Position numbers and translations under genes: made by a program
Notes under the pieces: model-generated
What the model saw: only the letters and a program-made list of their open reading frames with translations
What the model was told of the DNA's origin: nothing
Database searches by the model: none
Assembly: GCA_963575745.1 (NCBI GenBank)
Contig: CAUYUJ010000194.1
Coordinates: 62,001 to 116,984 of the forward strand
Reading direction: 5' to 3'
Length of the DNA stretch: 54,984 bases
Origin: Prorocentrum cordatum
Taxonomy: Eukaryota
Part shown: piece after piece, positions 1 through 54,984 of the stretch
How the letters are laid out: the number at the start of each line of letters is the position of its first letter
Numbering within the stretch: the first letter of the stretch is position 1

Positions 1-51
1 AACCCGCGGTAAACCGTCAACCAGGTTACCGCCGGGAGCCTCGTAGAGCTC
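1..51 (-). repeat. Terminal stem-loop plus subterminal IR of a type-B Helentron-like element, cut by the window edge
   Basis: gcggtaaaccgtcaaccaggttaccgccgggagcctcgtagagctc. Confidence 0.75.
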
Positions 52-1370
52 TGCATAGACCAGCTTGGTTCCGAGATAACGCAGAATAATAGCTTCAAAC
101 ATAAAGACACTGTTTTTTTGGTCGTACACAATGGTGGTTCCCCCTAGTCTTTTAATCGAAATAATGCAGCTAGGGCCCTGAGAATTGCACTATCGAAAGC
201 GCCATGATTCACTGCATAGAATAAAAATTCAAATTCGCAAAACGAATTTCAAAATCTCTCGCCATCTTCGAATCTTTCATGGTAGCGTTCAAAACCCGGA
301 GAGCGAAGACACCCTCGGAAACGGGAATCTTTCCTGCAGAGTCTTGGGGGGCCCCCCTACAGCGCTGCTGAAGCGCTGCCAGGATTGCTTCCATGCATGC
401 CTGCAGGCGTGCAGGCACGCTTGGAAGCTTACCGGAAGCTCTCCCGGACCCGTTGCCGGGTCGCCGGAGTTTCTGCGGGGAACGTGGAGCGCCGTGGAGG
501 AGCTCCTGGCAGGCACCACCACCGTCCGGCTTCTAATCTTAAACCCTTTAGCTCTCAGCGAGCTCTCCGGGAACTGGGCGCCGGCGGTAAACCGTCAACC
601 TTCCTTACCGCCGGGGGACTCGTAGAGCTTCCTGATAATATATAATGTGGAAAAAATGCAGAGAACGAATAGTTTTTCAGCCCAAGCGATTTCAGACCTC
701 TCGATGCAACAGCCGAACGCCCCCGATGCTTCTGGATTGTCTTCTTTGCGAGCTCTGTAGCTCTCCTACAGCCCGAGGTACGTGCGTAAATCGACAGCAC
801 CTCTCAAAGATGACTCTAACAAAACGAACAGTTTGGCAACCCAGCTCGAGTATCAAACCGAGTTCAGACCTCTGAATGCGACAGGCGGACGCGTCTGATG
901 TCTGCGAATCGATTCCTGTGATTACCAGCCCTGCAGCCCCCCGACAGCCCGAGCTAAGTGCAGAAAACCGACAGCACCTCTCAGGATGACTCGAACAATA
1001 CAATAGTTTCGCGGACCTAGTTCGGGCAGCAGACCGAGTTCCCGGCTCTGGATTCGACAAGCGGACGCGCCTGATGTCTTCAAATCGATTCCTGTGACCA
1101 CCAGCACTGTAGCCCCCCCAGCCCGAGTTGAATGCAGAAAACCGAGAGCACTTCTCAAGATGACTCGAACAATACGAATAGTTTCGCGATTCTAGATCGG
1201 GCAGCAGACCGAGTTCAGAGCTCTAGATTCAACAAAAAAATGCGACTGGTGATTCTGAATCGGTTTCTGTAAGTATTAGCTCTGTAGCTGTCGTATAGCT
1301 CGAGTTAATTACAGAAAACCGAGAGCGTCTGTCAAGATGACTCGAATAATACGAATAGGTTTGCAGACCT

Positions 1371-1923
1371 GAAAAAAACGAATCACGCAAGCACGTGTAG
1401 CACTCATGTGAAGAAGTTTTTCGATCATAACTTCTTCAATAGCCAGCTCTGAACACTCTTCCGCCACAAGTAGACGCACATCATCATTCTCAAACGATTT
1501 GGTTTGCTTGCCATCTCTGTAGCTTGCCTACAGCTCGAGTTAAGTTTAAAAAACCGAATCACGCAAGCACGTGTAGCACTCATGTGAAGGAGTTTTTCGA
1601 TCATAACTTCTTCCATGACCAGTTCTGAACACTCTCCCGCCACATGTAGACGCGCATTATCATTATACATCGATTTGGTGTGCTTGCTATCTCTGTAGCT
1701 GGCCTACAGCTCGGGTTAAGTTGAGGAACCGAATCACGCAAGCACGGTTAGCACTCATGTGAAGAAGTTTTTCGATCATAACTTCTTCAATGGCCAGCTC
1801 TGAACACTCTCCCGCCACATTTAGACGCGCATCATCATTCTACATCGATTTGGTGTGCTTGCCATCTCTGTGGCTGGCCTACAGCTAGAGTTAAGTTGTT
1901 TTTTAATTTTATTTTTTTTTTTG

Positions 1924-2005
<82 letters not shown>

Positions 2006-2350
2006 GAATCACGCAAGCACGTGTAGCACTCATGTGAAGAAGTTGTTCGATCATAACTTCTTCAATAGCCAGCTCTGAACACTCTTCCGCCACATGTAGA
2101 CGCACATCATCATTCTGAATCGATTTGCTGTGCTTTCCATCCCTGTAGCTTGCCTACAGCTCAAGTTAAGTGGAGAAAAACCGAACCACGCAAGCAAGTG
2201 TAGCACTCATGTGAAGAAGTTGTTCGATGATAAATTCTTACATAGCCAGCTCTGAACACTCTCCTGCCACATGTAGACGCGCATCATGATTCTGAATCCG
2301 AAAGCTGTACTTGTCATCTCTGTAGCTTCCCTACAGCCCGAGTTAAGTTC
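1371..2350. repeat. Variant ~176-bp tandem repeat, about 5 copies
   Basis: gaatcacgcaagcac recurs at 1380, 1556, 1731, 2006 and (variant) 2183. Shares the ctgtagct..cctacagctcgagttaag half with the 178-bp repeat. Confidence 0.9.
1924..2004 (+). repeat. Poly(A) run (81 nt) preceded by a T-rich tract
   Basis: Replaces the short A-run before cgaatcacgc in one monomer. May be a sequencing or assembly artefact. Confidence 0.85.
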
Positions 2351-2603
2351 AGAAAACCGACGACACCTGCCAACATGGCACTCAGCAGTCGATCCCGCCA
2401 TGACGCTTTTCGATAGTAATGCCCACCCGATCGAGCTGATATCAAGATGGCGAGCCGCAGTAAGATCATAGATCACGGGAAAAAAATACTAGAGCTCTAA
2501 CGAATGGTCAGATTTCGAGAACATAAATTTCAACCGAGCCAAAGTTGTGAAAAGTTCAGTCGAGATTTTTCGAGCCAACTAGCCTGCCAGCGTTTTCGAA
2601 TTA

Positions 2604-3649
2604 CTGGGCGCCGGCGGTAAACCGTCAACCTTGGTTACCGCCGGGAGACTCGTAGAGCTTCCTAGCTCGACTTAAGTTGAGAAAACCGACAGCACCTACC
2701 AACATTCCGACTTATAGTGAATATTTTTTGACCTCTCAATGCGACAGGCGGACGCGTCTGATGTCTGCGAATCGACTCCTGTCATTACCAGCCCCGCAGC
2801 CCCTCTCAGCCCGAGTTAAGTGCAGAAAACCGACAGCACCTCTCAGGATGACTCGAACAATACGAATAGTTTCGCGGACCTAGTTCGGGCAGCAGACAGA
2901 GTTCAGAGCTCTGGATTCGACAGGCGGACGCGCCTGATGTCTTCAAATCGATTCCTGTGACCACCAGCACTGTAGCCCCCCCCTCAGCGCGAGTTCAGTG
3001 AAGAAAACCGAGAGCACTTCTCAAGATGACTCGACCAATACGAATAGTTTCGCGATTCTAGATCGGGCAGCAGACCGAGTTCAGAGCACTGGATTCGACA
3101 GACAAACGCAACTGATGATTCTGAATCAGTTTCTGTAAATATCAGCTCTGTAGCTGTCCTACAGCTCGAGTTAAGTACAGAAAACCGAGAGTTCCTGTCA
3201 ATATTACTCGAATAATACGAATAGGTCTGCGGACCAAGCTCGGCTAAAAGACCGAGTTCAGACATCTGGATTCAACAGGCGAACGCGCCTAATCGTTGTA
3301 CATCGATTGGCTGTGCTTACCAGCTGTAGCTGTCCTAAAGCTCGAGTTATGTTCAGAAAACCGTCAGCGCGTAGCAAGATGACTCAAAACGGCCGATCCC
3401 GCCATGACGCTTTTCGATAGTAATACCCACCCGATCGAGCTGATATCAAGATGGCGAGCCGCAGTAAGATCATATATCACGGGAAACATACTAGAGCTCT
3501 AACGAATGGTCAGATTTCGAGAACATAATTTTCAACCGAGCCAAAGTTGTGAAAAGTTCAGTCGAGATTTTTCGAGCCAACTAGCCTGCCAGCGTTTTCG
3601 AATTACTCTTAAACTTCGCCGCTGCGCTCTCAGGGAAGCTCTACGAGTC
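2604..3649 (-). mobile_element. Complete Helentron-like element (type A)
   Basis: Hairpin and gactcgtagagcttcc at left, 178-bp repeats, conserved AT-rich tail, ggaagctctacgagtc at right, flanked by A on both sides. Confidence 0.75.
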
Positions 3650-3650
3650 A

Positions 3651-4700
3651 CTGGGCGCCGGCGGTAAACCGTCAACCTTGGTTACCGCCGGGAGACTCGT
3701 AGAGCTTCCTAGCTCGCCTTAAGTTGAGAAAAACCGACAGCACCTACCAACATTCCGGATTATAGTGAATATTTTTTTACCTGTGAATGCGACAGGCGGG
3801 CGCGTCTGATGTCTGCGAATCGACTTCTGTCATTACCAGCCCTGCAGCCCCCCCACAGCCCGAGTTAAGTGCAGAGGCCCGACAGCACCTCTCAGGATGA
3901 CTCGAAGAATATAATAGTTTTGCATACCTGATTCGGGCAGCAGACCGAGTTCTGAGCTCTGAATTCGACAGGCGGACGCGCCTGATGTCTTCAAATCGAT
4001 TCCTGTGACAACAAGCACTGTAGCCCCCCCTCAGCGCGAGTTCAGTGAAGAAAACCGAGAGCACTTCTCAAGATGACTCGACCAATACGAATAATTTCGC
4101 GATTCTAGATCAGACAGCATACCGAGTTCAGAGCTCTGGATTCGACAGACAAACACAAGTGATGATTCTGCATCGTTTTCTGTAAATATGAGCTGTGTAG
4201 CTGTCCTACAGCTCGAGTTAAGTACAGAAAACCGAGAGTTCCTGTCAAGATGACTCGAATAATACGAATAGGTTTACGGACCTAGCTCGGCTAAAAGACC
4301 GAGTTCGGAGCTCTGGATTCAACAGGCGAACGCGCCTAATCATTCTACATCGATTAGCTGTGCTTACCAGCTCTGTAGCTGTCCTAAAGCTCGAGTTATG
4401 TTCAGAAAACTGTCAACGCGTATCAATATGACTCAAAACGGCCGATCCCGCCACAGTGCTTTTCGATAGTAATATTCACCCGATCGAGCTGAGATCAAGA
4501 TGGCGAGCGGGAATAAGATCGAATATCACGGGAAAAAATACTAGAGCTCAAACGAATTGTTGAATTTCGAGAACAAAATTTTCAACCGACCCAAAGTCAG
4601 CAAAAGTTCCGTCGAGATTTTTCGAGCCAACTAGCTCTCCAGCGCGCCGGAATTACTCTTAGCTTCCAGCAATAACTTGCTAAGGGAAGCTCTACGAGTT
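3651..4700 (-). mobile_element. Complete Helentron-like element (type A), head-to-tail with the previous copy
   Basis: Both ends present. A single A at 3650 separates it from 2604..3649. Confidence 0.75.
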
Positions 4701-4933
4701 ACTCTTAAGCTTCGCCGCTGCGCTCTCAGGGAAGCTCTACGAGTCACTTGCCAGCGTCCAAAGCCCGGAGAGCGAGATGACCTTTGGGGTCGGGAGATCT
4801 TTCCTAGAGAGCTCCCTGGGGCCCTCTTGAAGCGCTTCGAAGGCACTGCCAGGCACGCCCCCGTGCGTGCCTGCACGCGTGCCAGCACACGTGGATGCGT
4901 GCCTTCCTGCAACTGGGCGCCGGCGGTAAACCG

Positions 4934-7712
4934 TCAACCTTGGTTTTTGTTTGTTTGGACTCGCGTTCCCAGCTGAGTGCAGCTGGGCGAGGACCGGTCC
5001 CGCAGAAGCACACGGGCAGCGCTGAGCAGCGCTTCGGCTGCCGACAATTCACATTCTGTGACTGTAGCTCCTTCGAGGAGCCACGCGGCCTCGGCCAAAT
5101 CGCTCCAAACGAGGGACACGGCACTAGAAACAGCAAGCTCATGCCCAGCAGGGAAGGGGCCCACGGTTCTCGCGGAAGCGATGCCTATCTCACTGGGATT
5201 GCACTGAGTATTGATTAAGCCGATCTGAAGCCAGAAACCACATCCTGATCCTTGCTGGTCAACCCCGCCATCAAAGCCTCCCCTGATAGCGAACGGTAAG
5301 AGATAAGTTTCGAATGGATATAGATAACAATGAGTTCTGTAGAATGTGCGGCCACATCTGGCCTCATGCGTCAATTCATCCGCTCGTGTATTGTCCTCCC
5401 TGAATTCATGTCTCCATATCTCACGTCCCAAGGCAGCAGGCCTCAGATTGAAACACGCAGCGAGCTCAAAGGTACAATCAATCATGGCAGCTGTCCTCTT
5501 GCAGTAGCCACGATTCTCACATCTCCATTTCCCCTGTAGCCAGGAGCAGATAAGTAATGAGTCACCCTTGAACTCAGCAGCAAAACCCTCTGAGGATATA
5601 TCCCACACAGTCGCACGTTCCTGGATCATAGCATAACGTATTGCAAGCTTGGCGGACTCTTTGGGGTCGTACTTGGGGTGCAGAGGGTTGGTCGCGATGT
5701 CGACCGCCTCAGTATCGGCCTTCTCTCGAGCCTCAGGGGAGCCTCGAGGTCCATTAGGAGAGCCCTTCCAAGACACCACAAAGTAATCATAGACCTTAGT
5801 TTTGTTGTATTGTGTAAGGAGTTGCTTCCATACCTCCAAGAACTGAACCCAATCGCCCCGTACAGACTCCCACCACTTTTCCCCAAAGAACTGAATGTAG
5901 GGGAACTGCCAAGACCGACCGCCCACAGACACAGGGCCTCCACGAAGCCGCTTGCCCGAACTAGATAAGGCCCTGTTGCCGTGTTGTCGTAGAACCTCTG
6001 TTATTGTGTCGCGAGCCGTGACCCAGCCAACATTGCACATCATAAGCGCACGTCGGGAGTCTCGAAAGGCCCTCCTCCCCTTTGAGACGGCAAGTGGCTC
6101 GTCTCTGAGAGTGTGGGCAGCTCCCTCTCCAGAGGGCATCGGCTGTGAGCGGGCAATGGAACAGGCGACCTGCGAGCAAAGATCCTCCAGCCGCCTCTCC
6201 ATATCCGTAATCCTCCCCTCCACCTCCGTCACAGTCGCTGCAGGTACATCCTCCCCCCGTCCATCCGTAAAGCGAACACGTTTAGCACGTTGAGTCGTTG
6301 ATCCCTCCACCTCAACCTCCGTCCTTGCCGTCCTGTCCTCCTCCAAAGATAGTAAATATTGCCTCGTGGAGCGCATCATGCCCCAGCTCTTCCAACACAG
6401 CATCTGCACAGCCGACGGGAAACCCCCATCGCAGAAGATTGTCCTGACTCGTGTCAGTGCAGCTGGCCGCCATACCTCCCACCCCACATCTCCTGGCTTC
6501 CTCCTCCCTGACATTCTCAGAAGACACATACCCTCGAACGCATGGATAACCCTCACACACTCACTGTCAATCGTGATGGCCTCTGCTGCATATAAAAGAC
6601 GGCTCTGCACAGTCGATTGATATCGACGAAACTTCTTCACCAGAGGCAGCGCCCTGCACGTAAAGTACTGCACCTGCGCAAAGAATGCCCTTCGGGCCTG
6701 CTGGACGCGCTCCTGCACATCCGCGTGGATAGAAGTGAAACTTCTGGGAATCTGATACCCCAGCACATTCAAACTCTCAACATGCTTGAAAGGAACAATC
6801 CGCGAGCCAATCTGAACCGTGACCGTATCAGTGTACTGAGTACCACACACCATCATCTCTAGACTCTCCTCCTTCCACTCCATCCCCCAATCCCTGAGAG
6901 CAGTAGTGAAGGCAGTGGCCGCTACCTGCGCCTCCGATGCTGATTTGGCGGCCAGAAAAATATTGTCAGCCCAGAGAGCATGATTCCAACGTGCATACCG
7001 ACAATGATCATCATGGCATGGCATCTCGACTCCGACACCGCGCTGATCCAGGCGAGCAATCACATCACGCCACATAGCAATAGTGACAATAGTAAACGCG
7101 ATAGGTGATTCGGTACCCCCAGTACGGAGCGACCGATCCCACTGCACATTGGGGATTGTCACTCCTTCAAACAGCACCGTGCATGAAGTAGATGAGAGAG
7201 GCTCCAATAACGCATACTGTAACCGTGCACTGATCCCAAGGGCCGTCATCGCTCTCGACTGTCGGCAACGTCACAGCATCAAACGCCCGCTCGATGTCAC
7301 AGCTGAGGAGCCACGCCGTTTGATCTCGCCCCCATGTGGAAGCATGTTGTGCAATACATTTCATGGCCGATGAAATCTCCCAGCAACGTCGTCCGCTGGT
7401 AAAACCGTAAACCGCCATATCACTCATGAAGGGTTCCACACATCGTTCCAGTAAAATCGTCACACACGTGAGATACCATTTGGCCAAGGTATTTCCGACA
7501 AGCAGGTTCCTTGTTTGTCGCAGTGTTTCCAGTTTGCTCGTTTTCGGCATAAGTGTTAGGTATACTTCCTGCCATTCCCTTGGCGTCGGGCGAAGCCCGT
7601 TGAATATATCAGAGAAAACCTTACCAATAGAACGCACTGACCTCCACGAAAGAGACTTGAGAAGTTCAACCGAGATGCCGTCGGGCCCACAGGCCCGTCC
7701 TGTTCGGAGCCT
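4934..7712 (-). pseudogene. ORF2 remnant of LINE copy A (RT plus permuted RNase H-like), 5'-truncated and frameshifted
   Basis: ORF 7167..7787 gives GPDG, YGF, CDIERAFD. ORF 4934..7249 continues with RTGG, LWADN, GDS, FDGG. Frame switch near 7250-7260 in a GAGA tract. Residues beyond 7712 are read from flanking repeat, and the stop codon is supplied by the target. Confidence 0.85.
4944..7712 (-). mobile_element. Non-LTR retrotransposon copy A, 5'-truncated within RT, inserted in the terminal hairpin of a Helentron-like element
   Basis: Left junction ccgtcaaccttgg|tttttgtttgttt (short A-rich tail on minus strand). Right junction joins ggggaactcgtagagcttcc at 7713 with target accgcc missing. 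Encodes RT motifs and an RNase H-like C-terminus. Confidence 0.92.
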
Positions 7713-9000
7713 GGGGAACTCGTAGAGCTTCCTGACAGTATATAGTATGGAAGGAAAATCCAGAAAACGACTAGTTTCTGAGCTCAAGCGATTTCAGACC
7801 TCTCAAGATGACTAACAAAAAAACAGTTTGCCAACCCAGCTCGAGTATCAAACCGAGTTCAGACCTCTGAATGCAACAGGCGGACGCGTGAAATGTCCGC
7901 GAATCGACTCCTGTGACTGGCCCTGCAGCCCCCCTACCGCCCGAGTTAAGTGCAGAAAACCGACAGCATGACTCGAATAATACAATAGTTTCGCGAACCT
8001 AGTTCGAACAACAGACCGAGTTCCGAGCTCTGGATTCGACAGACGGACATTGCTGATGTCTCTGAATCGATTTATGTCACCAGCAGCACTGTAGCCCTCC
8101 CCAAGCACGAGTTAAGTACAGAAAACCGAGAGCACTTCTCAAGATGACCCGAACAATACGAATAGTTTCGCAGACCTAGCGCGGGCAGCAGGCCGAGTTC
8201 AGAGCTCTCGATTCAAGAGACGAACGCGCCTAAAGATTCCCAATCGATTTCTGTGACTATGAGCTCTGCAGCTGCCCTACAGCTCGAGAAAAGTACAGAA
8301 AACCGAGAGCGTCTGCTACAATGACTCGACTAATACGAATAGGTTTGCGGACCTACCCCGGCTACCAGACCGAGTTCAGACCTCTGGGTTCAACAGGCGA
8401 AGGCGCCTAATCATTCTACATCGATTAGCTGTGCTTACCAGCTCTGTAGCTGCCCTAAAGCTCGAGTTATGTTCAAAAAACCGTCAGCACGTATCAAGAT
8501 GACTCGAAACGGCCGATCCCGCCACAGTGCTTTTCGATAGTAATATTCACCCGATCGAGCTGAGATCAAGATGGCGAGCGGGAATAAGATCGAATGTCAC
8601 GGGAAAAAATACTAGAGCTCTAACGAATTGTCAAATTTCGAGAACAAAATTTTCAACCGACCAAAAGTTATGAAAAGTTCAGTCGAAATTTTTCGAGCCA
8701 ACTAGCCTGCCAGCGTTTTCCAATTACTCTTAAGCTTCGCCGCTGCGCTCTCAGGGAAGCTCTACGAGTCATGCTCTGTGGCACCCTCCCGGGACGCTTG
8801 CAGAGCTCTGTCAACCCTTTCTGAAGCGATCCTGCATTGCTGCGGACCCGCTGCCGGGTCGGGCAATTTCAAAATCTCTCGCCATCTTCGAAAAACCAAC
8901 CCCAGGTCATCACATTGTCCGCCCGGGCCGGGTTGGCCAACTAGCTGCACCCCGCGCCGGAATTCCTCTAGCTCATCGATGCCGAAGAGCTCTACGAGGT

Positions 9001-9865
9001 AAACTCCAAGAGCGAAAACACCCTCTGGAACTGGAAATCTTGTCTCGGGATGTCTGGGGGGCCCCCCTGCAGCGCTGCTGAAGCGCTGCCAGGAACGCTT
9101 CCATGCGCGCCTGCACGCCTGCAGGCACGCGTGGACGCTTGCCGGAAGCTCTCCCGGACACGTCGCCGGGCCGGGCGAGGCGCTGCGAGGCGCGTGGACT
9201 GCCGTGGAAATACTTGTAAGCTTCCAGCAATAACATGCTACGGGAAGCTCTGCGAGTTATTTGTTCTGGCGGTCCTTCGGGCGCTCTCGTGAGGCGCTAC
9301 TGGGGTTCTGGGGGGTTCCCCGGCAGCGCTTCTGAAGCGCTGCCAGGAACGTTTCCGCGCGTGCCTGCACGCACGCGTGCAGGCACGCGTGGAATCTTGC
9401 TGGAAGCTCTTCCCGACCCGCTGCGACGTTTTAGCTCCCTCCGGGGATTCTGGACCGGCGAAGATGGGCTGCTGGCGGGCACCACCACCGTCCGGCTTCT
9501 AATCTTAAACCCTCTAGCTCTCAGAGAGCTCTCCGGGAATATCTTTCAAATATTCGCAAAACCACCAAAAGCTGTCACATTGGCCGCCTCGGCCGGGTGG
9601 GCCAACTAGCTCCACCCCGCGCCGGAATTCCTCTAGCTCATCGATACCGAAGAGCTCTACGAGGCACGTGGAAGCTTGCCGGAAGCTCTTCCGGACCCGT
9701 TGCTGGGTTGGGCGAGGCGCCGCGGAGAACGTGGACCGCCGTGTAGGAGCCCCTGACGGCACAACCACCGTCCGGCTTCTAATCTTAAGCGCTCTAGCCC
9801 TCAGCGAGCTCCCCGGGAAAAACCCGGAGAGAGAAGAGGTCCTTCGGGGGCGGGAAAACGGGAAA
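9001..9865. repeat. GC-rich palindrome-containing repeat fragments interleaved with stacked element ends
   Basis: cagcgcttctgaagcgctg, gcctgcacgc..gcgtgcaggc and caccaccaccgtccggcttctaatcttaa motifs, also at ~300-572, 4750-4912, 46425-47700 and 53860-54800. Confidence 0.8.
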
Positions 9866-9886
9866 CTGGGCGCCGGCGGTAAACTG

Positions 9887-9898
9887 TCAACCTTGGTT
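9887..9898 (+). repeat. Target-site duplication of LINE copy B, left copy
   Basis: tcaaccttggtt, repeated at 14953-14964; present once in uninterrupted hairpins. The last TT is ambiguous with the tail. Confidence 0.85.
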
Positions 9899-10110
9899 TT
9901 TCGTTTCGCGGACACACGGGCCCTAAGGCCCCGTCCAGTCCGAGGCGGGCGGGCACGCCAAACGCGGGCCACCGAGCGGCTAAGGCGAAAGCCTCACCAC
10001 GCCAAGCACGTGGGGGGCGGCTTAGGCGGTAGCCTCTGGCAGCTCTTATAAGGAGTGCGTACATCAACACAGTGTGTGCACGCATGAAGGCAACACACAA
10101 AAGAGAATCA

Positions 10111-13100
10111 TCAATCACACAACTTATCGCTAAAATAGGCCTGCAAAACCCGTGGGAGTGCTGCAATAACGCACTCTGCAGCGGGGAGTTCCGTATCCGT
10201 CACCGTGGACCCGTCTTGGAGAGCGAAGGAACAAACGTAAACGTCCTTGAAGATAATCTGTGGGGATTCACAGAAGGAAGAGGTGGGCGAGAGATGGGAG
10301 AATCGAGAACGCAGTCCTATCTGAATCCAAGCTCCACTTCCTGCTCCCAGGCTGCACACACCACCATCAAAGCCCGCTTTGATGAGGCAAGGTTCATAGC
10401 ATGACTGTTCGTATGGCTGCAACTGGTACTGTTCGTTCGTGTATTGGTGGCCCTCGCGGGCCTGGTGGGTAAGGAGGTCGGCTTTCTCATTCCATTCCCG
10501 AAACTCATGCTTCAGAAGATCGCGTCCTGCTTCAGCAGGTCTCACACCATACATACAACACATTCCTTCCAAAGCATTAATCATATTATCAACACGTGTC
10601 TGGTATAAGTGATTATCGGCCTTCCAGAGGCCGCAAAGCCAGCAAATGATAAGAAGAGAATCTCCTGTGATCTCCAACGGCACGCCTCCTGAAGTCACGT
10701 CCCAACATGTGCTCCTCATGTTGTGGATTGCTAATCTCTTACTGAATCGCAGGCGTGCAGCGGGAGAATCATCCTCTGTAACAACATACTCCTCATTTCG
10801 TTCAGCCAGAAAGACAGGGGAGTTACCATCATGGATACCTTTGCATTTCTTCTGGAAAAGCTTAAGCATAGAGGGTGTACAATGATGAGTTGCAAACTGC
10901 ATAAAGGCATGAAGGCCGCCTTGGAATACTTCCCACCACCGTGGGCCAAAGAACTCATGAAAGGGTGTCTGCCAACAACGTTGTCCGATCGCTTGCCCTC
11001 CTGACCTCCAGCGTTTCATAACTCCACATTCCCTCCACTTGCCGAAAGCCCGAAGGGCTTCTCCCTCAAGTGTGCGCAGCGTATCATAACTTATTCCAAA
11101 GGCAATCAAACACATGCGTGCATCACTCCATGCTCTATGCTCGTCCGTCATGTCCTCTCCCTGATACAACCTCTGCGCATATGCCGAGACATCCTTTGCC
11201 AGCAGCCACTGAGCTCGGAGAAATCTCTGGACCAAACTGTGGTACCCAGCCTCTGCGAACCTCGATCTGGCATCGCTGTATCTTCTCTCGTGCCATGTAG
11301 CATGGGATTCGTCTGGTTCTCGGCGGCATCGAAGCATGAAGCATAAACACTTGCCCTCAAACGCGTGCAATGCATGGAGGCTATCCTTGTCGGCCGTGCA
11401 GCCATCCGCACCGAAAAGGGCAATACTCTGAACCTTTTGCTGGTATCGTAGGAACTTGTCCTTCAGAGGCGTGCTTTTGTTCCGAAAATATCCTGCCTGG
11501 GAATAAAATGTCCGACGAGCCGCCTCAATCCTAGAGTCCACATCAAGGTGCGAGGAGTACTTATAATCAGAGAACAACTGGACGCCTAGAACCGTCATCT
11601 CAGTAACACGCCTGAACCGCATAACGTCATTCAGGAAGGGTACAAGTAAGTCGGCTGAAGATAGGATCAGCCCCTCTGCATCTCTCGCAGCGTCGGCTCC
11701 GAAGACCATGTAAAGCAAGCTTGAGGGTTTCCAGCGCATGCCGAAATCGTGGAGTCTAACAGTAAGGTCGTGAATCATGCGTGCCAATTCTTCCCTGCTT
11801 CGTGCCAAGATGTAGCAATTGTCTGCCCATACGAAGTGATTGACGACCGACGTGTAGGACGATTTGCCAGACTCCATGGGATCCCCAGTTTTAAAACACA
11901 CTTGATAACCTATGTTCTGTCTATCCCATTGTCGGAAGGTTTCCTGCCACATCGCAGCAATAATAAGATTGAACCCTAGGGGTCCCTCGGCACCGCCCGT
12001 TCTAATACATCTATCCCATCTCACACCCTCCACCTCGATACTTTCATGGCAAACCGTCCCCACACTATCGCATAGTGGATCAAGAAACGCATATTGAAGA
12101 TGATAAGGTACATGCGCGTGCTGCAAACCCCGTCTAACATTGGCTACCGTGCAATGGTCGAAGGCTTGTAGGATATCTGCATTGGCCAGATGTGCTGTTT
12201 CCCCCTTTCCCCATGTAGAAGCATGCTGTCCGATGTGTTTCAAACTCGCCGTGATCTCGTTCGTGGTGCGATTAGATTGGAAGCCGTAAAGACCGAGAGG
12301 GCGAAAGAGACCGTTTCGCTCGACATGTTGTTCCACCAAGATAACAATACATGTGCTGTACCATCGTGCAATAGCGTTCTGCATACATAGAAGCCTACCG
12401 TCCCTAAGATCCGTGATGCCAGGAAGCTCGGGCATAAAGGAGATGAGGATATCACGCCATGAGGAGGGGTACGGTGTGCACATGTGTAGCATATCGTCGA
12501 ACAGGCGTCGGATGTTGCGCAATATCGTCCAAGGGAGACACTTTAACACCTCACACGGTACTCGATCTGGCCCTGTGGCTCGTTGTGTACGGAGACGCGC
12601 CCGCCCACGTCCGAGCAACGCCATAGTGATGGTCGAATACGTGCTGCTACAGAGCTCCTCCCTCGCCTTCTCCTTGATCTCCTCCATCATACTAGCGTTC
12701 TCCTCCCGCATCTGATCCGATGAAAGCTTATTTCTGCAGAAACTGTCGAGCTCCTTCCTCCAAACCTCCCTGTCCTCCGTCTCCTGGCCCTCCACCACCA
12801 AGTGTTTAATATGATGACGAGTCTTTCGACGATTGAGGGGACACTTCCAGGCTGCAACATCTCTGCGATATCGACGGCGATGTAGATTAAGCTCACTCCT
12901 GAGACGTTTCTTTTCCTCTGGAGTCGTGTCTGACGGTAGTTCCCGCCATCTCTCCAAAAGACGAGTCAACTCGATCGGCCTCACAGGTGGCCTCTGCTTG
13001 CCGCTCTGCGTCGTGGTAAAGTCCACGTCAGGAGCAGCAACAAAAGACTGGATGAGCGTGCTAGGTAAGCTGGCTGGCTCCATCTCGAGAGAACGTGCGG

Positions 13101-14103
13101 GAATCCCACGAAACACAACATCTCCCAAGCTCCGATCCACCCTCCTCCTGGCATTGAACTCATCTCCCCATGTCACGCATCGATATCCTACCAGAGAGGG
13201 CGCCGGCGGCTCCACCCGCTCCCTGTGGTCACGTCGCACAATCACACGGCCAGGCGATGCAAACAGCCCAGTTAGAAGTGCATGATCACTTAATCGACTC
13301 CTATTCCTCCTTCCTCCTCTTGCATAACACCAAGAAACTTCACACTCAGAGCACTCCCAGCGGCTGGGCACCAAGATGTAATCGAGCACCTTCTGAATTC
13401 GTCCAAAGCTACGTTGCTCGCACCACGCTTCCCAAGTAGGACGCCTATCTGCAGAAAAGGTATTGGCCGCCTTAAACATGTGGGTCTGCATGAACCCCAG
13501 TAGCATCTCCATCATCCTCCTCCTCCTGTTGATACGCTCCCTCTCCTCCGTACCACATGCCAAGGTCCTGACCTCCTTCCTCAAGCCCTCTCCCGTGGCA
13601 AGATACAATTCCCCATTACATTCTAACTCACATAGTGGCGGTAGCTCAACATTCCCGTCAAGCAAACAAACAAAGCTGGCCTGGCTATACCTGTGTCTGA
13701 GGCTTCTGAAAGTGGCAGACACACGCTCAAGCGTGAGTTCATACTCCGCTTCGCAATCTTCTCGATGAGAATCGGGCAGGTAAAGAGAGCAGACAACCAA
13801 GGGCGAGATGGATGTACCGAACACACCAATGGCGAATCTAGAGAAAGTAGTAACGAATTCCCTGGACGTCGAGGCCCAACTTCGATCGAAGAGGAGCCCC
13901 GCCTTCCTGCAGGCACTGTGCTTGATCTGCCATCCGAGACGGGCGGCATCTGCATGAATTATATTCTGGGCCTCCTGAAGCGCGAACAGACCGCCACATG
14001 CACGCATATGGTTGAGCACCTCCACGCCTCTGAAGTTGTTCTCACCAGCCTTGTCGAGGTTCCAGCATCCCAACTTGATCCCCGACAGCCGGTGCCGATT
14101 CGG
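10111..14103 (-). CDS. LINE ORF2 polyprotein: APE (EEP) endonuclease, reverse transcriptase, circularly permuted RNase H-like domain
   Basis: APE motifs GCWN, LQE, YLP, DGN, NTF, PTW, LDY, SDH. RT motifs GPD, YGF, DILQAFD, RTGG, WADN. C-terminal GDS..HEFREWNEKAD, then FDGG..TEL. Frame is open back to the ORF1 TGA at 14104-14106; the track start at 14073 is a TTG. Confidence 0.92.
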   Translation of the reverse strand, partial: PNRHRLSGIKLGCWNLDKAGENNFRGVEVLNHMRACGGLFALQEAQNIIHADAARLGWQIKHSACRKAGLLFDRSWASTSREFVTTFSRFAIGVFGTSISPLVVCSLYLPDSHREDCEAEYELTLERVSATFRSLRHRYSQASFVCLLDGNVELPPLCELECNGELYLATGEGLRKEVRTLACGTEERERINRRRRMMEMLLGFMQTHMFKAANTFSADRRPTWEAWCEQRSFGRIQKVLDYILVPSRWECSECEVSWCYARGGRRNRSRLSDHALLTGLFASPGRVIVRRDHRERVEPPAPSLVGYRCVTWGDEFNARRRVDRSLGDVVFRGIPARSLEMEPASLPSTLIQSFVAAPDVDFTTTQSGKQRPPVRPIELTRLLERWRELPSDTTPEEKKRLRSELNLHRRRYRRDVAAWKCPLNRRKTRHHIKHLVVEGQETEDREVWRKELDSFCRNKLSSDQMREENASMMEEIKEKAREELCSSTYSTITMALLGRGRARLRTQRATGPDRVPCEVLKCLPWTILRNIRRLFDDMLHMCTPYPSSWRDILISFMPELPGITDLRDGRLLCMQNAIARWYSTCIVILVEQHVERNGLFRPLGLYGFQSNRTTNEITASLKHIGQHASTWGKGETAHLANADILQAFDHCTVANVRRGLQHAHVPYHLQYAFLDPLCDSVGTVCHESIEVEGVRWDRCIRTGGAEGPLGFNLIIAAMWQETFRQWDRQNIGYQVCFKTGDPMESGKSSYTSVVNHFVWADNCYILARSREELARMIHDLTVRLHDFGMRWKPSSLLYMVFGADAARDAEGLILSSADLLVPFLNDVMRFRRVTEMTVLGVQLFSDYKYSSHLDVDSRIEAARRTFYSQAGYFRNKSTPLKDKFLRYQQKVQSIALFGADGCTADKDSLHALHAFEGKCLCFMLRCRREPDESHATWHERRYSDARSRFAEAGYHSLVQRFLRAQWLLAKDVSAYAQRLYQGEDMTDEHRAWSDARMCLIAFGISYDTLRTLEGEALRAFGKWRECGVMKRWRSGGQAIGQRCWQTPFHEFFGPRWWEVFQGGLHAFMQFATHHCTPSMLKLFQKKCKGIHDGNSPVFLAERNEEYVVTEDDSPAARLRFSKRLAIHNMRSTCWDVTSGGVPLEITGDSLLIICWLCGLWKADNHLYQTRVDNMINALEGMCCMYGVRPAEAGRDLLKHEFREWNEKADLLTHQAREGHQYTNEQYQLQPYEQSCYEPCLIKAGFDGGVCSLGAGSGAWIQIGLRSRFSHLSPTSSFCESPQIIFKDVYVCSFALQDGSTVTDTELPAAECVIAALPRVLQAYFSDKLCD

Positions 14104-14952
14104 TCACACCTTGCGGTTGACCTCTACCTCGAAGTCCGTCGCTGTGATCGTCAGATTTGGGAACTTCACCTGAAGTTGGCCCCACTGCGTCTCATGGATC
14201 GTCCACGTCTGGGCTGCTCCGAATTCAGCGATACAGATCGGGCGGAGGAGTCGGTCGCCCTGAGCCTTGACCCACATGTTCGATTTCGGGGGGCCAACCT
14301 CTCCCCTCACCTCCAGGACCAAGCCGTGGCGCTGGCACACGTTACGCCAGGCCCCGCAGAAGCGACCAACTGCACGAACATGGTCGCGCTTCCAAGGAGC
14401 TGATTCGATATTGAAACGTAACTGAGTCGGGTCGATGACCTGCGTCATGCCTGCGATGAGCACGCTGGGATCTGGAATAGTCGTCCCTTCTGGCAAGGGG
14501 GCTCGCTGTGCAGTGGGAGTCACAATGATCCTGAGGAGCTTCTGGAAACGATATAGCACCTCTCGATCAGTGAATGGAAGAAACTTGATGCGACAACTGC
14601 CGAACATGTAGCGACCCGCATTGATACGCTCTGTCCCCTCCTTGCTGAGAAAGGCCTGGTCATCTGAGGCAATAACTTTGGATATATTGTCTACGAGTAT
14701 CATGGTGTCGTCAGAAGTCAGCATTTGAGCACAACGATTCTGATGATTGGCCCAATCCGTAACCCACCCCTTGACCTCGATGTATGTTGGAGAGAACTGG
14801 TTCCTACCCCCGCCTCCTCCACCGCCCCCGTCAGCGGGGCCGCTCCCAGCACTGAAGGTAGACACCGCACTCCCATTCTGAACCGTTTTTAGTGTTTTCT
14901 CGAGTTCGTCCATACGTTTATCCGTTCCGTCCATACGTTTAGTGTGTTCTGC
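14104..14952 (-). CDS. LINE ORF1 protein, 5'-truncated (coiled-coil end, Gly-rich linker, putative RNA-binding domain)
   Basis: Open to the element junction (AEHTKRMDGTDKRMDELEKTL). Homologous to 39420..40823 (PTYIE.KGWVT.W, GRYMFGS, APWKRDHV.AV.RFCGA, EVRGE.GPP). The ORF1 role is inferred from position. Confidence 0.8.
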   Translation of the reverse strand, partial: AEHTKRMDGTDKRMDELEKTLKTVQNGSAVSTFSAGSGPADGGGGGGGGRNQFSPTYIEVKGWVTDWANHQNRCAQMLTSDDTMILVDNISKVIASDDQAFLSKEGTERINAGRYMFGSCRIKFLPFTDREVLYRFQKLLRIIVTPTAQRAPLPEGTTIPDPSVLIAGMTQVIDPTQLRFNIESAPWKRDHVRAVGRFCGAWRNVCQRHGLVLEVRGEVGPPKSNMWVKAQGDRLLRPICIAEFGAAQTWTIHETQWGQLQVKFPNLTITATDFEVEVNRKV

Positions 14953-14964
14953 TCAACCTTGGTT
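14953..14964 (+). repeat. Target-site duplication of LINE copy B, right copy
   Basis: tcaaccttggtt followed by accgccgggagactcgtagag, the remainder of the hairpin. Confidence 0.85.
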
Positions 14965-15930
14965 ACCGCCGGGAGACTCGTAGAGCTTCCTACCTCGACT
15001 TAAGTTGAGAAAACGAACAGCACCTACCAACATTCCAACTCATAGTGAATATTGTTTGACCTCTGAATGCGACAGGCGGACGCGTCTGATGTCTGCGAAT
15101 CGAATCCTGTCATTACCAGCCCTGCAGCCCCCCTGCAGCCCGAGTTAAGTGCAGAAAACCGACAGCACCTCTCAGTATGACTCGAACAATACAATAGTTT
15201 CGCAGACCTAAATCGGGGAGCAGACCGAGTTCCGAGCTCTGGATTCGACAGGCAGACGCGCCTGATGTCTTCAAATCGATTACTGTGACCACCAGCACTG
15301 TAGCCGCCCTCAGCGCGAGTTGAATGAAGAAAACCGAGAGCACTTCTCAAAGATGACTCGACCAATACAAAGAGTTTCGCAATTCTAGATTCGGCAGCAG
15401 ACCGAGTTAAGAGCTCTGGATTCGACAGACAAACGCAACGAATGATTCTGAATCGGTTTCTGTAAATATCAGCTCTGTAGCTGTCCTACAGCTCGAGTTA
15501 AGTACAGAAAACCGGGAGATCCTGTCAAGATGACTCGAATGATACGAATAGGTTTGCGGATATAGCTCGGCTAACAGACCGAGTTCAGACCTTTGGATTC
15601 AACAGACGAACGCGCCTAATCATTCTACATCGATTAGCTGTGCTTACCAGCACTGTAGCTGTCCTAAAGCTCGAGTTATGTTCAGAAAACGGTCAGCGCG
15701 TATCGAGATGACTCAAAACGGCCGATCCCGCCACAGTGCTTTTCGATAGAAGTATTCACCCGATCGAGCTGAGATTAAGATGGCGAGCGGGAATAAGATC
15801 GAATATCACGGGAAAAAATACTAGAGCTCAAACGAATTGTTCAATTTCGAGAACAAAATTTTCAACCGACCAAGATTTTTCGAGCCAACTAGCTCTCCAG
15901 CGCGCCGGAATTACTCTTAGCTTCCAGCAA

Positions 15931-18900
15931 CTGGGAGCCGGCGGTAAACCGTCAACCAGTTACCACCGGGAGCCTCGTAGAGCTCTTTTCGTGCGGGGCT
16001 ACCCGGTACACATTAAGGGAGTTTTCTTCAAGATTTCTATGCGAAAGAGCTCTCAAGCTCATCTGGAGCTCGAGTAAAGTAGAAAAAACACCTGTTCCAA
16101 CAAAAATCGGTCGCATACGAATAGTGTTGCGGATCTAGCTCGGGTAGCAGACTGTGTTCAGGGCTCTAGATGCTCAGCCGAACGCCCCTGATGATTCTCG
16201 ATCGGTATCCGTGCGTCCTAGCTCTGCAACTCTGCTACAGTTTCAGTTAAGTACAGAAGACCGACAGCGCCTGCAAAGAGAACTTGAAGCGAATAGTTTT
16301 GCGGACCTAGCTCGGTAGCAGACCGAGTTCAGACCGCTCGATGCAACAGACGGACGCGCCTAATGATACAGAATCCTATCATGTGCGTACCAGCTCTGTA
16401 GCTATTCTAGATCGTGAGTTAAGTACAGAAAACCAGCAGCACTTGTTAAAATGACTCGAAGAATACGAATAGATTTGCGGACCCTGCTCGAGCAGCAGAC
16501 CGAGTTCAGAGCTCTCGATGGGAGAGACGAACGCGCCTGAAGATTCTGAATCGGTTCCTGTAAGCATCAGCTCTGTAGCTGTCCTAAATCTCGAGGTAAG
16601 TACAGAAAACCGTTAACGCGTGTCAAGATGACTCCAAACGGCCGTCGGTTCCAGCAAGTCTTTTGATAGTAATATTGCAGCTACGGACCTGAGAATTTAA
16701 ATGGCAGACGCGGCACAGCCCACTACAGGTGAGAAAAATACCACTTTCCAAAACGAATTTTCAAATTTCGCACAAAGATTCAAACACCGACCCAAAGTTA
16801 ACACATTGTCTCTTACGGTCGGGTCGGCCAACTGGGCGCCGGCGGTAAACCGTCAACCTTTCTTACCGCCGGGGGACTCGTAGAGCTTCCTGACAGTATA
16901 TAATGTGGGAAAAAACTCCAGAGAACGACTAGTTTTTCAGCCCAAGCGATTTCGGACCTCTCAAGATGACTCTAACAAAAACAAACAAACAGTTTCGCAA
17001 CAGAGTTCGAAAATCAAACCGAGTTCAGACCTCTGAATGCGACAGGCGGACTGACGACTCCGAATCGACTCAGGTGATTACCAGCCCTGCAGCCCCCCTA
17101 CAGCCCGAGTTGAATGCAGAAAACCGACAGCATCTCTCAGGATGACTCGAATAATACAATAGTTTCGCGGACCTAGTTCGAGCAGCAGGTCGAGTTCCAA
17201 GTTTTAGGTTCGACGGACAGACGCGCCTGATGTGTCCGAATCGATTTCTGTGACCAGCAGCACTGTAGCCCTCTCCCAGCACGAGTTGAGTGCAGAAAAT
17301 TGAGAGCACTTCTCAAGATGATTCCGAGAATACGAATAGCTTCGCGAACCTAGCTCGGGCAGCAGGCCGAGTTCAGATCTCTCGATTCAACAGACGAAAG
17401 CGCCTGATGACTCCAATCGATTTCTGTGACTATGAGCTCTGTAGCTGCCCTACAGCTCGAGTTAAGTACCGAAAACCGAGAGCGTCTGTCAAGATGACTC
17501 GAATAATACAAATAGGTTTGCGGACCTAGCTTGGCTAGCAGACCGAGTTCAGACCTCTGGATTCAACAGGCGAGCGCGCCTGATGATTCTGAATGCGATA
17601 GGTGTGCTGACCAGCTCTGTAGCTGCCCTACAGCTCGAGTTAAGTACAACGTACTGACAACGCGTATGAAGATGACTCGAAACGGTCGATCCCGCCTGCC
17701 TGCTTTTCGGCAGTAAAAGGTACCCGATCGAGCTGAGATCAAGATGGCGAGCGGGAATAAGATCGAATATCACGGGAAAGAATACTAGAGCTCTAACGAA
17801 TGGTTGAATTTCGAGAACAAAATTTTCAACCGACCAAAGGTCACCAAAAGGTCCGTCGAGATGTTTCTTGCCAACTAGCTCTCCAGCGCCCCGGAACTGG
17901 GCGCCGGCGGTAAACCGTCAACTTTTCTTACCGCCGGGGGACTCGTAGAGCTTCCTGACAATATATAATGTCGAAAAAAATTGCGGAGAACGAATAGTTT
18001 TTCAGCCCAAGCGATGTCAGACCTCTCGATGCAACAGCCGAACGCCTCCCGATGCTTCTGGATTGTCTTCTGTACGAGCTCTGTAGCTCTCCTACAGCCG
18101 CAGTTACGTGCGTCAATCGACAGCATCTCTCAAGATGACTCGAACAAAACGAATAGTTTGGCAACCCCAGCTCGAGTATCAGACCCAGTTAAGACCTCTG
18201 AATGCGACAGGCGGACGCGTCTGATGTGTCCGAATCGATTCCTGTGATTACCAGCCCTGCAGCCACCCTACAGCCCGAGTTAAGTGTAGAAAGCCGACAG
18301 CATCTTTCAGGATGACTCGAACAATACGAACAGTTGCGCGGACCGAGTTCGGGCAGGAGACCGAGTTCCGAGCTCTGGATTCCACAGGCGGACGCGTCTG
18401 ATGTCTCCAAATCGATTGCTCCCACCACCAGCACTCTAGCCTCCCTACAGCCCAAGTTAAGTGCAGAAAACCGACAGCACCTCTCAAGGTGACTCGAACA
18501 ATACGAACAGTTTCGCGATTATCGATCGGGCAGCAGACCGAGTTCAGAGCTCTGGATTCAACAGAGAAACGCGACTGATGATTCTGAATCGGTTTCTGTA
18601 AGTATCAGCTCTGTAGCTGTCCTTTAGCTCGAATTAAGTACAGAAAACCGAAAGCGCCTGTCAAGATGACTCGAATAATACGATTAGGTTTGCGGACCTA
18701 GCTCGGCTAGCAGACCGAGTTCAGACCTCTGGGTTCAACAGGCGAACGCGCCTGATCATTCTGCATCGATTGGCTGTGCTTACTAGCTCTGTAGCTGTCC
18801 TGAAGCTCGAGTTATCTCGATAAAACCGACAGCGCGTATCAAGATGACTCGAAACGGCCGATGCCTGCTTTTTGGCAGTGAAAGTGACCCGATCGAGCTG

Positions 18901-21234
18901 AGATCAAGATGGTGAGCGGGAATAAGATCGAATATCACGGGAAAAAATACTAGAGCTCTAACGAATGGTCAAATTGTGAGAACAAAAATTTCAACCGACC
19001 AAAAGTCAGCAAAAGGTCCGTCGAGATTTTCCTTGCCAACTGGGCGCCGTCGGTAAACCGTCAACCTTGGTTACCGCCGGGAAACTCGTAGAGCTTCCTA
19101 GCTCGACTTAAGTTGAGAAAACCGACAGCACCTGCCAACATTCCGACTCATAGTGAATATGTTTTGACTTCTGAATGCGACAGACGAACGCGTCTGGTGT
19201 CTGCGAATCGACTCCTGTTATTACCAGCCCTGCAGCCCCCCTACAGCCCGAGTTAAGTGCAGAAAACCGACAGCACCTCTCAGGATGACTCGAACAATAC
19301 AGTAGTTTCGCAAACTTAATTCGGGCAGCAGACCGAGTTCCGAGCTCTGGATTCGACAGGCGAACGCACCTGATGTCTTGAAATCGATTCCTGTGACGAC
19401 CAGCACTGTAGCCCCCCTCAGCGCGAGTTGAGTGAAGAAAACCAAGAGCACTTCTCAAGATTTGCGATTCCAGATCGGGCAGCGGACCGAGTTCAGAGCT
19501 CTGGATTCGACAGACGGGTGCGCCTGATGTCTTGAAATCGATTCCTCTGATTACCAGCACTGTAGCCCCGCTCAGCGCGGGTTGAGTGAAGAAAACCGAG
19601 AGCACTTCTCAAGATAACTCGACCAATACGAATAGTTTTGCGATTCAAGATCGGGCAGCAGACTGAGTTCAGAGCTCTGGATTCGACAGACAAACGCAAC
19701 TGATCATTCTGGATCGGGTTCTGTAAATATCAGCTCTGTAGCTCTTCTACAGCTCGAGTTAAGTACATAAAACCGAGAGTTTCTGTCAAGATGCCTTGAA
19801 TAATACGAATAGGTTTGCGAATCTAGCTCGACTAACAGACCGAGTTCAGACCTCTGGCTTCAACAGGCGAACGCGCCTAATCAATCTGCATCGATTAGCT
19901 GTGCTTACCAGCTCTGTAGCTGTCCTAAAGCTCGAGTTATGTTCAGAAAACCGTCAGCGCGTATCAAGATGACTCAAAACAGCCGATCCCGCCAGAGTGC
20001 TTTTCGATAGTAATTTCACCCGATCGAGCTGAGATCAAGATGGCGAGCGGGAATAAGATCGAATATCACGGGAAAAAATACTAGAGCTCTAACGAATGGT
20101 CAGATTTCGAGAACATAATTTTCAACCGACCAAAAGTCAGCAAAAGTTCCGTCGAGATTTTTCTTGCCAACTGGGCGCCGGCGGTAAACCGTCAACCTTG
20201 GTTACCGCCGGGAGACTCGTAGAGCTTCCTAGCTCGACTTAAGTTGAGAAAACCGACAGCACCTACCAACATTCCGACTCATAGTGAATTGTTTTTAACC
20301 TCTGAATGCGAAAGGCGGACGCGTCTGATGTCTGCGAATCGACTCCTGTCATTAACAGCCCTACAGCTTCCCTACAGCCCGAGTTCAGTGCAGAAAACCG
20401 ACAGCGTCAGAATGACTCGAAAAATACAATAGTTTCGCAGACCTGATTTGGGCAGCAGACCGAGTTCCGAGCTCTGGATTCGACAGGCGGACGCGCCTGA
20501 TGTCTTCAAATCGATTCCTGTGACCACCAGCACTGTAGCCCCCCTCAGCGCGAGTTGAGTGAAGAAAACCAAGAGCACTTCTCAAGATGACTCGACCAAT
20601 ACGAATAGTTTCGCGATTCTAGATCGGGCAGTAGACCGAGTTCAGAGCTCTGGATCCGACAGACGAACGCGCCTATTCCCAATCGATTTCTGTGACTATA
20701 AGCTCTGTAACTGCCCTATAGCTCGAGTTAAGTTCAGAAAACCGAAAGCGTCTGTTAAGATGACTCGAATAATACGAATAGTTTTGCGGACCTAGCTCGG
20801 CTAGCAGACCGAGTTCAGACCTCTGGATTCAACAGGCGAACGCGCCTAATCATTTTACATCGATTAGCTGTGCTTACCAGCTCTCTAGCTGTCCTAAAAC
20901 TCGAGTTATGTTCAGAAAACCGTCAGCGCGTATCAAGATGACTCAAAACGGCCGATCCCGCCAGCGTGCTTTGATAGTAATATTCACCCGATCGAGCTGA
21001 GATCAAGATGGCAAGCGGAACTAAGATCGAATATCACGGGAAAAAATACTAGAGCTCAAACGAATGGTTGAATTTCAAGAACAAAATTTTTAACCGACCA
21101 AAAGTCAGCAAAAGTTCCGTCGAGATTTTTCTTGCCAGCTAGCTCTCCAGCGCGCCGGAATTACTCTAAGCTTCCAGCAATAACTTGCTAAGGGAAGCTC
21201 TACGAGTTACTAGCTCTCCAGCGCGCGGGAATTA
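15931..21234 (-). mobile_element. Run of Helentron-like elements (hairpin heads at 15931 type B, 16832, 17897, 19040, 20171)
   Basis: Each starts with the hairpin plus subterminal IR and is interrupted near its far end by the next. 20171..21208 is complete, and its host (19040) resumes at 21209 actagctctcc. Confidence 0.72.
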
Positions 21235-22920
21235 CTGGGCGCCGGCGGTAAACCGTCAACCTTGGTTACCGCCGGGGAACTCGTAGAGCTTCCTGACAGT
21301 ATATAATATATAAGAAAAATCCAGAGAACGACTAGTTTTTGAGCTCAAGCGATTTCAGACCTCTCCAGATGACTAACAGAAGAAGAAAAAGTTTGCCAAC
21401 CCAGCTCGAGTATCAAACCGAGTTCAGACCTCTGAATGCGACAGACGGACGCGCCTAATGTCTGCGAATCGACTCCTGTGATTACTAGCCCTGCAGCCCC
21501 CCTACAGCCCGAGTTAAGTGCAGAAAACCGACAGCATGACTCGAATAATACAATAGTTTGGCGAACCTAGTTCGAGCAGCAGACCGAGTTCCGAGCTCTC
21601 GATTCGACAGACAGGCAGTTCTGATGTCTCTAAATCGATTTATGTGACCAGCAGCACTGTAGCCCTTCCCAAGCACGAGTTAAGTGCAGAAAACCGAGAG
21701 CACTCAACAAGATTACTCGAACAATACGAATAGTTTCGCAAACCTAGCTTCGGCAGCAGGCCGAGTTCAGAGCTCGATTCAACAGACGAACGCGCCTAAA
21801 GAATCCCAATCGATTTCTGTGACTATGAGCTCTGTAGCTGCCCTACAGCTCGCGAAAAGTACAGAAAACTGAGAGCGTCTGCTACAATGACTCGACTAAT
21901 ACGAATAGGTTTGCGGACCTAGCTCGGCTACCAGACCGAGTTCAGACCTCTGGATTCAACAGGCGAACGCGCCTAATCATTCTACATTGATTAGCTGTGC
22001 TTACCAGCTCTATAGCTGTCACAAAGCTCGAGTTATGTTCAGAAAACCGACAGCGCATATCAAGATGACTCAAAACGGCCGATCCCGCCAGAGTGCTTTT
22101 CGATAGTAATATTCACCCGATCGAGCTGAGATCAAGATGGCGAGCGGGAATAAGATCGAATATCATGGGAAAAAATACTAGAGCTCTAACGAATGGTCAA
22201 ATTTCGAGAACAAAATTTTCAACCGACCAAAAGTCAGCAAAAGTTCCGTCGAGATTCTTCTTGTCAACTGGGCGCCGGCGGTAAACCGTCAACCTTTCTT
22301 ACCTCCGGGGGACTCGTAGAGCTTCCTGACAGTATATACTGTGGAAAAAACTCCAAAGAACGACTAGTTTTTCAGCCCAAGCGATTTCAGACCTCTCAAG
22401 ATGACCCTAACCAAAAAACAAACAGTTTCGCAACCCAGTTCGAGTATCGAACCGAGTTCAGACCTCTGAATGCGACAGGCGGGCGCGTCTGATGTCTGTG
22501 AATCCACTCATGTGATTCACAGCCCTGCAGCTCCTCTACAGCCCGAGTTAAGTGGAGAAAACCGACAGTATCGACTCGAATAATAGAATAGCTTCGCGGA
22601 CCTAGTTCGAGCAGCAGACCGAGTTCCGAGCTCTGGAATCGACCAACAGACGCGCCTGATGTGTGCAAATCGATATCTGTGACCCGCAGCACTGTAGCCC
22701 TCCCCCAGCACGAGTTGAGTGCAGAAAATTGAGAGCACTTCTCAAGATGATTCGGACAATACGAATAGTTTCGCGAACCTAGCTCGGGCAGCAGGCCGAG
22801 TTCAGAGCTCTCGGTTCAATAGACGAACGCGACTGATGATTCCCCATCGATGTCTGTGACAATGAGCCCTGTAGCTGCCCTACAGCTCGAGTTAAGTACA
22901 GAAAATCGAGAGCGTCTGTC

Positions 22921-23460
22921 AAGACGACTCGAATAATACGAATAGGTTTGCGGACCTAGCTCGGCTAGCAGACCGAGTTCAGACCTCTGGATTCAACAGG
23001 CGAACGCGCCTGATAATTCTGAATGCGATAGGTGTGCTTACCAGCTCTGTAGCTGCCCTACAGCTCGAGTTAAGTACAGAAAACCAAGAGCGTCTGTCAA
23101 GACGACTCGAATAATACGAATAGGTTTGCGAACCTAGCTCGGCTAGCATACCGAGTTCAGACCTCTGGATTCAAGAGGCGAACGCGCCTGATAATTCTGA
23201 ATGCGATAGGTGTGCTTACCAGCTCTGTAGCTGCCCTACAGCTCGCGTTAAGTACAGAAAACCGAGAGCGTCTGTCAAGACGACTCGAATAATACGAATA
23301 GGTTTACGGACCTAGCTCGGCTAGCAGACCGAGTTCAGACCTCTGGATTCAACGTGCGAGCGCGCCTCATAATTCTGAATGCGATAGGCGTGCTTACCAG
23401 CTCTGTAGCTGCCGTACAGCTCGAGTTAAGAACAAAATACCGACAACGCGTATTAAGATG
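22921..23460. repeat. 178-bp tandem repeat, representative homogeneous stretch of the elements' central repeat
   Basis: aagacgactcgaataatacg starts at 22921, 23099 and 23277. Related monomers fill nearly all type-A bodies. Confidence 0.95.
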
Positions 23461-23716
23461 ACTCGAAACGGCTGTTCCCGCCGAGACGCTTTTTGGCAGT
23501 AAAATGTACCCGATCGAGCTGAGATCAAGATGGCGAGCGGGAATAAGATCGAATATCATGGGAAAAAATACTAGAGCTCTAACGAATGGTTGAGTTTCGA
23601 GAACAAAATTTTGAACCGACCAAAAGTCACCAAAAGGTCCGTCGAGATTTTTCTTGCCAACTAGCTCTCCAGCGCTCCGGAATTACTGGGCGCCGGCGGT
23701 AAACCGTCAACCTTTG

Positions 23717-24934
23717 TTTTTTTTTTGGGGGGGGAGGCTGACCAGGCACCGAGCGCCCCAGCGCCCGTTAAGTGCCTACCTAGTCTCTCTGCAGCTGGAG
23801 GTCTTGGGCCACCTGGGCTGCGGCCCGCAAGAGGCCCTCGAGACCCGAAAGCTCAGCGTCAGTGATACTGCTATGGGAGGGGAGTGCCTGTGCACAACGC
23901 CCTACTACTTCCCATATGATTGGACAAGGAGAGGAGGCTTGGGGGAAGAGGGAGACTACACGAGCTCTCTTATCTCTATGTTCAGGGTCAGGGTACGGAT
24001 CATGGAAACGAGGGATATATCCAATCTGCAGAAACCAACCAACGCCCACACCTTGGGCACACACTCCGCCATCGAAGGATCCGCGGAGGCCGATAACTCG
24101 AAAGTTGTCTTGAACATCAGGACGGAAGATATGGTGGTGGAACAGCTCTCTGAATATCTGGCCTTCCCGTGCTAGATGGGTAAGTTCATCAGCTACTGTA
24201 TTACTCTCCCGATATATGTGTCGAATAAAGTCATTGCCCCATGAGGGGGGTCGTACTCCTTCCTCCTCCAATTCTTCCAAAAGAGAAATAATATTTGCAA
24301 CCCGCCTACGATAAGAAGCCCCATCTCCTCCTTCTCCTCCTTCAACCTTCCAGAGACCGTTGATCCAATTACAGATAAGAAGCGAATCGCCCGTCAGCTC
24401 CAGACCGATCCCATCATCACTCAGATCCCAAGTCGGCTCCTGTTCATTGTTCGAGGCCAATCTCTGGGCCAGCTTCTCAGACTCCTTCACCGACAACGGA
24501 CGGGCCATCATCTCCTCCCCCCTCTCCTTTATGTAGTTTCCTCGTCCTCCAGTTCCTCCACGGACAACAAACAAGTCAAACAGAGAACCCAAAGTACAAG
24601 CTTCCAGGAACTGCCTGCAATACTGAACGAAGTCAGAGTAAGAGAAAGAGCACGCCCTCCACCACCGATCCTCCAGATTCACAAACGAGGGAAATATCGT
24701 CTGGAACATGAAACACCAAGGATGTTCACCCGTCGCCTGCCCCTTAGCACTGCCTAATCGTGTCAGTTTCGAGGCCTCCTTCCACTTCCACTGGGAACGC
24801 AAACATTCTGACTCAAGTGTCCTTTTCTCCTCCCACCTCGGGGTACAACACATCAGAAGCCGACGTGCGTCTCGATGCGCTCGAGGAAACACCGTCTGTT
24901 GTCCAGGTCCAGGAACTGCCACCCTCCGACGCTT
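23717..24934 (-). mobile_element. Non-LTR retrotransposon copy C, heavily 5'-truncated
   Basis: ccgtcaacctttg followed by T10 (23717-23726). Right junction at cgggggactcgtagag with target accgc missing. Encodes only the post-RT region and RNase H-like domain. Confidence 0.9.
23780..24934 (-). pseudogene. 3' fragment of LINE ORF2 (permuted RNase H-like domain)
   Basis: RDARR, WD, LELTGDSLLICNW, HIYRESNTVADEL, SFDGG, DAEL align with the other three copies. The track's N-terminal residues (24935-24985) come from the flanking repeat. Confidence 0.85.
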
Positions 24935-26260
24935 CGGGGGACTCGTAGAGCTTCCTGACTCGTAGGGATGTGAGAAAAAATCCAAAGAACGACTATTTTT
25001 TCAGCCGAAGCAATTTCAGACCTCTCAAGATGACTCTAACAAAAAAACAAACACCTCCAATAATACAATAGGTTCGCGGACCTAGTTCGAGCAGCAGACC
25101 GAGTTCCGAGCTCTGGGTTCTTCGACAGACAGACGCGTCTGATGTCTCAGAATCGATTTCCGTGACCAGCAGTACTGTAGCCCTTTCCAGCACGAGTTAA
25201 GTGCGGAATACCGAGAGCACTTCTCAGAATAACTCGAACAATACAAATAGTTTTGCGAACCTAGCTCGGGCAGCAGGCCGAGTCCAGAGCTCTCGATTCG
25301 ACGCACGAACGCGTCTGATGATTCCCAATCGATTTCTGTGACTATGAGCTCTGTAGCTGCCCTAGAGCTCGAGTTCAGTATAGAAAACCGAGGGCGTCTA
25401 TGAAGATGACCAAAATGATACGAATATGTTTGCGGACCTAGCTCGGCTAGCAGAACGAGTTCAGACGTCTAGATTCAACATGCGAACGCGCCTAATGATT
25501 CTGAATGCGATAGGCGTGCTTACCAGCTCTGTAGCTGTCATTTAGCTCGAGTTAACTACACAGAACCGAGGGCGTCTATCAAGATGACCCAAATAATACC
25601 AATAGGTTTGCAGACCTAGCTCGGCTAGCAGACCGAGTTCAGACCTCTAGATCCAACAGGCGAACGCGGTTAATGATTCTGAATGCAATAGGTGTGCTTA
25701 CCAGCTCTGTAGCTGTCCTGTAGCTCGAGTTAAGTACAGAGAACCGAGGGCGTCTATCAAGATGACCCAACTAATATCAATAGGTTTGCAGACCTAGCTC
25801 GGCTAGCAGACCGAGTTCAGACCTCTAGATACAACAGGCGAACGCGGTTAATGATTCTGAATGCAATAGATGTGCTTAACAGCTCTGTTTCTGATCTACA
25901 GCTCGAGTTAAGTACAAAATACCGATACCGCGTATCAAGATGACTCGAAACGGCCGATCCCGCCAGAGTGCTTTTTCGCAGTAAAAGCTACCCGATCGAG
26001 CTGAGATCAAGATGGCGAGCGGGAATAAGATCGAATATCACGGGAAAAAATACTAGAGCTCAAACGAATTATTGAATTTCGAGAACAAAATTTTCAACCG
26101 ACCAAAAGTCAGCAAAAGTTCCGTCGAGATTTTTCTTGCCAACTAGCTCTCCAGAGCGCCGGAACTGGCGCCGGCGGTAAACCGTCAACCTGGTCACCGC
26201 CGGGAACCTCGTAGAGCTCCTTCCACGGGTGAGAGTGCTTAGAATCGACAGAGAGAGCTT

Positions 26261-27366
26261 AACTGGTAGAGGTTCCCTTAGCAAGTTATTGCTGGAAGCT
26301 TAAGACTAATTCCGGGGCGCTGGAGAGCTAGTTGGCAAGAAAAATCTCGACGGACCTTTTGCTGACATTTGGTCGCTTGAAAATTTTGTTCTCGAAATTC
26401 AACAATTCGTTAGAGCTCTAGTATTTTTTCCCATGATATTCGATCTTATTCCCGCTCGCCATCTTGATCTCAGCTCGATCGGGTAACTTTGAAGGCCAAA
26501 AAGCAGGCAGGCGGGAACGGCCGTTTCGAGTCATCTTGATACGCGCTGTCGGTTTTCTCAAGATAACTCGAGCTTCAGGACAACTACAGAGCTGGTCAGC
26601 ACAGCTAATGCATTCAGAATGATCAGGCGCGTTCGCCTGTTGAATCCAGAGGTCTGAACTCGGTCTGCTAGCCGAGCTAGGATCGCAAACCTATTCGTAT
26701 TATTCGAGTCATTGTAGCAGACGCTCTCGGCTTTTCGTACTTAACTCGATCTGTAGGGCAGCCACAGAGCTGATAATCACAGAAATCGATTGAGAATTAT
26801 CAGGCGCGTTGGTCTGTTGAATCAAGAGCTCTAAACTCGGCCTGCTCCCCGAGCTAGGTTCGCGAACATTGGTATTGTTCGAGTCATCTTGAGAAGTGCT
26901 CTCGGTTTTCTGTATTTAACTCGTGCTGGGGAGATCTATAGTGCTGCTGGTCACAGGAAACGATTTCGAGACATCAGGAGCGTACGTTGATCGAATCGAG
27001 AGCTCGGAACTCGGTCTGCTGCTCGAACGAGATCCGCGAAACTGTTGTATTATTCGAGTCATCCTGAGAGGTACTCTCGGTTTTTTGCACTTAACTCGGG
27101 CTGTATGGGGGGCTGCAGGGCTGGTAATCACAGGAATCGATCCGAAGACATCAGACGCGTCCGCCTGTCGCATTCAGAGGTCTGAACTCGGTTTCATACT
27201 CGAGCTCGATTGGAAAACTGTTCGTTTGTTTTGTTAGAGTCATCTTGAGAGGTCTATAATCGCTTGGGCTGAAAAAATAGTCGTTCTCTGAAATTATTTC
27301 CCACATTATATATTGTCAGGAAGCTCTACGAGTAAGAAAGGTTGACGGTTTACCGCCGGCGCCCAG
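26261..27366 (+). mobile_element. Inverted Helentron-like element (type A) inserted into a type-B element
   Basis: Flanks gagagctt| and |tctgg rejoin as gagcttctgg (compare ~50253-50263), with one T duplicated. The hairpin has lost most of one arm (27333). Confidence 0.78.
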
Positions 27367-30300
27367 TCTGGAAGCATTTCGGGAAAAAGGGCAAATTTGT
27401 GTTTTTGCATGTCGATATGAAATTGGTTCCGCCAAGTGTTTTGATAGTAAATGTGCGCCTACAGAGCCCATGTTAAGACGCAGAGGCCCTGATAATCGTT
27501 CACAGGTGCGAAAAATCTGATTTCTCAAAATCAATTGTCAAATATCTTTCAAATCTTAGCAAAACTGGACGCCGGCGGTAAACCGTCAACCTTGGTTACC
27601 GCCGGGAGACTCGTAGAGCTTCCAGCTCGACTGAAGTTGAGAACACCGAGCACCTACCAACATTCCGACTCACAGTGAATATTTTGTGACCTCTCAATGC
27701 GACAGGCGGACGCGTCTGATGTCTGCGAGTCGACTCCTGTCATTACCAGCCCTGCAGCCCCCCTACAGCCCGAGTTGAGTGCAGAAAACTGACAGCATCT
27801 CTCAGGATGACTCGAACAATACAGTAGTTCTGCAGACCTAATTCGGGCAGCAGACCGAGTTCCGAGCTCTGGATTCGACAGGCGGACGCGTCTGATGTCT
27901 TCGAATCGATTCCTGTGACCACCAGCACTGCAGCTCCCCTCAGCGCGAGTTGAATGGAGGAAACCGAGGGCACTTCTCAAGATGGTTCGACCAATACGAA
28001 TAGTTTCGCGATTCTAGATCGGGCAGCAAACCGAGTTCAGAGCTCTGAATTCGACAGACAAACGCAAATGATGATTCTGAATCGGTTTCGGTAAATATCA
28101 GCTCTGTAGCTGTCCTACAGCTCGAGTTAAGTACAAAAAACTTAGATTTCCTGTTAAGACGACTTGAATAATACGAATAGGTTTGCAGACCTAGCTCGGC
28201 TAGCAGACCGAGTTCAGACCTCTAGATTCGACATGCGAACGCGCCTGATGATTCTGGATGCGATAGGTGTGCTTACCAGCTCTGTAGCTGCCCTGAAGCT
28301 CGAGTTATGTTCAGAAAACCGTCGGCGCGTATCAAGATGACTCAAAACGGCCGATCCCGCCAGAGTGCTTTTTGACAGTAATATTCACCCAATCGAGCTG
28401 AGATCAAGATGGCGAGCGGGAATAAGATCGAATATCACGGGAAAAAAAAATAGAGCTCTAACGAATGGTTGAATTTCGAGAACAAAATTTTGAACCGACC
28501 AAAAGTCAGCAAAAGTTCCGTCGAGATTTTTCTTGCCAACTGGGCGCCGGCGGTAAACCGTCAACCTTTCTTACCGCCGGGGGACTCGTAGAGCTTCCTG
28601 ACAGTATATAGTGTGAAAAAATCCAAAGAACGACTAGTTTTTCAGCCCAAGCGATTTCAGACCTCCCAAGATGACTCTGACCAAAAAAAGAAACAGTTTC
28701 GCAACCCAGTTCGAGTATCGAACCGAGTTCAGACCTCTGAATGCGACAGGCGGGCGCGTCTGATGTCTGCGAATCCACTCATGTGATTACCAGCCCTGCA
28801 GCTCCCCTACAGCCCGAGTTAAGTGCAGAAAACCGACAGTATCGACTCGAATAATAGAATAGTTTCGCGGACCTAGTTCGAGCAGCAGACCGAGTTCCGA
28901 GCTCTGGAATCGACCAACAGACGCGCCTGATGTGTGAAAATCGATATCTGTGACCCGCAGCACTGTAGCCCTCCCCCAGCACGAGTTGAGTGCAGAAAAT
29001 TGAGAGCACTTCTCAAGATGATTCGGACAATACGAAAAGTTTCGCGGACCTAGCTCGGGCAGCAGGCCGAGTTCAGAGCTCTCGGTCCAATAGACGAACG
29101 CGACTGATGATTCCCCATCGATGCCTGTGACAATGAGCCCTGTAGCTGCCCTACAGCTCGAGTTCAGTACAGAAAACCGAGAGCGTCTGCCAAGACGACT
29201 CGAATAATACGAATACGTTTGCGGACCTAGCTCGGCTAGCAGACCGAGTTCAGACCTCTGGATTCGACAGGCGAACGCGTCTGATAATTCTGAATGCGAT
29301 AGGTGTGCTTACCAGCTCTGTAGCTGCCCTACAGCTCGAGTTAAGTACAGAAAACCGAGAGCGTCTGTCAAGACGACTCGAATAATACGAATAGGTTTGC
29401 GGATCTAGCTTGGCTAGCAGACCGAGTTCAGACCTCTGGATTCAACGGGCGAACGCGCCTGATAATTCTGAATGCGATAGATGTGCTTACCAGCTCTGTA
29501 GCTGCCCTACAGCTCGAGTTAAGAACAAAATACCGATAACGCGTATCAAGATGACTCGAAACGGCCGTTCCCGCCGGGACGCTTTTTGGCAGTAAAATGT
29601 ACCCGATCGAGCTGAGATCAAGATGGCGAGCGGGAATAAGATCGAATATCACGGGAAAAAATACTAGAGCTCTAACGAATGGTTAAATTTCGAGAACGAA
29701 ATTTTCAACCGACCAAAAGTCACCAAAAGGTCCGTCGAGATTTTTCTTGCCAACTAGCTCTCCAGCGCTCCGGAATTACTGGGCGCCGGCGGTAAACCGT
29801 CAACCTTTCTTACCGCCGGGGGACTCGTAGAGCTTCCTGACAGTATATAGTGTGGGAAAAAATCCAGAGAACGACTAGTTTTCAGCCCAAGCGATTTCAG
29901 ACCTCTCAAGATGACTCTAACAAAAAACAAACAGTTTCGCAACCCAGTTCGAGTATCAGACCGAGTTCAGACCTCTCAATGCGACAGGCGGACGCGTCTG
30001 ATGTCTGCGTATCGACTCATGTGATTACCAGCCCTGCAGCCGTCCTACAGCCCGAGTTAAGTGCAGAAAACCGACAGCATCTCTCAGGATGACTCGAATA
30101 ATAGAAAAGTTTCGCGGACCTGTTTCGAGCAGCAGACCAAGTTCTCAGCTCTCGAATCGACCAACGAACGCGACTGATGTGTGCAGATCGATTTCTATGA
30201 CCCGCAGCACTGTAGCCCTCCCCCAGCACGAGTTGAGCACGAGTTCAGAGCACTTTCCACGATGATTCGAACAATACGAATAGTTTCGCGGTTCTAGCTC

Positions 30301-31109
30301 GGGCAGCAAGCCGAGTTCAGAGCTCTCGATACAACAGACAAACGCGCCCGATAATTTCCAATCGATTTCTGTGACTATAGGCTCTGCAGCTGCCCTACAG
30401 CTCGAATTAAGTACAGAAAACCGAGAGCGCTTGTCAAGATTACTCGAATAATACGAATAGATTTGCGGACCTAGCTCGGCTAACAGACCGACGTCAGACC
30501 TCTGGAGTCGAGAGGCGAACGCGCCTGATGATTCTGAATGCGATAGATGTGCTTACCAGCTCTGTACCTGCCCTGCAGCTCGAATTAAGTGCAAAATACC
30601 CACCACGCATATCAAGTTGACTCTAATAATACGAATAGATTTGCAGACCTAGCTCGGCTAGCAGACCGAGTTCAGACCTAGGGATTCAACAGCCGAACGC
30701 GCCTGATGATTCTGAGTGCGATAGGTGTGCTTACCAGCACTGTAGCTGCCCTACAGCTCGAGTTAAGTAGAGAATACCGACAACGCGTATCAAGTTGACT
30801 CGAATAATACGAATAGGTTTACGGACCTAGCTCGGCTAGCAGACCGAGTTCAGACCTATGGATTGAACAGGCGAACGCGCCTGATGATTCTCAGTGCGAT
30901 AGGTGTGCTTACCAGCACTGTAGCTGCCCTACAGCTCGAGTTAAGTTGAAAATACCGACAGCGCGTATCAAGATGACTCGAAACGGCCGTTCCCGCCGGG
31001 ACGCTTTTTGGCCTTCAAAGTTACCCGATCGAGCTGAGATCAAGATGGCGAGCGGAAATAAGATCGAATATCATGGGAAAAAATACTAGAGCGCTAACGA
31101 ATGGTCAAA

Positions 31110-32576
31110 CTGGGCGCCGGCGGTAAACCGTCAACCTTTCTTACCGCCGGGGGACTCGTAGAGCTTCCTGACAGTATATAGTGTCCGAAAAAATCAGAGA
31201 ACCACTAGTTTTCAGCCCAAGCGATTTCAGACCTCTCAAGACTCTAACATAAAAAGAAACAGTTTCGCGACCCAGTTCGAGTAACAGGCCGAGTTCAGAC
31301 CTCTCAATGCGACAGGCGGACGCGTCTGATGTCTGCGAATCGTCATGTCATTACCAGCCTTGCAGCCCCCCTACAGCCCGATTTAAGTGCAGAAAACCGA
31401 CAGTATCTCTCAGGATGACTCGAATAATACAATAGTTTCGCAAACCTGTTTCGAGCAGCAGACCAAGTTCTGAGCTCTCGAATCGACCAACGAACGCGTC
31501 TGATGTGTGCAAATCGATCTATGACCCGCAGCACTGTAGCCCTACCCCAACACGAGTTGAGTGCAGAAAAATGAGAGCACTTTTCACGATGATTCGGACA
31601 ATACGAATAGTTTCGCGAACCCATCTCGGGCAGCAGGCCGAGTTCAGAGCTCTCGATACAACAGACAAACGCGCCCGATAATTCCCAATCGATTTCTGTG
31701 ACTATAGGCTCTGTAGCTGCCCTACAGCTCGAGTTAGTACAGGAAACCGAGAGCGTAGAGCGTTTGTCAAGATGCCTCGAATAATACGAATAGATTTGCG
31801 GACCTAGCTCGGCTAGCAGACCGAGTTCAGACCTCTCGAGTGAAGAGGCGAACGCGCCTGATGATTCTGAATACGATGGATGCTTACCAGCTCTGTAGCT
31901 GCCCTGCAGCTCGAATTAAGTACAAATACCCACCACGCGTAAGAAGTTGACTCGAATAATACGAATAGGTTTGCGGAGCTAGCTCGGCTAGCAGACCGAG
32001 TTCAGACCTATGGATTCAACAGACGAACGCGCCTGATGATGCTCAGTGCGATAGGTGTGCTTACCAGCACTGTAGCTGCCCTGAAGCTCGAGTTAATTAG
32101 AAAATATCGATAACGCGTATCAAGTTGACCCAAATAATACGAATAGGTTTGCGGACCTAGCTCGGCTAGCAGACCGAGTTCAGACCTCTGGAATCAACAG
32201 GCGAACGCGCCTGGTGATTCTGAGTGCGATAGGTGTGCTTACCAGCACTGTAGCTGCCCTACAGCTCGAGTTAAGTAGAAAATACCGACAGCGCGTATCA
32301 AGATCACTCGAAACGGCCGTTCCCGCCGGGACGCTTTTTGGCAGTAAAAGGTAACCGATCGAGCTGAGATCAAGATGGCGAGCGGGAATAAGATCGAATA
32401 TTATGGGGAAAAATACTAGAGCTCTAACGAATGGTGAAATTTTGAGAACAAATTTTTCAACCGACCAAAAATCACCAAAAGGTCCGTCGAGATTTTCCTT
32501 GCCAACTAGCTCTCTAGCGCTCCGGAATTACTCTCAAGCTTCCAGCAATAACTTGCTAAGGGAAGCTCTACGAGTT
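31110..32576 (-). mobile_element. Complete innermost Helentron-like element of the nest
   Basis: Flanks ggtcaaa| and |attttgaaaacaaa rejoin as the normal tail ggtcaaattt.gagaacaaa. Confidence 0.8.
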
Positions 32577-33055
32577 ATTTTGAAAACAAATTTTTCAACC
32601 GACCAAAAGTCACCAAAAGGTCCGTCGAGATTTTTCTTGCCAACTAGCTCTCCAGCGCTCTGGAATTACTCTTAAGCTTCCAGCAATAACTTGCTGAGGG
32701 AAGCTCTACGAGTTACTCTCAAGCTTCCAGCAATAACTTGCTCAGGGAAGCTCTACGAGTTACTAGCTCTCCAGCGTCCCGGAATTACTCTAAAGCTTCC
32801 AGCAATAACTTGCTAAGGGAAGCTCTACGAGTTACCGACCGAAAGTTGTCACATTGTCTCGTCTAGTCGGGTCGGCCAACTAGCCCCACCCCGCGCCGGA
32901 ATTCCTCTAGCTCATCGATGCCGAAGAGCTCTACGAGGTATTACTCTAAGCGTCCAGCTATAACTTGCTGAGGGAAGCTCTACGAGTTACTCTCAAGCTT
33001 CCAGCAATTACTTGCTAAAGGAAGCTCTAAGTACTAGCTCTCCGGCGCGCCGGAA
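32520..33055. repeat. Stack of element termini (short hairpin modules ending gaagctctacgagtt or gagctctacgaggt)
   Basis: Seven terminal motifs in ~530 bp. Similar stacks at 43990-44185, 46305-46430, 47355-47535, 52450-52710 and 53745-53865. Confidence 0.85.
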
Positions 33056-35429
33056 CTGGGCGCCGGCGGTAAACCGTCAACCTTGGTCACCGCCGGGGAA
33101 CTCGTAGAGCTTCCTACCTCGACTTAAGTTGAGACAACCGATTGCACCTACCAACATTCCGACTTACAGTGAATATTTGTTGACCTCTGAATGCGACAGG
33201 CGGACGGGATGTCTGCGAATCGACCCCTGTCATTACCAGCCCTGCAGCCCCCCTACAGCCCGAGTTAAGTGCAGAAATTCGACAGCACCTCTCAGAATGA
33301 CTCGAACAATACAATAGTTTCGCGGACCTAGTTCGGGCAGCAGACCGAGTTCCGAGCTCTGGACTCGAAAGGCGGACGTGCCTGATCTCTTCAAAGCGAG
33401 TACTGTGACAACAAGCACTGTAGCCCCCCTCAGCGCGAGTTGAGTGAAGAAAACCGAGAGCACTTCTCAAGATGACTCGACCAATACGAATAATTTCGCG
33501 ATTCTAGATCGGGCAGCAAACCGAGTCCAGAGCTCTAGATTCGACAGACAAACGCAACTGATGATTCTGAATCGATTTCTGCAAGTATCACCTCCGTAGC
33601 TGTCCTATAGCTCGAGTTAAGTACAGGAAACCGAGAGCGTCCGTCAAGATGACTCGAATAATACGAATATGTTTGCGAACCTAGCTCGGCTAGCAGACCG
33701 AGTTCAGACCTCTGGGTTCAACAGACGAACGCGCCTGATCATTCTAAATCCATGAGCTGCTTACCAGCTCTGTAGCTGCCCTGAAGCTCGAGTTATCTCG
33801 AGAAAACCGTCACCGCGTATCAAGATGACTCGAAACAGCCGATCCCGCCAGAGTGCTTTTTGGCAGTAAAAGGTACCCGATCGAGCTGAGATTAAGATGG
33901 CGAGCGGGAATATGATCGAATATCACGGGAAAAAATACTAGAGCTCTAACGAATGTTCAAATTCCGAGAACAAAATTTTCAACCGACCAAAAGTCACCAA
34001 AAGTTCCGTCGAGATTTTTCTTGCCAACTGGGCGCCGGCGGTAAACCGTCAACCTTTCTTACCGCCGGGGGACTCGTAGAGCTTCCTGACAATATATAAT
34101 GTGGAAAAGAATTTCAGAGAACGACTAGTTTTTCAGCCCAAGCGATTATAGACCTCTCAAGATGACTCTAACAAAACAAACGAACAGTTTTCCAATCGAG
34201 CTCGAGTATGAAACCGAGTTCAGACCTCTGAATGCGACAGGCGGACGCGTCTGATGTCTGCGGATCGATTCCTGTGATTACCAGCTCTGCAGCCCCCCAT
34301 ACAGCCTGAGTTAAAGTGCAGAAAACCGAGAGTACCTCTCAGGATGACTCGAATAATACAACAGTTTCGCGGATCTCGTTCGAGCAGCAGACGAGTTCCG
34401 AGCTCTCGGTTCGACGAACGGACGCGCCTGATGTCTCGAAATCGATTCCTGTGACCAGCAGCACTGTAGCCCCCCCCAGCACGATTTAAGTACAGAAAAC
34501 CGAGAGCACTTCTCAAGATGACTCGAACAATACCAATAGGTTCGCGAACCTAGCTCGGGGAGCAGGCCGAGTTCAGAGCTCTTGATTCAACAGACGAACG
34601 CGCCTGATAATTCTCAATCGATTTCTGTGATTATCAGCTCTGTGGCTGCCCTACAGATCGAGTTAAGTACGAAAAACCGAGAGCGTCTGCTACAATGACT
34701 CGAAGAATACGAATAGGTTTGCGACCCTAGCTCGGCTAGCAGACCGAGTTCAGACCTCTGGATTCAACAGGCGAACGCGCCTGATCATTCTGAATGCATT
34801 AGCTGCTGACCAGCTCTTAGTTGTCCTGAAGCTCGAGTTATCTTGAGAAAACCGACAGCGCGTATCAAGATGACTCGAAACGGCCGTTCCCGCCTGTGCT
34901 TTTTGGCCTTCAAAGTTACCCGATCGAGCTGAGATCAAGATGGCGAGCGGGAATAAGATCGAATATCATGGGAAAAAATACTAGAGCTCTAACGAATGGT
35001 CAAATTTCGAGAACAAAATTTTCAACCGACCAAAAGTCAGCAAAAGGTCCGTCGAGATTTTTCTTGCCAACTAGCTCTCCAGCTCCCCGGAATTACTCTT
35101 AAGCTTCCAGCAACTGGGCGCCGGCGGTAAACCGTCAACCTTTCTTTTTGCGGCTTTGCGAGGCTCCTACTGGCCCTAGGGCCACGAGCAAGCATGAGGT
35201 CAGGTGTCATCAGGAAGCGAAAGCTCTTATTCGAACCTAAAGTCAAGACAACCCAGAGCAGCGAAGCTGCGATGAATCATCAATCACAAATATGAGCGAA
35301 CGAGCAAACGCACACAGAAATGAATCAAAGTGCAGTCAACTAAACATGCAAGAGAAAAGAGAAGTCCCAGCGAAAGCTGAGTAAATCATAGTATGAGGAA
35401 GAACAGTGAAATAAGAAAAACTGCAACTA

Positions 35430-38400
35430 TCAAGTCTGTGATAACCATAGAACTGCCTGTGGGAGCGCAGTCACGATGCACTCCAAAGCACTGAGTTCTG
35501 TATCAGTAACAGTTGTGGTCGGAGAAATAAGCCAAGCCCTCTCAAAAACTGACTTCCATATCAGCTGAGCGGGGTCCCGTCGATCCCAATACCGAGGTTT
35601 GAGGCCTATGTCTATCCAGCAACCGCACCCACATCCCTCAGACGACACGCCGCCATCGAAACCAGCCCGAATAGCAGCAGCAACGTAAAATTCTGTCTCA
35701 TAATCATGTGTATACGGACTACATTCTGAACTAGAAATCTGGCCCTCTCGGGCCTGGTGTGTTAGAACGTCGGCACGAGTGTTCCACTCCCGAAAATCAT
35801 GACGAATAAGATCCATACCCGGCGCTGGAGGTCGTATATTATAGCTGCAACAAAGCCCATCAAGCGTATTGATAATTTTTGATATTCTATCCGCATATGA
35901 TCTATTATCTGCACGCCACCGTCCCGTAGCCCAGCTAACCACGAGAAGCGAGTCACCCACCACCTCCAGAGGGATTCCAGGGGCCTCCAGGTTCCAACGG
36001 GTTGCTTTCATATTATGAAGAGCGATGCGCTTTGCAAGTTTCTCAGCAGCCATCGGACTATCATCCGTGCTCACCTGGATTTCACCATGCTCGGAGGGCG
36101 CCAAATATGCGGGCGAACTCACAGGTCCGCACGTCGACACCTCCTGGAAACATTGAAGCATGCTATGAGTACAAAGGTGCGTGGCGTATTGCATAAATCC
36201 AAGCTGGGAGCCTGTGAAATGAATCCACCAATCATCTCCGAAAAACTCAGCTAATGTATATTGCCATGATCTCTGTCCAATACTCTCCGTACCTCGACAG
36301 CGACGTTTGTAAGAAGAGGCCTCCGACCAGTTGCCAAAGTGTCTCATCGTCTCGCTCATAAGTGTACGAGTGCGGTCAGTGTACGGTCCAAAACATAAAC
36401 TCGCCATACGGGAATCGCGCCATGTCCTCTCCGCCGCCTTCAAGTCAATCACTTTCTCAACAATCATGCCATTTGCGAAACTTGCAATGTCTTTTGCGAA
36501 ATTCCAGTGCAATATCAGATAACGCTGGACAAGAGAGGAGTACCCAGCCTTCAAGAAACGTTCCCGTGCGACATGATATCTCCTCTGCTGATAAGCTTGC
36601 TCCGTTTCCGTCGGGCCTTTTCGAGAAGAGATCATCATCTTCAGGCATTTCCCTTCGAAGGAATGGAGAAACGAGAGAGTATAAGAATCTGCAGTGGTGG
36701 TCTCCATACCATACAGAGCCAGGCTCTGGACTCTGTCCTGGTATCTCCGCAGCTTATCCTTGAGAGGAATACAGTGCGACCTGAAATACCCTGCCTGAGA
36801 GTAAAATGCGCGACGAGCACAGTCTACGCGAAAAGAAACATCACGATGTACAGAACAGCTATATTCACTATGCAGCTGCGTGCCCAGTACGTCCATAGAA
36901 ACAACTCTACGGTAACATAACTCATCAATCTGCTGCACTGCATTCCTCCCGTCACATGCATCTGAGAAGATCGGTATTTTAAGATCCATCGAACGCGGGA
37001 TATTCCCGTCCTCATCCAAGACAGCAGGAGCTCCGCACACCATGTACTTCAGCGATGTGGGTTTCCATCGCATCGAGAAGTTGTAAAGTGGAAGTGTCAA
37101 GTCTCTTACCATACGAGTAAGCTCCTCACGGCTACGACTGACGAGGTACACGTTATCTGCCCAGATAAAATGATTCACCACCGACCGATGCTCCGTACCG
37201 AAATCTACCGCATACCCCATGCCCTGAACGTCCCAATTATGAATAACGTCACCCCACATGGCAGCAATAATGAGGTTAAAGCCCAAGGGCCCTTCTGGGC
37301 CTCCAGTCCTAATACAGGTGTCCCACTGGATGTTATCAATCTCCAACCCGTCATAGTAGAGGCAGCCCGTGCTGTGCGATAACGGATCCAGAAACGCGTG
37401 CTGTAAATACGCAGGGACACGTGCATGCTCAAGACCCTTATGAACGTTCTGTATCGTGCAGTTGTCAAAGGCCTGGTATATGTCCATGTCCGCAACGTAC
37501 AGACACTCACGCTTCCCCCACTTGTCCCCGTGCATACACATGTTAGTAAGGCTACTCGTGATATGGGATGTGCTGTGACCCTGACGGAACCCATAGAGGC
37601 CCAGAGGATGAAATAGCTTAGACTCTTCCACATGCTGCTCCACCAGGATAACTACGCACGCCGAGAACCAGCGAGTTATGCTATTCTGTAAGCACAAGAG
37701 TCGAGCATCCGCCAAGTTCGTGATCCCCTTTAGTTTAGGCATGTATGCAATGAGAATGTCCCTCCATCGAACAGGGTACTGGACAACCAGCCTCAAAAGA
37801 GAGTCGAAGATCTGTTGGATGTGCCGAACTGTGCACCATGGGAGAAGCTTGAGCATTTCACAAGGTACGCGATCCGGTCCTGTTGCCCGTCGCGTTCGAA
37901 GACGAGCCCTCGCTGCACAACATATCGACATCGTAATACTTCGAATGATCTGGCCACCCTTGATCTCCTCCTCCGCCTTCCTCCTGATTTCCTCCATCAA
38001 GTTGCTGTTCTCCTCCCTCCTACGCTGTGATGTCACCTTCCCCTTAACATGCTCCTCCAACTTCTCCTTCAAGATATATCTATCCTCCGTCTCCCATCCA
38101 TCAACCACCACATGTTTGATACGATGTCGAATCTTACGACGAGTCGGGGGTACAGCCCATTCAAGAAGATCACGCCGATACTGTCTCCTCCAAACATTGG
38201 CAGCTGCTCTGAGTCTCTTTTTCTCTGGACCATTCTGAAGGGACCGAATCCGCTCTTCGAGACGTGTGAGCTCGGGCGGGCGAGTAGGCGCTGGAGGCCG
38301 GGCAGCTGAGGCCGTGGAGTAATCCACATCCTCCTGCGTAAATGCTTTCAAAATGACAGGAGCGGTCTCTGTCACGTCCTGTGGTCGTGTCGACGCAGCT

Positions 38401-39419
38401 GGAGGGGAACCACATCCAGCAAACACGGCACCGCAAAACTCGAGGTCAACCCTTTCCCTCCCTATCATCTCGTCCGCATACGTCTGAGCCCGCCATCCCA
38501 CCAAAGAAGGTTCCCTATGCACACGCTCGACTGTCCAATCAGTCCTGCCAGGACTGGACTGTCGTACTGTGCACATAACTAGAGCATGATCAGCAAGTCT
38601 ACTACGATTATGAGTTCCTCCGCTGCGATACTTGAAATCGATCTTACACTCCTGCACCTCCCACCCCATCGGAACCATCACATAGTCTAAGACTCTCCTC
38701 ATCGATCTAGTCCGAGAACGATTTCGCTCTTGTCCCCAGGGCTCCCAGGTCGGGCGACGACGGTCGAAGGTGTTGGCAGCTAACAAACCCCAAGTCTGCA
38801 TAAAGGTCAGCAAGTTATCCGTCAATATCTGCCTCCTATCCTTCCTCTCCCTCTCCGCCTTCCCCTCAGATCCCGTCCTCCTCCATGATTTCGTACCTGT
38901 CCCAGTGGCAGCATAACCCTGACCTGCAACCTCAAGCTGAACAAGTGGTGGCAACTCAACATTGGCATCCGCAAGCAAACAAAAGCTGGCCTGACGATAT
39001 TTCTGCTTCAAGAGACGGATCTGACCCTCCAACTCCCCCAGCATTTCCGCCGATTCAAGATCACACTGATCACGATCATGATGTGGAAAATAAGCCGAAC
39101 ATATGATCACCTGAGACGCCTCCGTTCCAAACACACCCAAGACAAATCTATCGCAGTCTGTGACACATTCGCGCAGGAGTTGGGCCCACCCATGGGCATA
39201 CAACAAGCCTGCACGTCTATCCCTGGAAGGTTTAAAATGCCAACCGAGTCTATCTAATTCAGCTGAGTCAAAGAACTCACACTCTTGCAAACCGAAAATT
39301 GAAGAGGCTCCTATCTTCCTCAGAGATGTTAGAACCTCGGTCCCACGTGAGTTGGAAACACCCGAATTACCTACATTCCATGTTCCGATACGAAGTCCCT
39401 TGCTCCAATATCGTTTTTG
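35430..39419 (-). CDS. LINE ORF2 polyprotein: APE endonuclease, reverse transcriptase, circularly permuted RNase H-like domain
   Basis: Frame is open upstream of the track start (39290) through QKRYWSKGLRIGTWNVG..FGLQE to the ORF1 TGA. APE motifs TWN, LQE, YFP, DAN, LDY, ADH. RT motifs DIYQAFD, RTGG, WADN. Then GDS..READ-like block (REWNTRAD) followed by FDGG..TEL. Confidence 0.92.
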   Translation of the reverse strand, partial: QKRYWSKGLRIGTWNVGNSGVSNSRGTEVLTSLRKIGASSIFGLQECEFFDSAELDRLGWHFKPSRDRRAGLLYAHGWAQLLRECVTDCDRFVLGVFGTEASQVIICSAYFPHHDRDQCDLESAEMLGELEGQIRLLKQKYRQASFCLLADANVELPPLVQLEVAGQGYAATGTGTKSWRRTGSEGKAERERKDRRQILTDNLLTFMQTWGLLAANTFDRRRPTWEPWGQERNRSRTRSMRRVLDYVMVPMGWEVQECKIDFKYRSGGTHNRSRLADHALVMCTVRQSSPGRTDWTVERVHREPSLVGWRAQTYADEMIGRERVDLEFCGAVFAGCGSPPAASTRPQDVTETAPVILKAFTQEDVDYSTASAARPPAPTRPPELTRLEERIRSLQNGPEKKRLRAAANVWRRQYRRDLLEWAVPPTRRKIRHRIKHVVVDGWETEDRYILKEKLEEHVKGKVTSQRRREENSNLMEEIRRKAEEEIKGGQIIRSITMSICCAARARLRTRRATGPDRVPCEMLKLLPWCTVRHIQQIFDSLLRLVVQYPVRWRDILIAYMPKLKGITNLADARLLCLQNSITRWFSACVVILVEQHVEESKLFHPLGLYGFRQGHSTSHITSSLTNMCMHGDKWGKRECLYVADMDIYQAFDNCTIQNVHKGLEHARVPAYLQHAFLDPLSHSTGCLYYDGLEIDNIQWDTCIRTGGPEGPLGFNLIIAAMWGDVIHNWDVQGMGYAVDFGTEHRSVVNHFIWADNVYLVSRSREELTRMVRDLTLPLYNFSMRWKPTSLKYMVCGAPAVLDEDGNIPRSMDLKIPIFSDACDGRNAVQQIDELCYRRVVSMDVLGTQLHSEYSCSVHRDVSFRVDCARRAFYSQAGYFRSHCIPLKDKLRRYQDRVQSLALYGMETTTADSYTLSFLHSFEGKCLKMMISSRKGPTETEQAYQQRRYHVARERFLKAGYSSLVQRYLILHWNFAKDIASFANGMIVEKVIDLKAAERTWRDSRMASLCFGPYTDRTRTLMSETMRHFGNWSEASSYKRRCRGTESIGQRSWQYTLAEFFGDDWWIHFTGSQLGFMQYATHLCTHSMLQCFQEVSTCGPVSSPAYLAPSEHGEIQVSTDDSPMAAEKLAKRIALHNMKATRWNLEAPGIPLEVVGDSLLVVSWATGRWRADNRSYADRISKIINTLDGLCCSYNIRPPAPGMDLIRHDFREWNTRADVLTHQAREGQISSSECSPYTHDYETEFYVAAAIRAGFDGGVSSEGCGCGCWIDIGLKPRYWDRRDPAQLIWKSVFERAWLISPTTTVTDTELSALECIVTALPQAVLWLSQT

Positions 39420-40823
39420 TCATTGGCGTCTGTTGACCTCACTCTCTAACATCTGCTTAGTGACAGCCGCCACCGCAGGAAATGCGCTGACAACCTGCTG
39501 CCACTGCGGCTCGTGCACCTCCCAAGTATTACGAGCTGAAGTGAATGTGGCAATATTGATGGGACGCAAAGCACCCTTGGCGACGGTCCATATCAACGAT
39601 CGCGGTGGTCCAATTTCTCCTCTCACTTCGATCTGGGCGTGCTGTTGCGTCATCGTTCTGAACGCTCCGCAAAACCTCGCCACAGCTTTAACGTGATCCC
39701 TTTTCCAAGGTGCGCACTCGATTTGGACACGTAAATTTGATCCTGGGAACTGAATCGCAAGGCCCTCAGTCAAGACTGCAGGTAAGGGCAGACCATTGTG
39801 CCCATCAACAGTATTCTTAATGATTGCATCCCACTTCTTTTTAATCGTCCAGAGCAGGTCCCTACTCGTATTGGGTTTGAAACTGATCTTGACACTGCCA
39901 AACATATACCTGCCCGAATTGATACGCTCAGTTGTTTCACGATCTACTGCATCCTTCTCGAGTTGATTGCATCGCTCCAAGCAATTGTCGATAAGTTTTT
40001 GGCAATCACTCCACGTTAGGAGTTGCTCCGCCCGCGCGCCATGATCTGACCAATTCGTCACCCACCCCTTCAACTCAATGTATGTCGGTCTGAAATCCTG
40101 GAAACGCGAGCTGGGAGATAAGCCAGGCGGCCCGCCGCCTCCAATACCTCCACCAGCCGTAGTACGAGAAACATCTGATCCAGCACCACTTCCATTATGT
40201 ACTTGACGCAGGGCCTCTTCAAATTTATTCATCCTCTCCTCCATCTTATTAGCTCTGTCATCGTGCTTCTGCAATGTACTCTCCACGGCTTTGATATGAT
40301 TGTTCGTGTTCTGAATGGTCTGTAAAATCTCCTCCTTACTATCCTCTGCTTTGAAGAAATGGTCCATGACGAACCGCTCAAACCCAGTGGTGGCAGTTTT
40401 CATCATCTCCTCACGTTGTTTTTGAATATCACCTCCATTCCTCGGTCTCTTGTTTTCTTTATTTGTGTCCACAGCAGCGTTCATATTTGCATCAACCGAA
40501 GAGGATGCACCCAACATTATTGCTTCTGAAATCTGTGATGGAATACCCCACTTGTTTAGAAATGCTTTGTCGTCTTCACGCTGTCGTTTCCCTGATGCAC
40601 GCTCCAAGGATCTTAAATCAGCGGCGTCCCAAGGTTCAAATTGATCCAAGTAGTCGAAATGATCCACACGGTCCTCTCGAGGTGTCAATGGGCAGTCAAG
40701 ATCTTGACTTGTATTCTGATGCCACTGAGCAACTGTTTCGTTCCAACGCCCCAATCCAATTGCTTCCAACAAAGCTTGTCTCGACTCGGGTGTGTCGTAC
40801 GACGTGGTCCCAAATACTTGCAC
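39420..40823 (-). CDS. LINE ORF1 protein (coiled coil plus putative RNA-binding region); start uncertain
   Basis: 467-codon open frame from a GTG. The first ATG of the element is in frame at 40517 (365 aa). Heptad-like segment IQNTNNHIKAVESTLQKHDDRANKMEERMNKFEEAL. Homologous to copy B ORF1. Confidence 0.8.
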   Translation of the reverse strand: MQVFGTTSYDTPESRQALLEAIGLGRWNETVAQWHQNTSQDLDCPLTPREDRVDHFDYLDQFEPWDAADLRSLERASGKRQREDDKAFLNKWGIPSQISEAIMLGASSSVDANMNAAVDTNKENKRPRNGGDIQKQREEMMKTATTGFERFVMDHFFKAEDSKEEILQTIQNTNNHIKAVESTLQKHDDRANKMEERMNKFEEALRQVHNGSGAGSDVSRTTAGGGIGGGGPPGLSPSSRFQDFRPTYIELKGWVTNWSDHGARAEQLLTWSDCQKLIDNCLERCNQLEKDAVDRETTERINSGRYMFGSVKISFKPNTSRDLLWTIKKKWDAIIKNTVDGHNGLPLPAVLTEGLAIQFPGSNLRVQIECAPWKRDHVKAVARFCGAFRTMTQQHAQIEVRGEIGPPRSLIWTVAKGALRPINIATFTSARNTWEVHEPQWQQVVSAFPAVAAVTKQMLESEVNRRQ

Positions 40824-40917
40824 GAAGAATTACGATATGCACCTCAGGCTCTGCTGATCACTACCGCTGGCCTTGGCGGAGGTAGCCCAGGCAGGACAAA
40901 GTCAGCGGCTCCGTGAC

Positions 40918-40940
40918 CTTGAGCCGACACGCCTTGAGCC
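40918..40940 (-). other. Tandem dinoflagellate spliced-leader-like relics at the 5' end of LINE copy D
   Basis: Minus strand GGCTCAAG-GCGTGTC-GGCTCAAG. The DinoSL ends CCATTTTGGCTCAAG, and relics recur with a 15-nt period. Confidence 0.65.
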
Positions 40941-43900
40941 GGGGGACTCGAAGAGCTTCCTGACAACATATAATGTGGGAAATAATTTCAGAGAACGACT
41001 AGTTTTTCAGCCCAAGCGATTATAGACCTCTCAAGATGACTCTAACAAAACAAACGAACAGTTTTCCAATCGAGCTCGAGTATGAAACCGAGTTCAGACC
41101 TCTGAATGAGACAGGCGGACGCGTCTGATGTCTGCAGATCGATTCCTGTGATTACCAGCTCTGCAGCCCCCCATACAGCCTGAGTTAAGTGCAGAAAACC
41201 GAGAGTACCTCTCAGGATGACTCGAATAATACAACAGTTTCGCGGATCTCGTTCGAGCAGCAGACCGAGTTCCGAGCTCTCGGTTCGACGAACGGACGCG
41301 CCTGATGTCTCGAAATCGATTCCTGTGACCAGCAGCACTGTAGCCCTCCCCCAGCACGATTTAAGTACAGAAAACCGAGAGCACTTCTCAAGATGACTCG
41401 AACAATACCAATAGGTTCGCGAACCTAGCTCGGGGAGCAGGCCGAGTTCAGAGCTCTTGATTCAACAGACGAACGCGCCTGATAATTCTCAATCGATTTC
41501 TGTGATTATCAGCTCTGTGGCTGCCCTACAGATCGAGTTAAGTACGAAAAACCGAGAGCGTCTGCTACAATGACTCGAATAATACGAATAGGTTTGCGAC
41601 CCTAGCTCGGCTAGCAGACCGAGTTCAGACCTCTGGATTCAATAGGCGAACGCGCCTGATCATTCTGAATGCATTAGCGGTGCTGACCAGCTCTGTAGTT
41701 GTCCTGAAGCTCGAGTTATCTTGAGAAAACCGACAGCGCGTATCAAGATTACTCGAAACGGCCGTTCCCGCCTGCCTGCTTTTTGGCCTTCAAAGTTACC
41801 CGATCGAGCTGAGATCAAGATGGCGAGCGGGAATAAGATCGAATATCATGGGAAAAAATACTAGAGCTCTAACGAATGTTCAAATTTTGAGAACGAAATT
41901 TTCAACCGACCAAAAGTCACCAAAAGGTCCGTCGAGATGTTTCTTGCCAACTGGGCGCCGGCGGTAAACCGTCAACCTTTCTTATCGCCGGGGGACTCGT
42001 AGAGCTTCCTGACAATATATGATTTGGAAAAGAATTTCAGAGAACGACTAGTTTTTCAGCCCAAGCGATTATAGACCTCTCAAGATGACTCTAACAAAAC
42101 AAACAAACAGTTTTCCAATCGAGCTCGAGTATGAAACCGAGTTCAGACCTCTGAATGCGACAGGCGGACGCGTCTGATGTCTGCGGATCGATTCCTGTGA
42201 TTACCAGCTCTGCAGCCCCCCATACAGCCTGAGTTAAGTGCAGAAAACCGAGAGTACCTCTCAGGATGACTCGAATAATACAACAGTTTCGCGGATCTCG
42301 CTCGAGCAGCAGACCGAGTTCCGAGCTCTCGGTTCGACGAACGGACGCGCCTGATGTCTCGAAATCGATTCCTGTGACCAGCAGCACTGTAGCCCTCCCC
42401 CAGCACGATTTAAGTACAGAAAACCGAGAGCACTTCTCAAGATGACTCGAACAAGACCAATAGGTTCGCGAACCTAGCTCGGGGAACAGGCCGAGTTCAG
42501 AGCTCTTGATTCAACAGACGAACGCGCCTGATAATTCTCAATCGATTTCTGTGATTAGCAGCTCTGTGGCTGCCCTACAGATCGAGTTAAGTACGGAAAA
42601 CCGAGAGCGTCTGCTACAATTACTGGCGCCGGCGGTGAACCGTCAACCTGGTCACCGCCGGGAACCTCGTAGAGCTCCTCTCACTAGTAAGAGTGCAGAG
42701 AATCGACACAGAATCAAAAAATGGAGATTTTTCGAAAATCTTGAAATTCGATTTTTTTCGATGTTCATATTCGCTCAGTTCCCGGAAGTCAACTCATGCA
42801 AAAATCCATCGAGAGAGCTGAGCTGCTGTCAGAGAGGAGTTCATATGCCAATGCTCGGCGTAAAAATCTGCTTTTTCAAAATAAATGGTCAAATATCTTT
42901 CAAATTTTCGCAAAACCACCCAAACTGGGCGCCGGCGGTAAACCGTCAACCTTTCTTACCGCCGGGGGACTCGTAGAGCTTCCTGACAATATATAATGTG
43001 GAAAAGAATTTCAGAGAACGACTAGTTTTTCAGCCCAAGCGATTATAGACCTCTGATAACTCTAACAAAACAAACGAACAGTTTTCCAATCGAGCTCGAG
43101 TATGAAACCGAGTTCAGACCTCTGAATGCGACAGGCGGACGCGTCTGATGTCTGCGGATCGATTCCTGTGATTACCAGCTCTGCAGCCCCCCATACAGCC
43201 TGAGTTAAGTGCAGAAAACCGAGAGTACTCTCAGGATGACTCGAATAATACAACAGTTTCGCGGATCTCGTTCGAGCAGCAGACCGAGTTCCGAGCTCTC
43301 GGTTCGACGAACGGACGCGCCTGATGTCTCGAAATCGATTCCTGTGACCAGCAGCACTGTAGCCCTCCCCCAGCACGATTTAAGTACAGAAAACCGAGAG
43401 CACTTCTCAAGATGACTCGAACAATACGAATAGGTTCGCGAACCTAGCTCGGGAGCAGGCCGAGTTCAGAGCTCTTGATTCAACAGACGAACGCGCCTGA
43501 TAATTCTGAATCGATTTCTGTGATTATCAGCTCTGTGGCTGCCCTACAGATCGAGTTAAGTACGAAAAACCGAGAGCGTCTGCTACAATGACTCGAATAA
43601 TACGAATAGGTTTGCGACCCTAGCTCGGCTAGCAGACCGAGTTCAGACCTCTGGATTCAACAGGCGAACGCGCCTGATAATTCTGAATGCATTAGCTGTG
43701 CTGACCAGCTCTGTAGTTGTCCTCAAGCTCGAGTTATCTTGAGAAAACCGACAGCGCGTATCAAGATGACTCGAAACGGCCGTTCCCGCCTGCCTGCTTT
43801 TTCGCCTTCAAAGTTACCCGATCGAGCTGAGATCAAGATGGCGATCGGAAATAACATCGAATATCATGGGAAAAAATACTAGAGCTCTAACGAATGGTCA

Positions 43901-45294
43901 AATTTCGAGAACAAATTTTTCAACCGACCAAAAGTCAGCAAAAGTTCCGCCGAGATTTTTCTTGCCAACTAGCTCTCCAGCGCGCCGGAATTACTCTTAA
44001 GCTTCCAGCAATAACTTGCTAAGGGAAGCTCTACGAGTTAAGTTGTCACATTGTCCGCCTCGGCCGGCTGGGCCAACAGCTCCACCCCGCGCCGGAATTC
44101 CTCTAGCTCATCGATGCCGAAGAGCTCTACGAGATATTACTCTCAAGCTTCCAGCAACTAGCTTGGGGAAGCTCTACGAGTCACCTTTTGGCTCTCAGAG
44201 AGCTCTCCGGGAACTGGGCGCCGGCGGTAAACCGTGACCCTTGTTACCGCCGGGGGACTCGTGAGCTTCCTGACAACATATAATGTCGAAAAAAATTGCA
44301 GAGAACGAATAGTTTTTCAGTCCAACTCGAGTATCAGACCGAGTTCAGACATCTGAATGCGACAGACGGACGCGTCTGATGTCTCCGAATCGATTCATGT
44401 GATTACCTGCCCTGCAGCCTCCCTACAGCCCGAGTTAAGTGCAGAACGCCGACAGTAGCTCTCAAGATGACTGGAAGAATACGAACAGTTTCGTGATTCT
44501 GGATCGCGCAGCAGACCGAGTTCAGAGCTCTGGAGTCGACAGACAAACGCGACTGATGATTCTGAATCGTTTTCTGTAACTATCAGACCTGTAGCTGTCC
44601 TGTAGCTCGAGTTAAGTACAGGAAACGGAGAGCGCCTATCAAGATGATTTGAATAATACGAATAGGTTTGCGGACTTGCCTCGGCTAGCAGACCGAGTTC
44701 AGACCTCTCGTTCGAACAGCCGAACGCGCCTGATCATTCTCAGTGCGATAGGTGTGCTTACCAGCACTGTAGCTGCCCTACAGCTCGAGTTATGTAGAAA
44801 ATACCGACAACGCGTATCAAGTTGACTCGAAGAATACAAATAGGTTGGCGGACCTAGCTCGGCTAGCAGACCGAGTTCAGACCTATGGATTCAACAGGCG
44901 AACGCGCCTGATAATTCTGAGTGCGATAGGTGTGCTTACCAGCTATAGCTGCCCTACAGCTCGAGTTAAGTACAATATACCGACAACGCGTATCAAGATG
45001 ACTCGAAACGGCCGTTCCCGCCTGCCTGCTTTTTGGCCTTGAAAATTACCCGATCCAGCTGAGAAACAGATGGCGAGCGGAAACAAGATCGAATATCACG
45101 GGAAAAAATACTAGAGCTCGAACGAATGGTCAAATTTCGAGAACAAAATTTTCAACCGACCAAAAGTCAGCAAAAGTTCCGTCGAGATTTTTCTTGCCAA
45201 CTAGCTCTCCAGCGCTTCGGAATTACTCGAAAGCTTCCAGCAATAACTTGCTAAGGGAAGCTCTACGAGTTACTAGCTCCACCCCGCGCCGGAA

Positions 45295-46355
45295 CTGGGC
45301 GCCGGCGGTAAACCGTCAACCTTTGTTACCGCCGGGGGACTCGTAGAGCTTCCTGACAACACATAATGTCAAAAAAAATTGCAGAGAACGAATAATTTTT
45401 CAGCCCAACTCAAGTATCAGACCGAGTTCGGACCTCTGAATGCGACAGACAGACGCGTTTCATGTCTCCGAATCGATTCATGTGATTAACCGCCCTGCAG
45501 CCCCCCTGCAGCCCGAGTTAGGTGCAGAACGGCGACAGTAGCTGTCAAGATGACTGGAAGAATACGAACAGTTTCGTGAGTCTGGATCGCGCAGCAGACC
45601 GAGTTCAGAGCTCTGGATTCAACAGGCGAACGCGCCTGATTATTCTGAGTGTGATAGGTGTGCTCACCAGCACTGTAGCTGGCCTGCAGCTCGAGTTAAG
45701 TAGAAAATACCGACAACGCGTATCAAGTTGACTCGAATAATACGAATAGGTTTGCGGACCTAGCTCGGCTTGCAGACCGAGTTCAGACCTATGGATTCAA
45801 CAGGCGAGCGCGCCAGATGATTCTGCATGCGATGGGTGTGCCCACCAGCACTGTAGCTGCCCTACAGCTCGAGTTAAGTTGAAAATACCGACAACGCGTT
45901 CAAGTTGACTCGAATAATACGAATAGGTTTGCGGACCTAGCTCGGCTAGCAGACCGAGTTCAGGCCTCTGGGTTCAACAGGCGAACGCGCCTGATCATTC
46001 TGCATGCATTAGCTGTGCTTACCAGCTCTGTAGCTGCCCTAGAGCTCGAGTTATGTTCGAAAAACCGACAGCGCGTATCAAGATGACTCGAAACGGCCGT
46101 TCCCGCCACCGTGCTTTTTGGCCTTCAAAGTTACCCGATCGAGCTGAGATCAAGATGGCGAGCGGGAATAAGATCGAATATCACGGGAAAAAATACTAGA
46201 GCTCTAACGAATGATCAAATTTCGAGAACATAATTTTCAACCGAGCAAAAGTTGTCAAAAGTTCCGTCGAGATTTTTCGAGCCAACTAGCTGTGGGGCGC
46301 GCCGGAATTACTCTTAGCTTCCAGCTATAACTAGCTAAGGGAAGCTCTACGAGTT
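45295..46355 (-). mobile_element. Complete Helentron-like element (type A)
   Basis: Flanks ccggaa| and |attactc rejoin as ccggaattactc. Near-identical to 52732..53791. Confidence 0.78.
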
Positions 46356-46699
46356 ATTACTCTTAAGCTTCCAGCAACTAGCCACGGGAAGCTCTACAAG
46401 TTACTTGCTGAGAGAAGCTCTAGGAGTTACTCGCCCGAGCCGGCAGCGGGTCCAGGACAGCTTCCCGCTAGAGCCCACGCGTGCTGCTCGCGTGCAGGCA
46501 CGCGAGGGGGCGTTCCTGGCAGCGCTTCGGAGGCGCTGCAGGGGAGCCCCCCAGAGCCGCAGAAGCGCTTCCCGAGAGCGTTCGACGGCTCGCCAAGAAA
46601 GCTTTCCGGCTTGTCTCCCCTTTGCTCTCCGGGTTTGGGACGCTGCCATTCTTGCCAACTAGCTCTCCAGCGCCCCTGGAACTTGGTGGCGTCCACTTG

Positions 46700-47360
46700 G
46701 TCGCGTCCAAAAGACGGAGAGAAGGAGAGCGAAAGCAACACACAACGGAAAGCTGTCCTCGCGTGCCCTCGGACGCTCTCGTGGAGCCCTTTTGGGGCTC
46801 TGGGGGCCCCCCTGCAACGCTTCTGAAGCGCTGCCAGGAACGCTTCCACACGTGCCTGCACGCGCGCAGGCACGCGTGCAGGCATGCGTGGGCGCGTGCC
46901 CGAAGCGCTCCCGGACAGGCTGCGAGGTTTTACAAGCCGCTGCGAGGATCCTGAACCGGCGGAGATGGGCTGCTGGCAGGCATCACCACTGTCCAGCGTC
47001 TAATCTGACACCCTCTAGCTCTCAGAGAGCTCTCCGGGAAAAACCCGGAGAGACGGAGAGCGAAAGCAACGCACACCGGAAAGCTGTCCTAGCGAGCCCT
47101 CGGACGCTCTCGTGCAGCCCTTCTGGGGCTCTGGGGCTCCCCTGCAGCGCTTCTGAAGCGCTGCCAGGAACGCTTCCTCGCGCGCCTGCCCGCGTGCAGC
47201 CACGCGTGGACGCGTGCCCGAAGCGCTCCTGGACGGGCTGCGAGGTTTTACAAGCCGCTGCGAGGATCCTGGACCGGCGGTGATGGGCTGCTGGCAGGAA
47301 CCACCACTGTCTGGCTTCTAATCTAAAACGCTCTAGCTCTCAGAGAGCTCTCCGGGAATT
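46700..47360. repeat. GC-rich ~331-bp tandem repeat, 2 copies
   Basis: ggagagcgaaagcaac at 46724 and 47055. An inverted partial copy lies at ~46425-46650. Confidence 0.85.
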
Positions 47361-47699
47361 ACCCTTAAGCTTCCAGCAACTAGCTAAGGGAAGCTCTACG
47401 AGTTATGCCAGAGAGCTCTACAAGGTATTACTCTTAAGCTTCCCGCAACTGGCTAAGGGAAGCTTTGCGAGTTACTAGCTTTATCCCGCGCCGGAATTTC
47501 TCTAGCTTATCGATGCCGAAGAGCGCTACAAGGTAAGAGACCCTCGGGGGCGGAAAATCTTTCCTGGAGAGCTCTGGGGGGGCCCCCTGAAGCGCTTCTG
47601 AAGCGCTGCCAGGAACGCCTCCGCACGTGATTGCACGCGCGCAGCCATGCGTGAAAGCTTGCCGGAAGCGCCCCGAACCCGTTGCCGGGACGGGCGAGT

Positions 47700-49980
47700 A
47701 ACTCGTAGAGCTTTCCTTAGCTAGTGACTCGTAGAGCTTCCCTGAGAGCGCAGCGGCGAAGCCTAAGAGTAATTCGAAAACGCTGGCAGGCTAGTTGGCT
47801 CGAAAAATCTCGACTGAACTTTTCACAACTTTGGCTCGGTTGAAAATTATGTTCTCGAAATTCAACAATTCGTTTGAGCTTTAGTATTTTTTCCCGTGCT
47901 ATTCGATCTTATTCCCGCTCGCCATCTTGATCTCAGCTCGATCGGGTGAATATTACTATCGAAAAGCACTGTGGCGGGATCGGCCGTTTTGAGTCATATT
48001 GATACGTGTCGTCGGTATTTTGTACTTAACTCGAGCTCTAGGACAGCCACAGAGCTGGTAAGCACAGCTAATCGATGTAGAATGATTAGGCGCGTTCGTC
48101 TGTTCAATCCAGAGGTCTGAAGTCGGTCTGTTAGCCGAGCTAGGCCCGCAAACCTATTCGTAATATTCCAGTCATCTTGACAGACGCTCTCGGTTTTTCT
48201 GTACTTAACTCGAGCTGTAGGACAGCTACAGAGCTGATATTTACAGAAACCGATTCAGAATCATCAGTTGCATTTGTCTGTCGAATCCAGAGCTCTGAAC
48301 TCGGTCTGCTGCCCGATCCAGAATCGCGAAACTATTCGTATTGGTCGAGACATCTTGAGAAATGCTCTCGGTTTTCTTCACTCAACTCGCGCTGAGGGGG
48401 GCTACAGTGCTGGTGGTCACAGAGACCTTCGGTTTTCTGTACTCAACTCGAGCTGTAAGACAGCTACAGAGCTGCGATTTACATAAACTGATTCAGAATC
48501 GTCAGTTGCGTTTGTCTGTCGACTCCAGAGCTCTCAACTCGGTCTTCTGCTCGATCTAGAATCTCGAAAGTATTCGATTAAGCACAGAAAATACCGAGAG
48601 CGTTTGTCAGAATAATACGAATAGATTTGCGGACCTAGCTCGGCTAGCAGACCGAGTTCAGACCTCTGGAGTCAAGAGGCGAACGCGCCTGATAATTCTG
48701 AATGCGATGAATGTACTTATCAGCTCTGAACATAACTCGAGCTTTAGGGCAGCTACAGAGCTCGTAAGCACAGCTAATAGATGTAGAATGATTAGGCGCG
48801 TTCGCCTGTTGAACCCAGAGGTCTGAACTCGGTCTGGGAGCCGAGATAGGTCCGCAAACCTATTCGTATTAGTCGAGTCAATGTAGCAGACGCTCTCGGT
48901 TTTCTGCACTTTTCTCGAGCTGTAGGGCAGCTACAGAGCTCATAGTCACAGAAATCGATTGGGAATCTTTAGGCGCGTTCGTCTCTTGATTATTCGAGTC
49001 ATGCTGTCGGTTTTCTGCACCTAACTCGGGCTGTAGAGGGGCTGCAAGGTCAGTCGGGTGCTCGAACTGGGTTGCGAAACTGTTTGTTTTTTGTTAGCGT
49101 TATCTTGAGAGATCTGAAATCGCTTGGGCTTAAAAAATAATCGTTCTTCGGAGTTTTTCCCCACAGTATATATTGTCAGGAAGCTCTACGAGTCCCCTGG
49201 CGGTAAGAAAGGTTGACGGTTTACCGCCGGCGCCCAGTGGTAACTTCGCGTCGGTGTTTTTCACTTTGTGCAAAATTTTGAAGTTCGTTTTTAGAAGTGA
49301 GATTTTTATTCCCTGTAGTTTGCTATGGCGACCTGCTGGTAAATTTCCCATGACTCTAGGTCCAGTATTATTATGGAAACACTTGGAGGAACCCACTGTA
49401 TGAAAACCGAAAAATCGTGATTTCTCGAATTTTTCGGCTCTCGCTCGAAGACATCAGGCGCGTCCGCCTGTCGAATGCAGAGCCAAGAACTCGGTTTCCT
49501 GCCCGAATTAGGTCTGCGAAACTATTGTATTGTTCGAGTCATCCTGAGAGGTGCTGTCGGTTTTCTGCAGTTAGCTCATACTGTAGAAGTGCTGCAGGGC
49601 TGGTAATGACAGGAGTCGATTCGCAGACATCAGACGCGTCTGCCTCTCGCATTCAGATAAAATGTTCACTATGAGTCGGAATTTGGTAGCTGCTGTCCGT
49701 TTTCTCAACTTAAGTCGAGCTAGGAAGCTCTACGAGTCTCACGGCGGTAACCAAGGTTGACGGTTCACCGCCGCGCCCAGTTGCTGGAAGCTTAAGAGTC
49801 ATTCCGGCGCGCTGGAGAGCTAGTTGGCAAGAAAAATCTCGACGGACCTTTTGCTGACTTTTGGTCGGTTGAAAATTTTGTTCTCGAAATTCAACCATTC
49901 GTTAGAGCTCTAATATTTTTTCTGACCATATTCGATCTTATTCCCGCTCGCCATCTTAATCTCAGCTCGGTCGGGTAAAT
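47700..49980 (+). mobile_element. Inverted, internally rearranged Helentron-like elements
   Basis: Reverse-orientation termini at 47700 and 47726 and reverse hairpins ending at 49237 and 49780. A forward monomer is embedded at ~48580-48725. Confidence 0.68.
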
Positions 49981-50164
49981 ATTCTCTGCTGGTAAAATTT
50001 TCAGGGCTCTAGGGGCAATATTACTGTCAAAAGACTTGCAGGAACCGACTTTGCCTGCAGTGCAGTTTGGCAGGTGACGGTGGTTGGCTTTACTTAACTC
50101 GAGCTGTCAGCAATCTACAGACCTCTCTTGCACATCAGTCGATGCAGAATGATCTGACGCGTCA

Positions 50165-52614
50165 CTGGCGCCGGCGGTGAACCGTCAACCTGGTCACCGC
50201 CGGGAACCTCGTAGAGCTCCTTGAATCCGTGAGAAAGCTCAGCATCAAAGCGGGAGCTTCTGGGAGCTTTTCTACAAAAACTTCAAGTTGAGATTTTTTC
50301 GGAGTCAACATGAAGTCGGTTCCTTCAAGTGAACTGGTACTGAAAATGACTCTAGATGGCCGAGCTGATCAGGGAACGAAGTTTATATCTCAATGCTCGG
50401 AGTAAAAATCTGCTTTTTCAAAATGAATTGTCAAATATCTTTCAAAAAATTGCAAAACCACCCAAAAGTTGTCACATTGTCCGCCTCGGCCGGCTGGACC
50501 AAAGTTCTCACTCCCAGCGAAGCTATTCATATGAAGTCTCGCGCTCTCAGTGAGAGCGCGAGACCATTCTGCGTCGACAAAAATGCACCAGAACTCTCTA
50601 GGTCACCCATAGATCGATATAAATTAGAAAAAAATCATCCGACACAAAAAATATAAAATTGTACAAATCGATATTTTTCATTAATTTTGAAAATTCTAAT
50701 CAATTTGGGCACTCTCGAGGCTCCCATTCGATGTCTCGCATGTCGCTGCTTCGATTGGAATGTACCTGGCATGCATAGCATGCACTCAGCTCGAATTATC
50801 ATCGGAACACCGTTCGCAACACGCATACATAGAGACAGTATTTCGATCATAACTCCTGACTCAGCCATTTCTAGGAACTCTCGAGCTTCCAGTGTGACGC
50901 GCCAGATCATTCTGCATCGACTGATCTGCGTGAGAGGCCTGTAGCTTGCTGACAGCTCGAGTTAAGTAAAGCCAACCACCGTCACCTGCCAAACTGGCGC
51001 CGGCGGTGAACCGTCAACCTAGTCACCGCCGGGAACCTCGTAGAGCTCCTCTCACTGGTAAGAGTGCAGAGAATCGACACAGAATCGAAAACTTGAGATT
51101 TTTCGACACACGTAGAGACGGTGTTCCGCCCATATCTCCTGAGGCAACTATTTTTGAAGACCCTCGCGCTTCCACTGGAATGCGTCAGATCATTCAGGAT
51201 CGCCTCGTGTGCGAGAGACATCCATAGCCTGCCTACAGCTCAAGTTAAGTTGACGAAACCACCGTCATCTGCAAAAGTGGTGGTACATGGTTTGTTCCTG
51301 GAAATTTTCCGATAGTAATACCTGGGCTACAGACTCCTTCTGCTCTCAGAATTCAATTTATATTGTTATTCACCGCTCAAAAATCTTTTTTTCTTAAAAT
51401 GAATTTCAAAACTCTGCAAAAAGTTCAGAAAACCGACTCAAAGTTATCACATTGTCTCTTTTCGTCGGGTCGGCTAACTAGCTCCACCCTGTGCCCGAAT
51501 TCCTCTTAGCTCATCTTTGCCGAAGAGCTCTACGAGGTACTGCACTGCAGGCAAAGTCGGTTCCTGCAAGTCTTTCGACAGTAATATTGCCCCTAGAGCC
51601 CTGAAAATTTTACCAGCAGGTGCGCCATAGCTTACTGTATGTGAGAAAAATCCGTTTTCTGAAAACGAATTGTTAAATCTTGCACAAAGTTTCAAAAACC
51701 GACCTGGTCGGGTCGGCCAACTAGCTCCACCCTGCGCTGAGAGGTCTGTAGCTTGCTGACAGCTCGAGTTAAGTAAAGCCAACCACCGTCACCTGCCAAA
51801 CTGCACTGCAGGCAAAGTCGGTTCCTGCAAGTCTTTCGACAGTAATATTGCCCCTAGAGCCCTGAAAATTTTACCAGCAGGTGCGCCATAGCTTACTGTA
51901 TGTGAGAAAAATCCGTTTTCTGAAAACGAATTGTCAAATCTTGCACAAAGTTTCAAAAACCGACCCCAGGTTAACACATTGTCTCTTTTGGTCGGGTCGG
52001 CCAACTGGCGCCGGCGGTGAACCGTCAACCTGGTCACCGCCGGGAACCTCGTAGAGCTCCTCGAATCCGTGAGAAAGCTCAGCATCAAAGCGGGAGCTTC
52101 TGGGAGCTTTTCTACAAAAACTTCAAGCTGAGATTTTTTCGGAGTCAACATGAAGTCGGTTGCTCCAAGTGAACTGGTACTGAAAATCACTCTAGAGAGC
52201 TGAGCTGCTCAGGGAACGAAGTTTATATCTCAATGCTCGGAGTAAAAATCTGCTTTCTCAAAATGAATTGTCAAATATCTTTCAAAAAATTACAAAACCA
52301 CCCAAAAGTTGCCACATTGTCCTTTCTGGCCGGGTCGACCAACTGGCGCCGGCGGTGAACCGTCAACCTAGTCACCGCCGGGAACCTCGTAGAGCTCCTC
52401 TCACTGGTAAGAGTGCAGAGAATCGACACAGAATCGAAAACTTGAGACCAACTAGCTCCACCCCGCGCCGGAATTCCTCTAGCTCATCGATGCCGAAGAG
52501 CTCTACGAGGTACTAGCTCCACCCTGCGCCCGAATTCCTCTTAGCTCATCTCGTCGAAGAGCTCTACGAGGTAGAATTCCTCTAGCTCATCGATGCCGAA
52601 GATCTCTACGTGGT
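50165..52614 (-). mobile_element. Nest of type-B Helentron-like elements (heads 50165, 50994, 52005, 52343)
   Basis: Hairpin ccggcggtga..tcaccgccgg with IR acctcgtagagctc / gagctctacgaggt. 50994..51538 is complete (gccaaa| .. |actgcactg, intact at ~51796-51810). 52343..52511 is a complete 169-bp copy. Confidence 0.75.
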
Positions 52615-52721
52615 ATTACTCTTAAGCTTCCAGCAACTAGCTAAGGGAAGCTCTACAAGTTAGTCGTAAGCTTCTAGCAATAACTTGCTAAGGTAAACTC
52701 TGCAAGTTACTAGCTTTCCAG

Positions 52722-54984
52722 CGCCCCGGAACTGGGCGCCGGCGGTAAACCGTCAACCTTTGTTACCGCCGGGGGACTCGTAGAGCTTCCTGACAACACA
52801 TAATGTCAAAAAAAATTGCAGAGAACGAATAATTTTTCAGCCCAACTCAAGTATCAGACCGAGTTCGGACCTCTGAATGCGACAGACAGACGCGTTTCAT
52901 GTCTCCGAATCGATTCATGTGATTAACCGCCCTGCAGCCCCCCTGCAGCCCGAGTTAGGTGCAGAACGGCGACAGTAGCTGTCAAGATGACTGGAAGAAT
53001 ACGAACAGTTTCGTGAGTCTGGATCGCGCAGCAGACCGAGTTCAGAGCTCTGGATTCAACAGGCGAACGCGCCTGATTATTCTGAGTGTGATAGGTGTGC
53101 TCCAGCACTGTAGCTGGCCTGCAGCTCGAGTTAAGTAGAAAATACCGACAACGCGTATCAAGTTGACTCGAATAATACGAATAGGTTTGCGGACCTAGCT
53201 CGGCTTGCAGACCGAGTTCAGACCTATGGATTCAACAGGCGAGCGCGCCAGATGATTCTGCATGCGATGGGTGTGCCCACCAGCACTGTAGCTGCCCTAC
53301 AGCTCGAGTTAAGTTGAAAATACCGACAACGTGTTCAAGTTGACTCGAATAATACGAATAGGTTTGCGGACCTAGCTCGGCTAGCAGACCGAGTTCAGAC
53401 CTCTGGGTTCAACAGGTGAATGCGCCTGATCATTCTGCATGCATTAGCTGTGCTTACCAGCTCTGTAGCTGCCCTAGAGCTCGAGTTATGTTCGAAAAAC
53501 CGACAGCGCGTATCAAGATAACTCGAAACGGCCGTTCCCGCCACCGTGCTTTTTGGCCTTCAAAGTTACCCGATCGAGCTGAGATCAAGATGGCGAGCGG
53601 GAATAAGATCGAATATCACGGGAAAAAAATACTAGAGCTCTAACGAATGGTCAAATTTCGAGAACGAAATTTTCAACCGAGCAAAAGTTGTCAAAAGTTC
53701 AGTTCTTTTTTTTCGAGCCAACTAGCTGTGGGGCGCGCCGGAATTACTCTTAGCTTCCAGCTATAACTAGCTAAGGGAAGCTCTACGAGTTATTACTCTT
53801 AAGCTTCCAGCAACTAGCCACGGGAAGCTCTACAAGTTACTTGCTGAGAGAAGCTCTAGGAGTTACTCGCCCGAGCCGGCAGCGGGTCCAGGACAGCTTC
53901 CCGCTAGAGCCCACGCGTGCTGCTCGCGCGCAGGCACGCGAGGGGGCGTTCCTGGCAGCGCTTCGGAGGCGCTGCAGGGGAGCCCCCCAGAGCCGCAGAA
54001 GCGCTTCCCGAGAGCGTTCGACGGCTCGCCAAGAAAGCTTTCCGGCTTGTCTCCCCTTTGCTCTCCGGGTTTGGGACGCTGCCATTCTTGCCAACTAGCT
54101 CTCCAGCGCCCCTGGAACTTGGTGGCGTCCACTTGGTCGCGTCCAAAAGACGGAGAGAAGGAGAGCGAAAGCAACACACAACGGAAAGCTGTCCTCGCGT
54201 GCCCTCGGACGCTCTCGTGGAGCCCTTTTGGGGCTCTGGGGGCCCCCCTGCAACGCTTCTGAAGCGCTGCCAGGAACGCTTCCACACGTGCCTGCACGCG
54301 CGCAGGCACGCGTGCAGGCATGCGTGGGCGCGTGCCCGAAGCGCTCCCGGACAGGCTGCGAGGTTTTACAAGCCGCTGCGAGGATCCTGAACCGGCGGAG
54401 ATGGGCTGCTGGCAGGCATCACCACTGTCCAGCGTCTAATCTGACACCCTCTAGCTCTCAGAGAGCTCTCCGGGAAAAACCCGGAGAGACGGAGAGCGAA
54501 AGCAACGCACACCGGAAAGCTGTCCTAGCGAGCCCTCGGACGCTCTCGTGCAGCCCTTCTGGGGCTCTGGGGCTCCCCTGCAGCGCTTCTGAAGCGCTGC
54601 CAGGAACGCTTCCTCGCGCGCCTGCCCGCGTGCAGCCACGCGTGGACGCGTGCCCGAAGCGCTCCTGGACGGGCTGCGAGGTTTTACAAGCCGCTGCGAG
54701 GATCCTGGACCGGCGGTGATGGGCTGCTGGCAGGAACCACCACTGTCTGGCTTCTAATCTAAAACGCTCTAGCTCTCAGAGAGCTCTCCGGGAATTACCC
54801 TTAAGCTTCCAGCAACTAGCTAAGGGAAGCTCTACGAGTTATGCCAGAGAGCTCTACAAGGTATTACTCTTAAGCTTCCCGCAACTGGCTAAGGGAAGCT
54901 TTGCGAGTTACTAGCTTTATCCCGCGCCGGAATTTCTCTAGCTTATCGATGCCGAAGAGCGCTACAAGGTAAGAGACCCTCGGG
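52722..54984 (+). repeat. Near-identical ~2.26-kb direct duplication of ~45285-47548
   Basis: Constant offset of 7436-7437 bp. The ORF track gives the same spurious peptides (46401 vs 53837, 46792 vs 54228). Runs off the window edge. Confidence 0.93.

Follow-up and report, generated by a model that had tools for sequence, protein, structure and literature searches.

In Xenopus laevis the LINE Tx1L (Tx1 clade) uses the DNA transposon Tx1D as its insertion site, R1, TRAS and SART elements (R1 clade) target rDNA or telomeric repeats, and R2 elements occupy a site in 28S rDNA. The list of LINE targets in PMC4640811 includes "transposons"; no description of LINEs targeting the hairpin of a Helitron-like transposon was found in the literature. 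Here, four LINEs were located in a 54,984-nt stretch of Prorocentrum cordatum DNA (the 55-kb window), each joined by its 3' tail to the same base of a terminal hairpin of another transposon, the host element. As with Tx1L, AP-endonuclease LINEs occupy a specific site inside another multicopy transposon. In contrast to Tx1L, these LINEs occupy the terminal hairpin, presumably a transposase recognition signal, of a Helitron2-like element that makes no target-site duplication, and four lineages with only 32-47% protein identity share it. With R1, TRAS and SART the LINEs share an AP-type endonuclease placed first in the domain order (R1Bm and TRAS1 are among the best fold matches), a precise first-strand nick, a variable second-strand break and a conserved multicopy target. 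However, that target is a selfish element rather than a cellular gene or telomere, and ORF2 resembles LINE proteins of solved structure only weakly (best match of a LINE profile, human L1 ORF2p, E 1.7e-9). Strict site specificity for an unchangeable sequence, with many diverged lineages at one site, is also seen for R2, whose endonuclease is restriction-like whereas that of the LINEs here is of AP type; the same profile matched R2Bm only at E 0.19.

A tblastn search of the whole window with two full-length ORF2 proteins placed LINE sequence at just four loci, each on the minus strand, and none elsewhere, as the preliminary description had claimed:

4946 to 7712, minus strand: LINE 1, 5'-truncated (start at about ORF2 residue 503), with a CAAA-repeat/A tail at 4946
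9899 to 14952, minus strand: LINE 2, ORF2 intact, ORF1 cut off at the 5' junction
9887 to 9898, plus strand: 3'-side copy of the LINE 2 target-site duplication (12 bp, TCAACCTTGGTT)
14953 to 14964, plus strand: 5'-side copy of this duplication (12 bp), with the hairpin 3' arm directly next to it
23719 to 24934, minus strand: LINE 3, strongly 5'-truncated (start at about ORF2 residue 990), with an A10 tail
35147 to 40937, minus strand: LINE 4, complete or almost complete

Each LINE/hairpin junction (4945/4946, 9898/9899, 23718/23719 and 35146/35147) lies exactly 6 nt past CAACC, at a TT/A step (slash, junction), with the A-rich tail of the minus-strand LINE on its far side. The claim of one orientation and one base of one stem-loop therefore stands for all four; the tails had been placed at the same sites with numbers uniformly 1 nt low. 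The exposed ...TT-3' end runs straight into the complement of the A-rich tail, and the 5' flank of every LINE is the exact continuation of the hairpin, whose arms have been pushed 1.2-5.8 kb apart. These junctions show that a nick separated T from A in the plus strand of the window, at the boundary of loop and 3' arm, 6 nt past the near-invariant loop core. The break in the other strand was variable: the 12-nt duplication at LINE 2 derives from the hairpin loop, while 6 nt (ACCGCC) were deleted at LINE 1 (TTGG loop), 5 nt at LINE 3 (TTTG loop) and 3 nt at LINE 4 (TTTC loop); the four junctions lie in three host loop subfamilies (TTGG twice, TTTG and TTTC once each). The A-rich tails, the differing 5' truncations and the target changes, whether 12-bp duplication or small deletions, are all signs of target-primed reverse transcription (TPRT).

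By self-BLAST, non-repeated DNA of at least 150 bp was confined to 4953-7706, 9907-14952, 23726-24931, 35151-40935 and one 320-bp piece. The whole window is host-element DNA, and therefore only the exact position of a LINE is informative. Alternative sites include 1,107 TTA steps on both strands and 189 T or A runs of at least 5, and an 81-nt A run carries no LINE. By our own arithmetic, 35 hairpin sites among ~110,000 oriented positions correspond to a probability of 3.2e-4 per insertion, and to ~3e-11 for three further LINEs at that oriented position. The orientation common to all four, expected by chance in 1 of 8 cases, is weak evidence for asymmetric recognition.

In both LINE 2 (ORF2, 10111-14103, 1330 aa; truncated ORF1, 14104-14952) and LINE 4 (ORF1, 39420-40829, 469 aa; ORF2, 35430-39419, 1329 aa) the two reading frames are separated by an in-frame TGA; LINE 1 has one frameshift near 7256, and LINE 3 retains a 406-aa open frame. 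RVT_1 matched LINE 4 at E 2.1e-8 (34.6 bits, cut-off 29.6) and LINE 2 at 27.5 bits, which is under that cut-off. Pfam gave no match for an endonuclease domain in ORF2. A model of ORF2 residues 1-300 (pLDDT 75.8, pTM 0.81) matched ExoIII and the R1Bm, TRAS1 and L1 endonucleases (E ~1e-8, probability 1.0), catalytic-type endonuclease motifs are kept in the ORF2 alignment, and RNase H-like motifs occur in the C-terminal domain. By their AP-endonuclease fold, reverse transcriptase and signs of TPRT, the four elements are AP-endonuclease-type non-LTR retrotransposons, in agreement with the type first assigned to them.

DNA similarity among the LINEs is almost nil, being limited to one 352-bp stretch that is 66% identical. 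Open frames of 1330, 1329, 778 and 406 aa have nonetheless been kept across the four despite their protein divergence, and they are therefore separately evolving, selected lineages and not decayed duplicates. Their proteins are diverged, their DNA is almost without similarity, and no two agree in truncation point, junction type or flanking host copy; the four insertions are therefore independent events of diverged lineages and not near-identical descendants of one, as the preliminary description had also argued from the divergent proteins, 5' ends and junctions. The junction of LINE 4 and its hairpin is also covered by a contig from another run (35123-35675; 14 letters differ, and there are 6 gaps), and three related LINE contigs from metagenomes stop at or before the tail.

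The targeted hairpin forms part of a 46-nt module that is present in 35 copies in the window (search with its 18-mer left half, ≤3 mismatches), where shuffled sequences gave an expectation of 0.03 in the same search. The left half is followed by the 3' arm in 30 of the 35 (intact copies) and by a T-rich LINE tail in four; the last carries an 11-nt deletion, which may be the scar of an aborted insertion:

3650 to 3695, plus strand: intact hairpin module, given as an example (10-bp stem, 14-nt loop)
4913 to 4945, plus strand: left side of a module split by a LINE, made up of the host 3' terminus, the 5' arm and the loop, its last bases being the TT of TT/A
9866 to 9898, 23686 to 23718 and 35114 to 35146, plus strand: equivalent left parts of the other interrupted modules, with the same layout
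27310 to 27368, minus strand: module with the 11-nt deletion, which begins one base past the TT/A step

On either strand the module folds as a 10-bp stem (-13.8 to -14.7 kcal/mol). Among 44 hairpins, three stem pairs vary (C-G 25 and G-C 14 in one; G-C 23, A-T 13 and C-G 2 in another; A-T 26, G-C 3 and G-T 11 in a third), whereas the loop is near-invariant, contigs of another organism included. Since the stem pairs covary and the loop is so conserved, the hairpin is, judging from sequence, functional. In the four short contigs that represent this second organism, none of 28 related hairpin modules is interrupted, and no relative of the LINEs was found.

The structure of the host element could be read from three copies nested in one another:

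3650 to 4700, minus strand: host copy X, full length (~1.05 kb)
2603 to 3649, minus strand: host copy Y, full length, inserted directly past the terminal AGT of X
4701 to 4745, minus strand: 5' part of host copy Z (45 nt), which continues from 2602 in the leftward direction

With its two pieces put together, Z becomes an uninterrupted copy that equals Y at 89 of 90 nt without a gap, and X and Y were therefore inserted without target duplication. Copy X begins with a CTCGTAGAGCTTCC repeat and a 5' hairpin, contains 177-bp repeats in its interior, and ends with the mirrored repeat, the 3' hairpin and the terminus CCCAGT. The mirrored form of CTCGTAGAGCTTCC, GGAAGCTCTACGAG, lies 6 nt before the 3' hairpin and makes the terminal inverted repeat asymmetric; the terminal CCCAGT follows 8-10 nt past the end of the hairpin stem. 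One subfamily has a clear 5' hairpin (-11.6 kcal/mol, z -3.9), another a weak one. Units vary from 217 to 2030 bp and have variable flanks. Insertion is precise at both ends and in one orientation, T precedes all 32 host 5' ends (AGT in 14, AAT in 8), and a 3-nt AGT is found at both host boundaries. These features point to a real DNA transposon and bear out the description of the LINE target as the 3' stem-loop of another transposon.

Helitron2 and Helentron elements have an autonomous partner that encodes a Rep-helicase, with an added endonuclease in Helentrons. The host shares with them and with the non-autonomous HINE/DINE elements derived from them asymmetric terminal inverted repeats, terminal hairpins, insertion beside T without duplication, an arrangement in head-to-tail arrays and tandem repeats in the interior, but it differs in its termini (RACTCGTAGAG and CCCAGT), in its preferred target (AGT or AAT) and in being known without a Rep-helicase partner. 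It matches a Helitron2/Helentron architecture, and the rolling-circle label is taken from architecture alone because no Rep/helicase gene was found among the open reading frames of the window or in the contigs of the second organism, where a search with Helitron_like_N was empty, as it likewise was in control genomes. The termini do not fit canonical Helitrons (Helitron1). Those elements are described in PMC5148889 as having 5'-TC and CTRR-3' termini and inserting between A and T; the host has neither terminus and inserts past T, often AGT, although its hairpin, at 8-10 nt, does lie about as near the 3' end as in Helitron1 (~10-12 nt). Oriented insertion 3' of a short target without duplication, and subterminal hairpins through which the transposon is recognised, are also outlined for IS200/IS605 elements in PMC10288648, but these are prokaryotic HUH elements of much smaller size, and their likeness to the host element is one of mechanism only.

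From four insertions in one window that is wholly host DNA, we consider it likely that a diversified LINE clade targets, by TPRT, one fixed position in the 3' hairpin of a very abundant non-autonomous DNA transposon with the architecture of Helitron2/Helentron rolling-circle (HUH) elements. The hairpin could instead be a structural hot spot for LINEs of no special specificity, its sequence not being recognised at all, with the nick arising from a cruciform, from a hairpin formed on single-stranded DNA during replication or transposition, or from a cellular or host-transposon nuclease. The nick does lie at the loop/stem boundary of a module that can form its 10-bp stem on either strand, and a ready-made nick there would allow any A-tailed LINE to prime; the break in the second strand is also imprecise. 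L1-type endonucleases have a general step preference which TT/A resembles. Against a hot spot, all four junctions fall on one phosphodiester bond, with full tails and one normal 12-bp duplication, as is typical of endonuclease-dependent insertion; the near-equivalent TT/A on the other strand of the palindromic stem was used in none of the four, the host 5' hairpin was never used, and no LINE of another clade is present in the window. We regard a structural hot spot as unlikely. Only slightly less doubtful is that the LINE specificity is real and the target is something other than a rolling-circle element, namely an unknown class of DNA transposon, a Replitron-like element or a satellite with a structured junction. 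Such a target would fit the lack of a visible Rep/helicase gene and termini unlike those of canonical Helitrons, and the AGT at both boundaries loosely recalls Replitrons, whose features in PMC10288648 include a Y1 Rep transposase and short direct repeats at the termini. However, unit lengths and flanks are too variable for a regular satellite, and absence of duplication, oriented insertion, a 3' hairpin and asymmetric inverted repeats are the Helitron2 hallmarks given in PMC5148889, which describes terminal hairpins and insertion beside T without target duplication.

Two further explanations concern the origin of the arrangement. That the ~1-kb units are SINE-like non-autonomous retroelements moved by the LINEs, with the hairpin half downstream of each LINE as a shared 3' module and no target, is very improbable: units and LINEs do share one orientation, and the units give a first impression of 5' truncation and a fixed 3' end, but nested insertion explains this appearance and leaves a clean, duplication-free empty site. 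Moreover, the hairpin continues exactly 5' of each LINE, LINE 2 duplicates loop sequence, an A tail is lacking from the units, and the 3' ends of the LINEs are unlike them. Chance, or one old insertion copied with the array, can be set aside almost entirely. Random hits might be expected where the window is wholly host DNA, and a segmental duplication is indeed present (46307-47474 and 53743-54910), yet the LINEs differ in protein, DNA, truncation, junction and flank, and the estimate of ~3e-11 stands against three more hits on one oriented position.

If the LINEs do target the hairpin in the manner favoured above, the ORF2 endonuclease, or another DNA-binding part of ORF2, would read the conserved loop and stem by their sequence, and the TT-3' end of the plus strand would prime reverse transcription of LINE RNA from its A-rich tail. 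The hairpin may be the one part of the host that is unable to drift, because the host transposase probably needs it. The LINE would thereby gain a target in very many copies away from genes, and the insertion, by separating the hairpin arms, should inactivate that host terminus; the "safe site" and the "disabling" of the terminus proposed in the preliminary description have the standing of inference, while its interpretation of a specialised hyperparasitic LINE is supported. The four insertions suggest a parasite that has specialised on a second genomic parasite.

A more far-reaching version, which we hold to be possible though improbable, is that an old, obligately hyperparasitic LINE clade reads the invariant transposase-recognition loop, and that loss of the terminator leads to run-on of the host with the LINE as DNA cargo. 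If so, replication-transposition of the host would be forced to continue as far as the following hairpin of the array, and the LINEs would have two modes of spread, as RNA through their own enzymes and as DNA through the Helitron-like machinery. LINE and host would then be engaged in an arms race over a sequence from which the host element is unable to depart.

The 18-nt left half of the hairpin module that ends the host transposon was found 35 times in the window with at most 3 mismatches, where shuffled sequences give an expectation of 0.03, and 32 of the 35 modules lie on the + strand. Each module spans a constant 46 nt (e.g., 3650-3695), in which a 10-bp stem closes a 14-nt loop, and the conserved CTCGTAGAGCTTCC follows it. 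Thirty modules are intact, one lacks 11 nt and four are interrupted by T-rich sequence, the switch occurring in all four exactly 6 nt past the loop CAACC, at the boundary between loop and 3' arm (the TT/A step). Behind two of the four junctions the minus strand holds stop-to-stop frames (1330 and 1329 aa), and tblastn with these proteins detected related coding sequence at exactly four places in the window; each is a minus-strand locus lying immediately behind a hairpin that is interrupted. Self-BLAST gave a matching picture, as the only unrepeated DNA of at least 150 bp consisted of the four LINE stretches and a 320-bp piece (50503-50823), the rest of the window being host repeat families.

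LINEs interrupting hairpin modules, with the hairpin/LINE break inside each module and the 5' extent of the element
4946..7712, minus strand: LINE 1; break 4945/4946; 5' end near ORF2 residue 503
9899..14952, minus strand: LINE 2; break 9898/9899; 5' end inside ORF1
23719..24934, minus strand: LINE 3; break 23718/23719; 5' end near residue 990
35147..40937, minus strand: LINE 4; break 35146/35147; 5' end complete or nearly so

The ORF2 proteins of LINE 2 and LINE 4 share 47% identity (638/1350), the truncated LINE 1 and LINE 3 are 32-42% identical in protein to either full-length ORF2, and comparison of LINE 4 with LINE 2 at the DNA level produced a single matching stretch of 352 bp (66%). At the LINE 2 junction TCAACCTTGGTT is duplicated (12 bp, copies at 9887-9898 and 14953-14964); the hairpin 3' arm has lost 6 nt at LINE 1, 5 nt at LINE 3 and 3 nt at LINE 4. 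The host copies that carry the LINEs differ in their outer flanks and present three loop variants, and apart from a frameshift near 7256 in LINE 1 the reading frames are open throughout. Because protein (32-47% identity) and DNA sequences have diverged, 5' truncation points, junctions and host flanks all differ, and the frames are open, the four LINEs are, as the preliminary description proposed, independent insertions; they stem from separately evolving lineages and are not copies of one event. Its junctions (a 12-bp target site duplication and target deletions of 6, 5 and 3 bp) were recovered from the junction sequences, and its placement of all tails at one base of the same hairpin holds at an identical step in 4/4 LINEs, although its tail coordinates are 1 nt too low throughout.

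Pfam analysis of the LINE proteins returned RVT_1 only (LINE 4, E = 2.1e-8), and a profile of seven relatives matched human L1 ORF2p with an E-value of 1.7e-9 and Bombyx R2 with only 0.19. Motifs of the AP-endonuclease type are present in ORF2 residues 1-300, and a model of the first 300 residues (pLDDT 75.8, pTM 0.81) gave fold matches with E-values of about 1e-8 to exonuclease III and to the R1Bm, TRAS1 and L1 endonucleases alike. The C-terminal 230 residues (35433-36122, minus strand, in LINE 4, with equivalents in the other three LINEs) contain RNase H-like motifs in the order GDS..., RE.N.RAD.LTH, FDGG... and TDTEL.A.E, which appears circularly permuted. This domain was modeled with a pLDDT of 85; Foldseek gave low TM-scores only (0.16-0.27) and a wide structural search gave no match with Z ≥5 and none to the whole domain, with three RNase H1 chains matching half of it (Z 3.4-3.7, 75-80 residues, 22-27% identity). 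Since these structural matches are partial and weak, the RNase H assignment suggested by the motifs stays a lead. ORF1 matches no Pfam family, and its LINE 2 and LINE 4 versions share 42% identity. In these two elements ORF1 and ORF2 are in frame and parted by a single TGA (minus strand, 14104-14106 and 39420-39422, respectively), and ORF2 itself stops at TGA in three of the four LINE copies; the in-frame TGA suggests stop-codon read-through or reinitiation rather than a different genetic code. Stem-loops in the 3' UTRs of the four LINEs folded no better than shuffled sequence (z -1.0 to +0.9).

Read on the minus strand, the host unit is composed as follows.

Parts of the host unit, minus strand, 5' to 3'
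5' end: starts RA, then CTCGTAGAGCTTCC
Interior: 2-5 copies of a 177-bp repeat
Mirror sequence: GGAAGCTCTACGAG, 6 nt ahead of the hairpin
3' end: CCCAGT, 8-10 nt past the stem

Because the spacing of units varies between 217 and 2030 bp, the host is not a regular satellite. A search with the 5'-repeat motif produced 35 rows, of which three from inverted copies were set aside and 32 were counted as 5' ends (five of them from a segmentally duplicated stretch); T precedes all 32, and it stands within AGT at 14 ends and within AAT at 8. When the 45-nt piece at 4701-4745 is joined to the sequence leftward from 2602, one uninterrupted host copy results that is identical to a contiguous copy at 89/90 nt and shows neither a gap nor a duplicated base. 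The joined pieces are separated by two full host copies (2603-3649 and 3650-4700), one of which was inserted directly behind the terminal AGT of the other, and the seeming 5' truncation of many host units is the result of nested insertion. Taken together, the reconstruction and the survey of 5' ends therefore give precise ends, no target duplication and oriented insertion after a short target. Within 2603-4745 the nested pair sits at an AGT 45 nt from the 5' end of the outer copy, at the foot of a 5' hairpin, a structure that stands out clearly in one subfamily. Stacks of 45-47-nt 5' pieces occur elsewhere (e.g., 32560-33030 and 46300-46420), and they suggest that self-insertion favors this AGT as a hot spot.

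The host further combines a hairpin near its 3' end with an asymmetric terminal inverted repeat. As no Rep/helicase frame occurs among the ORFs of the window, its class rests on architecture, which matches the Helitron2/Helentron marks described in PMC5148889, where canonical Helitrons instead have TC/CTRR termini. Replitrons, with the short direct terminal repeats described in PMC10288648, are a weaker fit. Rfam (gathering threshold) and tRNA searches gave no match, and a dinoflagellate spliced-leader motif gave 0 matches.

Relatives of the hairpin were sought by scanning prokaryote genome bins for exact matches to the 18-mer, of which there were 11. Two of these, on short contigs of a single bin, are real relatives, and two further contigs of that bin carry related modules, the four contigs holding 28 modules with at most 1 mismatch in the loop core. 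The other nine matches, in prokaryote genomes, appear to be due to chance, for which we estimate an expectation of ~17 with an 18-mer in a collection of this size. The four contigs (L006, L011, C84 and C99) are built of short head-to-tail units of about 170-700 bp in a bin (G001) labelled as a bacterial metagenome-assembled genome; they look like misbinned eukaryotic repeat DNA, and they place the host transposon family in a second organism. In that bin, represented by the four short hairpin contigs, no LINE relative was found, and a Helitron_like_N search of the bin gave no match, nor did it in control genomes.

For comparison, 44 hairpins were assembled: 19 of the 28 listed intact modules of the window, near-identical ones having been dropped, and 25 of 27 from the second organism, where two modules had no recognizable 3' arm. 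The loop core is almost invariant across the 44, and three stem pairs vary on both sides (one, C-G in 25 and G-C in 14; another, G-C in 23, A-T in 13 and C-G in 2; a third, A-T in 26, G-C in 3 and G-T in 11). Changes in the stem with a fixed loop are the pattern that would be expected of a transposon end recognized by a protein, and the hairpin is a selected structure.

At each LINE the + strand breaks off after the second T, just before the A opening the 3' arm, and is followed by the complement of the A-rich LINE tail; a ...TT-3' end continuing into the tail is what target-primed reverse transcription characteristically leaves. The position of the second-strand break varies among the LINEs. 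The first-strand position is identical in 4/4 copies, although the window offers 1,107 TTA steps, 189 T or A runs of at least 5 and a run of 81 A. By our arithmetic, the chance that three LINEs would share the position of the first is about 3e-11. The ORF2 endonuclease, or another DNA-binding part of ORF2, probably recognizes the conserved loop together with the stem. Alternatively, the hairpin might be a hot spot at which insertion is driven by structure, and a stem of about -14 kcal/mol is indeed predicted on either strand; the near-symmetrical step on the other stem arm is never used, and we regard this explanation as improbable. Recognition by ORF2 would direct the LINE to an abundant and gene-free target, and the hairpin arms, 1.2-5.8 kb apart after insertion, would leave that host terminus disabled. 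Separately, a module at 27310-27368 (minus strand) has an 11-nt deletion starting one base past the TT/A step used by the LINEs; an insertion attempt that aborted, or endonuclease nicking, may have left this scar.

A HMMER scan for ORF2 relatives returned 1462 matches at E ≤0.001 and 19 at 1e-30, all on short metagenome or run-assembly contigs, with the best full-length relatives at 36% and 31% identity; relatives of the LINEs thus exist but are rare. The sole match of a word-based protein search was a 98% identical copy of LINE 4 ORF2, and words of LINE 4 were found in marine, freshwater, estuary and plankton metagenome runs as well as in three organisms, with no RNA dataset listed among the holders. 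Scanning metagenomes with the ORF2 alignment gave three related loci, every one stopping at or before the tail. Two related LINE contigs, L003 (3580-3609) and L002 (1230-1251), have CAAA/A-rich tails resembling the LINE 1 tail at the exact contig end, as would be seen if assembly had stopped at a flank of high copy number, and this position proves nothing. One contig of another run crosses the LINE 4/hairpin junction (35123-35675) and differs there by 14 letters and 6 gaps; since a relative's copy of this very locus may be its source, it counts for little. Among the matches listed, no loose end was seen at the LINE 4 junction, and the contig tables were dominated by host repeats. Viral contig scans produced one marginal match in a giant-virus bin (26% across 70 residues), and the hairpin had 0 matches in viral contigs.

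In one run, the word depth of host units exceeded that of the LINE by a factor of roughly 100 to more than 1,000, depending on the bin, and although depth is not copy number, the host family is on this basis enormously commoner than this LINE family. Across 34000-42100, compared in runs X1, X2, X9 and X5, word depth in X1 was ~1e5 for host units versus 1e2-5e2 for LINE 4. A pure run of 81 A (1924-2004) lies in one host copy, within its internal repeats of 175-177 bp, and no LINE has inserted there. Tandem Repeats Finder reported identical rows ~7.4 kb apart (46307-47474 and 53743-54910) with higher G+C (0.57), indicating a recent segmental duplication of host-family DNA at the right end of the window.

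Known targets of site-specific LINEs are genes for rRNA and small RNAs, telomeres, microsatellites and, in a few cases, other transposons; AP-endonuclease LINEs with site specificity are well known, and Tx1L in Tx1D is the classical case of a transposon within a transposon. Site-specific behavior is known and the class of target is new. Searches of a collection of open-access papers gave no account of LINEs targeting a Helitron-type element or its hairpin, in agreement with the preliminary description, which knew of none for a rolling-circle hairpin. Site specificity is kept across deeply diverged LINE lineages. The host family seems undescribed and very abundant in aquatic protists, and relatives of this hairpin-bearing, AGT-targeting host without target site duplications occur in at least one other organism. 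If true, a LINE clade homing on a rolling-circle-type terminal hairpin would represent a new target class and a clear case of a selfish element specialized on an essential cis-signal of another. It would provide a natural system for the reading of palindromic or hairpin targets by an AP-type endonuclease, and a further protein-guided retrotransposon with single-nucleotide precision, of interest for targeted integration. For the host, the LINE may act as a brake on a hugely amplified transposon.

Follow-up and report, generated by a model that had tools for sequence, protein, structure and literature searches.

A putative circularly permuted archaeal-like RNase H domain at the C-terminus of LINE-like elements from Prorocentrum cordatum

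RNase H is a textbook fold. Among LINEs, an archaeal-like RNase H (aRNH) has been described at the C-terminal end of ORF2 in the plant Ta11 L1 and oomycete L1 elements, and a screen of Repbase found aRNH-containing retrotransposons only in plants and oomycetes, as far as the accessible part of that study goes (PMC5348765); the terms "dinoflagellate", "Alveolata" and "permut" are mentioned in it 0 times. Dual (tandem) RNases H are on record, according to the accessible text of two reports, in retroviruses and in Tat LTR retrotransposons (PMC4408406, PMC10508981). The main text of a survey of the RNase H-like superfamily (PMC3985635) uses "permut" and "circular" 0 times, which suggests that permuted members are not discussed there. 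In the accessible portion of the full-text literature (including PMC2628886, with subscription journals and supplements excepted) we found no description of a permuted RNase H in retroelements or elsewhere in nature, and seemingly a permuted RNase H in LINEs has not been described before.

We analysed a stretch of 54,984 nucleotides from Prorocentrum cordatum (contig CAUYUJ010000194.1), referred to here as the window; its four LINE-like elements all lie on the minus strand. In copy B, ORF2 (10111..14103) is open over 1330 codons and comprises an endonuclease-like N-terminal region, a reverse transcriptase and the C-terminal domain discussed here as a permuted RNase H; ORF1 (14104..14952, 282 codons) is in frame with it, with one TGA in between. 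Copy D possesses an ORF2 open over 1329 codons (35430..39419), in which RVT_1 is matched with E=2.1e-8, and an ORF1 of 469 codons (39420..40829), again in frame and separated by one TGA. Copy A comprises an open stretch of 778 codons (4934..7270) that covers the end of the reverse transcriptase and the permuted RNase H, and is considered broken because the upstream part of the reverse transcriptase lies in another frame (7167-7793). Copy C (23780..25000) is a 5'-truncated LINE 3' fragment of 406 codons with satellite arrays on its flanks. Reverse transcriptase was detected by Pfam in copies A, B and D; the RVT_1 score exceeds the cut-off of 29.6 bits in copy D (34.6 bits) and is below it in copy B (27.5 bits) and in copy A. 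The best solved relative of an ORF2 profile made from five full-length sequences is 8gh6_A, "Reverse transcriptase-like protein" (E=0.013), which is an R2 element protein. The Pfam match of Exo_endo_phos at the N-terminus of ORF2 is weak (E=0.095, copy D only), and a phmmer search of PDB for the endonuclease region, with the first 300 residues of copy B, yielded 0 matches at E<=1. The LINE hallmarks present are the non-LTR-type reverse transcriptase, the location of ORF1 5' of ORF2 (B and D), the many copies and the 5' truncation of copy C; two sequencing runs, probably of DNA in one case and of unrecorded kind in the other, contributed 353 and 75 contigs that match copy B.

The TGA between ORF1 and ORF2 occupies 14104-14106 in copy B and 39420-39422 in copy D (minus strand), and in both copies the nonamer GAGGTCAAC is found shortly upstream of it (flanks 14071-14142 and 39387-39458). 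The first Met of ORF2 in copy B is residue 33, already within the endonuclease N-terminus. The single in-frame TGA, the nonamer and the late Met suggest that ORF2 is made by stop-codon readthrough or reinitiation. The four LINEs, which share one orientation, are interspersed among arrays of a ~177-bp satellite (~2-5 units each, roughly every 1 kb) that occupy most of the window, e.g. at 768-4410, 15098-23443, 25240-34795 and 41087-46092, the largest having 12.8 units (28722-30982). A perfect run of 81 A is located between two such arrays (1924-2004). The regions 45593-47474 and 53030-54910 exhibit the same series of tandem-repeat rows at a constant offset of 7436-7437 nt, pointing to a segmental duplication in direct orientation, ~1.9 kb or more in length. 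Downstream of copy B, a GC-rich stretch (8700-10000; 57% GC in 8001-10000) contains repeated modules that encode similar peptides in several frames, and may be the 3' untranslated region of the element or another repeat. The dinoflagellate spliced-leader motif has 0 matches within the window.

According to the preliminary description of this DNA, the RNase H motifs at the C-terminus of all four LINEs occur in swapped order, the second half (from GDS to AD) preceding the first. Motif inspection and a scan of the entire window in all six frames, with one HMM for each half of the domain, agree on this order: the C-terminal ~200 aa of 4/4 copies run from GDS through H..RE.N..AD and FDGG to T.T.AEL, and the scan reveals exactly four pairs of halves, each time with the C-half upstream in the reading direction. 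The scores (i-E of 5.9e-31 to 7.7e-27 for the C-half and 1.4e-22 to 3.8e-20 for the N-half) are partly circular, because the HMMs were built from a 51-sequence alignment (termed here A2) that includes the four window copies; the independent part of the scan is that no further half-domain was found in the six frames of the window, the next best hits having i-E of 0.62 and 6.0. In copy B the domain spans 10138..10689 of the minus strand (ORF2 residues ~1139-1322), divided by the half-domain HMMs into the C-half (beta4-alphaB-alphaD-beta5-alphaE, 10447-10689) and the N-half (beta1-beta2-beta3-alphaA, 10138-10401), with the joining linker at 10402-10446. Its catalytic codons, on the same strand, are those of D1148 (10660-10662), H1199 (10507-10509) and D1209 (10477-10479), followed in the N-half by D1246 (10366-10368) and E1305 (10189-10191). 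The other domains, also on the minus strand, are located at 4994..5590 in copy A (C-half 5348-5590; N-half 4994-5296, with a longer beta2-beta3 insertion), 23801..24418 in copy C (C-half 24158-24418; N-half 23801-24100) and 35448..35981 in copy D (C-half 35739-35981; N-half 35448-35684). These limits match those given previously (10150-10685, ~5010-5580, ~23820-24405 and ~35450-35975) within about 25 nt. The copies are 38-47% identical in the domain and share GDSLL, H..RE.N..AD.LTH.AR, FDGGV..G.G.G and T..EL...E as invariant motifs; copies B, C and D reach their stop codon 17-34 codons past the last helix motif, and copy A further downstream.

Comparison of the A2 profile with all PDB sequences returned 7 matches at E<=10, 6 of which are archaeal-like type 1 RNases H: 4e19 (1.8e-9), 3u3g (4.6e-7), 3aly (9e-6), 2ehg (1.1e-5), 4h8k (2.2e-5) and 3hst (0.013). 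With E-values of 1.8e-9 to 2.2e-5 between the family profile and solved RNases H, the likeness is not due to chance; a profile of the four window copies alone reaches E=0.34 at best. Both halves of 4e19, the Halobacterium RNase H1, are aligned in swapped order: A2 positions 145-215 correspond to residues 65-128 (FDGA..G..GWVL..AE), and positions 56-130 to residues 134-197 (GDSQLV..H..R..N..ADALA). The Pfam family RVT_3 (PF13456) matches 39 of the 51 A2 members at E<=1 (RNase_H: 2/51), and two of them (P0141 with 33.1 bits and P0109 with 21.8 bits) pass its cut-off of 21.6 bits; the window copies on their own stay below the RVT_3 cut-off, and the Pfam scan of whole ORFs found no RNase H. The RVT_3 halves are swapped as well, with model positions 56-123 mapping before the FDG motif and, in P0109, positions 2-57 after it. 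Thus, the pair of half-matches in swapped order that had been expected from a profile search was seen both with 4e19 and with RVT_3. In a protein-language-model look-up, the domain falls beside the RVT_3/RNase_H clusters (score 0.92).

Eleven residues are invariant in the 51 sequences, namely G37, D38, H89, R92, E93, N95, A98, D99, D136, G137 and E195. They include the four acidic residues D38, D99, D136 and E195, the conservation of which had been claimed for the four copies; the alignment with 4e19 places D136, E195, D38 and D99 at FDG, AE, GDS and AD, respectively. R92 aligns to the Arg of RE.N in 3u3g and 2ehg, and an Arg in the active-site motif is given as a signature of the archaeal-like RNase H subgroup in the accessible part of PMC5348765. 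The canonical order beta1-beta2-beta3-alphaA-beta4-alphaB..beta5-alphaE is not found here: the segment from beta4 to alphaE comes first in 4/4 copies and in 128/128 relatives.

The relatives were collected by a library-wide profile search, which gave 453 sequences at E<=1e-3, 147 at E<=1e-10 and 31 at E<=1e-30. Among 182 relatives, retrieved with a profile of the permuted order, 128 contain both halves, always in the swapped order (128/128) and never with an extra half; 81 of the 128 were absent from the building of the half-HMMs. The C-half alone was found in 42 and the N-half alone in 11, mostly end-truncated fragments, and neither half in 1. Each of 22 long proteins contains one C-half followed by one N-half (best extra i-E 0.17), and the earlier statement that no FDG motif precedes the GDS block is valid for all of them. 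Two complete separate domains, the outcome named beforehand as contradicting a permutation, were found neither in these 22 proteins nor in the 182 relatives or the window. The span D38-D99 is 57-66 residues and D136-E195 is 38-74, with 27-43 residues across the new join D99-D136; the corresponding spacings in E. coli RNase H are 64 and 38, and the domain spacings fit a rotated RNase H. A homolog search with the reverse transcriptase region gave 2 proteins only, too few for seeking a sister LINE with the canonical order. All named relatives are from Prorocentrum cordatum save one EukProt record under the green alga Pyramimonas sp. (P0182), a 152-aa fragment of the permuted domain with 48% identity, which represents either contamination or a wider host range.

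AlphaFold2, run with A2, predicts a single compact domain (pLDDT 94.4, pTM 0.89) that contains all nine core elements in rotated order; canonical names were assigned to the elements by reading the positions of the motifs. In this model (model 1), beta4 (E31-37, with D38 at its end) is followed by alphaB (H40-46), alphaD (H55-75), beta5 (E87-89, carrying H89) and alphaE (H96-106, carrying D99). The new linker (E111-114, H120-125) leads to beta1 (E126-140, D136), beta2 (E143-156), beta3 (E173-185) and the long alphaA (H191-218, E195). The model of P0141, a relative with 26% identity, exhibits the same element order (pLDDT 86.4, pTM 0.79). Order-dependent structural aligners matched one half at a time and gave no whole-domain match. 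The proposed check by structure prediction thus yields one confident compact domain with the rotated order of RNase H elements. We also considered the helix upstream of beta4 (H4-19 in model 1) as a relic of alphaA from a first copy, and dropped this idea because the second model lacks an upstream helix and the respective columns are just 60-70% occupied.

ORF2 is intact over its full length in two copies (B, 1330 codons; D, 1329 codons). Contigs from polyA RNA libraries (two libraries of one study) span 10106-11370 at ~97% identity without joints or gaps, and a single contig of 1346 nt covers the entire domain; as an RNA library may contain DNA, these contigs are consistent with transcription and do not prove it. 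RNA-library cover is missing from 12492-14200 of ORF2 apart from one bin, which is not evidence of absence. Among the listed differences between these contigs and ORF2, 21/29 are synonymous (0.22 expected at random, p=9e-9), and for the domain 10/13 (0.23 at random, p=5e-5), where the null is random single-base changes and 237 further differences lie outside the listed set. The catalytic residues are invariant in 51 diverged sequences, and the sequence comparisons show purifying selection on the permuted domain, in agreement with the preliminary view that it is kept under selection.

The swapped half-matches, the constancy of the order and the rotated-order model support a natural permutant of RNase H. 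On these grounds we consider it probable (about 0.8) that the C-terminal ~200 residues of ORF2 are a circularly permuted archaeal-like (RVT_3) type 1 RNase H domain. The chain starts at beta4 (GDS, third catalytic Asp) and continues through alphaB, alphaD, beta5 and alphaE (H..RE.N..AD, fourth Asp); after a new linker follow beta1 (FDGG, first Asp), beta2 and beta3, and alphaA (T.T.AEL, catalytic Glu) forms the end. The old termini are joined and the new ones lie in the former alphaA-beta4 loop. Both halves of a single chain would come together in the five-stranded sheet typical of RNase H, and the D-E-D-D residues would cluster in a metal site. During target-primed reverse transcription, the domain may degrade the RNA template in the RNA:DNA hybrid once the reverse transcriptase of the element has made the first strand, in analogy to the role ascribed to element-encoded RNases H of other LINEs. 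Speculatively, RNase H might first have been duplicated in tandem and the outer halves, i.e. the N-half of the first domain and the C-half of the last, then lost; the ORFs, the 3' flanks and other frames revealed no remnant of such a half, and neither the 22 long proteins nor the 182 relatives a tandem RNase H intermediate.

The same permuted fold could serve a changed job, e.g. binding of the hybrid without cutting, or cutting of DNA for second-strand cleavage. With its new chain ends and its long C-terminal helix (H191-218), the domain is attached to the reverse transcriptase in a changed manner, and many LINEs lack an RNase H of their own, according to the accessible part of PMC5348765. However, the four acidic residues together with the His, Arg and Asn of H..RE.N..AD are invariant in 51 sequences, which is the pattern of a working site, and no subgroup shows their replacement, so that a changed job appears improbable. 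We regard as less probable still a domain-swapped dimer, in which the halves of two ORF2 proteins complement each other in trans: the order of C-half, linker and N-half would permit such swapping, but AlphaFold2 predicts compact monomers with confidence even when no partner is given (pTM 0.89 and 0.79), and the D99-D136 span of 27-43 residues appears long enough for closure within one chain.

Finally, the swapped order could be an artefact of misassembly, of exon shuffling in the annotation or of motifs that arose by chance, or could reflect two broken domains in decay, as the truncated or frameshifted state of copies A and C might suggest. This explanation is very hard to reconcile with an order common to four diverged copies and 128/128 database proteins from several sources, or with RNA-library and DNA contigs that run uninterrupted and without joints; the open frames of 1329-1330 codons in two copies, the predominance of synonymous differences and the profile match at E=1.8e-9 also argue against it, and we consider it highly unlikely.

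If the permutation is true, a selected natural permutant present in hundreds of diverged sequences would mean that the RNase H fold can be opened in the alphaA-beta4 loop and closed at its termini. Nature would thereby have provided an experiment from which the folding of RNase H and the coupling of nuclease and polymerase in retroelements can be studied. It would also explain why standard domain scans miss the RNase H of these LINEs: Pfam detects none in 3/4 window copies, so that dinoflagellate LINEs are probably annotated as devoid of RNase H. The capture of archaeal-like RNase H by LINEs would then reach a third eukaryotic group. We are somewhat inclined towards a broader joint reading, in which type 1 RNase H has its first natural circular permutant here, and in which the permutation has become fixed throughout a clade of dinoflagellate LINEs, abundant and probably expressed in marine plankton. 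On this reading, a further, separate capture of archaeal-like RNase H would have taken place beyond plants and oomycetes, the nuclease would be attached to the reverse transcriptase by the opposite side of its fold, and polymerase and nuclease would be coupled in a changed geometry.

Comparison with known systems places the domain closest to the archaeal-like type 1 RNases H (4e19; RNase HI of Sulfolobus tokodaii, 2ehg and 3aly; LC11-RNase H1, 3u3g), with which it shares the motifs FDG, T..AE, GDS and H/..RE.N..AD.LA, the four acidic residues, the Arg of RE.N and similar spacings of motifs within each half; it differs from them in the swapped halves, the span of 27-43 residues from the fourth to the first Asp, and the long alphaA as the chain end. 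In the accessible descriptions of the plant Ta11 L1 and oomycete L1 elements, archaeal-like RNase H is the last domain of ORF2, as it is here; those elements are described with the ordinary order, whereas here the order is permuted and the host is dinoflagellate-like. The retroviruses and Tat elements, as far as their accessible descriptions go, duplicated their RNase H or gained a second one beside the first, one of which decays, i.e. the kind of intermediate that duplication and trimming needs; there one whole domain decays while the other stays intact, whereas the LINEs described here would have retained one half of each.

Follow-up and report, generated by a model that had tools for sequence, protein, structure and literature searches.

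An ordered nest of putative HINE/DINE-1-like elements inserted near resident 5' ends in Prorocentrum cordatum

The locus described here raises the question of how an array that resembles a ~1.1-kb satellite is assembled. Helitron-derived satellite arrays are usually blamed on rolling-circle concatemers, and target choice by Helitron2/Helentron transposases is poorly understood. The window analyzed, a 54,984-nucleotide stretch of a Prorocentrum cordatum contig, holds an intact record of another route, in which new copies that enter the first ~140 nt of resident ones, in the same orientation, can make such a 'satellite' many levels deep. A sequence-only reading had described eight elements nested in exact last-in-first-out order, each inserted into the far end of the previous one. 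The features are collected in Table 1, and all statistics below come from this one window, which was picked for its odd look.

Table 1. Features of the nest and its surroundings (positions within the window)
Feature	Position	Strand	Details
E18, innermost	31110..32576	-	Complete, 1467 bp: 3' hairpin end 31110, 178-bp repeat core, 5' end 32576
E17, main part	29779..31109	-	Cut by E18 137 nt from 5' end; 5' piece 32577-32714
E16, main part	28540..29778	-	Cut by E17 46 nt from 5' end; 5' piece 32715-32761
E15, main part	27565..28539	-	Cut by E16 71 nt from 5' end; 5' piece 32762-32833
E14, B subfamily (head CTGGCGCC, end GAGCTCTACGAGGT)	26165..27564	-	Cut by E15 ~106 nt from 5' end; 5' piece 32834-32939; carries inverted copy at 26261-27367
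E13, main part	23686..26164	-	Cut by E14 49 nt from 5' end; 5' piece 32940-32988; 3' hairpin split by LINE fragment
E12, main part	22268..23685	-	Cut by E13 46 nt from 5' end; 5' piece 32989-33032, degenerate terminus
E11, outermost of the eight first described	21235..22267	-	Cut by E12 71 nt from 5' end; further piece 33033-33055 cut at 49 nt by head at 33056; last 49 nt not found in window
Stack of seven 5'-terminal pieces plus 23-nt E11 piece	32577..33055	-	Last-in-first-out; piece ends 32714, 32761, 32833, 32939, 32988, 33032
Inverted A-type copy	26261..27367	+	In E14, ~96 nt from E14 3' end; sole opposite-orientation insertion seen
LINE fragment	23716..24930	-	5'-truncated, A-tailed; within E13 3' hairpin
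Left outer continuation	15931..21234	-	Heads 15931, 16832, 17897, 19040, 20171 at hot spots 28, 61, 49, 71, 71 nt of preceding copy
E10	20171-21208	-	Complete
Sister sub-nest	33056..46428	-	E19 holds E20, E20 holds E21 (with LINE), E21 holds composite 41951-45271 and E26 (45295-46355); closing pieces 45272-45294, 46356-46402, 46403-46428
Composite unit	41951..45271	-	Single-piece insertion at 71-nt site of E21; E25 + 31 nt foreign flank (44183-44213) + E22 with nested B and A copies
Inverted block, same insertion rule	47700..49900	+	Order: M1 5' piece (47700-47724), M2 (47726-49237), B-copy 3' part (49239-49780), M1 remainder
B2, B-type copy, 545 bp	50994..51538	-	Empty site kept as inverted paralogue 50020-50140

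Element heads (CTGGGCGCCGGCGGTAAACCGTCAACC) and ends (..GGAAGCTCTACGAGTT) are located at precisely the coordinates given by the sequence-only reading. Each junction was tested by joining the 25 nt upstream of a head to the sequence following the matching end and aligning the product to uninterrupted copy ends. At 7/7 of the junctions first listed, the joined sequence aligns straight through to another copy's uninterrupted end, and dropping one A raises the alignment score by 2, which bears out the claim that removing each inner element restores its host with one A to spare. Six of the seven alignments are gapless; that at 26165/32939 has a 1-nt indel 6 nt off the junction, which also occurs as a copy-to-copy variant. 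For events at recurrent sites, flanks alone give no unique pairing. Listed from the innermost outward, the site types lie 137, 46, 71, B-106, 49, 46, and 71 nt from the host end, and the right-hand pieces mirror this left-hand order exactly (1 of 1260 distinct orders). The sole B-subfamily head (26165) also pairs at the correct level with the sole B-subfamily end (32939).

The nest is eight levels deep in last-in-first-out order, and up to 11-13 levels deep when counted by left-hand junctions. Beyond the initial seven, six junctions restore gaplessly, one of them against a reference rebuilt from that junction's own flanks, and three restore with small gaps. All 15 joints listed in four runs link an element terminus to an internal 5'-region position or to another terminus. 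The seven chained insertions stand as first described, but the outer limit at 33055 does not, because the E11 end piece there is itself cut by the next head. The nest reaches past the coordinates first drawn but is rearranged there, as is the right flank past 46428, and closing pieces of four outer hosts (E8, E9, E11, and E19) were not found in the window. A common orientation had been claimed for all insertions; it is limited to the seven chained ones, since the nest also encloses a LINE fragment and an inverted A-type copy.

The nested units are non-coding, ~1.0-1.5 kb long, and in minus orientation. Since they read canonically along the minus strand of the window, what was first described as the 'far end' is their canonical 5' end; it had also been called the non-hairpin terminus, a description that fails because this terminus has a hairpin of its own. 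The canonical start is 5'-T-AACTCGTAGAGCTTCC, the 5' subterminal inverted repeat, the last bases of which pair as a hairpin with GGAAGC 17 nt downstream. For the 5' hairpin at positions 11-41, z = -3.4, and 0/200 shuffles fold equally well. A repeat of 15 nt, ACTCGTAGAGCTTCC, sits 1-2 nt inside the 5' terminus; its complement stops 44 nt short of the 3' terminus, and B copies have a matched variant (ACCTCGTAGAGCTC / GAGCTCTACGAGGT). The 3' side carries, in order, the inverted copy GGAAGCTCTACGAGT, a hairpin with a 10-bp stem (CCGGCGGTAA..TTACCGCCGG), and CGCCCAG-3'. This stem ends 7 nt from the 3' end; every pair is kept in 26-29 of 29 copies, and one is compensatorily changed from AU to GC in five B copies. 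The core consists of 2-5 repeats per element with a period of 176-178 bp.

HINE/DINE-1-like elements are the non-autonomous partners of Helentrons and are described with 12-15 bp subterminal inverted repeats, the 5' one 2-4 nt and the 3' one ~38-60 nt from the terminus (Thomas, Vadnagara and Pritham 2014, PMC4067079). As far as the available portions of PMC4067079 and PMC7492417 go, HINEs and the oyster Cg_HINE share with the present units a pair of subterminal inverted repeats, one close to the 5' terminus and the other ~38-60 nt short of the 3' terminus, a further inverted repeat within the 5' one, a 3' palindrome, central satellite-like tandem repeats, no coding capacity, T flanks, and no target duplication. 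Seven ORFs of the nest match 0 Pfam families, and no Rfam family was found in the window. An autonomous Helentron partner would be expected to have the same termini and to encode Rep/helicase, plus an AP endonuclease for a Helentron proper. No Rep/helicase gene was found in the window, so family membership is argued from structure; scans of collections for an autonomous partner returned three short loci in one and 0 loci in the others. Judged in this way, the units appear to be HINE/DINE-1-like non-autonomous elements of Helitron2/Helentron type. There are also differences: ordered self-nesting and a preference for resident 5' ends are not among the features reported in the portions of PMC4067079 and PMC7492417 at hand, and the oyster Cg_HINE is described as dispersed and in both orientations (PMC7492417).

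Insertion adds the element plus one T and no other duplication. On the + strand, A precedes 31/31 heads and follows 38/38 ends, and the flanks of B2, joined minus one A, match the inverted paralogous empty site at 89/90 positions. The extra A is therefore constant, as had been proposed, but a lone T borne by the element and a 1-nt duplication fit equally well. The 21 target sites have T at +1 without exception; A at -2 and T at +2 each occur in 17 of them, and G at -1 in 14. Only a single T is present in the host at 3/21 sites, so insertion 'within TT' is not strict. This T/TT insertion free of target duplication is also that of HINEs. The recurrent hot-spot consensus, A-G|T-T, repeats the dinucleotide step found at the 3' junction of the element itself, CAG|T.

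Where these insertions fall, and in which orientation, supports growth of the array by repeated insertion of elements close to one terminus of like, already resident copies that point the same way, in line with the self-targeting originally proposed. At 24 of the 33 independent head junctions in the window, a resident 5' end is 28-137 nt away, and the insert has the host's orientation in 29/30 readable cases. Five insertions fall outside this 5' zone: three at ~230, ~400, and 526 nt from a 5' end, E23 in the repeat body, and one reversed copy close to a 3' end. The hosts of a further three could not be read. In A-type hosts, 18/19 events are on the same strand and in the first 150 nt; of the motif nulls that count both strands, none gives P above 6e-8. 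Head-to-tail tandem duplication was rejected as the origin, as only 1/33 head junctions is a plain head-to-tail join. The units were likewise rejected as a classical satellite, given that single head-to-tail junction and neighbors that are 5-20% apart and of different subfamilies.

A strand-specific AG|TT-like cleavage preference may account for part of this pattern. Taken as the whole explanation, with GCTAG|TTGG as the best target and 5' clustering produced by motif placement rather than terminus recognition, it has several facts in its favor and is nevertheless unlikely. GCTAG|TTG(G/C) covers the A-copy site 71 (six events), the homologous B-copy site 61 (three events), and the variant site 28, while CAAG|TTCCCGG and GCAG|TTTGG were used ~400 and 526 nt from any 5' end. 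AGTT is also rare on the canonical strand of the body, with 26 sites in 21 copies, and 33/59 canonical AGTT sites already lie within the first 150 nt, so the regional excess of the nine AG|TT-type events reaches only P = 0.005. Against this, the recurrent sites 46 (GAG|TAA), 49 (TAA|TTC), and 137 (AAA|TTT) lack the long motif and still lie inside the 5' zone, and the same-strand RRT[TA] null, the loose motif needed to cover all events, still gives P = 2e-11 for the 18/19. The 299 AGTT sites on the opposite strand are unused (0/9 AG|TT-type events, P = 9e-8), so strand choice needs a separate explanation.

A further rival is a strand bias from replication or transcription: if single-stranded DNA of one strand is needed, one-directional arrays would share orientation whatever their termini. 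Single-stranded target use is established for the HUH family, and bacterial IS200/IS605 elements integrate in this way. The 29/30 shared orientations fit such a bias, as does the block at 47700-49900, in which hosts and inserts are inverted together, although the same arrangement is expected if the block was inverted after nesting. As an account of the whole, it is improbable: shared orientation would follow from it, but the crowding of insertions into the 140 nt next to the 5' end would not, and it leaves unexplained why the same nucleotide positions recur in diverged hosts.

The explanation that we regard as probable overall is that these Helitron2/Helentron-type non-autonomous units were moved by an HUH transposase steered to resident 5' ends, which built the last-in-first-out, satellite-like chain. 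A trans-acting HUH Rep/helicase transposase, absent from the window, would nick single-stranded DNA at AG|T and would recognize the top strand of a resident 5' end through its inverted repeat and hairpin; docking on the resident end is what we infer. Top-strand recognition could then steer integration to nearby AG|T-like steps on the same strand. Each insertion would split the host's 5' zone and leave the newest copy as the best remaining target, a preference that would yield a deep last-in-first-out chain mimicking a ~1.1-kb satellite. The observed chain has a height of 10 in a 20-node tree (P = 3e-4 under uniform host choice). Because the hot spots share the AG|T(T) step of the element's own 3' junction, and two composite units are also present, it should be possible to test directly how cleavage is governed and what the 5' end does.

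A bolder version, in which the 5' end serves as a landing pad, is a speculative possibility that may well prove wrong. The transposase would dock on an intact resident 5' end and integrate the incoming copy a few tens of bases downstream on the same strand, so that the family would home to its own copies, use them as a safe haven, and recursively make large satellite-like arrays, possibly heterochromatic or centromeric, without unequal crossing-over. The array would in turn be the dedicated niche of a LINE clade targeting the 3' hairpin.

Tandem Helitron arrays were reportedly ascribed to rolling-circle concatemers by Xiong, Dooner and Du in 2016. A non-transpositional origin, whether by such concatemers, unequal crossing-over, segmental duplication, or assembly artefact, is very improbable here. 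The window does contain a 2.3-kb duplication at 98.7% identity and inverted duplications, some closing pieces are missing, and concatemers are, as cited in PMC5148889, PMC12001565, and PMC11934779, the usual explanation of Helitron arrays. Helitron concatemer arrays are also long, one-directional, and satellite-looking, but they join head-to-tail, with inner copies 3'-truncated (as stated in PMC7492417), whereas here units are broken close to their 5' ends and their closing pieces follow in reverse order, with the lone head-to-tail junction and the divergence between neighbors noted above. Neither recombination nor misassembly would be expected to give the mirrored seven-site order, to match the B head with the B end, to add one A every time, or to leave the empty site. 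Arrays of this kind should be annotated by parsing them as brackets rather than as tandem repeats.

The closest precedent is the Fusarium FoHeli1 copies with multiple 5' termini. In the available text on FoHeli1 and FoHeli2 (Helitron2) of Fusarium oxysporum, 5' pieces of 31-85 nt (<200 bp) are stacked before a copy, with up to five termini, and the authors invoke same-orientation self-insertion into the 5' region and propose chimeric transposition across nested termini (PMC5148889, PMC13342296). The present window has a comparable stack at 32577-33032, with seven pieces of 43-138 nt in one orientation, and more at 46356-46428, 47405-47534, and 52512-52731. The Fusarium cases, as described, comprise only 5' ends stacked before one 3' end, with self-insertion inferred (PMC5148889, PMC13342296), whereas here the remaining body and 3' end of every host can be traced, in last-in-first-out order over eight levels, with recurrent single-nucleotide hot spots, in non-coding, satellite-bearing elements. 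The 'multiple 5' termini' of Fusarium thereby pass from inference to a feature that can be read from sequence.

More distant parallels come from bacteria. HUH insertion sequences such as IS608/IS200-IS605 and IS91 make no target duplication, use strand-specific single-stranded targets, and cleave beside a short motif that is related to their own ends, and some end-targeting elements (IS30, IS911) insert beside resident ends. In contrast, the present elements are eukaryotic and far larger, their transposase is putative, and the target is a ~140-nt zone with several sites, not one tetranucleotide.

The nesting order had also been taken as a relative chronology of subfamilies, with inner copies expected to be nearer their subfamily consensus. 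Subfamilies interleave along the nest, and neither divergence from consensus nor terminal branch length falls from outer to inner, so a subfamily chronology is not supported. Two composite units begin with the 5' end of one copy and finish with the 3' end of another, and each restores its host site; they show that pre-nested blocks can travel as one piece, so an inner copy is not always the later one. The composite at 41951-45271 implies read-through of a 3' end, and composite units of this kind are the pattern expected from 3'-end bypass in rolling-circle transposition.

Four LINE copies (RVT_1 hits) lie inside units, in the same orientation, which would suit a reading of the units as SINE-like passengers of this LINE moved by reverse transcription. 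We consider this reading highly implausible, because the LINE copies are A-tailed, are truncated to varying extents at the 5' end, and show either a 10-bp target duplication or small target deletions, while the units have exact ends, no A-tail, and a single extra base, and because no sequence is common to the 3' ends of the LINEs and of the units. On the same exact ends and lone extra base, the units were rejected as non-LTR retrotransposons or SINEs. Separately, the poly(A) LINE occupies one identical position of the elements' 3' hairpin in 4/4 cases.

The tract between 21.2 and 33.1 kb is a series of nested insertions. Heads (CTGGGCGCCGGCGGTAAACCGTCAACC; the plus-strand starts of units, canonically their 3' ends) and ends (..GGAAGCTCTACGAGTT; the plus-strand ends, canonically 5') were mapped throughout the window, and 21150-33140 was read directly. 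A sequence-only reading had described eight elements here (E11 to E18, with E18 innermost), nested one in another at seven junctions, all of which carry correct coordinates. When the 25 nt upstream of each head and the sequence after the matching end are joined and aligned to uninterrupted ends of other copies, all seven joined sequences align straight over the junction, and dropping one A raises the alignment score by 2 in every case. Six of the seven alignments are gapless, while the remaining one has a 1-nt indel, 6 nt off the junction, that recurs as a variant between copies. From the innermost junction outward, the host's end and the insertion site are 137, 46, 71, ~106 (in a host of subfamily B; the others belong to subfamily A), 49, 46, and 71 nt apart. 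The right-hand pieces form the mirror image of this left-hand site list, one of 1260 distinct orders, and the sole B-subfamily head of the nest (26165) closes with its sole B-subfamily end (32939) at the correct level. The seven restored hosts and the mirrored site order confirm the nested insertion series at these junctions; the nesting is real, and chance is excluded.

The insertion signature is uniform: an A precedes all 31 plus-strand heads and follows all 38 plus-strand ends. For a B-type copy at 50994-51538, the joined flanks match an inverted paralogue once one A is removed (see table), so insertion adds the element plus one A (a T on the canonical strand) and nothing else. Because the empty site is kept in the inverted duplication, this copy inserted after the duplication. 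The extra A is present at all seven nest junctions, as had been claimed; its description as a duplicated base is one of two readings that fit equally well, in which the canonical T is either the element's first base or a 1-nt duplication. The head-to-tail pair 3649/3651 has one A in common, which agrees with T as the first base.

The plus-strand end of a unit is the reverse complement of a 15-mer located 45 nt inside the plus-strand start, which bears a hairpin with a 10-bp stem. On the canonical strand, the termini are TAACTCGTAGAGC... and ...CGCCCAG. Read on the minus strand, a unit opens T-AACTCGTAGAGCTTCC. GGAAGC, 17 nt further downstream, base-pairs with the closing bases of this repeat, and the resulting 5' hairpin occupies positions 11-41 (z = -3.4, with an equally good fold in 0 of 200 shuffles). 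The core consists of two to five repeats of 176-178 bp each, and the 3' part contains, in order, GGAAGCTCTACGAGT, the hairpin CCGGCGGTAA..TTACCGCCGG, and CGCCCAG. Every 3' stem pair is preserved in 26-29 of 29 copies, and five B copies carry GC in place of AU at one pair. Restored copies measure 972-1468 bp, with the exception of units E22 (718 bp, internally deleted) and E1 (2074 bp). No Pfam domains were found in seven nest ORFs, and no Rfam families across the window. A B-subfamily mini-copy of 169 bp at 52343-52511, barely more than both termini, occupies the 61-nt site in a second B copy.

In the parts of PMC4067079 that treat HINE/DINE-1-like elements, these are described as non-autonomous partners of Helentrons, and the units in the window agree with the anatomy given there feature for feature. 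They are also consistent with Helitron2/Helentron ends as summarised in sections of PMC5148889 and PMC13085455. Judged by their architecture, the units are HINE-like rolling-circle-type transposons, an assignment that rests on structure because the window contains no Rep/helicase gene. Since the units match HINE anatomy, the canonical orientation is the minus strand. The "far, non-hairpin end" that had been named as the target is thus the canonical 5' end, and "non-hairpin" no longer applies to it, given the hairpin at positions 11-41.

The host sequence beside every head was classified, yielding 33 junctions after removal of one head in a 98.7% segmental duplicate. The 5' zone takes 24 of these (18 in A-type and six in B-type hosts), and the insert shares the host's orientation in 29 of 30 readable cases. 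In A-type hosts, 18 of 19 events lie on the same strand within the first 150 nt, with P <= 6e-8 under every null spreading events over a motif on both strands and P = 2e-11 under a same-strand RRT[TA] null; these targeting statistics are descriptive, as they come from a single window picked for its oddity. As proposed, the array arose by self-insertion, in the host's orientation and at AG|T(T) hot spots of the canonical 5' zone.

Insertion sites and other mapped features (window coordinates, or distance from the host's 5' end for insertion sites)
Feature	Position	Strand or orientation	Events or details
A-type host, insertion site	71 nt		6 events
A-type host, insertion site	49 nt		4 events
A-type host, insertion site	46 nt		4 events
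A-type host, insertion site	28 nt		3 events
A-type host, insertion site	137 nt		1 event
B-type host, homologous zone	61 nt		3 events
B-type host, homologous zone	about 92-106 nt		3 events
Plain head-to-tail join			1 event
Elsewhere	about 230, 400, 526 nt; repeat body (unit E23, head 42623); near 3' end	opposite-oriented for the case near the 3' end	5 events
Host unreadable			3 events
Empty-site comparison	50020-50140 vs 50949-50993 plus 51540-51584	inverted duplication	89/90 identical
GC-rich units	60-573, 4746-4912, 9001-9865, 46429-47330, 47535-47699	both	within B-like elements
Composite	41951-45271		unit E25 + 31 nt foreign flank (44183-44213) + unit E22 with its own nested copies
Composite	47726-49780		M2 (an inverted-block copy) + 3' part of the B copy it had occupied
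LINE copies	4942-7712, 9895-14942, 23716-24930, 35146-40937	all minus	
ORF1/ORF2 TGA of LINE copy	39420-39422	minus	context CAA TGA CAA
ORF1/ORF2 TGA of LINE copy	14104-14106	minus	context GTG TGA CCG

A target logo, built on the canonical strand from the 21 sites having both flanks, contains A at -2 in 17, G at -1 in 14 (A in five), T at +1 in all 21, and T at +2 in 17. These positions make the consensus AG|TT, GCTAG|TTGG being the best site. At its own 3' end the element has the junction CAG|T, and the post-insertion 5' junction is in most cases AG|T-AACTCG. A single AG|T cleavage rule is thus compatible with both element ends as well as the target. A single HUH nuclease acting on both ends and the target would need just such a rule.

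Two readings of self-insertion at the 5' zone can be weighed: the resident end may be recognised as such, or it may merely offer the right motifs on the right strand. Across 21 copies, the canonical strand carries 33 AGTT sites within its first 150 nt and 26 beyond them, against 299 on the other strand, where 0 sites are used. This strong strand asymmetry means that motif distribution can explain part of the regional bias, with the regional excess of the nine AG|TT-type events reaching only P = 0.005. Motif distribution does not explain the strand choice (P = 9e-8) or the clustering of non-AGTT hot spots. Site 28 would sit at the apical loop of the predicted single-strand fold, with sites 46 and 49 in the unpaired linker that follows the 5' hairpin. 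That hairpin is followed 6-7 nt later by site 46, which ends in AG|T; the true 3' cut lies 7 nt beyond the 3' hairpin. That site 46 might act as a hairpin mimic resembling a true 3' end is kept as an idea, because only four events fit it.

The "exact" last-in-first-out order that had been proposed holds for the inner seven junctions and parts of a sister nest; the outer structure is rearranged. On the left, heads 15931, 16832, 17897, 19040, and 20171 each occupy a hot spot in the copy before, making the chain 11-13 elements deep by left-hand junctions. Head 33056 opens the sister sub-nest (E19, containing E20, containing E21), which reaches 46428, and the closings of E21 and E20 fit. The expected closings of outer hosts E8, E9, E11, and E19 (237 nt in all) were not found, and the joins 34028/46428, 15931/47534, and 21235/47404 fail to restore a host. 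Where closings were expected, 46429-47426 instead carries a 21-nt B-type end fragment along with ~1 kb of GC-rich units; repeat units of this GC-rich kind, in both orientations, make up the DNA beyond 46428. A segmental duplication of at least 2.3 kb (45223-47548 / 52660-54984; 98.7% identity) runs off the window end and takes in a stack of 5' pieces as well as one complete element.

A 25-nt piece at 46403-46428 and an inverted piece at 47700-47724 have a common outer flank (..CGGGCGAGT), which hints at inverted duplication or recombination. The GC-rich units are roughly 300 bp long, reach 63% GC, and carry the motif GGGGGGCCCCCC..GAAGCGCTGCCAGG; each terminates in AGCTCTCCGGGAA, itself an insertion site (heads 574 and 44214).

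Two composites combine the 5' end of one copy with the 3' end of another. Each entered a hot spot as a single piece, and in both the host hot spot is restored with one extra base. These composites point to transposition past a 3' end: it would begin at the 5' end and not stop at the first 3' end. Such read-through is the classical Helitron capture route. A chimeric transposition route is drawn for FoHeli in the relevant part of PMC5148889.

Nesting order had also been taken as a relative chronology of subfamilies, with inner copies expected to lie nearer the consensus. Neither view is upheld: subfamilies alternate along the chain, and neither divergence from consensus over head and end regions (5.3-16.9%) nor terminal branch length (0.011-0.068) trends along the nest. 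The closest pair of copies is still about 3% apart. The subfamilies were probably active together and assembled the nest within a time that is short against its present age. Whether inserts are copied from their own hosts was gauged by distance: 0.120 for host-insert pairs against 0.139 for random pairs, only a marginal difference (permutation P = 0.05). Random choice of a resident by each new copy would give 20 elements a nesting height of 10 with P = 3e-4, or P = 0.004 when each host is usable twice; these values, too, come from the single window picked for its oddity. With the 5' zone of a host broken by each insertion, the best target would be whichever intact 5' end is newest.

Full-text literature searches turned up no account of Helitron-type elements that self-nest deeply and in order; closer parallels could sit in the supplementary lists of multiple termini that accompany the papers cited here. 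Helitron arrays are otherwise put down to concatemers, reportedly by Xiong et al. in 2016. The nearest precedent for the self-nested stack is FoHeli1/2 of Fusarium, in which the first 31-85 nt are repeated to give up to five 5' termini, a pattern attributed to self-insertion by the authors in the portions of PMC5148889 and PMC13342296 that deal with it. Reviews stay general on nested or shuffled Helitron loci (PMC12628747).

A search with the head returned only three short loci in metagenome contigs, 0 in genome contigs, and 0 in viral contigs. One metagenome locus has a head at a host end's 49-nt site, and another has a head 21 nt beyond an end. Parts of the stretch are present in 20 public runs, many of them aquatic metagenomes. 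In the four runs compared, matches are only unitigs of ~60 nt (Logan) with very high summed depth, and none of the listed pieces spans the stretch. All 15 listed joints connect an element terminus to an internal 5'-region position or to another terminus. Across the four runs, the 71-nt site is joined to a head in 6, 2, 3, and 1 contigs, and an A-type end to the B 61-nt site in 8, 5, 0, and 1. These joints weakly support genome-wide use of the same sites (the sites only, not the order or any single junction of this stack), since the shorter side of a joint is only 19-30 nt.

Four LINE copies lie inside the elements, all at the identical 3' hairpin position directly after stem arm CCGGCGGTAA, and all carry a short A-tail. 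A 10-bp target duplication (TCAACCTTGG) accompanies one copy, and in the other three the other stem arm is shortened by about 8 nt. The reverse transcriptase is detected as an RVT_1 hit, while an AP-endonuclease-like region, which has no Pfam hit, and an RNase H-like tail are recognised by eye only. Protein identity between the LINE lineages is only 33-46%, and the copies suggest an old site-specific clade parasitising these elements. A large protein search gives four homologues; the 90% cluster of the 50%-identical one has a single 76-residue member labelled Pyramimonas sp., which is a weak lead. In both long LINE copies, ORF1 and ORF2 lie in the same frame with a single TGA between them, suggesting stop-codon read-through or reinitiation.
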